From Moniliella sp. 'wahieum' (Eukaryota): a stretch of DNA of 64,000 nucleotides. Within the stretch, counting starts at the first letter, position 1. Every line of letters begins with the position of its first letter. The notes beneath the pieces were generated by a model. The model saw nothing but the letters and a program-made list of their open reading frames with translations, searched no databases and was not told the DNA's origin. The DNA is taken from assembly GCA_003971905.1 (NCBI GenBank), contig RSEE01000092.1, positions 1 through 64,000 on the forward strand, in the 5' to 3' direction. The translations under genes were made by a program, and so were the position numbers. This document shows positions 1 to 64,000 of this stretch, one piece after another.

Positions 1-33
1 CCCTAACCCTAACCCTAACCCTAACCCTAACCC
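1..33 (+). repeat. Telomeric repeat (CCCTAA)n, left chromosome end
   Basis: Window begins with 5.5 copies of CCCTAA, the complement of the TTAGGG telomere repeat. Confidence 0.97.
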
Positions 34-1084
34 TGTTTTCAACAGGGTGTGGGGCTACGTGCGATATGGGGATTCCCTGGAGGGTCATTCATGTTTGCCA
101 CTGCCTTCAAACGCCGGCGAAAGGAATGCTTGATGTTCGATTACTGCCTATCTGGCCTTCTACTTTTATGCCATCTCTTCCAAGAGGCAACGCCCCTAGT
201 CTAAGTGGAATTTCCTTAGGGGTTGGTATAGTAGTGAGACATAGCTTTCGATGCAAATCTCAGTGCTTCATCCCGTGAGGCCCCATCTTCCTTGAGCCAG
301 CTGCGAATCCTGGCAGTCGTCTGCCTGTCATTATGTATGGCAATGCTGCTAACATCTTTGTTCTCTTTGTGGCCCTGATCCTGTTTGCGTGCAGCACCAT
401 GTGCATGCCTCAAGAAGGTGGCCCGACATCCCCCCGCCACTCCCAACAATGCGATTAGTTACCGAGATGTATGGGCGGTACCTCTGCAGTACTTGGTGCG
501 CACATGCGATTCGATGAAGCTTACTACTAGCCGAACGGTCGTGCCCAAGTACTAGACGTGTTCATGCACATTCACGATATCCTGAGCGACGTTAGCGCCG
601 CTATACTTACTAAATAATCACCCTGCCACTAGCTGCAGAGACTGTCTCTCCGCACCAGATTAAAGGAAGCTGAGCCCGCATGTCGTAGACATCTCATCCA
701 AACACGCAGTGTCAGTCCCGTTAGACTAGCGAGAGAGAGCCAGAAGGAACCTTCATGCCGCCGGATACTTTGGATACTTCAGTAGCGCTTGCTCTTCTTT
801 AGGACTCCGTCTGATTCTGCCAACTGCAGCGCGGCGAGTTTGGTGCCACTGCCGGTCACAGCGTTACCGGTCACCCGGAGCGCCTGGACCCTTTTCAACT
901 GGTCCGACGACCTACGTACGCGGCTCCTACCTCGGAGGGTCTAAGCTGCGGCCTTTGCACGCAGGCAACCACTCAAACCAGAGTGGCTCTCCCTCGCTCT
1001 ATACCCGCTCGGTTCAATCAGGATCTGGGGCAGGATCTAACGTACGAGACTCCGATTGGCCTGTCCAAGGGTTTATACCCTAAA

Positions 1085-3790
1085 CTACAGGGGTGGGTCC
1101 CACCTTGGAACTCCCCCGTGACAGTTTCCTTGCGGAACGGCAACATCTTCCCGCATTTCGTCTTCATATACGATTGGGCCAGGGGTATTGCTAAGTTCGA
1201 CCATCGAACGCCAGCCCAGGCCATATTTCCTCCACAACATTCGAGCGGCCATCTCGGAATTGAAAAAGTTCTCCCTGTTCGCGCGCACCCTGCCCTCTTG
1301 CCCGGATTCCTTCCAGGTGAACCTTCCTCGCTTGTTTCCGGAACGTCCGCCACGACGCATGGTTTTTGTGAGAGCACACCTCTGGATCTGGGAGATCTCC
1401 CATTGGACTAGTGGAAGGTGCTGCCGCGGCGGGGCCGGGACGTCATAATCCACCTCGTCAAGCGGAAGACTGAGACGAGGAAGGCAACGGTCAGGGGTAG
1501 GGGGAGAGTTACCCACTGCCTCTGGCTGGTTGAGGTTCTCTGCAGGCGTTTCGGTCACCTCGCCCGTCACACCAAGAGCGTTAGGTGCGGTATGGGAAGC
1601 GGATGCGTTCGCAGAACCAGAAGTACCCCATGCAGACACTACTGCACTTGCTTGTGTCGAGGCGCGAAGGGTGCGATTCAGCTCCTCCCACCACCCGCTC
1701 GGTGGCGAAGACGGCGACGAGCACCCGTCCACAGGCTCGCTGGTCAGGTCGATCCTGTCGGTAGCAACATGAGTGTGGACGACTGTAGGGAAAGTACTGG
1801 GGGAAGCAGTAGGGGAAGCGGAAGCAGAACTAGAAGTGGAAGTAGAAGTAGAAGTGGATTGATCAGCTGAAACCCAAATAGGAGAAAGAGGTCCCGCACT
1901 CGCTTGCGTTGTGACGGGTGCCGGTGCCGGGGGGGGGGACGCGCGGAGCGCGGGGGGCTGGGAGGTTGTGGGTAGCGCCACAGACGAACTGGAAGCGGGC
2001 GCGAACGTCCCCTCGTTCCTCCTTTCGCCTTGCACGCCCGCATCCACATTCACTTCCTCCTCCTGTTGCGCTTGCTCTTGCGCTTGCTCTTGCACGCACA
2101 CCCGCCTGCGCTTGATCAGGAAGCGCCGAGCGCCCAGCGGCACCACGCGAAAGGAGGTGCTACCCCCGCCGAGCGAGAGTCCTGCGCAGCGTCCTTCTGG
2201 GCCGCGTCAGAATGCGTGACGAGTGCGCGGGCTTGGAGTGTGGCATACAGTACCCTGCACGCCGCGTGGTCGGCCTGGTCAGAAAAGAGGAAAACAGACG
2301 GTCAGGGCTCGAGTTTGGATTTGCAAACGGGTACGACACGGGGGCAGCGAGGAGGGTTAAGCGCACGCCGTAGCTCAAAGGAAAAAACGCACCCATGCGA
2401 ACCAGGAAACCTCGAGTCGACGCAACAGCTCCCCTGGCGCGAGCTGGCGCACTTCGTCTGTCGATAGACCCGCGACCAAGCTCCTGGCCAGCGTGACGAT
2501 ACAGTGGGGTACCCCCTTGCTTGCGACCGCTCGGTCAGGGCAAGAGTGCGCATGCCAGTGGACGACGAGGCGTAGACACCACTGGGTGGCTCGACTGGCA
2601 CCCCATGAGGGCAGATCGGGGGGCCTGGCAACCGGTTCAGGCACCATCAACAGCAAAAAGGGGCAGCCGGGCGTAACGCAAGTGAACGTGTACTGCAGGG
2701 GTGGCGAGGCGTTGGTGGTTTGCCGTGTCCGGTGCCAATTTGTACGAGCGCGAGGACGTGTCCGAGGGCTGGAGGCACCACAGCTTGCCGGGCTGGTGGA
2801 TGAAAAGCGTCGAGGCAACATAGGCCAAGACCGCTTCGTAACTGCCAAACCGGCGATCCGTGAGCCACGCAAAGCCTGGCGCCGGAGCCATAGGCTCGGT
2901 ACCGCGCTCGGACGCGGCGTGGGGCAGCGGGAGCGGCATCATCGCCGACTGCATGTCGGCGGCGACAGTACGCCGGTTCCGGGCGCTGCGGAGCACATTC
3001 GTTGCGCAGGTGTATGGATTCTGGAGACAGGAGCCGCACGGCCGGGGAGAAGAAGAAGGTCAGTGGGCGCGAATGGGGATGGAGGAGACACGCACGGTCC
3101 AGGTCAAGGGATGCTGTTGGAGCACGAGTGTGGGCGTCGTGTGCAGCAGCGAGTGGTCATCGAGGCGAGCGAGCGTGGCTAACACCTCCTCGCGCCAGCC
3201 CAGCGGGCGCCCCTGGCCAGTGTTGGCAGGCAGGGGCAGGCGTCGGCGTGGGGAGTGTAGGTGCGGATGGTCCACCCCGCGGGCGGAGGATCGTCGGTGG
3301 CGGCAGGGGTGGCGGGATAGGCGGCAGCGGCGATGTGCGGGAGGACGAGGAGGAGGAAGGGGCAGTCATGGATGCGGCAGGTAAAGGCGGTCTGGATGGG
3401 ACCAACGTGAGCAGAAGGCTGGTAGAAAGGGCCCAGGCCGGTGCGGGAATGCGTCGCGTGGCGCTTTGGCGGTGGCGTGGGTGCAGATGTGCTCGCTGGC
3501 GGCGTTGCGGGGCGCTCCGACACATCTGCCCACTCGCCCTTTCTGACGAGGCGGAGGTCGCCTCCGGCGCAGAAGACGACGCGGACGCCGGGGCCCACTC
3601 GAGGTTCAACTCGGCAAAGCCGGCCAGATGTGGGGGCGAAGAGCGCAGCCATGCAATCTTGTTGGCGGCAAACTGCTGCTGTACCACCCGCCCCACTGCC
3701 ATCTCCCTCGTCGGGTACACCGTCCCATCCGAAGTCCATGCCACCTCCATCGCCGCCGCCGTCGCCGTCGCCATCGCCATCGCCATCGGC
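1085..3790 (-). CDS. Subtelomeric hypothetical protein(s), frameshifted; contains a WRKY/MuDR-like C-x4-C...HxHxC motif, possibly transposon-derived
   Basis: Chain of minus-strand ORFs (3157-3843, 2637-2996, 2375-2872, 1085-2146) with low-complexity linkers; motif YTFTCVTPGCPF...W...HWHAHSC in 2375-2872. Confidence 0.4.
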
Positions 3791-4155
3791 AGGAACAAGC
3801 AGCGGCAGCGGACACGAGACAGCAAGCATCGCTCGGGATGCACGCGTCACGTGACGTGTGATACGGCGATCGCATCTCTACTTTCTATATGGGAGGGTGC
3901 AAAGAAAAGTGTGCAACCCTATTGCCCGCCGACCTGCACGTGACGGGTGGGTGGGCTGGCTAGCCAACGATCTTATAAGCCACCGGTGGGTGACGTGGCA
4001 ACACACTCGTCACTAGTGACGTCACGGCAATGACCTCGTGAGTCACTAGAGTCACTCGACCAGCCACGTGGTCCCTAGTGCTCGTCAGGGCTATGTTGCT
4101 CGGGTGCGTCCGTCTGTCGCCCGCTTGCTCTCCTTTGCCCCACCTACACCACCCC

Positions 4156-5527
4156 ATGGCGCTCACCTCGGCCCCCATCACCATCCATTCGGCAGAAGAG
4201 GTGGTACCGCCGAACCTTGTGCCAGGAGATGTGCACCCGCTCGGTCCGCTGGACTGGTACGCCTTCCCGCCGTCACCATCCCCCATCTCTACCTCTACTC
4301 GCGCATAGAGGTCACCCGGCTGCGCGAGGCCCTCTTGGAGCTGCTCAAGGCCTACCCGCATCTTTGCGGTCGCCTCTGTTCCGGTCCCTCGGGAAAACCC
4401 CAAGTCGATCTGACACACCTGGGAGGCGTTAAACTCTATCTTGCGTCCTCGCCTGACAAGCTGGTATTTGACCCCAGTGTCAACTTTGTCGATCAGCTCA
4501 CCCCGCAAAAGGGGGGTGATCTTCTTCCTCCCTTTGACGCGGTCCATATGGATATGGAAAAGCTGAAAGACGAACCAATTTTCTCCATCCAAGTCACTGA
4601 ATTTGCCAATGGCGTTGCTGCCCTCTCGGCGCGGATCCACCATATGGTTTGCGACTTCGGAGGGAGCATGCGGCTGCTCCGCAACCTTGCACGCCTCTAC
4701 CGCGGCGAAGCATTAGAAGTGCCATTGCTGAACTCTTTTATGGCCGACAAGAGCTTCACCCCCGAAGAACGGAAAGCAGCACTTGAATTTCGCCCCAGTG
4801 TGTATACCCTTGTACCGCCTGAGACGGGTGAATGTGCCTGCTCCGCCTAAGACCGAGGGGAGATTTTTCCGCATTACACCAACGGAGATTGCGGCCCTTA
4901 AACATGCCTGCGGACGGCCTGCAACAGGCGACAAATCTACGTTCTCTACATTTATCACGCTCTCTGCCGTTCTGTACTGCATCGTCTTCCGCGCTCGCCA
5001 GACTGTCGATCCAAAGCACCATGCCACGCATGCATTCACCTCCATGGATATGCGGCGCCCGGATCGACTTAATCTTGGCGAAAAATACTTTCCTAACGCC
5101 ATTCACCCCTTGCCTATGGAGTTTGATCCAGACCTGTTAGCCCATGGGACGTTGGCTCAAGTGGCACAGGCAGTCCACGACACGCTTCAGCGCCCCACAG
5201 GAGAGGAAATGAAGCGCACAGTCGAATGGCTCGCTGCTGCCCCCCGCTGGAATGAGGTACACTCCACCTACCCTTGGTCCAAACCAGGGGGGTTCATGAC
5301 GACGCATTGGTTGTACAGCGGGATGTACGACGGGATGGACTTGGAGCAAGAAGCGCCATTGGTGGCTTGCCCTCCATTTGAGGAGTACAACGTCCTGGAT
5401 GGCCTCGCTTTCTTCCTCTCGTCGTCAGCCAGGCTGTGTGGACATGAAAATGTCCCTGGCCCAGAACGTGTGGGCGGTGCTGGACAGCAAGGGTGGTTTG
5501 GTTCAGGCTGCTCTCCAGGCTCAGTAA
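4156..5527 (+). CDS. CoA-dependent acyltransferase (transferase/BAHD-like, HxxxD)
   Basis: LGPLD near the N-terminus, LREAL..LL..YP.L.GRL, IQVTEFANG...IHHMVCD (HxxxD), DMR.R...YF.NA; split across three or four frames. Confidence 0.85.
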
Positions 5528-6563
5528 CCGAACGGGCTGATGGATCTTACCGAGGGCTTCCGAAACGACATGCGGTAGTGTATGGCGCTCAACATCCTTG
5601 TTTCTGTCGTCTGGGAACCTGTTGTCATTGTGAGTCGTCCCCTCTCAACGTACCAAACTATCATTTGCACCATGCAGGCAGAGACGGGGAAAACGCTGGC
5701 ATATACACTCCCTCTAGCTCGCCGCTGACTGACGCTATGGCTGTAGCGGGCACCTACCAAAAGTAGAAGGTCACTAGTGTCGCCACCACGCAGCATCCCT
5801 CTTGGTTCCCATTACGCGTATTTATCGGATGTTGCGAGAAGTGGTCCACATGCAGTCGCCTCCGTGACGCTCTCGGCCATGATGCGCGCGATCCACCTCT
5901 ACCACTGATGAAATCGATTTACCCTCTCTCGCTTCAGGTGCTTCGGGCCCTCTTCAAGCTTCGCGCCCAGCACCCAGCTCAGTGGATGGAGTTGGCAGCG
6001 CATCTACATGTTGGTACATCTCATCGATTGTCGGTCATCGCCGTAGGTGGAGAGGCCCGTGCGGTGGGGATGTGTGGGGGTGCGGCTGGGTCCGAGGAGG
6101 AGGCGCTGGGAACGCGTGGCGCCTCTGCCACCCAGACACAGAGCACTGCTGGGCAGGACACAAGCGCCCTGCCAGAAGCATGAAGCCTGACGCTCTTTTT
6201 GACTCTTGAAGCTTGAAGCTTGAAGCTTGGAGCTGGAGTTGCCTTCGCCCATCGCCCATCGCCCATCGGCCGTCCCCCGTCAGAGATCATCGTTCAGAGC
6301 GGGCGGCTGAAGAACAGGGCTCAGAATGAGCAGCTGGCGGAGCACACAAGTTTTGCCCCTCGGATGCTGTGCTAATGTAACGCGGCTCCTATATGCGTTA
6401 ACGCCCTGAGGTTAGCCTGGGGCCTGATGGGGGCTACACATATAATAACCGGCGGCGGCCAACTCGCAAAACTCATCCGCGCTCCGTTGCCCCACCCCCG
6501 CCGCTTTTTTATCCCCTGCAGCTGGCACCAGCCCCCCCCCCGACCACCATCCTGCCACCAACA

Positions 6564-6892
6564 ATGACTGTCTATTGCTCCGACGTGTTGCTTGTGCTTG
6601 TGGCACTCATCTGCCCCCTGCGCCTGTGGCGTGGATTGCGGGCCTGTGCACGTGGGATGTGTTGATCAGCATTGTGCTCACCTTTCTCGGTGTGCTCCCG
6701 GGCCACCTGTGGGCGTTTTACTGCATCTACAAGTACATCCAGGCGCGCGAGGTGTATGGCCTGCAGGGCTTTGTGTATGTGGGCCAGGGTCGCTACGAAC
6801 CCATCCTGCCCACCACCATCTCCTCTGCCCCAGTTGCGCCCCCGCTGGTCCGCCTCGCCAGGTACGCCAATACCCGCCCCACCCTTCTGTGA
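6564..6892 (+). CDS. PMP3: Pmp3/UPF0057 family small membrane proteolipid
   Basis: MTVYCSDVLLVLVALICPP (frameshift) PVAWIAGLCTWDVLISIVLTFLGVLPGHLWAFYCI matches the Pmp3 pattern PP..V....C..D..I.I.LT.LG.LPG..A. Confidence 0.85.
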
Positions 6893-7582
6893 GAGTGAAC
6901 TCACAGCACTAACCACCAGACATCACAGTACGGCACGCTAGCGTAGCCAGCCAAGTCTTCGGTGTGGCGACTGACGCATAACGATTCAATTCTTCCCCTG
7001 CTTTCGTCTTTTTCCCACCACCCTTATCGGCGGTTAGCCTTTTGGAGTGCATGGATTTCGGCTCTGGACGACCAAGATGTGATGAAAAGACGCTGTGTTC
7101 ATACGACTGTTCATACTACGACTACCCTTTGGCCGCGACTGACGACATAGAATGAGGGCCTAGGGCATTCGGTCCCATGTAGCGCCACTGGATACACATA
7201 GCAGTAAGGCCAACAGAGGGCGTAGCAGAGTGGATATACATGAGAGCCTCTTTCCAAGCGTCACGCGTCACCGCGTCACCGCGTCACCGGTCACCGCGCG
7301 ACACCATAAAAAGGAGGCTTGGGAGGGGATGCATCATCGACATCATCCATCATCCATCACGACGCACACGAGCACACACTGCACGCGTGCGCGGCGTGCT
7401 TTAACGGTCAATCATTCAGCGCTAGGGTTATGGCGTGGCGCAAGAACAGGCGCTAGGGTTGCCCCTGCCGTCCTGTCCTGGCAGGCAGGCGAGGCGGCGG
7501 CGACGACCGACCAGTCAGCGTCCACGCACGCACCACCTTCTGCACCTCTTGCGTCGATCCAGCCCCCCGACCAAAAACCACC

Positions 7583-10500
7583 ATGGACGATGGCGTGGAA
7601 GAGAGGGATTTGGTCACGTTTGATTCGTCCGACGCCTTCTTCTCGCTCCTCGACCAATGCCTCCAGCTCGTTGTCCCCGCCTCTGCCTCCTCGGGCGGCA
7701 GCACTTCCCCTGTTGACCTGGGCGCGGTGCAGACGGGGGCGGACAAGCTGCTGAAGCAGATGCGCGACATGCTCGATCCCTATGCCGAGCAGGCACAGAC
7801 ATACCTCCTCGACCCGTACCTTGACCGCATGATTGCCCCCGTCTCGGCCGCGCTGCGGACATGTGTGCGGGCGGTGCACGCGGGCATGGGCCAGGGCGCG
7901 CAGCCAGGCGCACAGGCTGTGCTTGCGCTCAACACTCTCGGGTGCATCTTTTATCTCTACAGCCGAATCCGGGGCTACAAAACCATCAGTACGTGCCTTG
8001 TTGGATGCTTGGCTTCTTTGCACATACAGACCCACTGACCCCCTGCCCCCAGTCCACTTTTTCCCCCACGAGGTGGAAGACCTGCGGCCGCTGGTGGATG
8101 TGTTGGAAGCATCCTTGGCTACCCCCGATCTCGCAATTCTACCCGCTCCCCATCCGCCTCAAGAGCACGGCCGTGTTGTGCTGGTAATGGAATGGGAGGT
8201 GCGCTATACGCTTCTTCTCTGGCTCTCCCTCGTCTGTATGATCCCATTTGATCTGCGGCAGTTGACCGTCCCTCCCAGACAACCGTCGACCAAATCGCCC
8301 ACCTAGCACGCGCCTACATTGGCGTCCCCGGTATTGAGAGGGGCTTCTGTCGTTCTGGTGGGACGGTTGTACCAAAGGTACGTCCCCTCCTCTTCTCTCC
8401 CGCACTTCCTCCCTTCCTGTGCACCGTACTGATCCCATTCAGGCCCGAGACGCAAGATGCATTGCATTCTTTCCTCCACTGGTCGGCCACCACCCTTGGC
8501 CCAGAAGCAGGCGCGTCTATCTACCTTCAAACGGGCATCCTTTTCTCGCTTTGTGAGCTGCTCAAAGTACTTGAGCCTGGACGGGTGACACAGATGCTTT
8601 CGCTCTTCCAAACCGTCTTGGCTGTGGTTGAAGCTTCTCGGGAGGCTCACCAGGACACTGACCTGCATGCGAGCAATGCTCAGATCGCCAAAGGATACAC
8701 CAAGTTGATTGGCCGTTTGGCGTTGAAACAGCTGCCTCCCCGTCCGCGCAGAAAAAGGCATCTTCGACCTTTAGGTTCTGCGCCATCTGAGAGGAAATGG
8801 GCCTCAGAGGAGAAGTCAGAGGAGGAGGAGGAGGCAGACGTCCCTGAAGCGGTGGAGGGGTATCTGGGCGAACTATTGGAGAGTTTGGCGCATGAGAGCT
8901 CCCAAGTGCGCTACTCGGCGGCAAAGGGGGTGGCGCGGATTAGCGAGCGGCTGCCGTCTGCCTTTGTCGCTCAAATCCTCGACTCCATCTTGGCCCTCTT
9001 CTCGGACAACTCGCTGCGTCTTCCTGATGGATCTATTGATCTCAATGCTGCGTCCGAGGCGAGCTGGCAAGGGGCCTGTCTTGCTCTTGCTGAGTTGGCG
9101 CGGAGGGACCTGCTCGCCGCGGCTGCTGCGGGGTCCGGGGATGAAGATGCTGTGACGTGGGTGCAGCGAGCATTGAAGTTTGACGTTCGCCGTGGTGGGC
9201 GCGGGGTGGGGACAGCGGTGCGGGATGGGGCGTGCTACGTGTTCTGGGCCTTGGCACGGGCGCATGACATGCAAAGCATTGCCCCTCATGCCGCTGGGCC
9301 CGACGGGATCGCAGCCAGTCTGGTGTGCGTTGCCTGCTGCGATCGCGAGGTCTCCATTCGTCGTGCGGCCAGTGCAGCGTTCCAAGAAGGAGCGGGCCGC
9401 CTCGACTTGTTCCCCCATGGACTTGACGTGATCCGCTTGGCCGACTTCTTTGCAGTGGGGGTGCGAAGGACCTGCTTCCTCTCTGTCCTTCCTGCCGTCG
9501 CACAGTTCGAGCCCTACCGATCTGCCCTTGTGGCCCATCTCCAGTCCATCACGTTGGCCCACTGGGACTCGGGGATGCGCGAGCTGGCTGCACAAGCGCT
9601 AGCCTTGGTGGTGCATGCCACCCCTTCTCTCCTTCCGGGGTGATGCTCGAAGTGAGCAAGGAGACCCGGGACCCACTCCTGCAACACGGTCGCCTCCTCG
9701 CCCTCACCTCCCTTGCCCCCTTGGCCCGGGAGCACCTTCCCCCCACGCAGCGAGCCGAGGTGCTCGAATGTGCGTTGCGGTGCCAACGACTTCTTACCCC
9801 CACCCCCAGCGGACACCAAATGTACGAAGCAGTCTGCCACCTTCTGGCCCAGAATTTGGACAAGGACGTGTACCGCTTCTTATGGCAAAAGGGCGAGTCT
9901 GGGCGCACCCTTCTCGCCCGGCTTACCAGCGTCAACACAGAGGCCCTGGTGCGGCCGGAAGCCGGTGTCCAATGGGCCTCGGTGGACGCATTAAGGGCGC
10001 TGACTGACGCTGCGACGTGCACGCCCGAATCGGATGTGGGCACTGCAAAAAGCCTGCTGCAGCAAGTCAAAAAGCGATGGCACACCATGGACGGCCCCCG
10101 AACAACAGGATGGAGCAAAGCCCTGGGCGCATTCACCTTTCCTCTGATGACCTGATGTGGGAGGAGGTGGACTTTCTACTGGACGTGCTGACACCCTCCT
10201 CGGCCGCCTACACTCAAGTTGTGGAAGCGCGAAGGGACGCATCAGGGTCAGTGGTGCAGGTGCTGCTGACCAACAAGGTGAAAGGTATGCCACCCCGCCC
10301 TCCCCATTCACTCGCGGACGGCAATGCTGACACATTTGCTAGCACCGCTTCCCGACACTGTTCTTGCGCGTCTGATCGAGACACTCCTCCAAGGCACAGA
10401 CGACTACAGTGTGGATCGGCGTGGTGACGTGGGCTCGTGGGTGCGCAGTGCGTCTATGGCCGCCTTGGGCAAACTCTACGGCCTGTGCGGGAGCGGCGCC

Positions 10501-11707
10501 GAGAGGTATGCAAGCAAGGTGGAAGGGGCGATGCTCAAGCAGATGGGCGAGCGCAACGATGGGGTCCGTGGCAAGGGAGCAAGGGCGTTGGTGGAGGTGG
10601 TGAGGTCGATGGCAGGACAAGTGGAGCGGTCGGGGGCGTTGGATGGCCTGGTGGAGGCGATTGAAGCGTGTGTACTGGACTGCCTCGGCGATGCGCACGA
10701 GACGACGTACTGACGGATGCTTAGGGCGCGGGTGGAGATGAGCGATGCAGCATGGCTGTTCCCGCGCATGGTGCCGCTGCTCTCGGATGCGGCGCTGGGG
10801 GGCGCTGTGCTGCAGGGCCTCCTCGTCTCGGTGGGGCAAGCAAAAGACGCTTATGTGGGTGCTCGATCCGCACGCATGCAGCTGTGATACTGACGCCCTG
10901 CCCCTCTTCCCTCTTCCTCTTCCCCACCAGAACAACGAGGCCGTCGGCAGCATCCAGCACTGGATCCAATCCAGCCCCGAGCGGCTGCGGACCCTGCTGG
11001 ATCTCGTCCAGGCCACGGCCCAGACGAGCCTCGCCAAGAACAAGATCATGGTGCCTGTCCTGCGCTTGAGCTCGGCCGTGCTGCGGGCGAGCTCGACAGA
11101 CCGCCCGGACGGCCTGGACGGCGTGTATGTCCCCCCCCCCCCTTCCCTGATGACGCGCATGTGGCTGACCATGGACCGTTGATCCCGCCCAGGTTGGAGC
11201 AACTAGGCAAAACCGCGCTCCGAGCCTTGCCCAAAGTCCGCAACGTAACCCGGCTCGACGCCTCACGCGATTTGTACGTCCCTTCCTCCTTCTTCCTAGC
11301 GAGTTGACCCCTCCCCTCCCCCAACCCCTAGCTGCATCGCCCTTTTGTGTGCGAGCAAAAAGCCACTCCGCGCTCATCCACCATCTGGCCTGGTTCCTGG
11401 CTCATCCCGATCCCAGTGTACGCCTCTCTCACTCCCCTACCTTCTGTGGACCAGAACGAAAAAAAAACTAACACCCCTCAACCCTCCTTGTGCTCAGATA
11501 CGTGTGAGCACGAGCGAGGCCCTTACACTTTCGCTGGATGACCTACTAGACGCCCACCTGGACGAAGCAAATCCGGATGGGCAAGAGCAAGCACGAGATG
11601 AGTGCGAAGACCTGCTGCTCTCGACAGTGTGGACTTCCTTGCCGGACGCTCAGTCGGCCGCGGCGCGTGTGAAGACCTGTCTCCAGGCTATACTCTCGCC
11701 TACGTGA
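7583..11707 (+). CDS. TBCD: Tubulin-specific chaperone D (cofactor D), multi-exon
   Basis: LDPY.EQ...LLDPYL, RIRGYKTI, WEVRYTLLLWLSLVCMIPFDL, VRYSAAKGVARI, ACCDREVSIRRAASAAFQE, DDYSVDRRGDVGSWVR; several GT..AG introns. Confidence 0.95.
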
Positions 11708-12045
11708 TCGCACCTTGCATGCCATTTGCCCTCCAATCCATGGCTAGCATCCTAAAGCCTATCATGTTAATCCACGAACACTGGTGATGAGCATCCATAT
11801 CGCATAGCACGATCTCATGGTGCAGTCGCCTGAAACAGCCATCTCGCGACGCACCTCCGTTCGTCGAACTGTGCGGGATAAATCAAAACAGGATGAAAGT
11901 TGTGTAAGGTAGAAATGAGGGAGGAAAACGAAAAAGTGGGTAGCAAAACAATCAACATTATTCAGATCAGAGAAAGTAGTCCGGCACCCGCCGTGAAACA
12001 AGTGACTCTCCCGCCCGAGGTGCCGGGTCAAACTGCAAAAAGGTA
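11483..12045. repeat. Direct repeat copy 1 (TBCD last exon, intergenic, PP2A 3' end)
   Basis: Near-identical to 15257-16058; contains an orphan copy of the PP2A C-terminal codons (..VPDYFL*) on the minus strand. Confidence 0.95.
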
Positions 12046-12052
12046 GTAGCCC

Positions 12053-13104
12053 TCACGCGCAGCTCTTGAGGACGTTGATAAACTCCTGAAACCCGGGCGC
12101 AGTGGGACTCGTCAAAACATTGTCATGACCGTGGTTTGTATCGATGAAGAGCGAGTTCGACAAGCCAGCAATGTTGGCGAAAGTAGTGATGTCCCCTCGC
12201 AACACCTCTAGTCCACCCGCCGAGACAAAGACTTTGTCGGATGAGGGAAGAACGGCAGACCAATCGATGGTGTCCTTGAACGGATTTTGCAACGGGGCTT
12301 GGACTGCCTCCACATCGGGGAGATAAAGGAGGGCTGCCTCGCGGAGGTACTTTGCGGTGATGATATCAGAATTGTTGTTGCTCGCCAGGTGCCGTTGGTT
12401 TCGGTCGGATACAAGTTGACCCACGGGCTCACAAGACCAACGCACGACGGTTTGGCTGTAATGGATGGGGCAACGAGAGAGGATGTGCCAAGGTGCGGGC
12501 CACCTCAAGGGCAAGATGGCCCCTGCTGAGTCACCAGCGAGGATAATGTTGCTGCTCGATTCGGAAAGACGGTTATAAAACCTCGGCCGCTTGCTGGAGC
12601 TGCGTGGGGAAGGTATAGTCCGGAGCGACGTTGTAGTCAAGCCACAGGATGGATAGACGGTCGTTCGAAAGCTTGATAAATGTTTTGCATCGAGATTGCG
12701 ATTGTCGGCAGCATACCAGTCACGTATGCCCCACCGTGGAGATAGAAGAGCACCGGGTCGTCTTGCGTGCGGTTCTCAGCCTCAGTGAACAGCTCACACG
12801 GTCGGAACTCACGTAAGTGAGATCCGTGGCGAACACAGCATTCTTGTTAGGCATTGCGTCGGTGGCAAATGCCTCGCATTGCTCCAGGGTAAACGGCGGG
12901 ATCAGGCGGGAAGCTTCAGAGGGGGAAACGTTGTTCTCCAACGCCGAAGCAAAGAATCCCAGAATGCGAGACTCGATTTGGCACCGGATCGAACGGGCTG
13001 ACGGTGGGGAAGGTCAGGCGCTTGGCCATCTTGCCAAACGTGGGGAACGCCTGGACAGCGACTCCACCAGCGGAAAGAGTGAAAGCAATGTTTGCGAGCT
13101 TCAT
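12053..13104 (-). CDS. Secreted alpha/beta hydrolase (Say1/Mug180 steryl acetyl hydrolase or HSL-like lipase)
   Basis: Signal-like [35 protein letters not shown] (GxSxG); [20 protein letters not shown]; frameshifted. Confidence 0.85.
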
Positions 13105-14001
13105 GATGGCGGAATTGATGAGGAGGTTTGTGTGTGGATGGGAATCGAGCGAGGCAGATCGACGAAAATCTCACCATTTATAAAACAAGATGCGATTTCT
13201 CTCCCTACCGGAAATGCGCGATATTGGACGGTCTACATCTCGGCGGAGCCCCATTTCGGTGCGCGAGTGGGGTTCCAGCTGCTGTCAATGTATGTAAACC
13301 TCATAAGGCTGAGAGATGAGCGATCTGAAGGCAGCATCCTACCTACACCCAAGGAAGTGTTGGTTGGCACCGACAACATTACCAGTGGAGTATACTGGGA
13401 ACCCGCACATCATGTCATGATATCATTCTTTTGTCCATGTCATAGAAGGTACAAATGAACTACTTAGAAGGGGAAAATGCGCATGTGTGGCGTGCCGCCA
13501 GTGAGCCTGTCCAGGCATGTTTTCCGTACAGAAGTTGTCCTTTTTGACGGGCCCCCAGATTTCGGGTTGTTGGGATCCTTGGACCGGTGTGGGGTACTGA
13601 GTACTGAGGCTGCTATGTATCAGCGCAACGGCTACGTGATCAATAGAGTGCGCCACAGTTATAGTGCGGGTTCAGTGCAGTGGACTAATGACCCAGTGCT
13701 AGTGGCTCTGCTTATTAGTAGAGGCAATGCAGGGAACATTGAAGGAGCCATAATGCAATAATGTGCATAATGCATAACGAGCAAGTAGTAACTAGCTAGT
13801 ACTAAGTAACCGGGCATATTTCAAGAAGACGTGTGTACTACTCCCCAGAAAAAGAAGCGATGCATCACAGGCCTTTTGCCTGCATGTGGGCCGGTTTGGG
13901 GTTTTGCATTAATACTATGGTTGGGCGCTCTTACATGGCAGATGTCTGCATTCAGTACGTACTCCAAATGTAATTAGTCCCGGCGGGGAGCTGCATACAA
14001 T

Positions 14002-14077
14002 CGTCCATTTCATTGACAGAGCTTAAGGCTGGGACAGCGGGAACGCTACGTCTAAACCTAACCGTTCATCTTGCGGG
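14002..14077 (-). mobile_element. Isolated 3' UTR fragment of the CRE-like retrotransposon at 60.1-62.2 kb
   Basis: Reverse complement reads CCCGCAAGATGAACGGTTAGGTTTAGACGTAGCGTTCCC...CAATGAAATGGACG, matching 62134-62210 with few differences. Confidence 0.85.
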
Positions 14078-14356
14078 CGTGAAGCCTGAGGCCCTAAGGT
14101 TGGCCTGAGGTTGCTCAAATTCACATAAATGAGTTCCCGAGATGTCTCATCTACGTTCGCCCGCGTGTGGGGTGCATGTGACATGTGACATGTGAGGCCT
14201 GTGCGGCCCTGGCAAAGGCGGGTGCATTCTGCCAGTGTGCAATTATAGGGTGCACTCTGGGATCCTGATAGATCGGCTGCAGAGCAGCCTGAAAGCGTCA
14301 AGCTTCAGGTGAAGCTTCCGAAGCTTCAGACTAAGGCGAGAGAGGGCAAGGGGTAG

Positions 14357-14579
14357 TGTCGAGATCAGACCCATCTGGTCACACATAGTCACCACAGGTT
14401 GGCTGGACCCTAATTTGTTCTAGGCCCTGTTTCCCCTTTGTCTATGCTTCCCCTTCTTTCTCGGTATGATATTGACTCGGTTAGCATGTTCTCTTCTTCT
14501 CCGAGGTACATATGCCTCGCCTTTTTCCTCTCGATGAATATATGATCCTCATACTTCTCTCCATCTCCATCTCCTGTCA
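14357..14579. repeat. Dispersed ~220-bp repeat, LTR-like (TG...CA), copy 1
   Basis: Colinear similarity to 38223-38440 (TGTCG.GATCAGACC..., ATGTTCTCTTCTTCTCCGAGG, CTCGATGAA, CATCTCCTGT). Confidence 0.75.
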
Positions 14580-15378
14580 CATGTCACATGTCACATGTCA
14601 GGCCCAACAGGCAGGCCACAAAAGCCTTCAAGCACACGTATATGTGGTGAAGACCTGAAGCTTGAAGGCAGGAGATCGGAGACAGGAGACCCAGAAAAGA
14701 GAGATGGAGCGGGTAGCCGGTAATCCCGGTTAACCGTTCGGTAAGGTGGGGTGCGGGGTACGCAAGGGTACGCAGTACGTAGCCTGTAAGAGGAACCCTT
14801 CCGCCTAATACGCGAGCGTCACCGGTCACCGGTCACTGATTCTTGAGGCTTAGAAGTTTGAGATCGACTTTCGACATGAGAGCTTCAGGCCTAGTATCAG
14901 ACTACCCTCTCACATATTCAACTGTTGGGATCTTTATTTGCAGGCATGTAATACCATTGACGCAAGGTACCGGACTGAACTGGCCTTTGGTCCTAAGGCG
15001 GCCTGAGGCCCTGAGTACTTTACTGAGTGCTGAATGTGGTACAGTGCCAATCTGGGTTCGGGGACTGCAAACGTGGTCTTCTGCTGCCATCTGGCTGGTG
15101 GCGGAGCATATATAGCAAAAACGAAACGGCGCGCGCGTCCGGCTTCTTCGTATTGAGACCAAGTCTACTCGATCTGTCCTCTCTCTCCCCTAACCCCCCT
15201 CCCCCAGTGGGTCGGTTCCTGACCTGCTGCAGCCTTCAACGTTCAACGTCCTTAAGCCTTCTTGCGCTCAGATACGTGTGAGCACGAGCGAGGCCCTTAC
15301 ACTTTCGCTGGATGATCTGCTAGACGCCCACCTGGAAGAAGCCAATCCGGATGGGCAAGAGCAAGCACGAGACGAGTG

Positions 15379-15620
15379 TGATGAGGCCTGGAGTCCAGAT
15401 GGTCCTCGAGGGTGATGCAATCGCATAGTGGTGGTGGTAGTGGTCTAAGCCAACCAGCAACGCCTACAGAGGAACATCAAGCAGCGAGTCGCCACCAGGG
15501 GCTACGCTGCGGAACAAGGAAAAACAGGAGAGAAAACAACGGAATTCCCAGGCCAGAGGAGGAACTGAAGGGACATTGGCCAAAACACGAGCCACCTGAG
15601 GCCTCCCTGATGGCTCAACA
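15379..15620. mobile_element. Solo LTR (242 bp) with 5-bp target-site duplication GAGTG
   Basis: Absent from repeat copy 1; begins TGATGAGGCC, ends GGCTCAACA; GAGTG at 15374-15378 and 15621-15625. Confidence 0.9.
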
Positions 15621-15980
15621 GAGTGCAAAGACCTGGCTCTCGACAGTGTGGACTCCTTGCCGGACGCTCAGTCGGCCGCGGCGCGTGTGAAGACCTGTCT
15701 CCAGGCTATACTCTCGCCTACGTGATCGCACCTTGCATGCCATTCCTGCCCTCCAATCCATGGCTAGCATCCTAAAGCCTATCATGTTAAACCACGAACA
15801 TGATGATGAGCATCCATATCGCATAACACGATCTCATGGTGCAGTCGCCTGAAGCAGCCATCTCCCGACGCACCTCCGTCGTCGAACTATGCGGGATAAA
15901 TCAAAAGAGGATGAAAGTTGTGTAAGGGGAAATGAGAGAGGAGAACGAAAAAGGGGGTAGCAAAACAATCAACATTCAGA

Positions 15981-17071
<1,091 letters not shown>

Positions 17072-17957
17072 GGCTGGGTCCGGGGATACGGGGGAGGAGA
17101 GGGGGAGAGGAGGGGATGGCGATGGCGGTGGTGGTGGTGAAGGTGGTGGTGAAGGTGGTGATGAAGGTGGTGGTGGCGGTGGCGGTGGCGGTAGTGACTG
17201 TAAGTGACTGTAGTGGCTCGCATGCTCCTGGCGGGGCGGACTCGGCTGGGTTAGTACATTTGAACTTAAGAGGGATCTGAGTAGCCGGCGACGCCAGCGA
17301 CAACCCTAGCATGCTCGATAAGGATACGAGGATGATCGATGATCGATGATAGATGATTCAGCCCCACTCAGTACTCACTCCGCCGCCGATCTGAATCTGA
17401 CCACACTCAGTGTCGACATCAGCAGCTCCATCCATCGCCATCGCCATCGCCATCGCCGTGATCCCACCGATCCGCTTGTCCATGCGCGTGGTGGTGTGCT
17501 CCCCTGCGGCATCTGCGTGCATTGGGCTAACCGCAGCTTGCCTTTTTCCGTCTCTCCCCAGAAGGACTTAAGGACAGCATCCGCTGACGTGAACAGCCAT
17601 TGCGCTGGAATCCGCAGACGAGGGATCTCTTTGCTAAGCTCTACTCAAAACGCCTATACGCTCAGGCCAGCGTGTGGTCAGATCGATCGACAGTGGATGG
17701 TGGTTGCCCTCACAGTGGTTGTTGGTGATATGACACGTCATTGACATTGGTCATGTCGGCGTCGGTGTGGTCGAGGCAGCAGTGCGTGCCTGTCCGGACA
17801 AAACAGACCAAGCGCCCCCTTCCGCGTGCTCCCGTCGGGACGGACTGCTACCATACATGACATCCACACAGAACAGCCGCCAATGAGCAACACAGATACT
17901 TTACGGTTGCAGACACAAAAGTAGTAGTAGCCCAGAAGCCCCCAACACCAACCCTCC

Positions 17958-20900
17958 TTACGCCACGTCCCCGCCCCGTTTCCGTCTCCCTCCCCGTCGC
18001 CCTCCCCTTCCTCCTCCGCCGCCGCCTCCTCCTCCACTCGCGCTGGCGACGAGGCCCCCGATGGGTCCGACTCCGGCAGCGCCCCTGGCGTGAGACGAGG
18101 CGATACAACGCCCGGCGACGCCTGACCTTGTCCCAAAGTGGGGATGGAACGGCGGGAGAACGTGCCCAGGGACAGCTGCGGCCGGCGCAAGCTGCTTAGT
18201 CCTGGGGTCGTCGGCCCTTCCGGTACGGCTGCCGACTCGCTGGACATGGATCCATGGCGCGATCCGTGGCTCGAGCCCGGCGTCAACCCGGCGTCAGCGC
18301 GGCCAGGGAGAGGTGCCTTCCGAGTACTCCGATGCGACGGCGTGGCAAGATACGGCGTGCTCTCATCTCCTCCAGCGCGGCCTCGCGTGCATTGTCCTCG
18401 ATGAACGACAAGATCCACGGGTGCGCACGCAGTTCTTCCGCCGTCGGACGCTCGTTCGGGTCGATGGTCAGGCAGCGCGCGAAAGTCGATTCCATCGGCT
18501 GACAGCTGCGACGGGTCGGGCAGAGGCGGATGCTCCTTGGCCAGCCCAATGTGGTACATGATCGCCCACTCGTTGTCCAGCTTCCAGGGCCGCTCCCCGT
18601 CACGATTCCAGTACCACACACCCGACACTCCAAATGTCCATCGCCCTTTTTGCTCTTGTCGACTCCGCGCATCAGCTCCGGGTTGATCGACTCGGGCGAC
18701 ATGTACATCGGCGTACCCTGCAGCGATTTCATCGAAGCCTTCTTTCCATCCAAGTTGCGCAACGACCGCATCGTCTTCCCCGCCCCGACTGCAGATGGTG
18801 CGGGGGGGTTGTGGCCAGAATCTTGGCCGCGCCAAAGTCAACATACTTGATCACTCCATACGGATCCATCAGGATATCTATGTCAAACAAGCATTGGTTA
18901 GTTCAGCCGTTGCGTCCCGCAAAAGCACAAACACAGGGCCAGGAAAAAACAGCTTACTTTCAGGCTTAATGTCGCGGTGCACAATCCCCATGCCGTGCAA
19001 GTAGCTAAGGCCGTCGAGCATCTGCAACGCGTTAAACTGCATCACGCGCTCATCGTTGATCGGGCCCATCTCGAGCAGGTGGGCAAGAGATCCGCCCTCG
19101 CAGTACTCTTCAAAGATGTACACCTTGTCTCGGTGAACCTCAATTCCATAGTACTGGACGACATTGATGTTGTCCAGCAGCTGCATGACCGTCATCTCGT
19201 CCTTGATCTGCTGGAAAAAGGCCGGGTGCGACGCAATGTCCTGGAATAATCTCCTTCACGGCCATCATGTGACCCGTATCCAGATCCAGTGCCGAGTAAC
19301 CGTTCCGAACGTGCCTGACCCCACGACCTGGCCCACCTGCCAATGGAACGCGCACGACGACTGCGCAGCGCCTGCAGCCCGCGGTCTTCGATGCGGGAAT
19401 CGTCCAGCACGCGCCCGCGGAACTGCAGCTCACGCAAGTATTCTCCTTGGACTCCTCGAGGGCATTGAGTGCACGCATCCGCTCTTCCTCCCGCTCTGGC
19501 TGCTGAGCATTGAGCAGGATCGCCGCCACAGCGGCCTCGGACGGTTGGTGTGGTGGCATCCCCTTTCGCACCTCTTCCACCTCAATTCCATTCGGCAGCC
19601 TCGACCTTCTTACGCTCCATTTGCTCCAGTTCCAATTTTGCGCCGCTTCCCGCGCCTTGGCAGCCATGCTCGACCGAGCACCAGGATATCAAAGTGGAGA
19701 TCAAGAGGCGAATGCAGATGCCCACCTTGTTTTGCAACAAGGCGTATTCGCTCCCTTCGAGTTTCAGGATGTTTTCACCATTGGTCGAGATAGAGGCATG
19801 CTCCAGCGCCGTGACGGCCCACTTGAACGTCCTCCGATCGGTCGGCACACAATCGTCGGTGATGAACGAGATCCAGTCGATGGACAGGTGCCCAATCGCC
19901 ACTGTCATCTCAGCCCGCACCTTGGCCGAGACAATAAAGGGCAAAGAGCGCAGTGCATGTTCCGACGCAATCTGATAGCAGTTTTGAATCAACTCGTCCA
20001 CATCCCCCCCCTTGCCATGCTCTTGACCGTGGGGTCGTAGTGCTGGAAATGGAGGCGTTGCCGCTGTTTGGGCACCTCCGTGATGATCGCTGCTGCCAAC
20101 TTGTAGATACCCTGGTTGATCTTTGCCACCTCTTTCTGGACCGAATGAATGTGGGCCATGTTCTGCCACAGTCTCCAGGGGGAAGGCGGCGCGGTGCGCA
20201 TTGGCCACTGCGACTGAGGACGGGCAGAGCTCCTTCAGTTTCACCCTGTGCACGGGCAAAAATGTCATAGAGGTGGTCCTTGCAGCGCTGTAGTTCGGCG
20301 CGCGAACCATCGGCCACCAGGCGGATCCGGCTGGCATGCATCTGAATGTCCACCTCGGGAATGTCCAGGGGCATCACTTCTCCTGTCCAGAGAAAGTCGT
20401 CACGCAGAGAGAGCAGTAGCAAGTACCGACACGGGCTGTCCGCTGCGCCAGGCGGGCCTGTTGCGCCCGCCGCCGCTGCATCCTCTAAACCCGCACGAGG
20501 ATCGGTCGCAGCTCGCCCGAGGGTGAGAGGACACACCACTACCCTCATCCCATCGCTGGGGTCGCAGATCCTCAATTGGGTCAACGCATCCTCGCCCCAG
20601 ACGTTGTGTGGTCAAAGCGATGGTACTGGGTAGGGTTCGCGTTCCTGGGCGGGTCGAAGGAGCGCAAGCACTTGGTCAACAGATCAAGCACCAAGTCAGG
20701 CTGGTCATGCAGCGAAGGCAAAGCCAGCACATGATGTGATTCGATTGGCCACGATAATGTCTCCACCCTTGATGGAGGCAGCGCAGTGGAGAGGAAGAGC
20801 CATTCGGGCTCAAGGATCTCAGTCTCTTGAAGAAGGCAGATACCTTGAGTTTACGGTCCAGCAGATTAAAGAAGAGCACCAACGCTTCCTTAGCACTTGG

Positions 20901-22360
20901 TCGAAAGAGTCCCACCAGGTGCGACCGCCTCGCTGGGATCCCAGCCTCGCTCGCAATCCGGGTGGGGAGAAAGAGGGCATACTCGTCCTTGATCTTGCAC
21001 GCTAGCGCCAGCGCCGACCGCACATCAGGATGAACGAGTCAATGATGATCAGACTCGGGGGTTGTTGCCGCGTGTCAACTCGTACGACAGCCGCACCTTC
21101 AGCACCCCTTCCATCAGGGCAACGGGGAAGGTGGCCAGTTGCATGATATGGGATTGGTACGAGGGCAGGCCAATCTCGCGGTACTGTTGGTGTTGGTCCA
21201 GCAGCGCATCCCGGGCCTTGGTGAGCATGATGTTGAGGTAGCGGAGCGTGCGCTTCTCGAAGCCTGATTCAGAACCTTGTCTTTCAACAGACGTTCTACA
21301 AATGGCTCCTCGCTGTTCTTTCCGGTCGCGTGGGCGCGGGCGCGGGAGCGGGCACTGGCGCCCCCTCCCCCGGGCCAAGCGCCGGCGGCATGGGGACCTG
21401 CACCTCCAATGTTTCCGACCCGGTCCAGCGGCGCAGCACCGAAAGCTGGACGCGGATCAAATTGAAGCAGTTTGTACCAGCTGTAAAGTGCTGCGAGTCG
21501 ATCCTGGATCTCTGGCGTGCCCCAGCGAGGGGCAACCTCAACCATCTTGCGGGCCGAGGGGAATTGCTGCTCCACCTGGTCCACCTGGTTAAGCAGCTGG
21601 CCCACAGCAGCAAACGCTTCTTCGTGACCGTCCTCGCGATATTCGAGATGGAAAGCGAGCACAGCGTCAATCAGCTCGTCCAGTAGCTTGGGCCAACCGC
21701 GATGGAGCAGCTGCCCTCGCGCACCATGAGGGTGGGCGAGGGCCGGGGTGGCTGCCGGTGCGAAGGTAGGCTCGGAGTTCGATCCATCGCTGGAACATGC
21801 TCTCTGTCTTGGTCTCCTGGGTGAGTCGACCGAAATGATGCGCTTGGTTTCGGACCGCAGCACCTCGCTCCGCAACGCGCTTTGGAACATGGTCTGCCAT
21901 TCTAGCCGCTCGTGCGGCGTGTCGCCCTGGGCGGCCTTTGCTGGCGGGAGCGCTTCGGCGTCAGCGTCGGCATCGTCGTCGCTGGGAACGGTGGTGGAAG
22001 TGGGCAGTGCTTCTTCCACCTGGGCGGAGAGGGTGGCGAGTGGAGAAATTGCTCTCCTCGACGCGGGGGGGTGCGGAGGGAAACGCGCAACGGTGCGGGC
22101 AAGATGGTCGCCGACAGCGAGGGGTGCGTGGGCGCTCATCAATCGCATCCTCTGGCATGCAGAGAGCGCTGGCCGGCCACCAGCAACGTGCCGGAGACGT
22201 CGACTGGACATGGGTCGTCGGTCGTGGGAGATGGTGGTGGCGGTGGTAGGATTAAAAATGACGCGGAAATCCATTGGTTATTGATTGTCGAGATTATCGA
22301 TCGGTGGCTTCAGCGATCAACGATCTTTCTGTCCTCATCGATGATTCATTGAGGTCATCG
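17958..22360 (-). CDS. SSK2: MAP kinase kinase kinase, Ssk2/Wis4 family (HOG pathway)
   Basis: ERLEWQTM, DWISFITDDCVPTDRRTFKWAVTALE, YYGIEVHRDKVYIFEEYCEGGSL, HRDIKPE, LQGTPMYMSPE; start approximate. Confidence 0.93.
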
Positions 22361-22638
22361 CCACCACCGCCACCACCGCCACCGCCACCACCACCACCAC
22401 CTCCTCCTCCTCCGCCGTCACCACTACTGGCAACTCGCTTGCCAGTTTGCGACTTCTGTCCTCCGTCTTTGCCTCGCGCGCCATCTATATCTGCAGCGAG
22501 ACGCATCCGCCCCCTCCCGCCCACACGCCCCAACCCCAGCTGCATCCTATCTGTTCCAGCACCGCTACCAGAAAGCACACCACTGCAGTCGTCTTCAACC
22601 TCATCCGTTCCTTTTCTCCTCGTGGGACGCGAACATCA

Positions 22639-23738
22639 CTACCACGCGTAGACACCCCGCAACTCCTCCCGCGACCTGAACCGCCTCGCTGCCGCCCGGG
22701 CGCTGGAGATTGATCCCTGCTCGGAGGTGGCTGGCGAGCACCTTGCCCTCCAGCACCGTTTCGTGCCATACCCGCTCCACCTCCCCTGGCTTGGACGGGT
22801 CGATGCGGCCATACCAGATACCAGCACCGTTTGGGAAATAAATAATGACGTTTCCAGCGAACTTGTGGCCGCCAATGTGGGAGATGGAGAAGAGGCCAAG
22901 GACCTTGTGTTGAGACGCCTGTTTGCGCAAGCGCAGCTCGGCCTCTTTCGCGCCCTCCTCGTCGGGTGGCAAGTCCCACGTAGCAGTCAGTCGGGCGTAG
23001 GCAACTCATCTCCGCGTTCGTCCACCTCCCACCCGCTCTGGTGGGCCGCGCGGCAAAACCTGTCTTTCAGGGGCGCTGCAGAAAGATGGCAACGTGCATC
23101 GCGCTTGCGATGCGAGCACACCATAATGACGGCGGAATAGGGAAGGACACTACGCTTCACCACCGCACCAACCGCTCCGGTGCACAGGCTGGGGCGGTAG
23201 GAGGAGGGATTGGTACACGGCATCGATCTCGGCTTGGGCTTGCTGCCTGTGGGCAAGGGAGAGAGCATGACCCAGTCTGGGAAGACCAGGGCGGACTCCT
23301 GCCCCTCGCCTGAAGCCGAATGGAAGGAGCCGTTCTGAACGAGCAAGCGGGTGGCACCGCCGGGATCGGAGCGGCCGTCGGCAGCGGAGGTCCAAATGCC
23401 GCCGCGGGCAGAGGCAGAAGCAGGCGGATAGCGCTCCACGCTCTCTCCAGCAGCTGCGCCACACTGCCCTCGACCGAGGCAATGTCGCGGGGCCAGTCGG
23501 TGCGGCCAGAGCTGATGATGGCCTGACGCAGAAACGGCTTGGTCGCGCCCAAGAGCGGGGTGGTGGTGTCGATGTCCTGGCCTTGCCACGCGCGGAGGAA
23601 ACTGGGCTCGGCAGCGAGACCCTCGAGCGGCGCATCGCACGCTCCACATGCGGCGCACGGCACGCCCAATGCGTCGAGCTGCGCCTCGGGAGAGACGCTG
23701 CCTGGCAGGCCAACGGTGGAGAGCATTTTGCGCAGCAT
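22639..23738 (-). CDS. APD1: Sucrase/ferredoxin-like 2Fe-2S protein (Apd1/Aim32 family)
   Basis: N-terminal C..CD.P, ISSGRTDW, LVFPDW, CSHRKRDARC, SHIGGHKFAGNVIIY...GIWYGR, terminal LRG...W. Confidence 0.9.
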
Positions 23739-24249
23739 GGCGGCAACGGCTGGGCGGGGTGGAGAGGAAGAGGGAGATGGAGGCGGTGGGTTTCTGGCGG
23801 TGGTGCTCGTGTCGCCGGTGCTTGGCTTCTTATGAAGCTGCAGCACTTTTTGTGACGTGTGACGCGTGATGGCGGGAATCTGATAGCAACGTGGTGCAGC
23901 CGTTCGCTTACCTCCGATGGCCGAGCCACGTCCGAGACCGGGCCGGAGTTTTTGCCAGCGAGTCAAACACGCGCTTCTACTCCTAATATCACCCACTGAC
24001 CGCACCCGCCGGCTCCGGAAGTACGTCTTAGGCGTTAGGACTTAGGCGTTAGGCGTTCGGCCTTCATAGTATAGGCTTTAGGTCTTTAGGCCGGATGAAG
24101 AGAGAGGCTGTTGGGGAGCTTCGTGTTGGACTGGTCAGTGCGGCCAGTGTCCGGTCTCAACGTTGAAGTTCAACCGTTCAACGCGCCAACGGACTCAGGA
24201 ACTACCGCCAGCTATGACCTGGTGTCCCGCGCGGACCGCTCCCCCAGGG

Positions 24250-25150
24250 AAGGGGCCATTCGGAGTTTTACACCGGAAGGCGCAATCTCTTTGAGGTCCG
24301 AAGGGTCGACTCGCGGCATGTTCGTGCCTGCCAGTGGACCGCCCTTGGTGAATCGCGAAAAAAGCAGCGCCTCTCGGGTACTATCATACTTTGGCCGATC
24401 TCTTCGCGACCATTTCCCAGTTTCTTCGCCCCGAGCGTCTCGCTCTTTCCCCGTTCCGTCCACCTCGCACCATGTCCTCGCTCTTGCTTCTTCCCCACGA
24501 ACGATGCTACATCCTTTGTCCTAGTCTCGATTCTGGTCTCCCTTGCCTGAGCCCCAACTGTGACATCGGGTGGACGGCAGGTCTTGGGAAGCACACACTC
24601 GGCCTGGTGCTGTGCTAGGGCGGATGCGGGCGTGGCTCGCCCCTGCCCTTCATCACATGGACCATCGGCGAGCAGAGGAATGGAGAACCAGCTCGCCGTT
24701 CTTGGATAGATTTGGGCCGTACGTCGGAGAGAGCTGCGGCGGTACTATCCAGCTGGACGTTCTCTACAATGAGGTTGTCATGGACGTAGCCCTGGTTATC
24801 CGGTCATGGAGGGAGGCGAGAAGAGAAACCGAGTTGTTTCATGATGGCCTGAATGTGCTCCAGCGGAAGCCCGCCGCGGAACTCATACTTGACATAGTGT
24901 GGCCCACAGCGTGCACAGGCTTTTTGCGGTCAACACGATGCAACGGCGGTCGCGATTGTAGATAAACCCCTCGCACACGTGCACCCAGCCAATGACGTCC
25001 GGCTTCGTGGCGCCCAGCACATGCAGATTCCGGGCCTGCAGTATTATCGTGGTTTCTGTGCCCATAGCCGGGGCGTGTCGATTGAAGGGTGGCGTAGGCG
25101 CTATTTTGGCGATGCCAGCTGCGGATCGCCTGTTGTACCATCGCCTCCTG
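24250..25150 (-). pseudogene. Degenerate paralogue of the kinase-like gene at 43.3-45.2 kb
   Basis: ARNLHVLGATKPDVIGWVHVCEGFIYNRDRRCIV, EHIQAIMKQL and ENVQLDST align with ARNLHAVGAMNADVIGWTRMRDVFLYNRTRLCIV, EHVQSIMKQI and DNVMLDST; lacks the long N-terminus. Confidence 0.75.
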
Positions 25151-27738
25151 GTGCGTCCTCTTTCGGCACGCTAGAACATTTTGCTAGACGTGAATCATTA
25201 TGTTTGCATCAGAGAGACAGTGAAGATGTGTCCAAAGAAATGCACAATGGACCCCACTAGATCTGGGAGGTCTTGAAGTGATAGGATGGAGGGGTGGACA
25301 CTGGGCGGGCCGTTGACGGTCACACTGACTGTGGAATTTAAAACGGACGGGGGTACGTTTGGGGCGAGAGCAACTTCTGTATTAGCGAGATTGCCTACCG
25401 ACAGGTAGCACGGACGAGGATCAATGAGGCTGAAGCGTTTTGATGAAGGATGATGGAGGTGTACAAATGAGCCTGTGGGATGCATGGATTTGACGGCTGT
25501 GGGTGGGTTAATGGATGTACAGACAGCGTCTAGTGCAAGTGTATCGTGTACCTTTGCTACATCAGGGGGTGCCCTGATGGGTGGGATAACCATCAACCAA
25601 AAGAGCAAGATTCCCTCAACCTCACTGGCCTACTATTACTAACGTAACGTTGTGTTTCCCCCAGCTCTTTTTGTATTGCTTTATATGTCCCCCCTACTCT
25701 CTTCCCAGTTATTTCGTCGCTTTCCTTTATGCCGCGCTCCATGTGCTTCATATCTTATCCAGCTGACCAACTGACCACTACGATGTTCTTAGTCATCCCC
25801 TCGCCCGTTCCAACAGGCGGAGACATCCCTGCTCCCCCCTCTTTGTTCCTGTGCTGGATCCATTATGTTTCCGTCGTTCTCCACCCGCTTGCTTTTGTAT
25901 CGTCCAACCTGCTAACCTCAATCGTTTATTCTCCTGAAACCCCTTAGGGCTCCCCTGTGTGTACTTGGCATAGTATACTATAACACATCTGTCAGCCTAT
26001 TTCGATCCCAATTATTCATGCGATGGCTAACCCGGTCATCATTTCCCTGCCCATTTCCTTTCCTCCTTTTCCCTCTTGATCTAAACGCCCTCTAGCACAG
26101 AATTGTATACCCTTACATTAGCTTGCCTGTCCCCCTTATCCATTGGCGCCCCTCCGCCTTCCCAACTGACCCCTAACGAGCACAACTCAACACATTTCAC
26201 ACGTGCTTGTATGCGTGCAGTTCTGCCCTACGACTAGCAAGGTCTACTCCAGAAGGTTTGACATTCACGGCAGTGTAGTGTTAGTAACTGGCTTTGGATC
26301 TGAAACGCGCCAGGTCTCTATACTAATCGTCCTGTTATATTTATGTCCCCGTTATAGGGGCAAGGCGGAAGAAGTCAAATCGCCATAGAAAAATCAACCC
26401 AACAAAAGCTCCGTCCAACTTCGTGTGCAGAGGGAGAGAAGGCCTTGATGTATGAAACACCGGCGAATCATTCTTCTCATTCCTTGGATGTGCATTCGAC
26501 TCCAGCTTTACCACTGGTATACTATATCACACCGTCGAATCGCATGAAAAAGGTGGCAAAAACCACCGCCGTGGCCCTGGTGCTCCCGCGGTGAAAAAAA
26601 AATGTCTCAAGGAATCGAACCCCCCCCGTTACATTTGCGGGGGCACCACTTGGATGTGCAACGCAGCTTGGATGCGAGGTCAAGACGACCTCATTCTCTC
26701 TCTGTTCCAGCCAGGTTCGCTTCCCACCCGCTCCCCCTTTTGTTGACGACTTCGATCTGCCTACGTTGAACGTTGGCCTGGGCCCGCACACGTGTTGAAA
26801 GTTGAACGTGAATGTTGCAATTATTGAATTTTGGCTGAAGAGTGAGGCCTGGACATGGTGCGTTGCCCGCGGGTTAGCTCTGGTCCTGCATCCTGTATGA
26901 CTTTTTTGCCGTGGTGATGGAGGGGAAGGCGATGGTCTGCAATGGTTTGTGGGCCCTAGGATCAGAGACAAGAGGAGCGAAGGAAGAGGGGAAACTGGAA
27001 GCAGTGTGAAAAGATGACTGCAGCGCTGTTGGGACTGGCGCTTGCCTCTCGATGTGAGCTGAGCCTCAGCAGCTTCACGGCTGAGATGGAGGTCTGCCAC
27101 ATGTCAGTACTCAGTGCCACCTAATAAGAAAGCCTTAAAGCCTTAGGTTAGGCCAGATTCAGAGTCCGCTTTGGTCAGCCGGTCAGGCCTCAGGCTCAGG
27201 GGGGCGGGTGCCCATGACAGGGGCAGGGGGCTGTAGGGTTGCCATGTCGGCCCATTTTAAGCGATGCGCATGGGGGCGGTGGGGCTGTGTGGCGGATGCG
27301 GGCCATCCCAACGCCCTTTGGCTCTGGGCCAGTGTGTGTGGTTGGGGGTGAGCCGGCCCGTCTGCACACTGGCGAGCAGCCACTCATTTAAGCGCCACGC
27401 GGCAATCGAGAAAAACCAGTGCCACACGCATCATGCATCCTGGATCGTGGGCCTGATTCCTGGGCCTGCGATTGTCAACTGGGCTCCCTTGCGCCAATCA
27501 GCTCATCCCATCCGCCGAGGCAGCCGCTGCTCCGCTTGGGCTGCTCCAGAAGCACGGGGTGCGCATGGCAAGGGTCCAACCATCGATCGATCGATGACCG
27601 GTGCCTAGGCTTGATGCATGATGGCTGAGCCGCTGGTCAAGCTGATCCGCCGCCAAGCAAAGTGCTATAAATATTTGCCTCTGCAATCACCTTCTGCGCG
27701 CCTGCCCCTCCTTCTCCCCCTTCTGCTTCGTCCCCGCC

Positions 27739-28863
27739 ATGTCGATTGTCCGTCCCTACGTATCGTTGGAGCGGTCGCTTCCTCGGCTTCCACGCCTTGC
27801 TGTCCGCGCCCTCTCCACCACCGCTGGCCCGCCCATGCCCACTCGCACACCCACCGCGTCGCTGGCTGTGGCTCGTCCTGCTCGTCCTGCGGCTCGTGCG
27901 CTGGTTCGCGCACCTCCCTCCACGAAGATCTTCCCGCTTCGTTCCAGCGCCCGCGCCGCAGCCGGCGCCACGCCCATGTTCTTCCTGGCATTGTCCTGCC
28001 CCCTGGAACGGCATCCGACGCCTCGCGTTCCCGCACCCTCTCGCCCAGCAGTCTGTTCAGGCCCTTAGCGTCCGACTCAAGCATCACTCCTCTCACCTCT
28101 CGGCTTGGACACAGCAGTCTCTCGTCTGTTGAATACCACCAATGCGCCGACCAGACCTTGTCGGCCATCACGACGCAGCTGGAGGACCTGTTGGAGTCTG
28201 TGGATGATGCCACCATCGCTGCAGACCGTGCCCACTCGCACGGCGAGGAGGACTGGGACGTTGTTGGGACTGTGAGTATACCCTCATTACTTTTTTTCTG
28301 TCCTGTTGATGGTGATTATGATGTTGATTGTGGTTGTGCTGACTCGTGGCTTGTGTTCTCTCTCGCCCCTCGCAGTCGGGAATGGTTACCCTTGGCCTCG
28401 GATCGCACGGCGAATACCTACTGAAGAAACAGGATGCATTGCGTCAGCTCTGGCTCAGCTCCCCCATCAGTGGTGCACACATGTTCAACTTTGAGTCGGC
28501 GCCTACTTTTTACCCTGTGCGCAAAACCGTTCCGAAGGTAGTTCCCCTGCGTCCCAGCACATCTACCCACACTCTCGTCACACTCGCCGTGGCGGGGTGA
28601 GCATGCGCTCGACGACCCCTGTACCCGCCCCAATGCAGCGCCGTATGGCCATGTTCGCCTCGGCGCCAAGTGCGGCTGTGCCATCTGCGTCAGATATCTG
28701 GCCTGGTGCGTGGGTCTCGGCACGGGAAGAAGAAGGACCAAGAGAGCTATTTGCTTTGTTGCGGACAGAACTAGCAAGCTTGTTGAACCTTTGGATCGGC
28801 CATCCTTCACTTCGCGCCTTGGGCTCAGGCATCACTCGTCCCCCCTCCGCCCTACTCAGCTGA
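27739..28863 (+). CDS. YFH1: Frataxin-like mitochondrial protein (divergent)
   Basis: Arg/Ser-rich presequence; EYHQCADQTL...LEDLLE; SGMVTLGLGSHGEYLLKKQ...QLWLSSPISG; W.S.R...LFALLRTEL; intron at about 28272-28375. Confidence 0.8.
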
Positions 28864-30567
28864 GACGTATCTTGAACGCATCCCCTCCATCTTTACGCCC
28901 GCGGAATCTCCCCCCCGAACCGCCCAGGTGCGCGACTGCACCGCCATATCCTCTTTCGACGCCCCTATGCACGACCCTTTCCAATGTTACCGCATCTCAT
29001 TCGTATCCGTTCGTCTCATCGACCTCCAATCCACGACTATCACCCACGACCGCGTCTTGCCTCCCCTCCCGTCCCCGCCGCCTTCCATCGGCGCCCATCC
29101 GGGGGAAAAGAACTTATTATCGCCATCTCAATGAGAGATCTGGGTGGCGTATTGGGTCAAACGACAAAGCTCTCGCCGCCACGATATGCTCTAGACGAGC
29201 ATCCGAACCCCGCCCGACAGAACTTGGCCACATGAATGTCCCAAAAATTTATGATCGAACTCGTCCGATTTTCTTTCGTGTCTCGAGACGAGACCGGGTC
29301 CCGATGTAACTCCGTAGCGAGGCAAGTATATCAAAAACGTAACCGACACAGCGCAGTCTCTATCATACAAGCACAGCGGATACAGCGCTCCAGAGAGAGA
29401 AGCAGATGCAAGTACCCCTGCGAGATGACATGATGACAGGGGGAACCCATGAGAGTCGCGGGAGACATGATGCATGACAGCCACAAGATACCGCCGGGCT
29501 AGCGCGAAATGGGTGCAAGATGAAATGAAATCCGCGACCATGACCCAGAGGTTGTTTGGCGTCAGCGCGTCAGACAAGAATCGCGTCATCGACTGGCGGG
29601 ATGTGGAACGCCCGCAATTGTTGGCAGCAGCAGCAGCAGCACTGCACCGGCTCGTTCGCCGGAACCGCGTTCGCTAAACGGCTCAGGCTGAGCGCTGACC
29701 ATGACCCAGTGACCGGTGACCACTAATCTTGAAGCTTGATCATCGATCGATCACAGTATACGCGCAGGCGCTTATCGATCGATTATCGATTATCGATTCC
29801 GACACCGAATACACCTCTGCCGGTAACCGCCTGTTTCTTGCATTCGCAATCAAGATGGCGGAGCTCGTGGAGCACGCCAGTGAGATTGGTAAGAAGCTCG
29901 CGGAAAAGAACGGTGTCGGCTGCGTCACCAGCGCTCACGCGGCCCTGTTCGACACCAGCCCGGGTCCGGAAGGGGTAGTACTTTGAGCTTGAGCCTTGAA
30001 GCTTGAAGCCCCGTGAGCGCGCGGTATGCATGGTACACCTACGTCCTCTGTCGTTCGAACATGGAACGTGGAACGTGGAACTCGTCTTGACTACTTTGTG
30101 TATTAGGATGGCGAAGGTCAGGCCGTATCTGCGCTCAAACAAGGAATAAGAGCATCTTGAAGCTGGAGGCTGACGCAAGATCACCCACACTATAATAGGT
30201 TCAATGGTCCGAACAACAGGCTTATTCACGCATGTGCTTCTTTGCGAGGAATAACCAAGAACAGAGAAAGCAGGGGTGCGCCTTCAAGACGTGCAAGAAG
30301 GAAGGATGGTTATCCACTTGTCCTTCAAGTATGCTGAGGGAAAGGAGACAGAGCAAAAGAAACGAGCAAAGCAAAAACAGCCTGCGCGCGGAACGAATCC
30401 GCGAAACTAAGCGAGCGCCATCAAACAATTTGGGAAGTGCAAGGGACCATTCGCACTACCATCTCAAACGAGAGGGCTCGGTGACGCAGAATTGACCTGC
30501 ATGGGCGATCTCCGTAGATTCGACAATGGCTGCCAGAAAGGCTTGCCGATCTGGGAACATCAGGAGT

Positions 30568-31842
30568 CTAGGTCCTGTCCAATCGGGGGACTGGGACACC
30601 GCCAGGGGCCCATTGGCGAAGTGCAGGGTTAGACCGGCCATTCTCTAGGACGAATTGCTTACCGCCGTTGAGACGGACGATGTCCCTGAATTTTTTTGGG
30701 ACATAGCGCCTTTCTTTTGTGGGAGCGCTGGTACGAGACTTTGGAGCGGGGCTTACGCTCGATGACACTGGGTTCAGCTTCACCAGCTACGACTGGCGTC
30801 GCAGTGGATTGGGCCGTGGTTACGCTCTCAACAGGGCGATCAATCCACGTATGGCCGTTCGCCTCTGCCTCTTTAATCAGAAGTGGCAGGTGTACAAGGA
30901 AGCCATCGGCATCCAAAGAGCCCACATAATGGATCAGAAGCGACGATCGGTGTCCGGGTGGCACACCCGTCAGGGCACCCGCCAGGATCGGGCGGAGCAT
31001 TTCAGGATTTTTGCGGAAGTGCTCCACATGGCGCCGCACCAATCTGGCCAAGTCGCGCGGAGCGACCGAACGGTAGATTTGGCCACTATGGATGCGGGAC
31101 CGGAGTGCATACTCTGCGTCGGCAACGTTGACTCGGGCGAGGAGGTAGGACTTGAAGTTTGTCCACGTCATATCGTCGTCCTCTGCCGAGGCCATAAGGG
31201 ACTCCCACACCGGTTCGATCTTAGTCAACGAGTCGGAGGTCACAATCTTGGACCATGCGTTCCTCTCGGTCCATCCAAAGTCCTGGATGTGCATCTCAAC
31301 AATGCGGATCCACATGTTCAATTCCAGAGGGTCACCAGACCACTTGGAATGGGAGGCCGGAGGTTGGGAGATTGGGGGCGCGCAGCGCCGGGGCTTGTGA
31401 GGCGGTCGAGCTTCTCCGTGAGATCGTCGACCTTTTGCGTGAGATCGTCGAAGCGGGCGCGAAGAGCCGGGCACAATTCCAAAATATCATCATGGCTAGA
31501 GGTGGCAAGCTCGGCCAAAAGGGCCGAACGATCCTGCTTTGGTAGTCGTCTACGCGTGCGGGCTCCCTTGGACTCACTCAGCGTCCCTTTGTCGCGCGTA
31601 GGGGTGGCCGGGGTGGCCGGGGTGGCCGGGGTGGCCGGGGTGGCCGGGGTGGCCGGGGAGGTCGAAGTGGCAGGCTTAGGGGTGGCCGGGCCGGCAGCCA
31701 GCGAAACTGGAGGGGGCGCTGTCGCAGGGACGGCGGGGTCTCCTGCGGAAGCTAAAGACGGGATGGAGCCGGGGAACGCTGATGTCCCATTTCGGTAGTC
31801 GATGCACCAGGGCTCGAGCGTAGTGGGGGGGCGAGTGCCCAT
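30568..31842 (-). mobile_element. Retrotransposon Gag-like ORF without pol
   Basis: Pro/Ala/Thr-rich N-terminus, coiled coil (FDDLTQKVDDLTEKLDRL), then WSGDPLELNMWIRIVE...W...TWTNFKSYLL, typical of a Ty3/gypsy capsid. Confidence 0.6.
31601..31654. repeat. Tandem repeat (GGGGTGGCC)6 encoding PAT repeats in the gag-like ORF
   Basis: Six exact 9-mers. Confidence 0.95.
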
Positions 31843-32599
31843 GATTGGGCGAGAGATTGGAGGAAACGAAGACGAAGCGAGGAAGAAGCGCGGGAAGCGA
31901 CGTACGCTCGACTTGATAGATCTGGAGCGACACAGAAGACACGATCGTTAAGACACCTAGTCTCTAGAAAGACCAGCCAGCGAGTATTGGTCCAAGTATC
32001 AAGCCGAGCGAAACAGCGGGGGAAAGGGGAGGGGTGGTGGTGAGAAAAGAAGAGATGCGGGAAAGCGAGAGAGGGCGCGCACGGCTGGCTGGGCTGGCTA
32101 TTCTTTACCGTCACGCGTCACGTGATGGCAAGGCCGGAAGGCAGTCCGCTGATGGATGATGTCATGTGTGATGGGTGGAAGCGGCAGAGAGCGCCCGAGC
32201 CTGGCTTTTATATGCAGGCTATTATCTATGCCCGCTGGCATACTGCACCTCCACACTTCCTGCGTATTCTTTCGTACCGTTCTCTCACTTCCCGAAAACA
32301 TGTCTAAACAATCGGCCCAGCCGGATCCAGATCATAAAACGATGGCAGATCAACACCAGGAAGGAAAGGACCGGTGGCAGCCAGAAACGAAAACAGGTAA
32401 AAGAGAGAAAAGCCTCTGCGAGAGCAAAAGGGAGCCGTGGCTTATAAAAACGGTGGGATTCAAAGTCAGGCAGGCATCTTATATCAGAGACGGAAGGATG
32501 GTCTGATGCCTGCATACGTCGGGGTGCGGCGCGGCATGAGTAGGGAGGATGGTAGACAATATACTAGAGGGGGGGGAGGGGGGGAGAAGCAAGACTTCA

Positions 32600-35349
32600 G
32601 CTCGTTAACTTGATCCTGACGAGGGCGGGATGGGTTGGGGAGCCAAAGGCCGTTAGGGGCCGGAGCGAATCCGAGATCAGGGACCTGCTTGTTGACAAGC
32701 TCTACGGCACCTTGGAGTGTCTCGGTTTCAATGCGGTTGCCCCACCACAGATTGTCGCCATTGAACACGTTGTCCACCGCGAGGTCACGAGTGTTGGCCA
32801 GTTCGAGGCATACGCTCACCAAGAATGACATGAGGGAGCTGCCAGCATCGAATCCGGCAGAAAGGACATAATTGTAGTCCGACCAGAACTCAAAGTAGTG
32901 CGCCGAAGGAAGTGTTGGAAGAACCACCCAACCAAGAACCAGGAGGTAAAGTTGATTCCGGTCGCGGGGGCATCATGCCTGTCGCACCCAAAAGTACAGG
33001 CCATTGATCAAGCGGAACCACGAGTTGGGGTACTTCTTGGCCAGCATCCAAGTCGGAACTGGGAGCAATGCGCCGATGATGAACATGATGTTCAAAGCGC
33101 CATAGGTTTGACCCACAGCGAACGTACGGGCAGGCCCGATGAGACCCCAGATGATACTCGCTGAGAATACGAAAAGGGGAGGAGGGGTCAGTGTCTTAGC
33201 TGCGTAACCATGGAGGAGATGAAGGGGGAGGGATGGACGGACCAGCATAGAACGTTTTCTGCGATTCGCAAGTAAAGTGAACAGGACTGATCTTCTCATT
33301 GGATTGACACCGCAGAAGTTGCGCGTGGTTTTGAAGAGGAAAGCGGTAACGCCAACCTGGACAATGCACGCCCAAATAGTGGAGATGATCTGAGCCCAAA
33401 ATGTCACGCGGGGGGACCTTCATGTAATGACCCAGCTTAAGGTCTTGCAGGAACGTAACCGACTGCGCCATGGTGATGTACCCGTACGTCTTGAAAATCA
33501 TCATCGCCACTGGTCTCCCAGGCAGGCATAGCCCACAATCAGCTCACTGATCACGTTCAGTCCGGGGACGTTAGAGGTGACGGCGGCGATGATGCCAATG
33601 GGAATAGTGTACACCGCACTCATCAACAGTGCCACGATCAACATCCAGATGGGCAACTGTGTGTGGTAGACGTAAATCGAGGGCACTGCCATGCCAAACG
33701 AAATCAAAAACGTGGCGGCGTACCACAAGTAGGGCACTTCCTTGTACCGCGACATAAGACGAGCGTGGATGTCCGGTTCCTCATGAAGGGAACGCCTGAC
33801 CTGACGCACAATGTCGTTCCAGTAGAAGAGAGCGACCTGCGAGATGGTTGAGGTGATGACACCAAAGCTGACGGCATAGCTGATAATGAATGTCTGTCGG
33901 AGAAAAACTGAAAGTAAGTATGGGAACGAACTGACGAACTCGAGAAGCCTCGACAAAGATGAACTAAAGTAAGAATAATCCGAGATGACATACCGCGCTC
34001 ATGTACTCCTTGGAGTAGCTCATGTACTTGTCCAAGTCCAAGTCGTAGTTCTCGTCGACCACATAATCCACCGCGTACGTTTGGCCAAAGCGGTCGTAAA
34101 TACCATTATTGCTGAAGCTGAGGTAACCAGTGTACCGTGCATTGGTGGCCCACAAAAGGGGCGCCACAAAACCGATGATCAGCACGTAGCCCACAATCGT
34201 GTTGACGATAGCAAACCAAGGCACATAGATAGGCGAACCAAGGGCACTGGTAACCTGCATCCAGTCCAGCGAGATGAAGTTGAAGCCAATGCCGCCAGAT
34301 CCGCCAAAACGACGTTCACGCCCTTGTTCTTGGGGGCGGCCCAGGTCGGCCAGGAAAAAACAGACAGGCCAGTAAAGAGGTAGGCCGGCACGATTTCCCA
34401 AAAGAAGAGGACGAGACCACCAACGGAAAACATCTTGAACCGGGACCAGCCCCGGAAGCTGCCGATCTTTTGCTTTTCGTGCATGGAATTGAGGAAGGCC
34501 GTGTTGGTCAGGTTCATAGGCCAGATCATGGACGCCGGCCAGACGAGGACCTGGCGACAGAAGCCAGCGTAGGAAAAGCCAATCATCTGCGTGGACAGGG
34601 TGAGCATGATCATGTATCCGGCAGTCAAATGCTGACCATAAAAGGCGTGCTGCGTGATGAAAATGTCGGTACTGTACGCGGAGCCGACACCAACGGTGGC
34701 CATGACCGAGATCATGGTGTGCTCCTTGATGTTAAAGGGTCCCGGGTTGAACCAGTCCGCCAGGGCCAGTTGCGCGGGTAAGGAATATTAGCCATGGCCA
34801 CACCAATAGGGTAGGCAAACAATTGCACTGCAATCGAAGGAAATGTGATCACGGGCCACTGTGTGTGTTAAGTTGGAGGGAGGGGAGGGGAGACGGGATT
34901 GTTAGAACAATTAAGAGCATATCATTGCGAAGAAACTGCGGGGGGTTAAAGACGCACCTGGGCCGAGAAGTACATGTTGATACCACTGAGCACCGTGCAG
35001 GCAATCATCCCAATGAACCAGGCGCGGAAGGTGTTGGCCTTCATGGTAGGGTCATCGACGTTGCTGACAGCGCGCGAACCTCGGGGTAAATGGAGTCGTC
35101 TTCGATCACATCCTCCAGTCGCAACTCGGCCTTCTCATCGCCCTTGTCTAGCGCACGATCCGCTTCGCGAAGCAGGGCAGGTTCGAGGTTGGGATCGTTG
35201 ATCCGACCATCGGTGATTTCGTGGCGGATGTCGCGTTCCATGTCGCCAAACGCAGCCTCATGGTCCAGCGCGTAAGGAAGAGGAAGCTGCCCCTCGGTGA
35301 TGATGTCCTTGCCCTCGTCCGTGGCCTCTTCTTTGTCACGAACTTGCAT
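32600..35349 (-). CDS. OPT family oligopeptide transporter
   Basis: [76 protein letters not shown]; 3' end approximate. Confidence 0.95.
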
Positions 35350-38222
35350 GATGATGGATGTGAAAGAGGTGGAAGAGGAGGAGGGGGGGGGGGGGGTTGA
35401 GAGGCCGATAAGAACAAGATTCCCCAAGGATGGGCTTATAAGGAAGAGGCACGATAGTGGGCTGGGGCTTAGCACGTGGTCTCTGATTCTCAGAAGATGA
35501 GGAGCTGTGGGTTTAGTCTGGTGATATGGGTAGAATGCCTTTCGAAAAATAACAAGCAAGGACCCTCCGCGCCCGTAGACCCACCTTTACGGTATAGTTG
35601 GCGCCATGCAGTGCAGGCACAGAACAAATGAGGTGCTATCGACTATCTCCCCTGATAGATAGATTAGCAGAAAGAGCTATGCTCTGGTGGTACCCAAACG
35701 CAATCGCTATGTGCATGCGTTTCACATGGAATGGGGAGAGTGTGAAGTGTACTATGCGATGAAACCCATGTGGAGTTGGAGTACGATATGGGAGCCACCG
35801 CCGGTACACGTCTCTCACTAGTCACTGGTCCCGCAACGGCATCGAGTAGAACAGCTCAGCAGCCGGTTCGATGCTCAAGCTTCCAGAGTATGTGGTGGGA
35901 AGTATATCGAGAAAATCGGTTATTCGATTTACCGGCCATCGAGCAACCAAGACGCCTGGGGCACTGGCGTCGTGCGCAGGCGCATGAGGGGCACAGCAGC
36001 AGTGACTAGTGACTAGTGGGTAGTGGCGCGCCAAAGGGGCTATATTCGCTTGTATATTGTGCGTTGGGGGAGGGGAGCCTGCGCTGAGTGGCGCTGCGCG
36101 GACATGTGACATGGCGAGCGTCGTGCCGCGAGCATGTGCAATTCCCCGTCGCACAGCGCCTGTCACGACACCGGCTGGCGCTGCGCCGGCAGGGTGCTGC
36201 CGCCGTGCTGCCGCCCCCGCATGTGGGGGAGGCGAGCGAGCGACGCAGCTGCCGCCCTCTGCCCGGGTCGCTCTGCCCCCAGCATGTGCGTCCCCGTCGC
36301 GCCCTGTCTCACCGCTTCGCTCGCCAGCTCCACCGTCCACATATAATTCAACTCGCCCGCCAATGCCTCCACGTGGACCGCAAAGATATCAGATTCAAAA
36401 ATCCCGAACCGACCCTCTTCCTCCGGCCATCATATATAGCCTCGCAAACCTTGGCTGCCGGACTCCGGCGACTGTCGGCAGTTTCAACGTGATGCAGATG
36501 GCCAGGTGTACATAAATCCCGTCGCAGTCTTTATTGGCTCCTACTATGGTTGTCCCCAAAGGCCCCCAGCAAATATACGCCTTGCAACGAGAAGGGTCCC
36601 AAAAACTCTCCGCTTTTGCAGCGATAGCGATAGGCCCATGTCGAACAACTATATTCCTATGGCACGAAGCAGATGGTTTTTCTCGCCCCCAGCAGGCGAC
36701 ACTGTTGGTACTTACTGTACCCAACCGTACTGGCCTTCTCACCTTCACATGTTCATCACTACGGCGTTTGCTTCCCGTTTCCCCAACAACTTTTGTCTGT
36801 CTGTACTGTCCAGCACTTTTGTGAGGACAACCACATGACTGCAAACGCGTGCTTGGGTGAGATACGGCGGTAGTGTCGTGCGGAGCCCATTGGCCGTGCA
36901 CAGGTGGCCCCGGCGGCTGACTGCCTACTACTAGTGACTAGTGACTAGCGACTGGACGTACTGTTAACGAGCTGTTGGGGACTTCCTTTGATGCCATGTG
37001 CACGAGTACGGTGGCGAACAAAGGATCGAGTGAAGGCAATGACCCTCCTGCAGAGAAAGCAGGAGCGAGGCAGGGGTTCGAAGAAGGCCGTCATCGGTGA
37101 CGATGATAATAGGAGCACAAAAGGAGAAGCGGGGGCATGCGGTCAAGGTAGTGGTCTGGTGCCAGCGTCGCAAAAGGTCATCCTGAACTATCATCCCCAG
37201 GCACACCCCACTCCCCGAGAGAAGCACTCAGCCAGCGCTCAGCTTTGAACATGAAAAAGGATGGACACCGTACAGCCGAGACCGGCTCGGACGATGATAG
37301 CGATGACGCTGGTTTTGGACTCCCATACGAAGCATTCGATGTCTCTCGTGAGCACGTGAGCTTGAGTACATCCCAGGCGTGAGGCCTGAGGGAGATACCA
37401 GGAACACATGGAACCCTCCGCGCATCCGTGGTTCGCACGCACCCGAAGTGCTAAGGTACCACCGTCCCATCGTCGCGACAAACCACAGTTCATCCTTTCT
37501 TCCTTTCCTACTAACTCCGGCAACTCTTCTCCTCACTTGCTGACAGAAAAGTCCATGGAGGGAGAGGCACATCGCGCTCCCCGTCGCTTAGCTATCAGGA
37601 GGTGTGGAAAGAAGAGACAGAAAGCATCTAGAATCCATCAGTGTTGGCAGTTTTGTGCGAGGCGGCCCGGTTCCGTCTCTGTTCCGCCCCTTCCTGTTGC
37701 GCCTGCAGGCTGCCTTCCCCCTGATTGCATACACACCACCTCTCTCCTGCCTTGCTCTCCTGTCATTGCCACAAGTTTGCCAATGTAGGCGTGTTTGCGG
37801 CATACCACACCACAAGAACATTATCTGCATTATCTCCGCCTGATGGCTGCCTGGGCTCTTTCGACATTGTTTCGATCGCTCTGATGCTACAAGAACGCCA
37901 AGTAAGTAGGGACGCGCCCCAGTTTTCTCCCTGATCATGAGAACGCACGCTTACGATGCCCTCATGACGACCACTAAGATGTTTGAGCACTGGAAAAGCC
38001 TCAGTTACTGCAGAATCTTACTTGAGAAGAAGCTTCATCTTCGCTCACATGTCCACCATTCTTTTCGTATCCATCATGCGCGCTATCATCCGGTTTGGAA
38101 GCAAATGGCAGAAGAACTTGAGGGTTATGGCTTGTTATGTGCGGTGACTCCATTGGCCTCTTGATTGCTGGCACGAACCAGCAGCCCATGCTGGATGAGC
38201 GATGAGCCTGTGGTATGTAGGC

Positions 38223-38440
38223 TGTCGGGATCAGACCTATTTTTGGTCACTGTTTGATCACCAAGTTGACTGGTCCCTGATTCGTTCTAGAGCCTGTTTT
38301 CTCCCTTTAACTATGACATCCTTCTTCCCTTGTGTGACTCAGCTCTGATGTTCTCTTCTTCTCCGAGGCATATATACCTCTCCCTCTTTCCACTCGATGA
38401 AGATGATACCCATCTTTTCTCTCATCAACATCTCCTGTTA
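38223..38440. repeat. Dispersed ~220-bp repeat, LTR-like, copy 2
   Basis: Same orientation and colinear with 14357-14579. Confidence 0.75.
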
Positions 38441-39098
38441 GGTTTGATCTAACTCAGCCTTCCTGGCGTTCTTTAGCCCTCCATCCCACCGCATGTCCAA
38501 CCGCCCCGACGTTGAACCCAACGCGGCCGGCGCTGAGATGGACGATATCTCCCACAGCCATGTAGTTTCGTTGTTCTTGTGACGGTTCGTTTGCAAAGGC
38601 TATGAACTCATTCCAGATTACACCGGCAACCTAGCTTTCTGAGCCACATCTAAGACGCTCTTTGCTTTTTGGTCTTTTTTGAGCATGCCTGTGCCGTCCC
38701 CTTCAGGTGGGGGGTCAATCGGCATATGTCGACACGCGAATTGATTCTACCAAACTCTCCTAAAATAAAAGGTCTAAGGGAGAGACGAGGAGAAAAGGTG
38801 GGATAACGAGGAAGAATGCGATCATAGAGGGGGGAAAGTGAGTGGGAGAAGTAGGTTGTGGGAAACATGGTCGTAGTACCAAAGGGCCCAAATGATTACA
38901 CAGGATACAAGAAACAGAGCACATGCCATCGAAAAGCATGACGGGGAAGAGGCATAAGGGTCAGAATAAGGGTTGCAGTTGGGTAAGGGCCCGGGTATGG
39001 GTACGCGGACGGGAGGGAGGTAGAGGGAAAAGGGGGAAAACGAAACGAATGACAAAAACCGTATCATCGACCGCAAGAACCCATATCCTAACTAGGGA

Positions 39099-41626
39099 CT
39101 AGGAGCCGAAACGGCGCGCATAAGCGCAAAGCGACTGAGAGCAGGAACCCAGATTCTGCGCACCCTTGCACCGCTGCAGCGCTACTGAATCTTGGGCTGG
39201 GTCAGGGTCTCGCGCGAGGAGTACACTTGGTTCAAGTGATACGAGTCGAAGGTGGCCTGGGACTGGTTGGACCATGGTGACTCGGCAACTGCATGTTGTC
39301 GGTGCTAGCTTGGTCCCAGTAGCCCGAGGGACGCGTTGGCCGCATACGAGTAGCCGGGCTTGGCGGCCGTCGACCCGCTCCGGCGACGACAGCACCATAC
39401 AGCCAGCCCACCAGGGCCAGAAGCACCACTACTCCTACCGCCACCCCTACTGCGATGCCCGCTTTGCCTCCCGAACTCAGGCTCGAGTGCGAGGCCCCAA
39501 AGCCAGTACTGACGTCCGCGCCGTTGACGGCGCCCGTACCCGTGTACACTTTGGAGGGGACGGCGTTATAGGACGAGTGGTTGACAGGCGTGTAAAGTTG
39601 TTGCAGTGCTGCACCCACCTTGGGCGTCCAAGGGGCCATCCCGACCGTGCTCATCGACTCGCCAATCGAAACGAACTTCCCCTGCGACGGCACGCCGCCA
39701 ACGGTGACAAAGAGCAAAGCCGGTCCGACGGTCAGAAGATTCGGGTTGGGGGGCAGCGGATTGACAGTGAGCACAACGCTGCCATCGAACTGAACCTCAT
39801 AGGTATGTTGCAGCTGTACGGAGCGCTGACCCATGTTCATTGCGTGGGTGGAGAAGCCCGAACGGATGAGCATCACCTTGGTGCCGGCTGCCAGCGCGTT
39901 GGCCGCCTTGCCCATCGACGCCGCGGGCAACGTCACATTGAAAGGGCTCCCACCAAACGGAATGGTCGGGCAAGCCTTGGGGCTGCGGACGCGGAGCAAA
40001 GTAGTAGTCAGGGTACCACTTCTCTACCACATAGGTGGTGTTGTAGCCCTGGGGAGAGGAGGAGAGGGGCATCAGCTCGTTCACGTCATTGTGTGGGTTG
40101 CTACCGGCAATCAAAACCGCGCCGTCGGGAGAAAGAAGGCGGAGGAATGGTACAACCGAGCATACTGGCTCTTGCCAAAATTAGCATCCGACAAACGCTT
40201 GCCCTTGGGCTGCGTCGGGTCGTAGAGCAACGGTGTCAAGGTCGGACCAGAACACATGCCTTCGAGGTGAACCTGTTGGCCATTGAGATTGATAATGTTC
40301 CAGGTTGTGTTTCCGTATCCGGCCGTGCCGTTCTCTGCACCATTCACGATCAACATCTGGCCCGTGGGGAGGTGAACAAACTGCCCCATCGTCCGTCCCA
40401 CCGGCATATCGTCCTCTTCCACAAACGCCGGATTCGCCACCATGCTTCCGTCCGCATTCTCCGGTTGGATCGAAGCACAGGAGGTAGAGGTCTTGGTCTC
40501 GTACATGTTCACATTGGGCGCGGTATAGTTGCCCCAATCGTTGTCAGTGTCGAGGACCATGCCGCCGCAGAAGAGAATCTCTGGAGTCCAGTTGTTGGCC
40601 GGCGTGAGAGGCTTCATGGCCGTAGCGGCCGAAGCCGGGTAGACACGAATGATGCCACCTGGCATGTCGGGTAAGGGGGTTTCAACATTTTGGTTGTGGT
40701 CCCAGAGTACGTTGGAGGCATTGGCGTTCATAAAGATCTTGCCGCTGGGCATGAGATACATGTGGGGGTACATGTGAGGCCACTGTGGTTGTCATGAACT
40801 TGGACATCTGCATGCCGGCATAGGATCCCTGTGCGTAATGTTGGTGCGGTTGGGGAAATACTCGTAGGTGGGATTGGCGCCGCCCATGTCGAGGTTGGTG
40901 ATGGAACCACCGCCGGTGGCAGTAGCAAAGGTGGGGTCGGTGTTGGGCGTATTGCGGTTGATGTATCCGCCCGAGGTGGAGCCACCCATGATGACCATCT
41001 CGCCCGTGGCCAAGGTCTCTACGGTGGGGTACCAACGGTTGGAGTTCATCTGCAAGTGACCATCATCGTCCCAATTGTACCCGCTGGGCTGGAGGTTGAG
41101 GATGTCGAGGAGGCGGATGGATTTGCGTCCGTCTTTGGATTGGTACGGGTTAAAGCTGTCGGTCAAGGCGACGTTTCCATACTTGACGGCCTGGTTTCCG
41201 CCAAAGACAGCCCAGGAGCCGTTGGGCAAGGTGCCACCGCCGGCACAAAACGCATTCGTCTCGACGTCGATCGCACGCACGGATCCGTCGGTGAGGTCAA
41301 TCAGGGAGCCCCATACAGGCTTGCCAGAGGAAAGCTTGGTGGGGTTGCCCTCGACCTTGTCGAGAACAAAGGCAGTGTTGTTGTCGACAAGGCCGAGCAT
41401 CATGGCCGAGGCAAGGGAGTTCTTGGTCAACACCTCAAACGACATGGGGGTCCCAGCCAACGCGGGGATGGCAGCCGCCAGCACAGCCAGGGGAGAAGCA
41501 TAACGAAGGAAAGAGTGTGCAGTACTCGTGCTGGGAGGGCGCCGAGAGCGAGTAGGAGCGGGAGCGGGGGTGTTGGTGTTGGTGGTGGAGGGGAGGTGCA
41601 AGACGAGCCGCCGGGCAAAGCAGCAT
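39099..41626 (-). CDS. Glyoxal oxidase / copper radical oxidase (AA5_1) with signal peptide and C-terminal TM helix
   Basis: TNAFCAGG, NRWYPT, MYPHMYLMPSG, RVYPASA, RLYHSSA, IAGSNPH, GFSTHAMNMGQR, TM segment GIAVGVAVGVVVLLALV. Confidence 0.95.
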
Positions 41627-42084
41627 GGACGACGGTGCGGACGAGGCTTGAAGCTTGAGGCTTGGCTTGAAGCTCGAAGCTTGAGGCCCACTTTTGTGAC
41701 AGCTCTTCTGCTGTTGCCTTGTGCTGGATATTCGGCTCGGAGGCTGCCCCCCAGCCTCCCGAGTGTCTCCGACGATCCAGGTGATCAAGGCTGCACCCTG
41801 GCGGGGAGGAGGCATGGGGGCAGCCAGCGGGTGCAGCGGCCCCACTTGGGGGCATGGCGGCAGCAGCTGATGCACGCGGCTGCTCTGCGGCGCTGTGGGG
41901 AGCGTGCTGCTGTGTGCTGCTGTGTGCTGCTGTGCCTGCCTGCTGTTCGGCTGGAAGCTGGGACGCGACTGCCCTCCAGTGCGTGGGCACTGCGTGGGCC
42001 CAACGCCGCGCGCCGGCGGTGGTCTTAAGCGTCACGCGTCACGCGTCATGTGTCACGTGTCGGCGCAGGCAGGGAATGAGTGCG

Positions 42085-42098
42085 TGGCTGGCTGGCTG

Positions 42099-42141
<43 letters not shown>
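42085..42141. repeat. (GGCT)n microsatellite
   Basis: About 14 units with one GACT interruption. Confidence 0.95.
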
Positions 42142-42143
<2 letters not shown>

Positions 42144-43277
42144 GATGGTGCTAGCCAGTGGCTGCCTGACTGCTGGGCTGCCCCACTGCGGGCACACCAG
42201 CGCGGACTTGGGACGACATGGCACAGTGCTCTGCCGCTGGGCTGCTGCATGTGAAACTAGGGCAAGCTTATTGGCTTGTAGCGCTTTTAGCGCTTTGCGC
42301 TTCGTATATGCGCCCAGTAGGTTGCCTGTCTGGCGCCGGAAACTGATGGGTGGTGTCGAGGGCGGATGCATGATGCATGGCATTATGGTACGACTCTGTA
42401 TGTACAGCCACAGGGCTCTGCGCCCTTCTGCGCCACTGTTCTATGGTAGAACCCGGAGGCCGTAGGCCGCACCGCGCGCACCGCCCTCCCGTACCCTGCC
42501 GTACCTAGGACCCCATCGATCATCCTAATCATGCACCACCTCATCATCTTTACTGGCACCATTTCTTCTCGTCTGGGGCATGTACCTAACCTCTCGCCGT
42601 TTTCTTTAATGGCCTTGTTCTAGCTTCAAGCTTCGAGCGGAGGCTGGGTACCGGGTAGGGTCGGCTTTGGAACCGTGGTACAGTTACCGCGCACTTCTGA
42701 GCTACTATGGTTCTCCACACTGTGGCGCGCGTGAGCGAAGGAGGGCGTGGGGCGTGTGACATGCGAGGCCTGATATATAGCTGACGCTGCCAGCATATCA
42801 CGCCACTACCTTGCCACACTCTGATACTGAGTACTGATATATGATACTGGGTACAGTCCCCTAGCTCCCGTCCCAAGTCCAGTTCCAGTTTCCACAGCCA
42901 GAGTGCCCTCCTACTCTACCTGGCCTCCCGAATCTTTCCGAGAGTCGGGAACTTCACAAAATACACTTTTGCGTTTGCCCGCTGGAATCTATACCGATGG
43001 GAGGGAACTGCAGAACGGGATGTACGGATGCAATGGATTCCTTGGAAAATCAGAAGGACCGCGAGAGAGAACATGCCGGGGAGGGAGCAGGCCGGGAGAG
43101 GCCGCTGGAGGTATGCAATATTGGAGAAAGGAAAGCAGGCCGCAAGAGGAATGCAGGCCGCTGGAGAGGATGCGTGGGGGAATCAGGCCGGTACCGTCCG
43201 GAAGAGCATACAGACTGTACACACAAGACAACAGAGGGATATGGGGAGGAGGTCCCTGCTGGTGACAAACAATATGT

Positions 43278-45161
43278 TTACTGAGGCAAGGGGATGGTGC
43301 GTGGGTAATCCTTGCTTGGCTGGATCGCAAAGAAGCGATGCTCCAGGGCTTTCTGGGCCGTGTGCGCTGGTAGGGTCGAGTTCAAGAAGTTGACGGGCAA
43401 GGTCCTTGAACCAATGTTAGGACCGGTACTGTGCTTTTTCGTCCTTGTTGCTGTGTTTCAGCAGTGGGGTATGGGCACAGCCTTGGTGGTGCGCACGTAC
43501 CGTTGGAGAAGAGACGCCTCGCGCTGCTCAGGCGGCAAGCGTTCCAAAATGCACCGGGCATCACACCCAGCGCGCTCTGAAGCGACAGAGAGGCGTGTCG
43601 CTCTGATCAATGTCCTGCTTGTTGGCTTGGTACTGGGCGTACGCCTCCTTTGCGCTCCTTCCAGTCCAAAGGGCGCCTGACCCATCGCCAGCTGCAGCAT
43701 CAAGCACCCAGCCGCCCACACGTCTAGCGGAGCCGACCAGGGATGAGTGCGAAGCAGTGCCTCGGGCGGACGGCAAGCCTTGGGAAGCGCACTCGGGCTC
43801 ATGCTGGGCCGCGCACGAACGTGGCGCGCATCAGACACGTGGACGCTGGAAGAGGAGAGGAAGGAATCGTTTGGCCAGGCTTGAACGGATCGGGGATGCG
43901 CGCAGCAGCATCAGTACTGTCCAGCATGACGTTGTCCGCGGTGAGGTTGCCATGGACCAAGCCCTGGTCATGGATCGAGGCGAGAAAGAGGAGGATTTGC
44001 TTCATGATGGACTGAACGTGTTCCGGGGGCATGCGACGGCCTTGGAGCTGGCGCTTGAGATAGTAGTCCACCGAGCTGGCCTGGCGATCAAACACAATGC
44101 ATAGTCGGGTGCGGTTGTAGAGAAACACGTCGCGCATGCGCGTCCACCCAATCACGTCGGCATTCATCGCGCCGACTGCATGCAGGTTCCGGGCGTGACG
44201 CAACGTCTCGATGCGCCTGGCCTTGTCGGAGCCACTGATACTGATCACCACTGGTTGGTTGGTGACCATGTCAAGCGCGGACACGGCCTCGCCGTACTTC
44301 GTCTTGCCCCGGCTCTTGGTAACCATGTAGCGATACGCGAGAATGCTGTCGCCCATGGTCATATTGGCTGGGCCACAAACTTGCGTCCCACCAATACTGG
44401 CGAGAACGTCCAACTCCGCTGCAACATCGTCCTGTTCTTTTCACCGGGCGAAGAGGCTGCACATGCACATGGTCAAGAGGTTAGCGTTACAGTGGTTGGC
44501 TGGCATTGATGGGGATGGATCCGTACCTTTGCAGTTTGAACGGGAGGAGGAGTTGCAGTGTGCGCAGGAGGTGTGGGGTGGCAATTTGAACGCGAGGAGG
44601 GGTTGCACGCTGAACGTGAGTAGGGATCGGACGTTGAACGCGAGGACGGGCCGGGGCTGCCTCAGGCTTCCGAGTGACCATCGCGGGCGCGGGGGGTGGT
44701 GCCAGGGACCCGAGCATGGTCCAACCTGGCCTTTTGACCGAGGGTCCGCCCATAGCGTTCGTATCCGCGTCTGCGTCCTCATCCTCACCCTCATCCTGGT
44801 GCGTGCGCTTGCGCTGCACCAGATGCGGTGGCGGTTTCTTTCGGATACAGTGGCGGAGGGAGCGGGCCCAGCTCAGGAGAAGGGCGGCGAAGGGCCGGTG
44901 CTGCTGGAAGACGACGAACGATGCGACGAGTGCCGATGGCGCCGGCGCCGTCGATGCCGAGGTGGCGGCCTTTGCGGCGCAGGGCGGGGAAATGCGTTTG
45001 CCCAGCTGCTGGGCGAGGCTGGGGCGGGGGAAGACGTGCGGTAGGGCATAGCGCGCTGGGACGAGACGGACAGCTGCACCATTTTGCAATGGAAGCGGGC
45101 AGTCGTGGTCGTCGCAGAGAGGAGGAAGAGGTGGTGGTAGGTCGGAAAAGACGGCGGGCAT
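43278..45161 (-). CDS. CMGC (CLK/LAMMER-like) kinase-fold protein, probable pseudokinase
   Basis: LCIVFD, IMKQILLFLASIHDQGLVHGNLTADNVML, RPPE, DVWAAGC, LARQLLELDP; long disordered N-terminus. Confidence 0.75.
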
Positions 45162-47184
45162 GCAGACAGGTTAAAAGCAAGGCGTGTGGTGAAAAAATGG
45201 GCCCGATGCGAGTGTAATCTGAAACACGAGGCAGCCATCGCCTAAAAGGAAGCTCAGGTCCCAAAGTAGTACGACCGGTGATCTGGGGGGTGCGCATCGC
45301 ACTCAGGCACGGCGTCTGTGTCTCATCCTGTTGGGCAGCAGGGACGGGTGACAGACGACGCTGCATGGGTGACTATCGATGATGATGCTTGCGGTGATAA
45401 TCGGGCGAGGGCAGAGGGGCAGTGTATGGTGGACAGCAGGGCGCCAGCTGCATGTCTCATAGTAGCGCGCGCCAGTGTCTGCGAAGACTTGGCTCTAGAC
45501 CTGACCCGGCCCCTCTCTGATTTGGGTCTGCGTGCCCTATTCCCGCTCGTCACCCTAACCCCATAGCCCAAGCGGTGGTATGCACCCTAGTGTCCTGGGC
45601 TACGCCAAGCCATCACATATCACCTGCTATCACCCTCCATCACCCCCCCGTCCTAACCCTGCCAGTGCGTCTTCTTCAGGCTCACCACCAAACGACTTGA
45701 GGGGTTTATTCGGTTGGCAACAAGCCCAGCACCATCCTCACAGGCAGCTCAAGGTGCTAACAAAGGGGGGCAGACTGGGGCATCTGCCTGGCTGTGGCTA
45801 ACAACCACATTGACAGCAGAGTACGTATCCCATCCTTGGAGCACATCCTTCCTGCCAGAACTCATACCCGTTCTATCCGGACGCAGGCCGGTCCACGGAG
45901 CAGGATGGCGTCCGATCCTCAAGCTAGTGCGCGCGCCGTTCAGGGCACACCCGCAGTCTCAATGAACCGACGGCTGGGAGGATAAGAAGAGGAACGAGGC
46001 GAGGAAGCAAATCATATAAACACCGACTACCGGGTGGGCCTACGCCTCTGTATGACGCCGAGAGGGAAGCGGCTGCATTCTATTCTACTCACAAGCAGGT
46101 GGATTGCGAGAAGTGAGGCCAAGTACCAGGGACGTGCCCAAGATCTGTGTTACATGTTACCCCAGGTACTATTTGTAGTTATGCCGAGGCGGAGGCCACT
46201 TCGCCATCAGGACTGCTGAGAACATGTTTACTCACTGAAAAGAACTGACTGACGAAGAGTTCCGCGGTGAAGGTTGTGTTCATTGAACGTTCATCGATCA
46301 TCGCTCAGTCATGGTCATGTCCAGATGCACATCATCATCTCATCCACTGCTACTAGCCTATAGGGCCCAGGGCTTAAGGCCTAAGACTCGATTGGGGGTA
46401 CAAACTGCACCAAACGCTGGCTCACCCAACCTGCCACGTCTGAAATGCTTGCTGCGACGGTGGCATCTGGGATGGCATAATTGATTGCGTTTGCAGGGGT
46501 GGAGTTGTGGTTGGTGGTGTGGAACCCAGCGGCAGATTCGGTTCTCCAACCAACGCGTGGTGCTGATGCTGTAGGATGGGGTTTGCACGTTCACAATAGT
46601 TGTGAACCTGGCCTGGTGACCGTAACCAGTTAGTTGGCTTATACGTGTGCGGCCATTTCGAGTGCGTTGTAAATCACCTACTCCTATTGCATAGGCGGGT
46701 TAGGCCAGGGCCCCGCGGCAATTATATGCGCACCAATATCCCAAAGTGATGCGTTAGGGTTACGTGGCTGCTTCCTTGGGCCTGAAGGGCTTGGACCTTG
46801 ATTAGTGGACATTGGACTTTTGGCCTTGAGCCTGGCGGGGAGGCTTCCCTGACTGAGTACTGGCGGCAACAGGGGGACATTGTTTTTGTGAACGTTATCT
46901 TAACCCATTATCCATTGCAAGCAGGAGAAGAAGGGCTACTTAATCAGTAGTCAGTTGCGATGATCGACCAATGATCGTAACCGCGTTCACAACGTTCACA
47001 AGCCCAACGTGCAAGGGCAATAAGACAGTGGTAAGGCCTAAGGACTCCTTGGGATGGTCAGGCGACACGAGGCATACCAACGCTGCCACGCTCCTGGTTT
47101 TCATTTCTTTACCACCACCACATCCAGCTCCTTTTCGCCTCACCACCACCACCACCTCTTCCTCCTCCCACCTCGTTCCCTACG

Positions 47185-47885
47185 ATGTCGACTGCTACCA
47201 CGAAGAAGGCCGCGCCCAAGGCGCACCCAAGCCCGCTGGGCCGTCGTACGAGGTGCGTTTTTCTTTCATTCCTTTTCCCCTCTGGTCCTCTGTGGGGAGA
47301 GCGCGTTGTCTGCTGCTCTCGGTTGGTGTTCATCGGACCTCCTTGAGTCAAGGTCATTGCCTCTCCCTCGGTTCGGTTCGAGGGGATATGGTGGCAACCC
47401 CACCCCCCCCTGGATCAAAGCTGACATGCTCCTTGTCCCGTTCAGACAATGATCAAGGAAGCGATCCTTGCTCACCCCGAGGCGTCGCGCACCGGCCTGT
47501 CGCGCCCTATGCTCAAGAAGTGGATCCAGGCTAAGCACACCCCCCACGGCGTCGCTCAGCCGGCTGCGTTACTTGGAACTTGGTTGCGCGTGCGATCACC
47601 AAGGGTGCCGAGAAGAAGGTGTTTGTCTTGCCCAAGGGCCCCTCTGGCAAGGTGAAGCTCGCGCCCGGTACCAAGGCGGCCGTCGCGAAGGAGACGAAGC
47701 CTAAGGAGGTCAAGCCCAAGACGGAAAAGGCCAAGGCTAAGAAGCCCGCAGCTAAGAAGGCAGGCACCAAGGCGACGACCAAGAAGCCCGCGGTCAAGAA
47801 GACGTCGAGCACGACCAAGAAGGCTGCCAAGCCTGCGGCCAAGAAGACGGAGAAGGCCGCGACGAAGAAGACGGCCAAGAAGTAA
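47185..47885 (+). CDS. HHO1: Linker histone H1
   Basis: PSYE|intron|MIKEAILAHPEASRTGLSRPMLKKWI; FVLPKGPSGKVKL; Lys/Ala-rich tail. Confidence 0.95.
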
Positions 47886-48801
47886 AGTGGGTCCGGGAGC
47901 GCGGGAGGGGGGCAGACTTGCTGTTGTCCACCCTGTAATTTTGTACCGTTCTCCGCCTCTCTGTCTGGATTTGAGGCGCTGCTTTCCCTCCTTGGCCAGT
48001 GCTCTGCTGAGTGCTGGAGATGTATGTACAATGCACTGCCTCTATGCTGCTTGGTTGTGTGGGGCCGAATTGCAATGTACGATTGATAGGCCTCGGCTGT
48101 GCACGCGGGCGGTAGAATGGGAGCGCGTGAGCTGACTGGGCGCGGGACGGTTGGGTATGACATGTGCGGCAGGTACGTACATCCAATCACGCGTGCCCCT
48201 ACAAGGGATGGAGAGTGGATGAGAATAGAGGTGTGGGTTAGCTGGCATCAACAGTGGATGGAACAGGAGGGGCTATTTGAGATGCTGGTCTTAGAGACGT
48301 GGCAAGTGAGATCTTATAGGCTGGTGCGATACTAAATTGCAGAAGCAGTGTATATTGCGTACTGCGCCCCGCATTATGCTTGCCGGAAAGGACCGGGGGC
48401 GGACGGGTGGTGGGCGTGTTGAAGTGAACATTGAAAATGGGTGTGTGATGCTGAGGCGCGGGACGCGTGACGTTGCGGTGTGGGATGGGCCGGTTTGGGC
48501 AGGTTTGGGCCGGGACGTGGGAAGCGGGACGGCGTAAGCCGTAAGCAGCGCTCTGTCCTCAGCGCCTCCTGTGCCCCGTCGCCGTCACCTCCAACCACCA
48601 CGCTCTCCTCCTCCTCCCCTCCTCCCATCCCCCGGGATCCCCCACGACGACTGCCCGCGCCTCGGCATGCGTGGTTGCTCTTGGTGGTGGTGTCCTTGTC
48701 TTCTGTGCCCGTGTGAGTGAAAGAGTGTGAGTATCAAGAGTGAGTGAGTGTGTGCGTGTGCGCGCTGCCCCCTGGCGAGCCCAGGTGCCCACTCTCTGAG
48801 C

Positions 48802-49850
48802 ATGTCTCTCTCTGCCGTCGATCTGGCAAACTATCCCAGTGCGGACCTGCTGCGCGTGCTCGCTGCCCTGCTCCAGCACATTGCCCGCACCAACGACCGC
48901 CGCCGTCCCGTCAGTCCTCCAGGAGCCTCTGTCCCGCCCCCCTCGAGACCGGATCCAACTTCCTCACCCCACGCCCCAGACCATGTCGATCCCGACCCCC
49001 AAGCCGGGCTGGATTGCATCAGTGGCCCGCCGTACATGACCACCGCTGCCCGAGGTGCTCTCACAACCGTCGGCAGCAACCTCTGTTTCCATGCGCGCCA
49101 CGCACCCAGCATCTCGATTGCCGACTACCTGCTGCGCATCCTCAAATACTGCCCTACCACCAACGACGTTTTTCTCTCGGTGATCATCTACCTTGATCGT
49201 ATGAGCCGTATGAGCCGGAGGGGGACAGGCACTTTTGGTCCGGCAGTGCTGAGGTTGTTCCTGTTTCCACGCCCGACCTGCCTACTTCTCTGGCTGCTTC
49301 AGACAGCCCGACCCACCCGTCTACTTTGGCCAAGCCGGAGGCTGTGTCAGCCTCGAGTGGGGCAGATTCCTTGGCACCAAGAGAGGCGGAGCCTGTCTAC
49401 CCCGGAATGAAAGGGTTTGTCATTGATTCGTACAATGTCCACCGTCTGGTCATTGCGGCTGTGACGGTGGCGAGCAAATTCTTTTCAGATGTGTTTTACA
49501 CCAACTCGCGGTACGCCAAGGTGCGTTGTTTTTCTGCTATCTTGGTGGATTGGAACTGAGTATCTGAGTACTGACGATACTGGGGGTGACGTGTAGGTGG
49601 GCGGTCTGCCAGTCGCTGAGTTGAATTCGCTAGAACTCCAGTTCCTGTTGCTCAATGACTTTAACCTCTCTATCTCCTTGGAAGAGTTCCAACGATACGC
49701 GGATCAGCTGATCCAGTTTGGCTCCGGTGCGGCTCAGGATCGGGTTCCCGTCAACGCCCTTTCGAACGTTCTTCGGCCTCTGCACCCTTGCTACACTCCC
49801 AGCATGCCCCATCGACTCCTACTCCTGCCTCCGCATCTTCTGACATTCGC
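48802..49850 (+). CDS. Pho85 cyclin (Pho80/Pcl6/7-like)
   Basis: FHARHAPSISIADYLLRILKYCP, IDSYNVHRLVIAAVTVASKFFSDVFYTNSRYAKV|GGLPVAELNSLELQFLLLNDF; end approximate. Confidence 0.93.
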
Positions 49851-50116
49851 ACGCCTCATCCTCATCCTCATCCTCATCCGCACTTCGCCGTGCCCTAGGA
49901 GCCCGCCCCGTGCCCTGACATTTGACATACGCTTCCTCCCACCGCCTCCACATTTCATATCTTCAGCCCCTCTCCACACTACGGAATCAATTCGCCGGAT
50001 CTTTAAGCTTTATGTGCGGTCGGGCAACAGTAACTTAAGGAGAATGCAATGCAAACAGGGACTAGTATACAAAGGAGGTCAGCCGGGGGCTGGGGGAGGC
50101 CAAGCGATGTGCTCCT

Positions 50117-50602
<486 letters not shown>

Positions 50603-50746
50603 GGCGAGTGTGTGGGAGAGGAAGAAGAGAAAGCAAGTCGGTGGGGGCGGGTGGGGGGGGCAAGGGGGTGGAGGGGGCCAGGCAGTTATATACTCTCTCA
50701 GCGGCCGAGTGGCGCTTGGTGGTCTGGAGGGGCTGTGCCGCTCCCA

Positions 50747-50975
50747 CGTTCACAGCGTTCGCAGTGTTACAGTGGTGCTGCCATTCGCTATTCATCTTGG
50801 CTGTCACGCGTTCACAATCCATTGCAATTTCAAATATCGCCCCTTGCGCCTCTTGGGCGGCTGGCAGGGTTGTGAACGTGGTGTGAACGTGTGAACGTGG
50901 CATAACGCGCGCCGTACGACTCGGCACGAGTAAATGTAAAACGAGTCTTGTGAACGTCTGTGCCCGTTGTGAACG
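50747..50975. promoter_or_regulatory. Divergent H3-H4 promoter with seven CGTTCACA/TGTGAACG motifs
   Basis: Exact copies at 50747, 50809, 50871, 50882, 50890, 50949, 50968. Confidence 0.7.
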
Positions 50976-51215
50976 GTGCACGTTCTCTCGTTCTACGCGC
51001 GTGAGCGCCTGAGCCAACAACGCGAAGGGTGCGTTACGCGTTATCATCCACTTGTCCTCTGTGTAGGTATGGCCTACCGCACACAGCGCACTGTTGTGCT
51101 GAAACTCATCCTACTACCTGCCCTGTCTGTCTTGCCCCAGCAGCTGCCCAACCCACAAGACAGGCCCCCAGGCTAGTGAGATCATCGATCGTTCTGAGTT
51201 GATCGTATCAAATAA

Positions 51216-51686
<471 letters not shown>

Positions 51687-52208
51687 ATGTGCTCTCGGCC
51701 TCTTGGGCAGTGCTCACTGCTCGCGTGTAAATCAACCTGTGTACTATTCGCTACTATTGCTCTCGAGTGCGCTCTCCATAGGGATACACACATCGCTCCG
51801 TGTCTGATGGCGAGCCATTGTATAGCAGCAACCATGTAGGCAGACGGGCAGGTGGCTGTAGCGTAGGTTGGATCGCGTGGAGGCACCCATCTAGCTTTCA
51901 CGTCGGCCGTCTGATGGCACAAGCGGTGGGCCAACGCGCGTCAAAAATAACCACACGGGCGGCGGAAGAGCCTCGCTCCATTCGCACGGTGCGGGCGGCC
52001 ACGTCTACAGGCACGGGGGCAGTATAGCCGCAGTGCCGGTGCGTACGTAATCGGAAGTTTGAGCGCACTGCCCCCCTGCCCACGGGGCGCCGGGGTGGAC
52101 GTTCGGCCCCAGCGAGGCGGAATGGAGGGCAGTGGGGGCATCGAACGCGCGTCGCCCGCTGCGTCTGCTTGCCACCACCCCACCACCACCACCATCGCCT
52201 CCATCCAA

Positions 52209-53552
52209 ATGGTCAGCACCCGCTCCTCCCTCTGGACCCGCTGAGGGGACGAGGCCCAGGCTCCCGCTGGTGCTTCTCCCCGCTTGTTGTGCTCGTGCGC
52301 CTGCAGCAGCTGCCTCTTGCAACGCGTCGTCTGGCCATGCGCTGTGCGCGGCCACCGCCCATGCCGGCTCAGCCCCGTCTCCGCGCCGCCGCCTGGTCGG
52401 GCAGCGCCCGTCCTCGGATTCGCTGCCTGCTCCGTAGTCTGCCTCGGCTCAACCCTCTGGGCACCTGCCCTCCCCCGCCGCTCGCTGCTCGCCACGGGCG
52501 ATTGGGGCGGTGCGTGTCGTGCGTACCGTGCAGCAGCGGGCGTCTGCCCACCCCTTCAGCATGCAACCCTCCTTCCCCCCCATCGTCCTCCTTCGGACAG
52601 GGAGGGGCTCTGCTCATGTGCTCACAGTGCACGAAGACGGTGGGCAGCGCTCCGCTGGCCTGCACGTTGCCGACTGTTAGCCGCCACTCTGCTGTCACGC
52701 CAAGCGACCTGGCCCCGCATTGCCGATGCAAGGTGGCTGCTGTGGCGCGTTGAGACGGACTCTTGCCTCTCTTCTTCGCCTGCCTACTGACTTGGACCAT
52801 CTCTCATTCTCTCTTTTCTTGTTGTGGCGTTTGCGTACCTTCTGCCCCTTCCTTTTCCTGGGGTGTTTTTGGTCTTGGGTCTACTGCTGCAGTCGTCGAT
52901 GAACATTGACCAGCCGCTCGAAGAGATCATCAAGGCCAACCCGTCGGCCAAGCGTCGCTCGGCCAAGGGCTCGCGCAAACGCTCCTCTGCTACCCAGAAG
53001 GCAGCTGGTACTGCTGCACCCAAGGCTGCACCTGCGGCCACCAAGGGCCGTGCCTCGGCCGGCAAGCAAGTGCCACCGGCTGCCCGCCCCGCTGCTCCTA
53101 TGGGCGACAAGATCATTCTGTCCAACCTGCCCACGGATGTGACGGAGGCGCAGGTGCGGGAGCTGTTTACGTCTTCGCTGGGTCCGGTGCGCAAGGTGGC
53201 GATGAACTATCGCCAGAACGGTGTGTCGACGGGAACTTGCACGGTGATTTTCCAGCGCGCTGGAGACAGCCAGAAGGCGTACCAGCAGTACAACAACCGT
53301 CTGATTGACGGTAAGCGGCCGCTCCGGATCGAGGTTGTGGTTGACCCGAGTCGGATCCAGAACGCGCAGGCCAAGCCTGCCGCAGCCCGTAAGGCTCCCA
53401 AGGCGCGTGCCGCCCCTCCCCCAGCCCCGGCGGCCCCCAAGACGCGTACTCGTGCCGTTCGTGCGGCGCGGCCGAAGAAGACGCTGGAGGACTTGGATGC
53501 CGAGATGGAAGACTACACCAAGGCTGGTGCCGACGCTGCTCCGGCTGCGTAA
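52209..53552 (+). CDS. YRA1: mRNA export adaptor Yra1/ALYREF (RRM)
   Basis: N-box IDQPLEEII, RRM KIILSNLPTDVTEAQVRELF...YNNRLIDGKRP, C-box KKTLEDLDAEMEDY; main exon 52893-53552, upstream ATG exon inferred. Confidence 0.93.
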
Positions 53553-54037
53553 CTCTATGGGGCTAGTCTTGTGTTGTTTCTTTCACCCTCTACCGCTCTC
53601 GTCTCTCTTAAGATCCAATCCGTTTCTAGCGCAATCATTCTGGTTTTCTTTGGTGCATAATTCGTAGACCAGTCGAGTCGAGTTCAAGGTATCGTTTGTA
53701 TGCCTGGATGGGTAGGAGCGCAGAACAAGGACGAGTCTAGATAACCACGATCATTCGATCGTATCACCTCTGGGACCAACAGAATAAGGCCAACAAGAGC
53801 AGAAGAAAAAGCAAACATGAACGTGAACGTCCTGTCCGAGGAAGTGGAAAGTAGGACGAGGAGTTGAGTTGCGCCCAACAGGGCAGAGCATTCAAGACAG
53901 ACCAATCATACTCATCCCTTCCTGCACTTCCTCCTCTTGTCCGTCTTCCGGGTGCCGGTGGGACCACGGTCCTAACCGGCCCGAAGCCGAAGACGCGCTC
54001 GGGGAAAAAACCTGATGGTTCACGCCCAAACTTAATC

Positions 54038-55837
54038 CTACCGCGCCCGAACCGTACCCGGGCCCCCCACCCAGCCAGCGGGGTGGAGGCTAGCATTTTG
54101 GGAGTTCCAAGCGGTGTGGCAACTACGCCGGTAGGACCCAAGGCGGGGGAGACCATAGTTCGGGAGGTGGGTGTGGAAGGGCGAACGGAGGCGGATCCGG
54201 AGGCCGAGGCAGATCCTGAGCCGGACTCGGAACCAAGGCCCGTCAGGGCAGCAGCAGCAGCAGCAGCGCGGCGGCAGAGGGGGCCGTGGTGGCAGGCGAA
54301 GAGGAGCGGGACGATCTCGGGCGCGACGAAGCACGGCGCTTACTGGGTGCCCAGGAGGCGGAGCGGGTGTGAGGGAAGAAGGAGGCAACAGAGTACGGGC
54401 CGGGACTGGCAGTGCCAGTTCCCGGAGGGTAAGGGTAGATCGGGGTTCCTGTGGGCGAAGGCATCATGCCCCCGCCCACCCCCCTGTCGACAAGGTGGAA
54501 AGCGTCAAGGGGTGCATTGGGCTCACTGCCCTTCGTTTGTATACCGAGTTGGCATAGGGCTCAAAGCGGTCTTCGACCTTGCGCTTGCCAAGGCGGGTGC
54601 GCGAGCCAGGCGGCATAGGACCCATGGAAGATGGTGTGCTGCTCGGAGCCGAACCGCCACGAGGGAAAGGCAGCGGGGGAATGAGTCGGTCCCCCGGTCC
54701 GTTCTGTAAGATGGGTGTGGTAGCGCGGGAGGTGGAAGGTGTGGCTTGCATGGGGGTTGGGTCCGATGGGCTGCCAGTCGACTCCAAGTCCTGCACTGCG
54801 CCCAACGACGAAGGGGCAAAAGGACGTTTGGGCGGGAAGACAGTGCCGGGGCTTGCACTCAGGTTGTGGTCCCGATGGGCAAGACGTGGAGAGGGTCGCA
54901 GAGGGACGACGGTGGTCGCGGAACTCGGTCCAGATGGCCTCGGTCGAGGTAGGACGGGCCAAGGAACGGGGAGGAGCCACAGTGCTGCCTGTCTCGTCCA
55001 AGTCCATGTCCAATTCCATGTCCATCATGTCCACCTCGGTATCCAGTTCGCGCGGAGCCCATACGGCATCGGGTACCTCGTCGCCGGAACTCTGGTCGCT
55101 GTCCACATCCACTCCGAACCGGAGCGTGTCGAGCGGGTCGGCTTCCTCGTCGTCCTGTTCCTCCCACGTCCGTTGCCGTACCCTTGCCCCACCGGCGCAG
55201 GGTTGAGCCAAAAGGAGGACGCTGGCCCAGCGACAAAGACGGAGGCAGCACAAAGCCCAGCACTTTGCCCCGGAGGAGAACGGGTGCTCAGAGTTGGAGG
55301 AAGCGAGACGCCGCTCCCGGCTCAGCCGCGCCTCCGAGGCCACCTCGGCTGAAAAAGGGTGCGACTCCTCTTGGAGCGACGCAGCAGCCACACGCAGGAT
55401 GGACTTGTCGCGGGAAGGGGCCTGCGGGACCACAAGACAGACACCATGCGTCAGCGGCCAACACACGGCAAGCACGACCAAGGGCGACGCACCAAGCCGG
55501 CCCGATGGATGCACGCCGTTCGGCGGCGCTGGCGGTGTGGGCACCGAGGGCGACGGGCTGGAGCGGAGGAAGAGCGCGCGGAGGAAGAAGCCCGCGCACA
55601 TACGATCGCCGCGCCATCTGCGGACTGGTGCGACCGACGCTGGCCGGGCGGGGCCAGGGACGCTGCGGGGGCGCTCGCCGCTCTGCTCGGCGGTCACGCT
55701 CTGGCCCAGCGCCGATGGCCGGCGGCGGGCCCTGGCCAGCGGGGTGGGCGTGGGGCCGGATGGCCACGGCGTCGGGGGCGAGCGGCGGTGCCGATGCCCG
55801 CGGAGGGCCGCGGCTTGGGGCTGGACGGACGCGACAT
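54038..55837 (-). CDS. Conserved-looking Ser/Pro-rich fungal hypothetical protein
   Basis: SLQEESHPFSAEVASEARL and GKRKVEDRFEPY...KRRAVSP blocks in overlapping minus-strand ORFs; boundaries approximate. Confidence 0.6.
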
Positions 55838-56040
55838 GCGGGGGAGGAAGAGGTGGGGTGGGGTGTGGGTGGCGGTTCAGCCACGCCGGTTCGATGGCCA
55901 GGTGGGGGTGAAATATGAAATGGGGAGGTGTTGCTGCTTCACGGGTGGCTCCGCCGCGCTTGGGGGCTTCCATCCCCTTGGCCGCGGCCGCCATCGCCAT
56001 CGCCACCGCCACCGCCGCCCGCCACCACCACCGCCACCGC

Positions 56041-57379
56041 ATGGGGCTCTTCCGCCGCCGCGCCTGCTGCAGGCAGCAGCAGCCACAACAGCAGCGGGTC
56101 TGAGCTGAAAATACCCGAGCACATCCACCCCACGCACAGCACACGCGCCTCAGATGCCCAGCACTCCCGCCCCGCCCAGCCAGTACGTCTTCCCCCGGCC
56201 TGGTCTTCTGCCGCCGCTGCTATGCGCTGACACGCTGACCCACGCGTGCAGACACTGCATTCAAACACAGCGTCTCAAGGCATGGCAGCCGCTTCTCACG
56301 CCACGCACTGTTCTGCCCATCTTTTCCTTGTAGCCATCATCTTTGCTCCGATTGGGGCGGTGCTGCTCTACTATGCCGAGCAAGTCTCGCAGTTTACCAT
56401 CGACTACACTGACTGCGCCACACGCGCAGCACCACTGGCTCGCCCATCGCCATGCCCAAGTCGCAATACACCCTTCCACCTCCACAACACCCGCACCGCG
56501 GGCTGGAACCCGCCGGCGTGGGCGTGGTGGACGATGCGAATGCGCCTGAAGGCAAGGCTGCCAATCGACGTTGAGCTTACCAGAGCAGCTGCCAGCGCCC
56601 ATCTCTTCTACTACCCCGCCTGACCAACTACTACCAGAACCACCGGAGGTATGTCAAGTCTCTCGACCTGACCAGCTTGCTGGGCACAACCGACCGCCGA
56701 GCACCTGGACTCGGCCCATGGCTCGTGCCATCCGGTCGCGACCCAACAAGTGGACCAGGGCAACGATACGCGGGTTCAACTACCCATCTGGCCTTGTGGG
56801 CTGATGCCAACAGCATCTTCAACGATACGTTTCAATCGCCCATCTTGCTTAATGCGCTTGGCGGGCAGCAGAACCAGACGTACACCATGAGCGAGACAGG
56901 CATTGCCTGGCCAGGCGACATGAACAAGTACGGTGCGCCCCCTTATACAGCCGATGGGTGTGTGCCGCCGCCGTGGTGGCAAGGGAGCAAGGGGCCCTAT
57001 GGCTATCCAACGTCCTACACCCCAGACTCGCTCTTTGACCCGCGCAAGGACGAGCACTTTGCCGTCTGGATGCTCACCGCTGGCTGCCTACGTTCCGTAA
57101 GCTCTACATGCGCCAAGACAAAACAACATGGCCGCCGGCACGTACGTATCATTATCCATACAATTACCCCGTCTCCATCTTCAGGGTCGGAAAGCGATTG
57201 TGATTTCCACCGAATCCTGGACGGGCGGACGCAACTCGGTGATTGGGATTACCTACCTCGTCGTGGCTGGCTGCTGCGTCCTATTGGGAATCGTCTTTAC
57301 CGCTCGCCACCTCATCAAGCCCCGTCGGATGGGGGACATGTCCTACCTCAGCTGGAACCAAGCGTCCCATACTCAATAG
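56041..57379 (+). CDS. CDC50: Cdc50/Lem3 family phospholipid flippase beta subunit
   Basis: [87 protein letters not shown]. Confidence 0.95.
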
Positions 57380-60124
57380 GTCGTCGATGGTGCCAAACCA
57401 ACGCGGACGAGCAGCATCCAATAAAGCCCTTGACCAATTACTTGCAGACCTTTGCCGGGCATATATTACGGAAGATGAGAAGGTAGAAATGGGTGTATAG
57501 AAGGGAAACTGAGCATGAGGAGAGATGGCAAACCCATTGCAGCTCATTGATGTACATCTGTTCCCACAGCCTCAGCCTGGAGTCCATTGCACTCCCTAAC
57601 CCTCCGCAATGGCTAGACACACACAATACGAATTAATAAGAACCCCTTGCAACTGTTGTGACGAGGAGATACCTTCCGTTGCGCTTTTGTGTTTGCTTCT
57701 CGCTTCTTTCTTCTCTCCACGATGGGCACCGCTTCCAACTCGGCACTTCGCCCACCTCCGTGTTCGCGATCAGCTGCATATATAATTCTCTCAGTCAGCT
57801 GGGCCATCTGGTCACGGCCAGTTGGTCGCGGCGGCACAATACAGCCACAGTGATGTCACCTTCCATTATGTCTGCAACACGAACCTGAAGGATACGAAGG
57901 GATATGGCACCCCATCGTTTGATCTTCATTCCACCATGTTTGAGGGGAGACAGAAGGGGGACGGCAGAACCCATATGTGTGTTTCTACTTGAGTTACATG
58001 TCCTATACAATGATTATTTCTTCTTATAGCACTCACTCAACTGATCCTCGTTGACTGTCGACATCACATGTCAAGGTCGTGCCTCCCACCCTTCTTGTCC
58101 TGTCCTGTGGACATTCAGCAGTCCGACCCAAACCTCAAGAGGGAGAAGCCTCTTGCCGCATATTCCTCCGCTTCACTTCCAACATCAATTCATCCCCGGG
58201 CTGTCATAATAAAAAAGTGGTGTGCTAGTTCACGGTCCATTAGATGTACTCTGACGATGACCAAAGCAATGTCTAGCTTATGTGTCGCACTCACCTGGCA
58301 TGCCAATTCGAGGGGGTTTCGCTGCGTGACCTCTCCTCTCGTTCAAGAGCAATAGCCTGGCCTTCAGCGGCTATATCTTACATGGTGCCCGCTCGGTCGA
58401 GAATCCACACGGGTGGCACGAGCAAGTACGACCAGCGCTGTGGGACAGAACAAGGCGGCGTCTGTCCCAGCTATGTACGCTTTTGGAGTCTGTGTTGGGT
58501 CGACCGTAAAGGGCATGGCCAAGCAAAACAGACTGTATACAATTGCCACCGAACGATGGCCGAGAAAGAATCCGAGAATGCGGCACGGGGAGTGAGGACG
58601 TCACTCAACGGATGCCTGAACTTCGGGTAAAAAGGTCTTTATTGACGCCCATTTGTCAGGAGGAATCGCATTTCTCTTCTGGTAGATGACTCTCGATCGT
58701 GGTGGTCGTGTGCATCAAATCGACTTGGATTCGGCCCACAATGAAGGAACACCCTCGTCGGCCTGTGCTCGCACAGCATGTGAGCACGCTCAGCTCAGAA
58801 TGAGCGCTGAGGCTCAGCCGCCGCTCATTTTCGACAAATTCGCACAAGTGAGGACAACCGCAAGGGCATCGTCTCTTCCACGTCCAGTAAAGGCATTAAG
58901 AACGTGTCCGAGGTATGCCTGTCAAACGTCAAACGTTCTCCGGATAATGCATCGTTGTTTAACGTGATCGATGATCGAGCCCCACCCACACACTGCGAGA
59001 TCGATGCGATCCGGGGGGGTTGTCTATTCCTGTGCCTATTCGGCGGCCACGCGTGTGGAGGCGTGGCCTGTGGGGCCAAAGCCGCGCTAGTGCGTATGTT
59101 TCGGTGGGAAGTGAGTTTAGCGCGCTTGCATGTCACAGCCTCGAGGCTCAAGAAGCTGGGGTAACCGGTAGGCGCTAAACGCCAACTATAGCCGCCATGA
59201 TTTTGGCAGTGTCCTTGGGCTGGGGGAAGATGTGGAGAATCACTGGGGCCGGCACTGCACCGCACTCTAGCCTAAAACAATAAAGCGCTCTAAAAAGCCC
59301 ACTGCGGGTGCTTCAGTTTCACCGATTGCCGATCACGCCTCTGCTGCATTGCCCTCCGACGGGGTCCACGCTGCCTCCGTCTGAGATGTGCTGTGCAGTC
59401 CAGGGCAACACGGGTCTTCCAGCTTCCCGTTGGGGTACAGGCTGTGGGTACTGGGCTGGGGTGGATACTTCCCTATTGAGGACGAGTGCTACATGGTACG
59501 GGCGACAGTGGGTTAAGCCGATGCATCTTCTGTTGGGCCCCTCCTGCCTCCCTTGCCTGGGCCGGGTTGGGGGGGAGTGTGTATGGTTTGAGATGTGCGG
59601 CGCGCAGCTGCCAGCCACACAGTATTCTATAGTGTTCGATAGGCACAACCAACACAAAGGAGGTTAATGAGGAGGATGTCAACCTCAAAGAAACGTGTGA
59701 CTAATAGAGCAACCATCGGCCAGTGCCAGGGCCTACCAGAGCCCCGCAAGTACCCGGTGCCACCAGTCTTACCCATTTGCCACAAGACAGATCGAAGATA
59801 TTCACACCGAACTCCGGTGACCGGTGAGCTCACTGCCACGGTGTCAGTCACTTGCAGCAGCTTCCCGCTGCCATATGGAGGCCTTTTTTCCCATCTCCGA
59901 TCTCTCATGTGTTTCTCAGCTTTTGCGACCCAGTATGGCCCAAGGCGGGTGGGCCACTTAGCCCGGTCCCTGACCTCAGGCCTCAGGGCTTCAGGCCCTC
60001 AAGCTCAAGCTTGACCTCAAGCCTCAAGCCTTAAGATCTCAACCTGCCTCAACATCAAGCCAGAGGCGAAAAAGCCAGGCCCCAAAGGTCACATGAAAAG
60101 CAAAATTGTAGAGTCAACGTACTC

Positions 60125-62210
60125 TACCAAGCTCCTGTTGGCCTCCCGCCTTACCCCCCTGGAGAAGGCATCGGGAGGTATCCGCCCCATCGCCTGTGGG
60201 GAGCTGATCTACGCCTGTGCGCCAAGGCCATCGCTCGAGCGATCAAACCCAACAGCTGGCTTCTCCCCACCCAGCTGGGAGTAGCATCGCAAAACGGGGT
60301 GGAGCCTATCGTGCGGATGGTCGAGCGCATGACAGCGCCAGGCGGGGAGAACGATGCGGAAATGGGCGACTTCAGCCACGTCGCCATGCTCGACTTTACC
60401 AACGCGTTCAACACTGTGCGCCGTCGCACACTCGCCAAGGCGCTCCATGCCTACGCCCCCCACCTCCTCACCTTGGGCCGGTGGATCTATGGTTCCCCCA
60501 CCCAGCTTTGGGTTGCGTCGGGCGGAAATGAGACCAGCGTCCTGTCGGCAGAGGGCGTGCGGCAGGGCGACCCCCTCGCCCCCTTTTTCTTCTCCATCGC
60601 AGTGCGGCCCACGCTAGAGAAGTTGAGCATTGCTCTGCCGCCGGGGCACCTGGTGATGGCATACCTGGACGACATTACCATTTTCGGTCCAGAGCCAGGC
60701 ATTACCGGCCAAGCTGCGGAGATTTTGGAAGACGACGCGTCAGGCCTCAAGCTCAACCTGCGCAAGTGCGTCGAGCGGGACCGGGACCAGATCCGGGAGG
60801 ATGGTCTGCAGGTTCTGGGCACTTGTGGGAGGGGGGTAGACTGTCGTCGATCGTGGCTCCGGGCCCAACTGGCCAGTCTGAGGGAGAACATGCCTAAGTT
60901 TGATGGCATCACCCGCCAGGGACCCTCTTACTATGGCGGCTCAGCACTCAGACCAAGCTGCGCCACCTGCTCCGCACCATGCAGATGGAAGGAGAGCTAG
61001 ACGAAGTGCTGGCCGAGATCGATGCCTTCATCTGTACGGAGTTCAGACGGATCCGGGGCGACGAGGATCCCCAAGGTGCCAAGGACGACCACTTCGACAT
61101 GCTCATGAGCCTGCCTCTCCGGCTAGGAGGATGCGGCAGCCCGCTTTACTCGTATATCGCGCCCCACGCCCGTGCCGCGGCCAACGAGGTCAACGACTAT
61201 CTTATTACCACTTATGTTGACCGTTCGGGACCGCAAACGGCAGAGGCCAACGCATTTACGAAGCAACGCCAGCGCTGCCGCGAGATGTGGGAGAAAAGTC
61301 GACAGGAGCTGCTCCAGAAGCTGGACGCTGCGATGGTCGTCACGTGGTTGAGCACAGCAACCCGCTGAGCCACAATGGCTCTCCGCCATTCCGTCCGTCC
61401 CATACCTCAGGCTCTCCGACCAGCAGGTCCAGGTTGGTCTCCAGCTCCGCACGCTGTGCCGCACCACGCGCAGCATGTGCAAGTGCGGTGTCATGTCCTC
61501 GCTGGAGCACATCATGTATTGCACTCGCTCCCAGGCCAAGTTTGGAGCGTTGCATGACGCAGTGCGGGAGCCCATTCTCCAGCTCCTACGCTCCATTCCC
61601 GACACCCATGTCCACAACGAACCAATGGTGGAGGACGAGGATGGCCGGAGACAGAGGACACAGCGCACTGACTACCGCGTGATGGACCCGGAGCACTGGG
61701 AGGATCAGGAATGGAGGTCGACCACACGCTGCGCGACACGGGATCACTGGCAGCGCAGAGCGCGTTCCGGAGGGTGGTGCACGCGAGCACCGCAACCCCC
61801 TTGGAACGCCGGGAGAAGGAGCTGCTTCGGATGCTTGAACAAGCAGAATGCGAGAAGAACGCCAAGTACCAGGGACGCACTCAAGAGACGTTTTCCCCCT
61901 GGTTTTGACGACGCGAGGATACTACGGCGCCAAGACGGCGAGCAAGTTGTTTGCGCATTGGAAGGAGTTGGCTACTAAGTCTCAGTGGAAATGGTTCCTC
62001 GCTCGGATGTCAACCACGTTCCTCCGTGTCCATACGCGCTTCCTAGGGTACGGGACCGGATGGCATGAGCCGGAGGGTCCTGATATCCTGGCGATCCCCT
62101 GGTTCCTTGACCCTGGTGGCGCCCCTAAGTAACCCCGCAAGATGAACGGTTAGGTTTAGACGTAGCGTTCCCCTGTCCCAGCCTTCTTAAGTCTGCCAAT
62201 GAAATGGACG
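60125..62210 (+). mobile_element. Non-LTR retrotransposon, CRE/SLACS/Cnl1/MoTeR-like (RT + CCHC + restriction-like endonuclease), 5'-truncated
   Basis: LEKASGGIRPIACGE, QLGV, LDFTNAFN, GVRQGDPLAP, AYLDD, GLKLNLRK, LPLRLGGCG, CKC..EHIMYC, LHDAVR, QRTDY..VD, KNAKY, FPLVLTTRG; stop at 62132 then short 3' UTR. Confidence 0.9.
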
Positions 62211-64000
62211 TTCTCTACCATTTCCACTCTGTTGCATGTGAATAGGTGGAGGTAACCAAATTGGCCAACCAGGTTCATCGATCATCGATCATCATTGATA
62301 TGTATAACACAAGATAACGTCAATATACGCCGCTGTCCACGTCCGGTATGCGTACTTCTGTCTGAGATTTGACGCTTTGACGTCTCTTTCATGCCATAGG
62401 TACGTAGTAGGCCACGTCTCAAGCTCCTCAAGCCCCTGTGCCCCCCCTTTGGTGTCACACGCCCCCCACGAACGGGGGGGTGGGAGGGAAGGGGTGGCTG
62501 GGTGTGGCCTGTGGCGGTACTAGTAGCGGAGAGGAGGGAGCGGGGAGTCCCCCGTGTGTCGATCGGCTTGTGCAACAGGGTGCTGTGGTCGATGCGTCTT
62601 TTGCCAAAGTTGCTGGGGAAGGCGCTCAGGCGCTCCTCAGGCGCCCAGGCCTGAGCAAGCGGTCTGAGCCTCAGTCCTTCCGCTGAGCCGCTGAGGTACT
62701 AAAGAGGGCCCCGGCTGGACAGCTGAGCCACTGAGCTCTCTCACAGCCACATGTGCGGGTACAACAGTGTCCCAGTGTGCTCCGAGATCTGGCCACCATC
62801 GCCGCACCCTGTCGCACCCGCAACGACGAAGACCCGTGGCTCAGCGCCCAGCGCCCAAAAGCGCCAGTAGCCCAGATCTGTCTACGCCAGTCCCTGGCCC
62901 CACAGGCATCTCGACGTCATCGACGTCATCGATCAAGCGTCCCTTCATCAAGCATCCGTGCTCAGCTTGGGCGGCCCAGTCTAAGCACTCAGTCAGTACT
63001 CAGTTGAGTACGTCAAGTGTACTCACATTCTCAGCCGCTCAGCCGCGCTCAGCCAAGCCGCACCGGCGCAGCGCGCCCCGGCGGCCATTCCCGACGACGG
63101 ATAATTGCTGTGCGACACAGTCGAGGGATCTACAGAGTCACTAGGAAAGATGCATCGCATCAGTTGATGAGATTGACCTTAGTGTGACCTAGTGACCTAG
63201 TGACCTACCTTCCCATGCCGATGCGTGAGTCGGGAGTCGTGTTGAATTGTGTGGCTCTGTGCCGCGTGAGTTATTTTGTGACTACAGCGAGAGACCAGCT
63301 ATAGTGACTAGTGACTCTCTCGCCCTTTTCCCCTGGCCGTTGGAGCCTTTGTGTGCCAGACAGCGCGATGGCCACGCCTGCCGCCTCCGCAGCCGGTGCA
63401 GCAGACGACGAAGGTTATATAGTACCTGCCCCACACCCACCACCTGGCCCCAACGCTCGCTGCTGCCCCCCCTTCTCTCCGCTTTCGGCGCCGCTTCTGT
63501 TAATTGGCCCCTCAGGCCTCGGCCTCAACCCTCAACGTTCAACCAACGTTCAACCCTCAACGTTCAATCCGGCGTGAGAACCCCAAGGCGTTTCCAGTGG
63601 CGATTGAATACGAGCTAGCAGAGTGCCCCTGGCATCCATCCCCCTATTGTCCACCAGCTTTCCTCTCGGTGTGGATTGGATGGGAGGGTCTCCCCGCCAT
63701 CTCATCCTCGCCATCTGCACGCCACTTTCAGTTTCGTACCCGTCTGGGTAACCCTTTGCGTGGCCGAGCTGCCCTGCTGGTCTCTTCTGTGATCTCACCA
63801 GTCACTGCAACCTGATCTCTGACCTGCCGCCCTCATCTGGCTTCGTCATCCTCCAATTCCTGTCGGCGCTGAGGCTGATCTCAGCCACAAGTGCATTCTC
63901 GTCCCTCCCCAGCCACACCTGTCCACCCAGACACTCATCCATTGGCAATTCGCTCTCCCTCCTCCACCACAGCAGGCCGCTGTGCTCCGAGCAGCCGAGC

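Follow-up and report, generated by a model that had tools for sequence, protein, structure and literature searches.

Repeat units in the window

The non-coding DNA of the window, i.e. the whole stretch of 64,000 nucleotides analysed here, contains many 7-bp units made of a short triplet and a palindromic tetramer (the core). A preliminary description had reported such chains with TGA or TCA as the triplet, and the stretches that it cited in the window read as stated (15/15). The units follow a flank rule, by which the core consists of the dinucleotide of one flank plus its reverse complement. They are called scars below, in keeping with the explanation that we favour; the strand of all sites listed is unassigned (.).

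A two-unit array of TGA-AGCT lies at 6207..6225, where both outer flanks fit the rule, followed by a compound scar at 7261..7293 (a TCA-CGCG unit, two 8-bp TCA-CCGCG units and a TCA-CCGG unit). Single scars are found at 13596..13607 (TGA-GTAC-TGA, core from the left flank), at 13766..13777 (TAA-TGCA-TAA, an A/T-centred class missed by the preliminary description) and at 15236..15247 (TCA-ACGT-TCA, core from the right flank). Between them lie a two-unit TGA-CATG array (14177..14195), a TGA-AGCT-TGA scar at 14656 and two TCA-CCGG units at 14819 with off-rule outer flanks (14656..14835). TCA-AGCT-TCA at 14298..14307 has off-rule flanks and may be decayed or due to chance, and likewise 23860-23869. 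The array previously cited at 14577-14600 is present as three TCA-CATG units (14575..14600), but lies terminally in a high-copy repeat (14380-14606) and is no independent event.

Further downstream, 17331..17377 holds two TGA-TCGA units (17333) and TCA-GTAC-TCA (17368), and the cores of three single scars in 27104..27623 all fit the right flank (TCA-GTAC at 27104, TCA-GGCC at 27183, TGA-TGCA at 27612). A cluster at 29424..30008 combines 8-bp units (29424, 29560) with 7-bp units (29468, 29689, 29710, 29730, 29783 with TTA, and 29997). Additional scars are TCA-CGCG-TCA (32109..32122), TGA-GGCC-TGA (37380..37391), TGA-AGCT-TGA at 41649 with a TCA-CGCG array of two at 42032 (41647..42048), TTA-CATG at 46150 and TAA-GGCC at 46375 (46148..46384), and TAA-GGCC-TAA at 47032 (47032..47062). 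The region 49565..51043 contains TGA-GTAC (49565, flanks off-rule), TTA-AGCT (50003) and TTA-CGCG (51034). Six units lie in 58064..60749 (58064, 58801, 58965, 59818, 59976, 60740), three of them off-rule with respect to their flanks; all except 58064 are contained in a haplotype-specific retroelement (58319-62208). Two TCA-TCGA units (62275) and a TCA-GTAC scar (62993) occupy 62275..63004, and TGA-CTAG (63305) and TCA-ACGT units (63532, 63557) occupy 63303..63566.

Genome-wide abundance and anchor

A palindromic core is present in 57 of the 118 T[G/C]A-N4-T[G/C]A sites of the window, against 2.7 +/- 1.6 (maximum 8) in 40 third-order Markov simulations and a palindromic share of 6.1% for any 4-mer spacer; the proposed excess of palindromic over other spacers is thus borne out. 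Of the 16 possible cores, 12 occur in the window, for which at least ten had been claimed, and all 16 in 400 kb sampled from contigs C1-C7. In this sample TCA-N4-TCA is palindromic in 275/536 cases on both strands (background 5.8%). The pattern spans the whole genome, beyond the window, and rule-fitting units amount to 281 in 400 kb, ~700 per Mb and ~49,000 across the two-haplotype assembly.

The intergenic location described before holds as well. According to our own dicodon coding model, palindromic sites per 10 kb number ~15.9 in non-coding and 1.1 in coding DNA of the window (56 vs 3 sites), and 13.7 and 0.6 in 584 kb (440 vs 15 sites); non-palindromic sites are likewise sparser in coding DNA (12.2 vs 2.3).

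The anchor itself was drawn partly too freely and partly too narrowly. The heptamer rule with TGA and TCA is real, but G and C are not interchangeable within a site, both triplets being alike in most palindromic sites of the window (TGA..TGA 26, TCA..TCA 26, mixed 5). TAA and TTA obey the same rule (43/94), and the anchor is therefore T-N-A, repeated directly. The mixed-triplet sites at 4010 and 46284 fall into the weak mixed class.

Flank rule and joint geometry

The flank rule is obeyed by 229 of 327 TGA, 207 of 309 TCA, 41 of 61 TAA and 35 of 59 TTA sites, whereas the other 60 trimers pooled stay near chance (382/6793). Among the runs of the window, 10/50 match neither flank. An extension of exactly 2 bp to one side, with 0 to the other, is shown by 83/325 runs of the TCA class and 28/67 of the TAA class, where only 1/67 lacks any extension. 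Mixed chains fit on the left flank in 10/12 and on the right in 11/12 cases, with a chance level of 1 in 16. The chain ac-TGA-GTAC-TGA-TATA-TGA-ta (42826..42846), its left core derived from the left flank and its right core from the right, represents two successive events.

In terms of joints, the even palindrome with 2 inverted bases is found in 513/1816 cases (7 expected). The geometry of a hAT-type footprint fits poorly, the Ac-type odd palindrome being weak by comparison (36/1072 with 17 expected, and 9/772 with 0.8 expected). A rarer joint, in which both 7-bp copies and 2 inverted bases are kept, occurs at 27 distinct sites out of 471, and the same search at three control centres gave at most 4 hits each. 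Window examples are the 9-bp scars at 7332..7347 (caTCAtc), 37819..37834 (caTTAtc), 46985..47000 (gtTCAca) and 62915 (cgTCAtc, running into a TCA-TCGA unit). A duplication remains in both kinds, 5 bp in the main joint and full 7-bp copies in the rarer ones. PIF/Harbinger elements, which would duplicate only the three bases of TNA/TWA and leave filler from their own ends, do not fit either: the filler here derives from sequence beyond the triplet, and the duplication spans 5-7 bp.

Differences between haplotypes and repeat copies

Comparison of the two haplotypes reveals unscarred targets in the window opposite scars in the second haplotype: ttTTAgc (42285..42291; TTA-AATT-TTA), ccTGAcc (45500..45506; TGA-GGCC-TGA) and ggTCAgg (47056-47062; scarred). 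Conversely, TCA-TCGA-TCA at 46291, within 46148..46384, has no counterpart in the second haplotype, where gtTCAtc is retained; a plain 7-bp duplication (ccTCAac, 63523-63536) is absent there as well. The TGA-CTAG arrays at 36001..36016 and 36933..36948 are shorter in the second haplotype by 14 bp and by one unit (7 bp), respectively; TCA-CTAG-TCA at 35815..35826 is equally long. An indel between two haplotypes alone gives no direction. As to direction, in an LTR family a scar of one copy is missing from 12 other copies compared, and in a second repeat from 3/3 other copies.

Clean 7-bp indels between the haplotypes obey the rule in 12/36 cases, one wrongly flagged row being left out. A slippage microsatellite was rejected, since the inserted bases are not a copy of the adjacent unit in 9 of these 12, in line with the earlier argument that plain slippage is insufficient. 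The other 3/12 are tandem gains or losses, so slippage contributes once an array exists. This lends something to a model of replication template switching plus slippage, in which the polymerase would switch for a short stretch to the opposite strand and afterwards copy five bases a second time. Such a model offers no reason for the T-N-A anchor or the single fixed geometry, does not predict 8- and 9-bp joints, and sits poorly with symmetric arms around lone TCA sites, which are close to control levels; the loopless inversion would also fit a sealed hairpin better than a fold-back. Iterated template switching, one option of the preliminary description, is not favoured given the flank-fixed core, the one geometry, the de novo units and the matching transposon family described below, and we consider it very unlikely.

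Units might instead be selected binding sites of a symmetry-reading DNA-binding or chromatin protein, as their concentration in non-coding DNA and the unchanged length of 11/21 window runs in the second haplotype would allow. However, all 16 cores are in use, each core reproduces whatever flank happened to be there, perfect inverted 10-mers are scarce, and units turn over between haplotypes and arise inside dead LTR copies. Since the flank dictates the core, lone T-N-A sites acquire units de novo and a transposon family with the matching duplication exists, this second earlier suggestion is highly improbable as an origin, although some scars may be used secondarily as binding sites. A factor reading half-sites does not account for the rule either, as had been argued.

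The assembly, built from error-prone long reads, has 1,303 one-base gaps in 137 kb and frameshifted genes, which might raise the suspicion of a base-calling or assembly artefact. The units, however, avoid coding DNA, are found again at matching positions of the other haplotype, obey the flank rule and match a transposon's duplication; an artefact is extremely unlikely.

A transposon family with a matching duplication

The genome contains an EnSpm/CACTA-like family that carries terminal inverted repeats (TIRs), its ends being CTCACTG..CAGTGAG, i.e. with two extra bases outside CACTG. Its ends adjoin NN-TNA-NN in 18/19 cases, and an exact 7-bp duplication surrounds 5/7 two-ended copies. The termini are not the 5'-CAC..GTG-3' of EnSpm/CACTA, nor is the duplication the 2-3 bp (clade 2-5 bp) reported for that group (PMC12730594). 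Copy L093 carries subterminal repeat arrays at both ends. The interiors are ~99% identical and carry a putative EnSpm-like transposase remnant; the family is young and non-autonomous and moved recently. The remnant matches P0222 (E 2e-12) as well as P0199 and P0193 (E 1e-6 to 7e-4); PF02992 is carried by P0193 and P0199, and no Pfam hit was obtained for P0222 or the remnant frames. The hAT dimerisation domain PF05699 and PF18758 had no match in this genome (G000), although the control genomes were equally silent.

This family is somewhat more probably than not one source of the scars, but probably not the sole one. Six full copies and ~19 ends stand against the ~49,000 units. A/T is found in 22/26 of the +/-2 positions of its targets vs 11/26 at scar sites, the latter set including one row wrongly flagged as rule-following (Fisher p=0.003), and its target-flank range is narrower, with no shared wider preference found. 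All 13 of its target sites have a G/C centre, as opposed to an A/T centre in 67/392 scar runs (about a sixth). No site was seen at which one haplotype holds the element and the other a scar, and the large haplotype-specific inserts in 137 kb include no TIR element bordered by a 7-bp duplication. An autonomous TIR-bounded copy was not found in the genome; its two PF02992 loci lack TIRs, and one of them evolves neutrally.

Scar sites broader than the targets of the visible family, and scars exceeding element ends by thousands, may also point to an enzyme acting without mobile DNA, e.g. a domesticated RAG-like transposase that would cut T-N-A with a 7-bp stagger and form hairpin ends. A candidate is the single-copy EnSpm-like gene at G000:C34:513.4-516.7 kb, around which no TIR was found and which has long open stretches and, by eye, the C(2)C and H(3)H motifs of the clade. 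Yet it is only ~30% like the transposase remnant, a family with exactly such a duplication moved recently, and a full 7-bp duplication followed by two-end hairpins is most simply insertion plus excision. An element-free enzyme is unlikely; that the C34 product, as a domesticated RAG-like EnSpm transposase, cuts open non-coding T-N-A and keeps rewriting promoter DNA is slightly more doubtful still.

Proposed mechanism

We hypothesize, with considerable confidence, that the units are excision footprints of cut-and-paste transposons, with P-nucleotides from hairpin-sealed flanks and with target renewal building the arrays. The data support in this respect the hairpin-type excision/repair footprint named among the earlier options. 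For a target cd-TxA-ab, insertion would duplicate all 7 bp, as seen for one family in the genome. Upon excision, each flank would be sealed as a hairpin exactly at the element border, as by RAG and Transib, which is suggested because the palindrome is even. A host nuclease of the Pso2/Artemis kind would open the hairpins 2 nt 3' of the tip, which fits the cut position given for Pso2 and Artemis in the relevant part of PMC3299998. The ends, beginning at T, would then bear 4-nt palindromic overhangs (abb'a' left, d'c'cd right). End joining would mostly retain one overhang and drop the other, giving TxA-abb'a'-TxA or TxA-d'c'cd-TxA with a net gain of +7 bp; this product is observed. Since each scar holds two new T-N-A targets, repeated visits can build arrays: later visits, aided by slippage, would either lengthen a uniform array or introduce a further core drawn from the opposite flank. 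Because +7 shifts the frame, coding DNA would be mostly spared.

Rice excision footprints are far more varied than the scars here (PMC4423477). This contrast in uniformity counts against an excision reading.

Significance

In its non-coding DNA, this smut-related fungus may preserve a legible trace of transposon jumps numbering in the tens of thousands. Excision footprints generally vary too much to be counted after the fact; the present scars, at ~700 rule-fitting units per Mb, are uniform enough for genome-wide reading. If our explanation is right, they would preserve, in fossil form, the transposon traffic of a low-copy family, from which landing sites, rates and end-joining outcomes are measurable by sequence alone, and would define a route from footprint to palindromic microsatellite, since each scar renews its target. 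It would further extend the duplications known from the CACTA/Transib/RAG clade, 2-5 bp long, to 7 bp, support RAG-like chemistry in a fungal EnSpm-like lineage, and provide a model that can be tested on the short repeats between the genes of Ustilago maydis, which lack an explanation. Should a domesticated transposase be responsible instead, the scars would be a germline counterpart to V(D)J junctional diversity.

Comparison with known systems

P-nucleotide chemistry is of a known kind; what differs is the 7-bp NN-TNA-NN target and the scale. The TIR family resembles CNIRT6 of Cryptococcus neoformans and dTac1 of carnation in its CACTG-containing TIRs, in subterminal repeat arrays, which are named as a CACTA-type feature (PMC4423477), and in a putative transposase remnant similar to PF02992-bearing proteins. 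Two footprints of the CACTA element dTac1, from the section of PMC3859356 that presents them, are by our own reading even palindromes with 2 inverted bases. CACTA-clade duplications are 2-5 bp and start mostly with CA (PMC12730594), that of CNIRT6 being 3 bp (PMC12810828), whereas the present family has a 7-bp duplication centred on T-N-A and two bases outside CACTG.

V(D)J coding joints and Transib excision likewise involve flank hairpins, opening by host enzymes and end joining (PMC5499845), with the hairpin opened 2 nt 3' of its apex in the account of that step in PMC3299998. In contrast, the joint here has a 7-bp duplication on its flanks, a single product prevails, and the scars build up in a germline genome. 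Ac/Ds (hAT) also leaves short P-nucleotide insertions at vacated sites, but the palindromes of Ac are odd, their centre being the complement of the base at the border, a geometry barely enriched here. hAT-type excision in Candida albicans gives a few dominant products (PMC5873905), and 7-bp duplications are known in basidiomycetes from hAT7, including a rust hAT7 group, and Kyakuja (PMC12730594). In Ustilago maydis, the many 10-bp repeats of the genome, for which PMC4081816, citing another paper, gives an origin as transposon footprints as a suggestion, are likewise short, intergenic and scattered in a smut genome; as described there, and by description only, they may be likened to the scars reported here.

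Genomic setting and second haplotype

The assembly comprises 69.5 Mb in 223 contigs, and the window is the beginning of contig C92. Its genes are fungal, encoding tubulin cofactor D, a calcineurin-like phosphatase, kinases, an OPT transporter, glyoxal oxidase, histone H3 and CDC50; a reading frame of the histone H3 family occupies 50120–50602 on the minus strand. The top named matches, at about 50% identity, come from Ustilaginomycotina, which makes the source a smut-related fungus that lacks a close annotated relative. The kinase-gene segment at 43137–45796 has an inverted paralogue at C92:68768–71472 and many relatives of 70–80% on other contigs; this kinase family is expanded.

A second copy of the region is found on contig C37 at about 90% identity and was taken as the second haplotype. 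The alignment spans window positions 32224–64000 and beyond (137,388 columns, 4,870 substitutions, 1,303 one-base gaps). A search for a counterpart to the first 32 kb of the window left most of that stretch unpaired.

Several other repeats were noticed. At 58319–62208 a haplotype-specific non-LTR retroelement of 3.9 kb encodes a reverse transcriptase (RVT_1). A 5'-shortened copy lies at C92:94060–95680, and dozens of sequences match its 80-bp 3' end, window 14004–14080 among them. Positions 11050–12361 and 14986–16138 are two similar repeat copies, the latter broken at about 15379–15598 by a solo LTR of a family that makes 5-bp duplications. Opposite C92:68676 the second haplotype carries an insert of 151 bp that is bounded by TG..CA, has a 5-bp duplication and by eye contains tRNA-like sequence.

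Enrichment of palindromic cores

Every array example cited in the preliminary description is present in the window, and the excess of palindromic cores that it proposed is borne out: the core is palindromic at 57 of 118 T[GC]A-N4-T[GC]A sites, versus a mean of 2.7 and a maximum of 8 in 40 simulations of a Markov background. A 400-kb sample from seven other contigs gives 275/536 for TCA..TCA and 43/94 for TAA..TAA, against 5.8%. When all pairs of trimers flanking a 4-mer were compared, TCA..TCA and TGA..TGA alone were prominent, with TTA and TAA weaker. The suggested T[G/C]A anchor holds for the triplets TGA and TCA but not for free mixing of G and C, as the middle base is shared by both triplets of a unit and mixed pairs are far weaker. 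The arrays had also been described as intergenic, and by our own coding model 440 of the 455 palindromic sites across 584 kb do fall in non-coding DNA; non-palindromic sites are depleted from coding DNA too, to a smaller extent.

Window 14380–14606 is a 225-bp high-copy repeat (at least 29 matches among those listed, most of them 91–94% identical) that terminates in a three-unit TCA-CATG array, and the 670 genome-wide matches of this array are inflated for that reason.

The flank rule and its geometry

Let a site be written cd-TxA-ab, with primes for complements. Among TCA-class runs 83 of 325, and among TAA-class runs 28 of 67, continue the 7-bp period for exactly 2 bp beyond one side and 0 beyond the other, which gives cd-TxA-abb'a'-TxA-ab and cd-TxA-d'c'cd-TxA-ab as the minimal products. 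This flank rule describes 59–70% of 5-bp direct repeats with a 2-bp spacer in all four T-N-A triplets and is overall near chance in the remaining 60 trimers (382 of 6,793). In the window, the outer flank is matched on at least one side in 40 of 50 runs. Even palindromes with two inverted bases account for 513 of 1,816 cases versus 7 expected; one or three inverted bases, or odd palindromes of the Ac type, give little signal. Over block lengths of 4–9, the sole strong signal is a 5-bp block plus two inverted bases, which can be rephased as 4 plus 3. A Harbinger-type three-base duplication with filler from the element ends was rejected, because the filler is copied from host flanks.

If each scar joins two ends opened from hairpins, more of the second duplication copy should survive in the rarer joints. 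The form with both 7-bp copies complete plus two inverted bases was counted at 27 distinct sites out of 471 (17 plus 16, six counted twice), and an 8-bp joint form in 34 of 386; the control centres A-N-T, C-N-G and G-N-C give 0–4 and 1–10 hits, respectively. Retention of both overhangs whole was seen in no case at asymmetric sites, and plain 7-bp duplications at T-N-A show no clear enrichment (44/907, control centres alike). Likewise, if mixed chains record successive events, each core should derive from the flank on its own side; this is found for the left core in 10/12 chains and for the right core in 11/12. The chain at window 42828, earlier noted for joining different cores in one register, is among those that fit.

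Origin of units between haplotypes and among repeats

There are 52 seven-base gaps between the haplotypes, of which 36 with clean flanks were used and 16 set aside. Twelve of the 36 fit the rule, and 9 of these 12 are not tandem copies. Haplotype comparison gives, for example, ttTTAgc versus TTA-AATT-TTA at window 42285, ccTGAcc versus TGA-GGCC-TGA at 45500, and TCA-TCGA-TCA versus gtTCAtc at 46291. The gap at window 63530 is a plain 7-bp duplication beside an older scar and stands outside the 12.

The direction of change is readable from repeat copies, not from two haplotypes. One LTR copy is scarred, and the scar is missing in the 12 other copies printed (the outer flank of the scarred copy differs at two bases); in a second repeat another scar is missing in 3/3 copies. 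Two more repeat cases fit only loosely, and the paralogues of window 45505 give no readable direction. Units arise de novo.

A family of EnSpm-like elements

One complete element was obtained from a pattern search plus 20 stretches, selected partly by flank and contig position. Its terminal inverted repeat (TIR) matches 19 ends in the assembly, 18 of which adjoin NN-TNA-NN; without the three ends from a pattern that demanded this motif the count is 15/16 versus 3.8% by chance, the ends not all being independent. The family makes a 7-bp duplication, exact in 5 of 7 two-ended copies: those on C34, C35, C23 and C29 and a miniature of 378 bp on C20. In the other two, the C11 copy and a 170-bp piece on C38, the flanks do not match each other, although each is NN-TNA-NN. 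Five copies of 4.85–4.97 kb share interiors of about 99% identity, subterminal repeats and a solo LTR; all that is left in them of an EnSpm-like transposase is a broken C-terminal fragment. The window holds no end of this family, and scans of about 770–810 kb yielded no TIR elements with a 7-bp duplication; the family is too rare for a sample of that size.

The end at C23:153503 lies within an older scar, which is what re-use of scars requires. This end and the one at C8:478694 represent a single one-ended insertion seen on two haplotypes; in the C8 copy two additional bases separate target and TIR, possibly as P-nucleotides left by an aborted excision or through slippage of a dinucleotide. 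The same 7-bp target is shared by three full copies that sit at different loci. The ends read CTCACTG, with two bases beyond the usual CACTG, and the duplication exceeds the usual 3 bp by two bases per side; on both donor and target the cut positions may have moved outward.

A/T stands beside the triplet at 22/26 positions in targets of this family versus 11/26 at polymorphic scar sites (p=0.003). Because the family's preference exceeds that of the scar sites, many scars may have been written by other or older families, or by an element-free enzyme.

Transposase genes

Profile searches of the assembly gave two loci for PF02992, no match for PF10551, and none for PF05699 and PF18758, for which the controls were likewise silent. 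No autonomous copy of the TIR family was found. The transposase gene on C17 is present in both haplotypes and dead; the C17/C62 gene was rejected as a domesticated gene, with substitutions across all codon positions, mostly non-synonymous. A single-copy EnSpm-like transposase gene on the minus strand of C34 (513408–516695) has long open stretches and is frameshifted. It lies 8 kb from a non-autonomous TIR copy; TIRs around the gene itself were looked for and none found. This gene is a candidate for an element-free source of the scars, such as a domesticated RAG-like transposase. A homologue search using the C34 transposase piece gave no match at E 0.001.

Proposed mechanism and rate

Under excision of a cut-and-paste transposon, the flanks would be sealed into hairpins at the border, the hairpins would be opened 2 nt 3' of the tip, and one overhang would be lost. 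Among the products, the +7 joint dominates. No site both occupied and scarred was seen. The 12 rule-fitting events per 4,870 substitutions correspond to 0.25%. Assuming 1e-9 mutations per base per generation, 35 Mb and about ten copies, jumps would be of the order of 1e-5 per copy per generation, which is numerically feasible.

Comparison with known systems

Hairpin formation at the flanks is established for hAT, Transib, RAG and a MULE (PMC5499845), and cutting of hairpins 2 nt 3' of the apex is described for Pso2 and Artemis (PMC3299998). Ac footprints are odd palindromes (PMC5873905), whereas the scars described here are even; two footprints of the carnation CACTA element look like even palindromes in our reading (PMC3859356), and footprints of Arabidopsis Pack-CACTA (PMC6379663) and in rice (PMC4423477) are varied. 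The CMCT clade has duplications of 2–5 bp and termini that mostly begin with CA (PMC12730594), and CNIRT6 a duplication of 3 bp (PMC12810828). On these descriptions the TIR family matches the clade in neither duplication length nor terminus, and for this reason we call it EnSpm-like rather than EnSpm. Seven-base duplications as such are already known from hAT7 and Kyakuja (PMC12730594). A search of the open-access literature found this scar rule nowhere described. The scars are a real feature, with a known chemistry, a new target geometry and an unusual scale.
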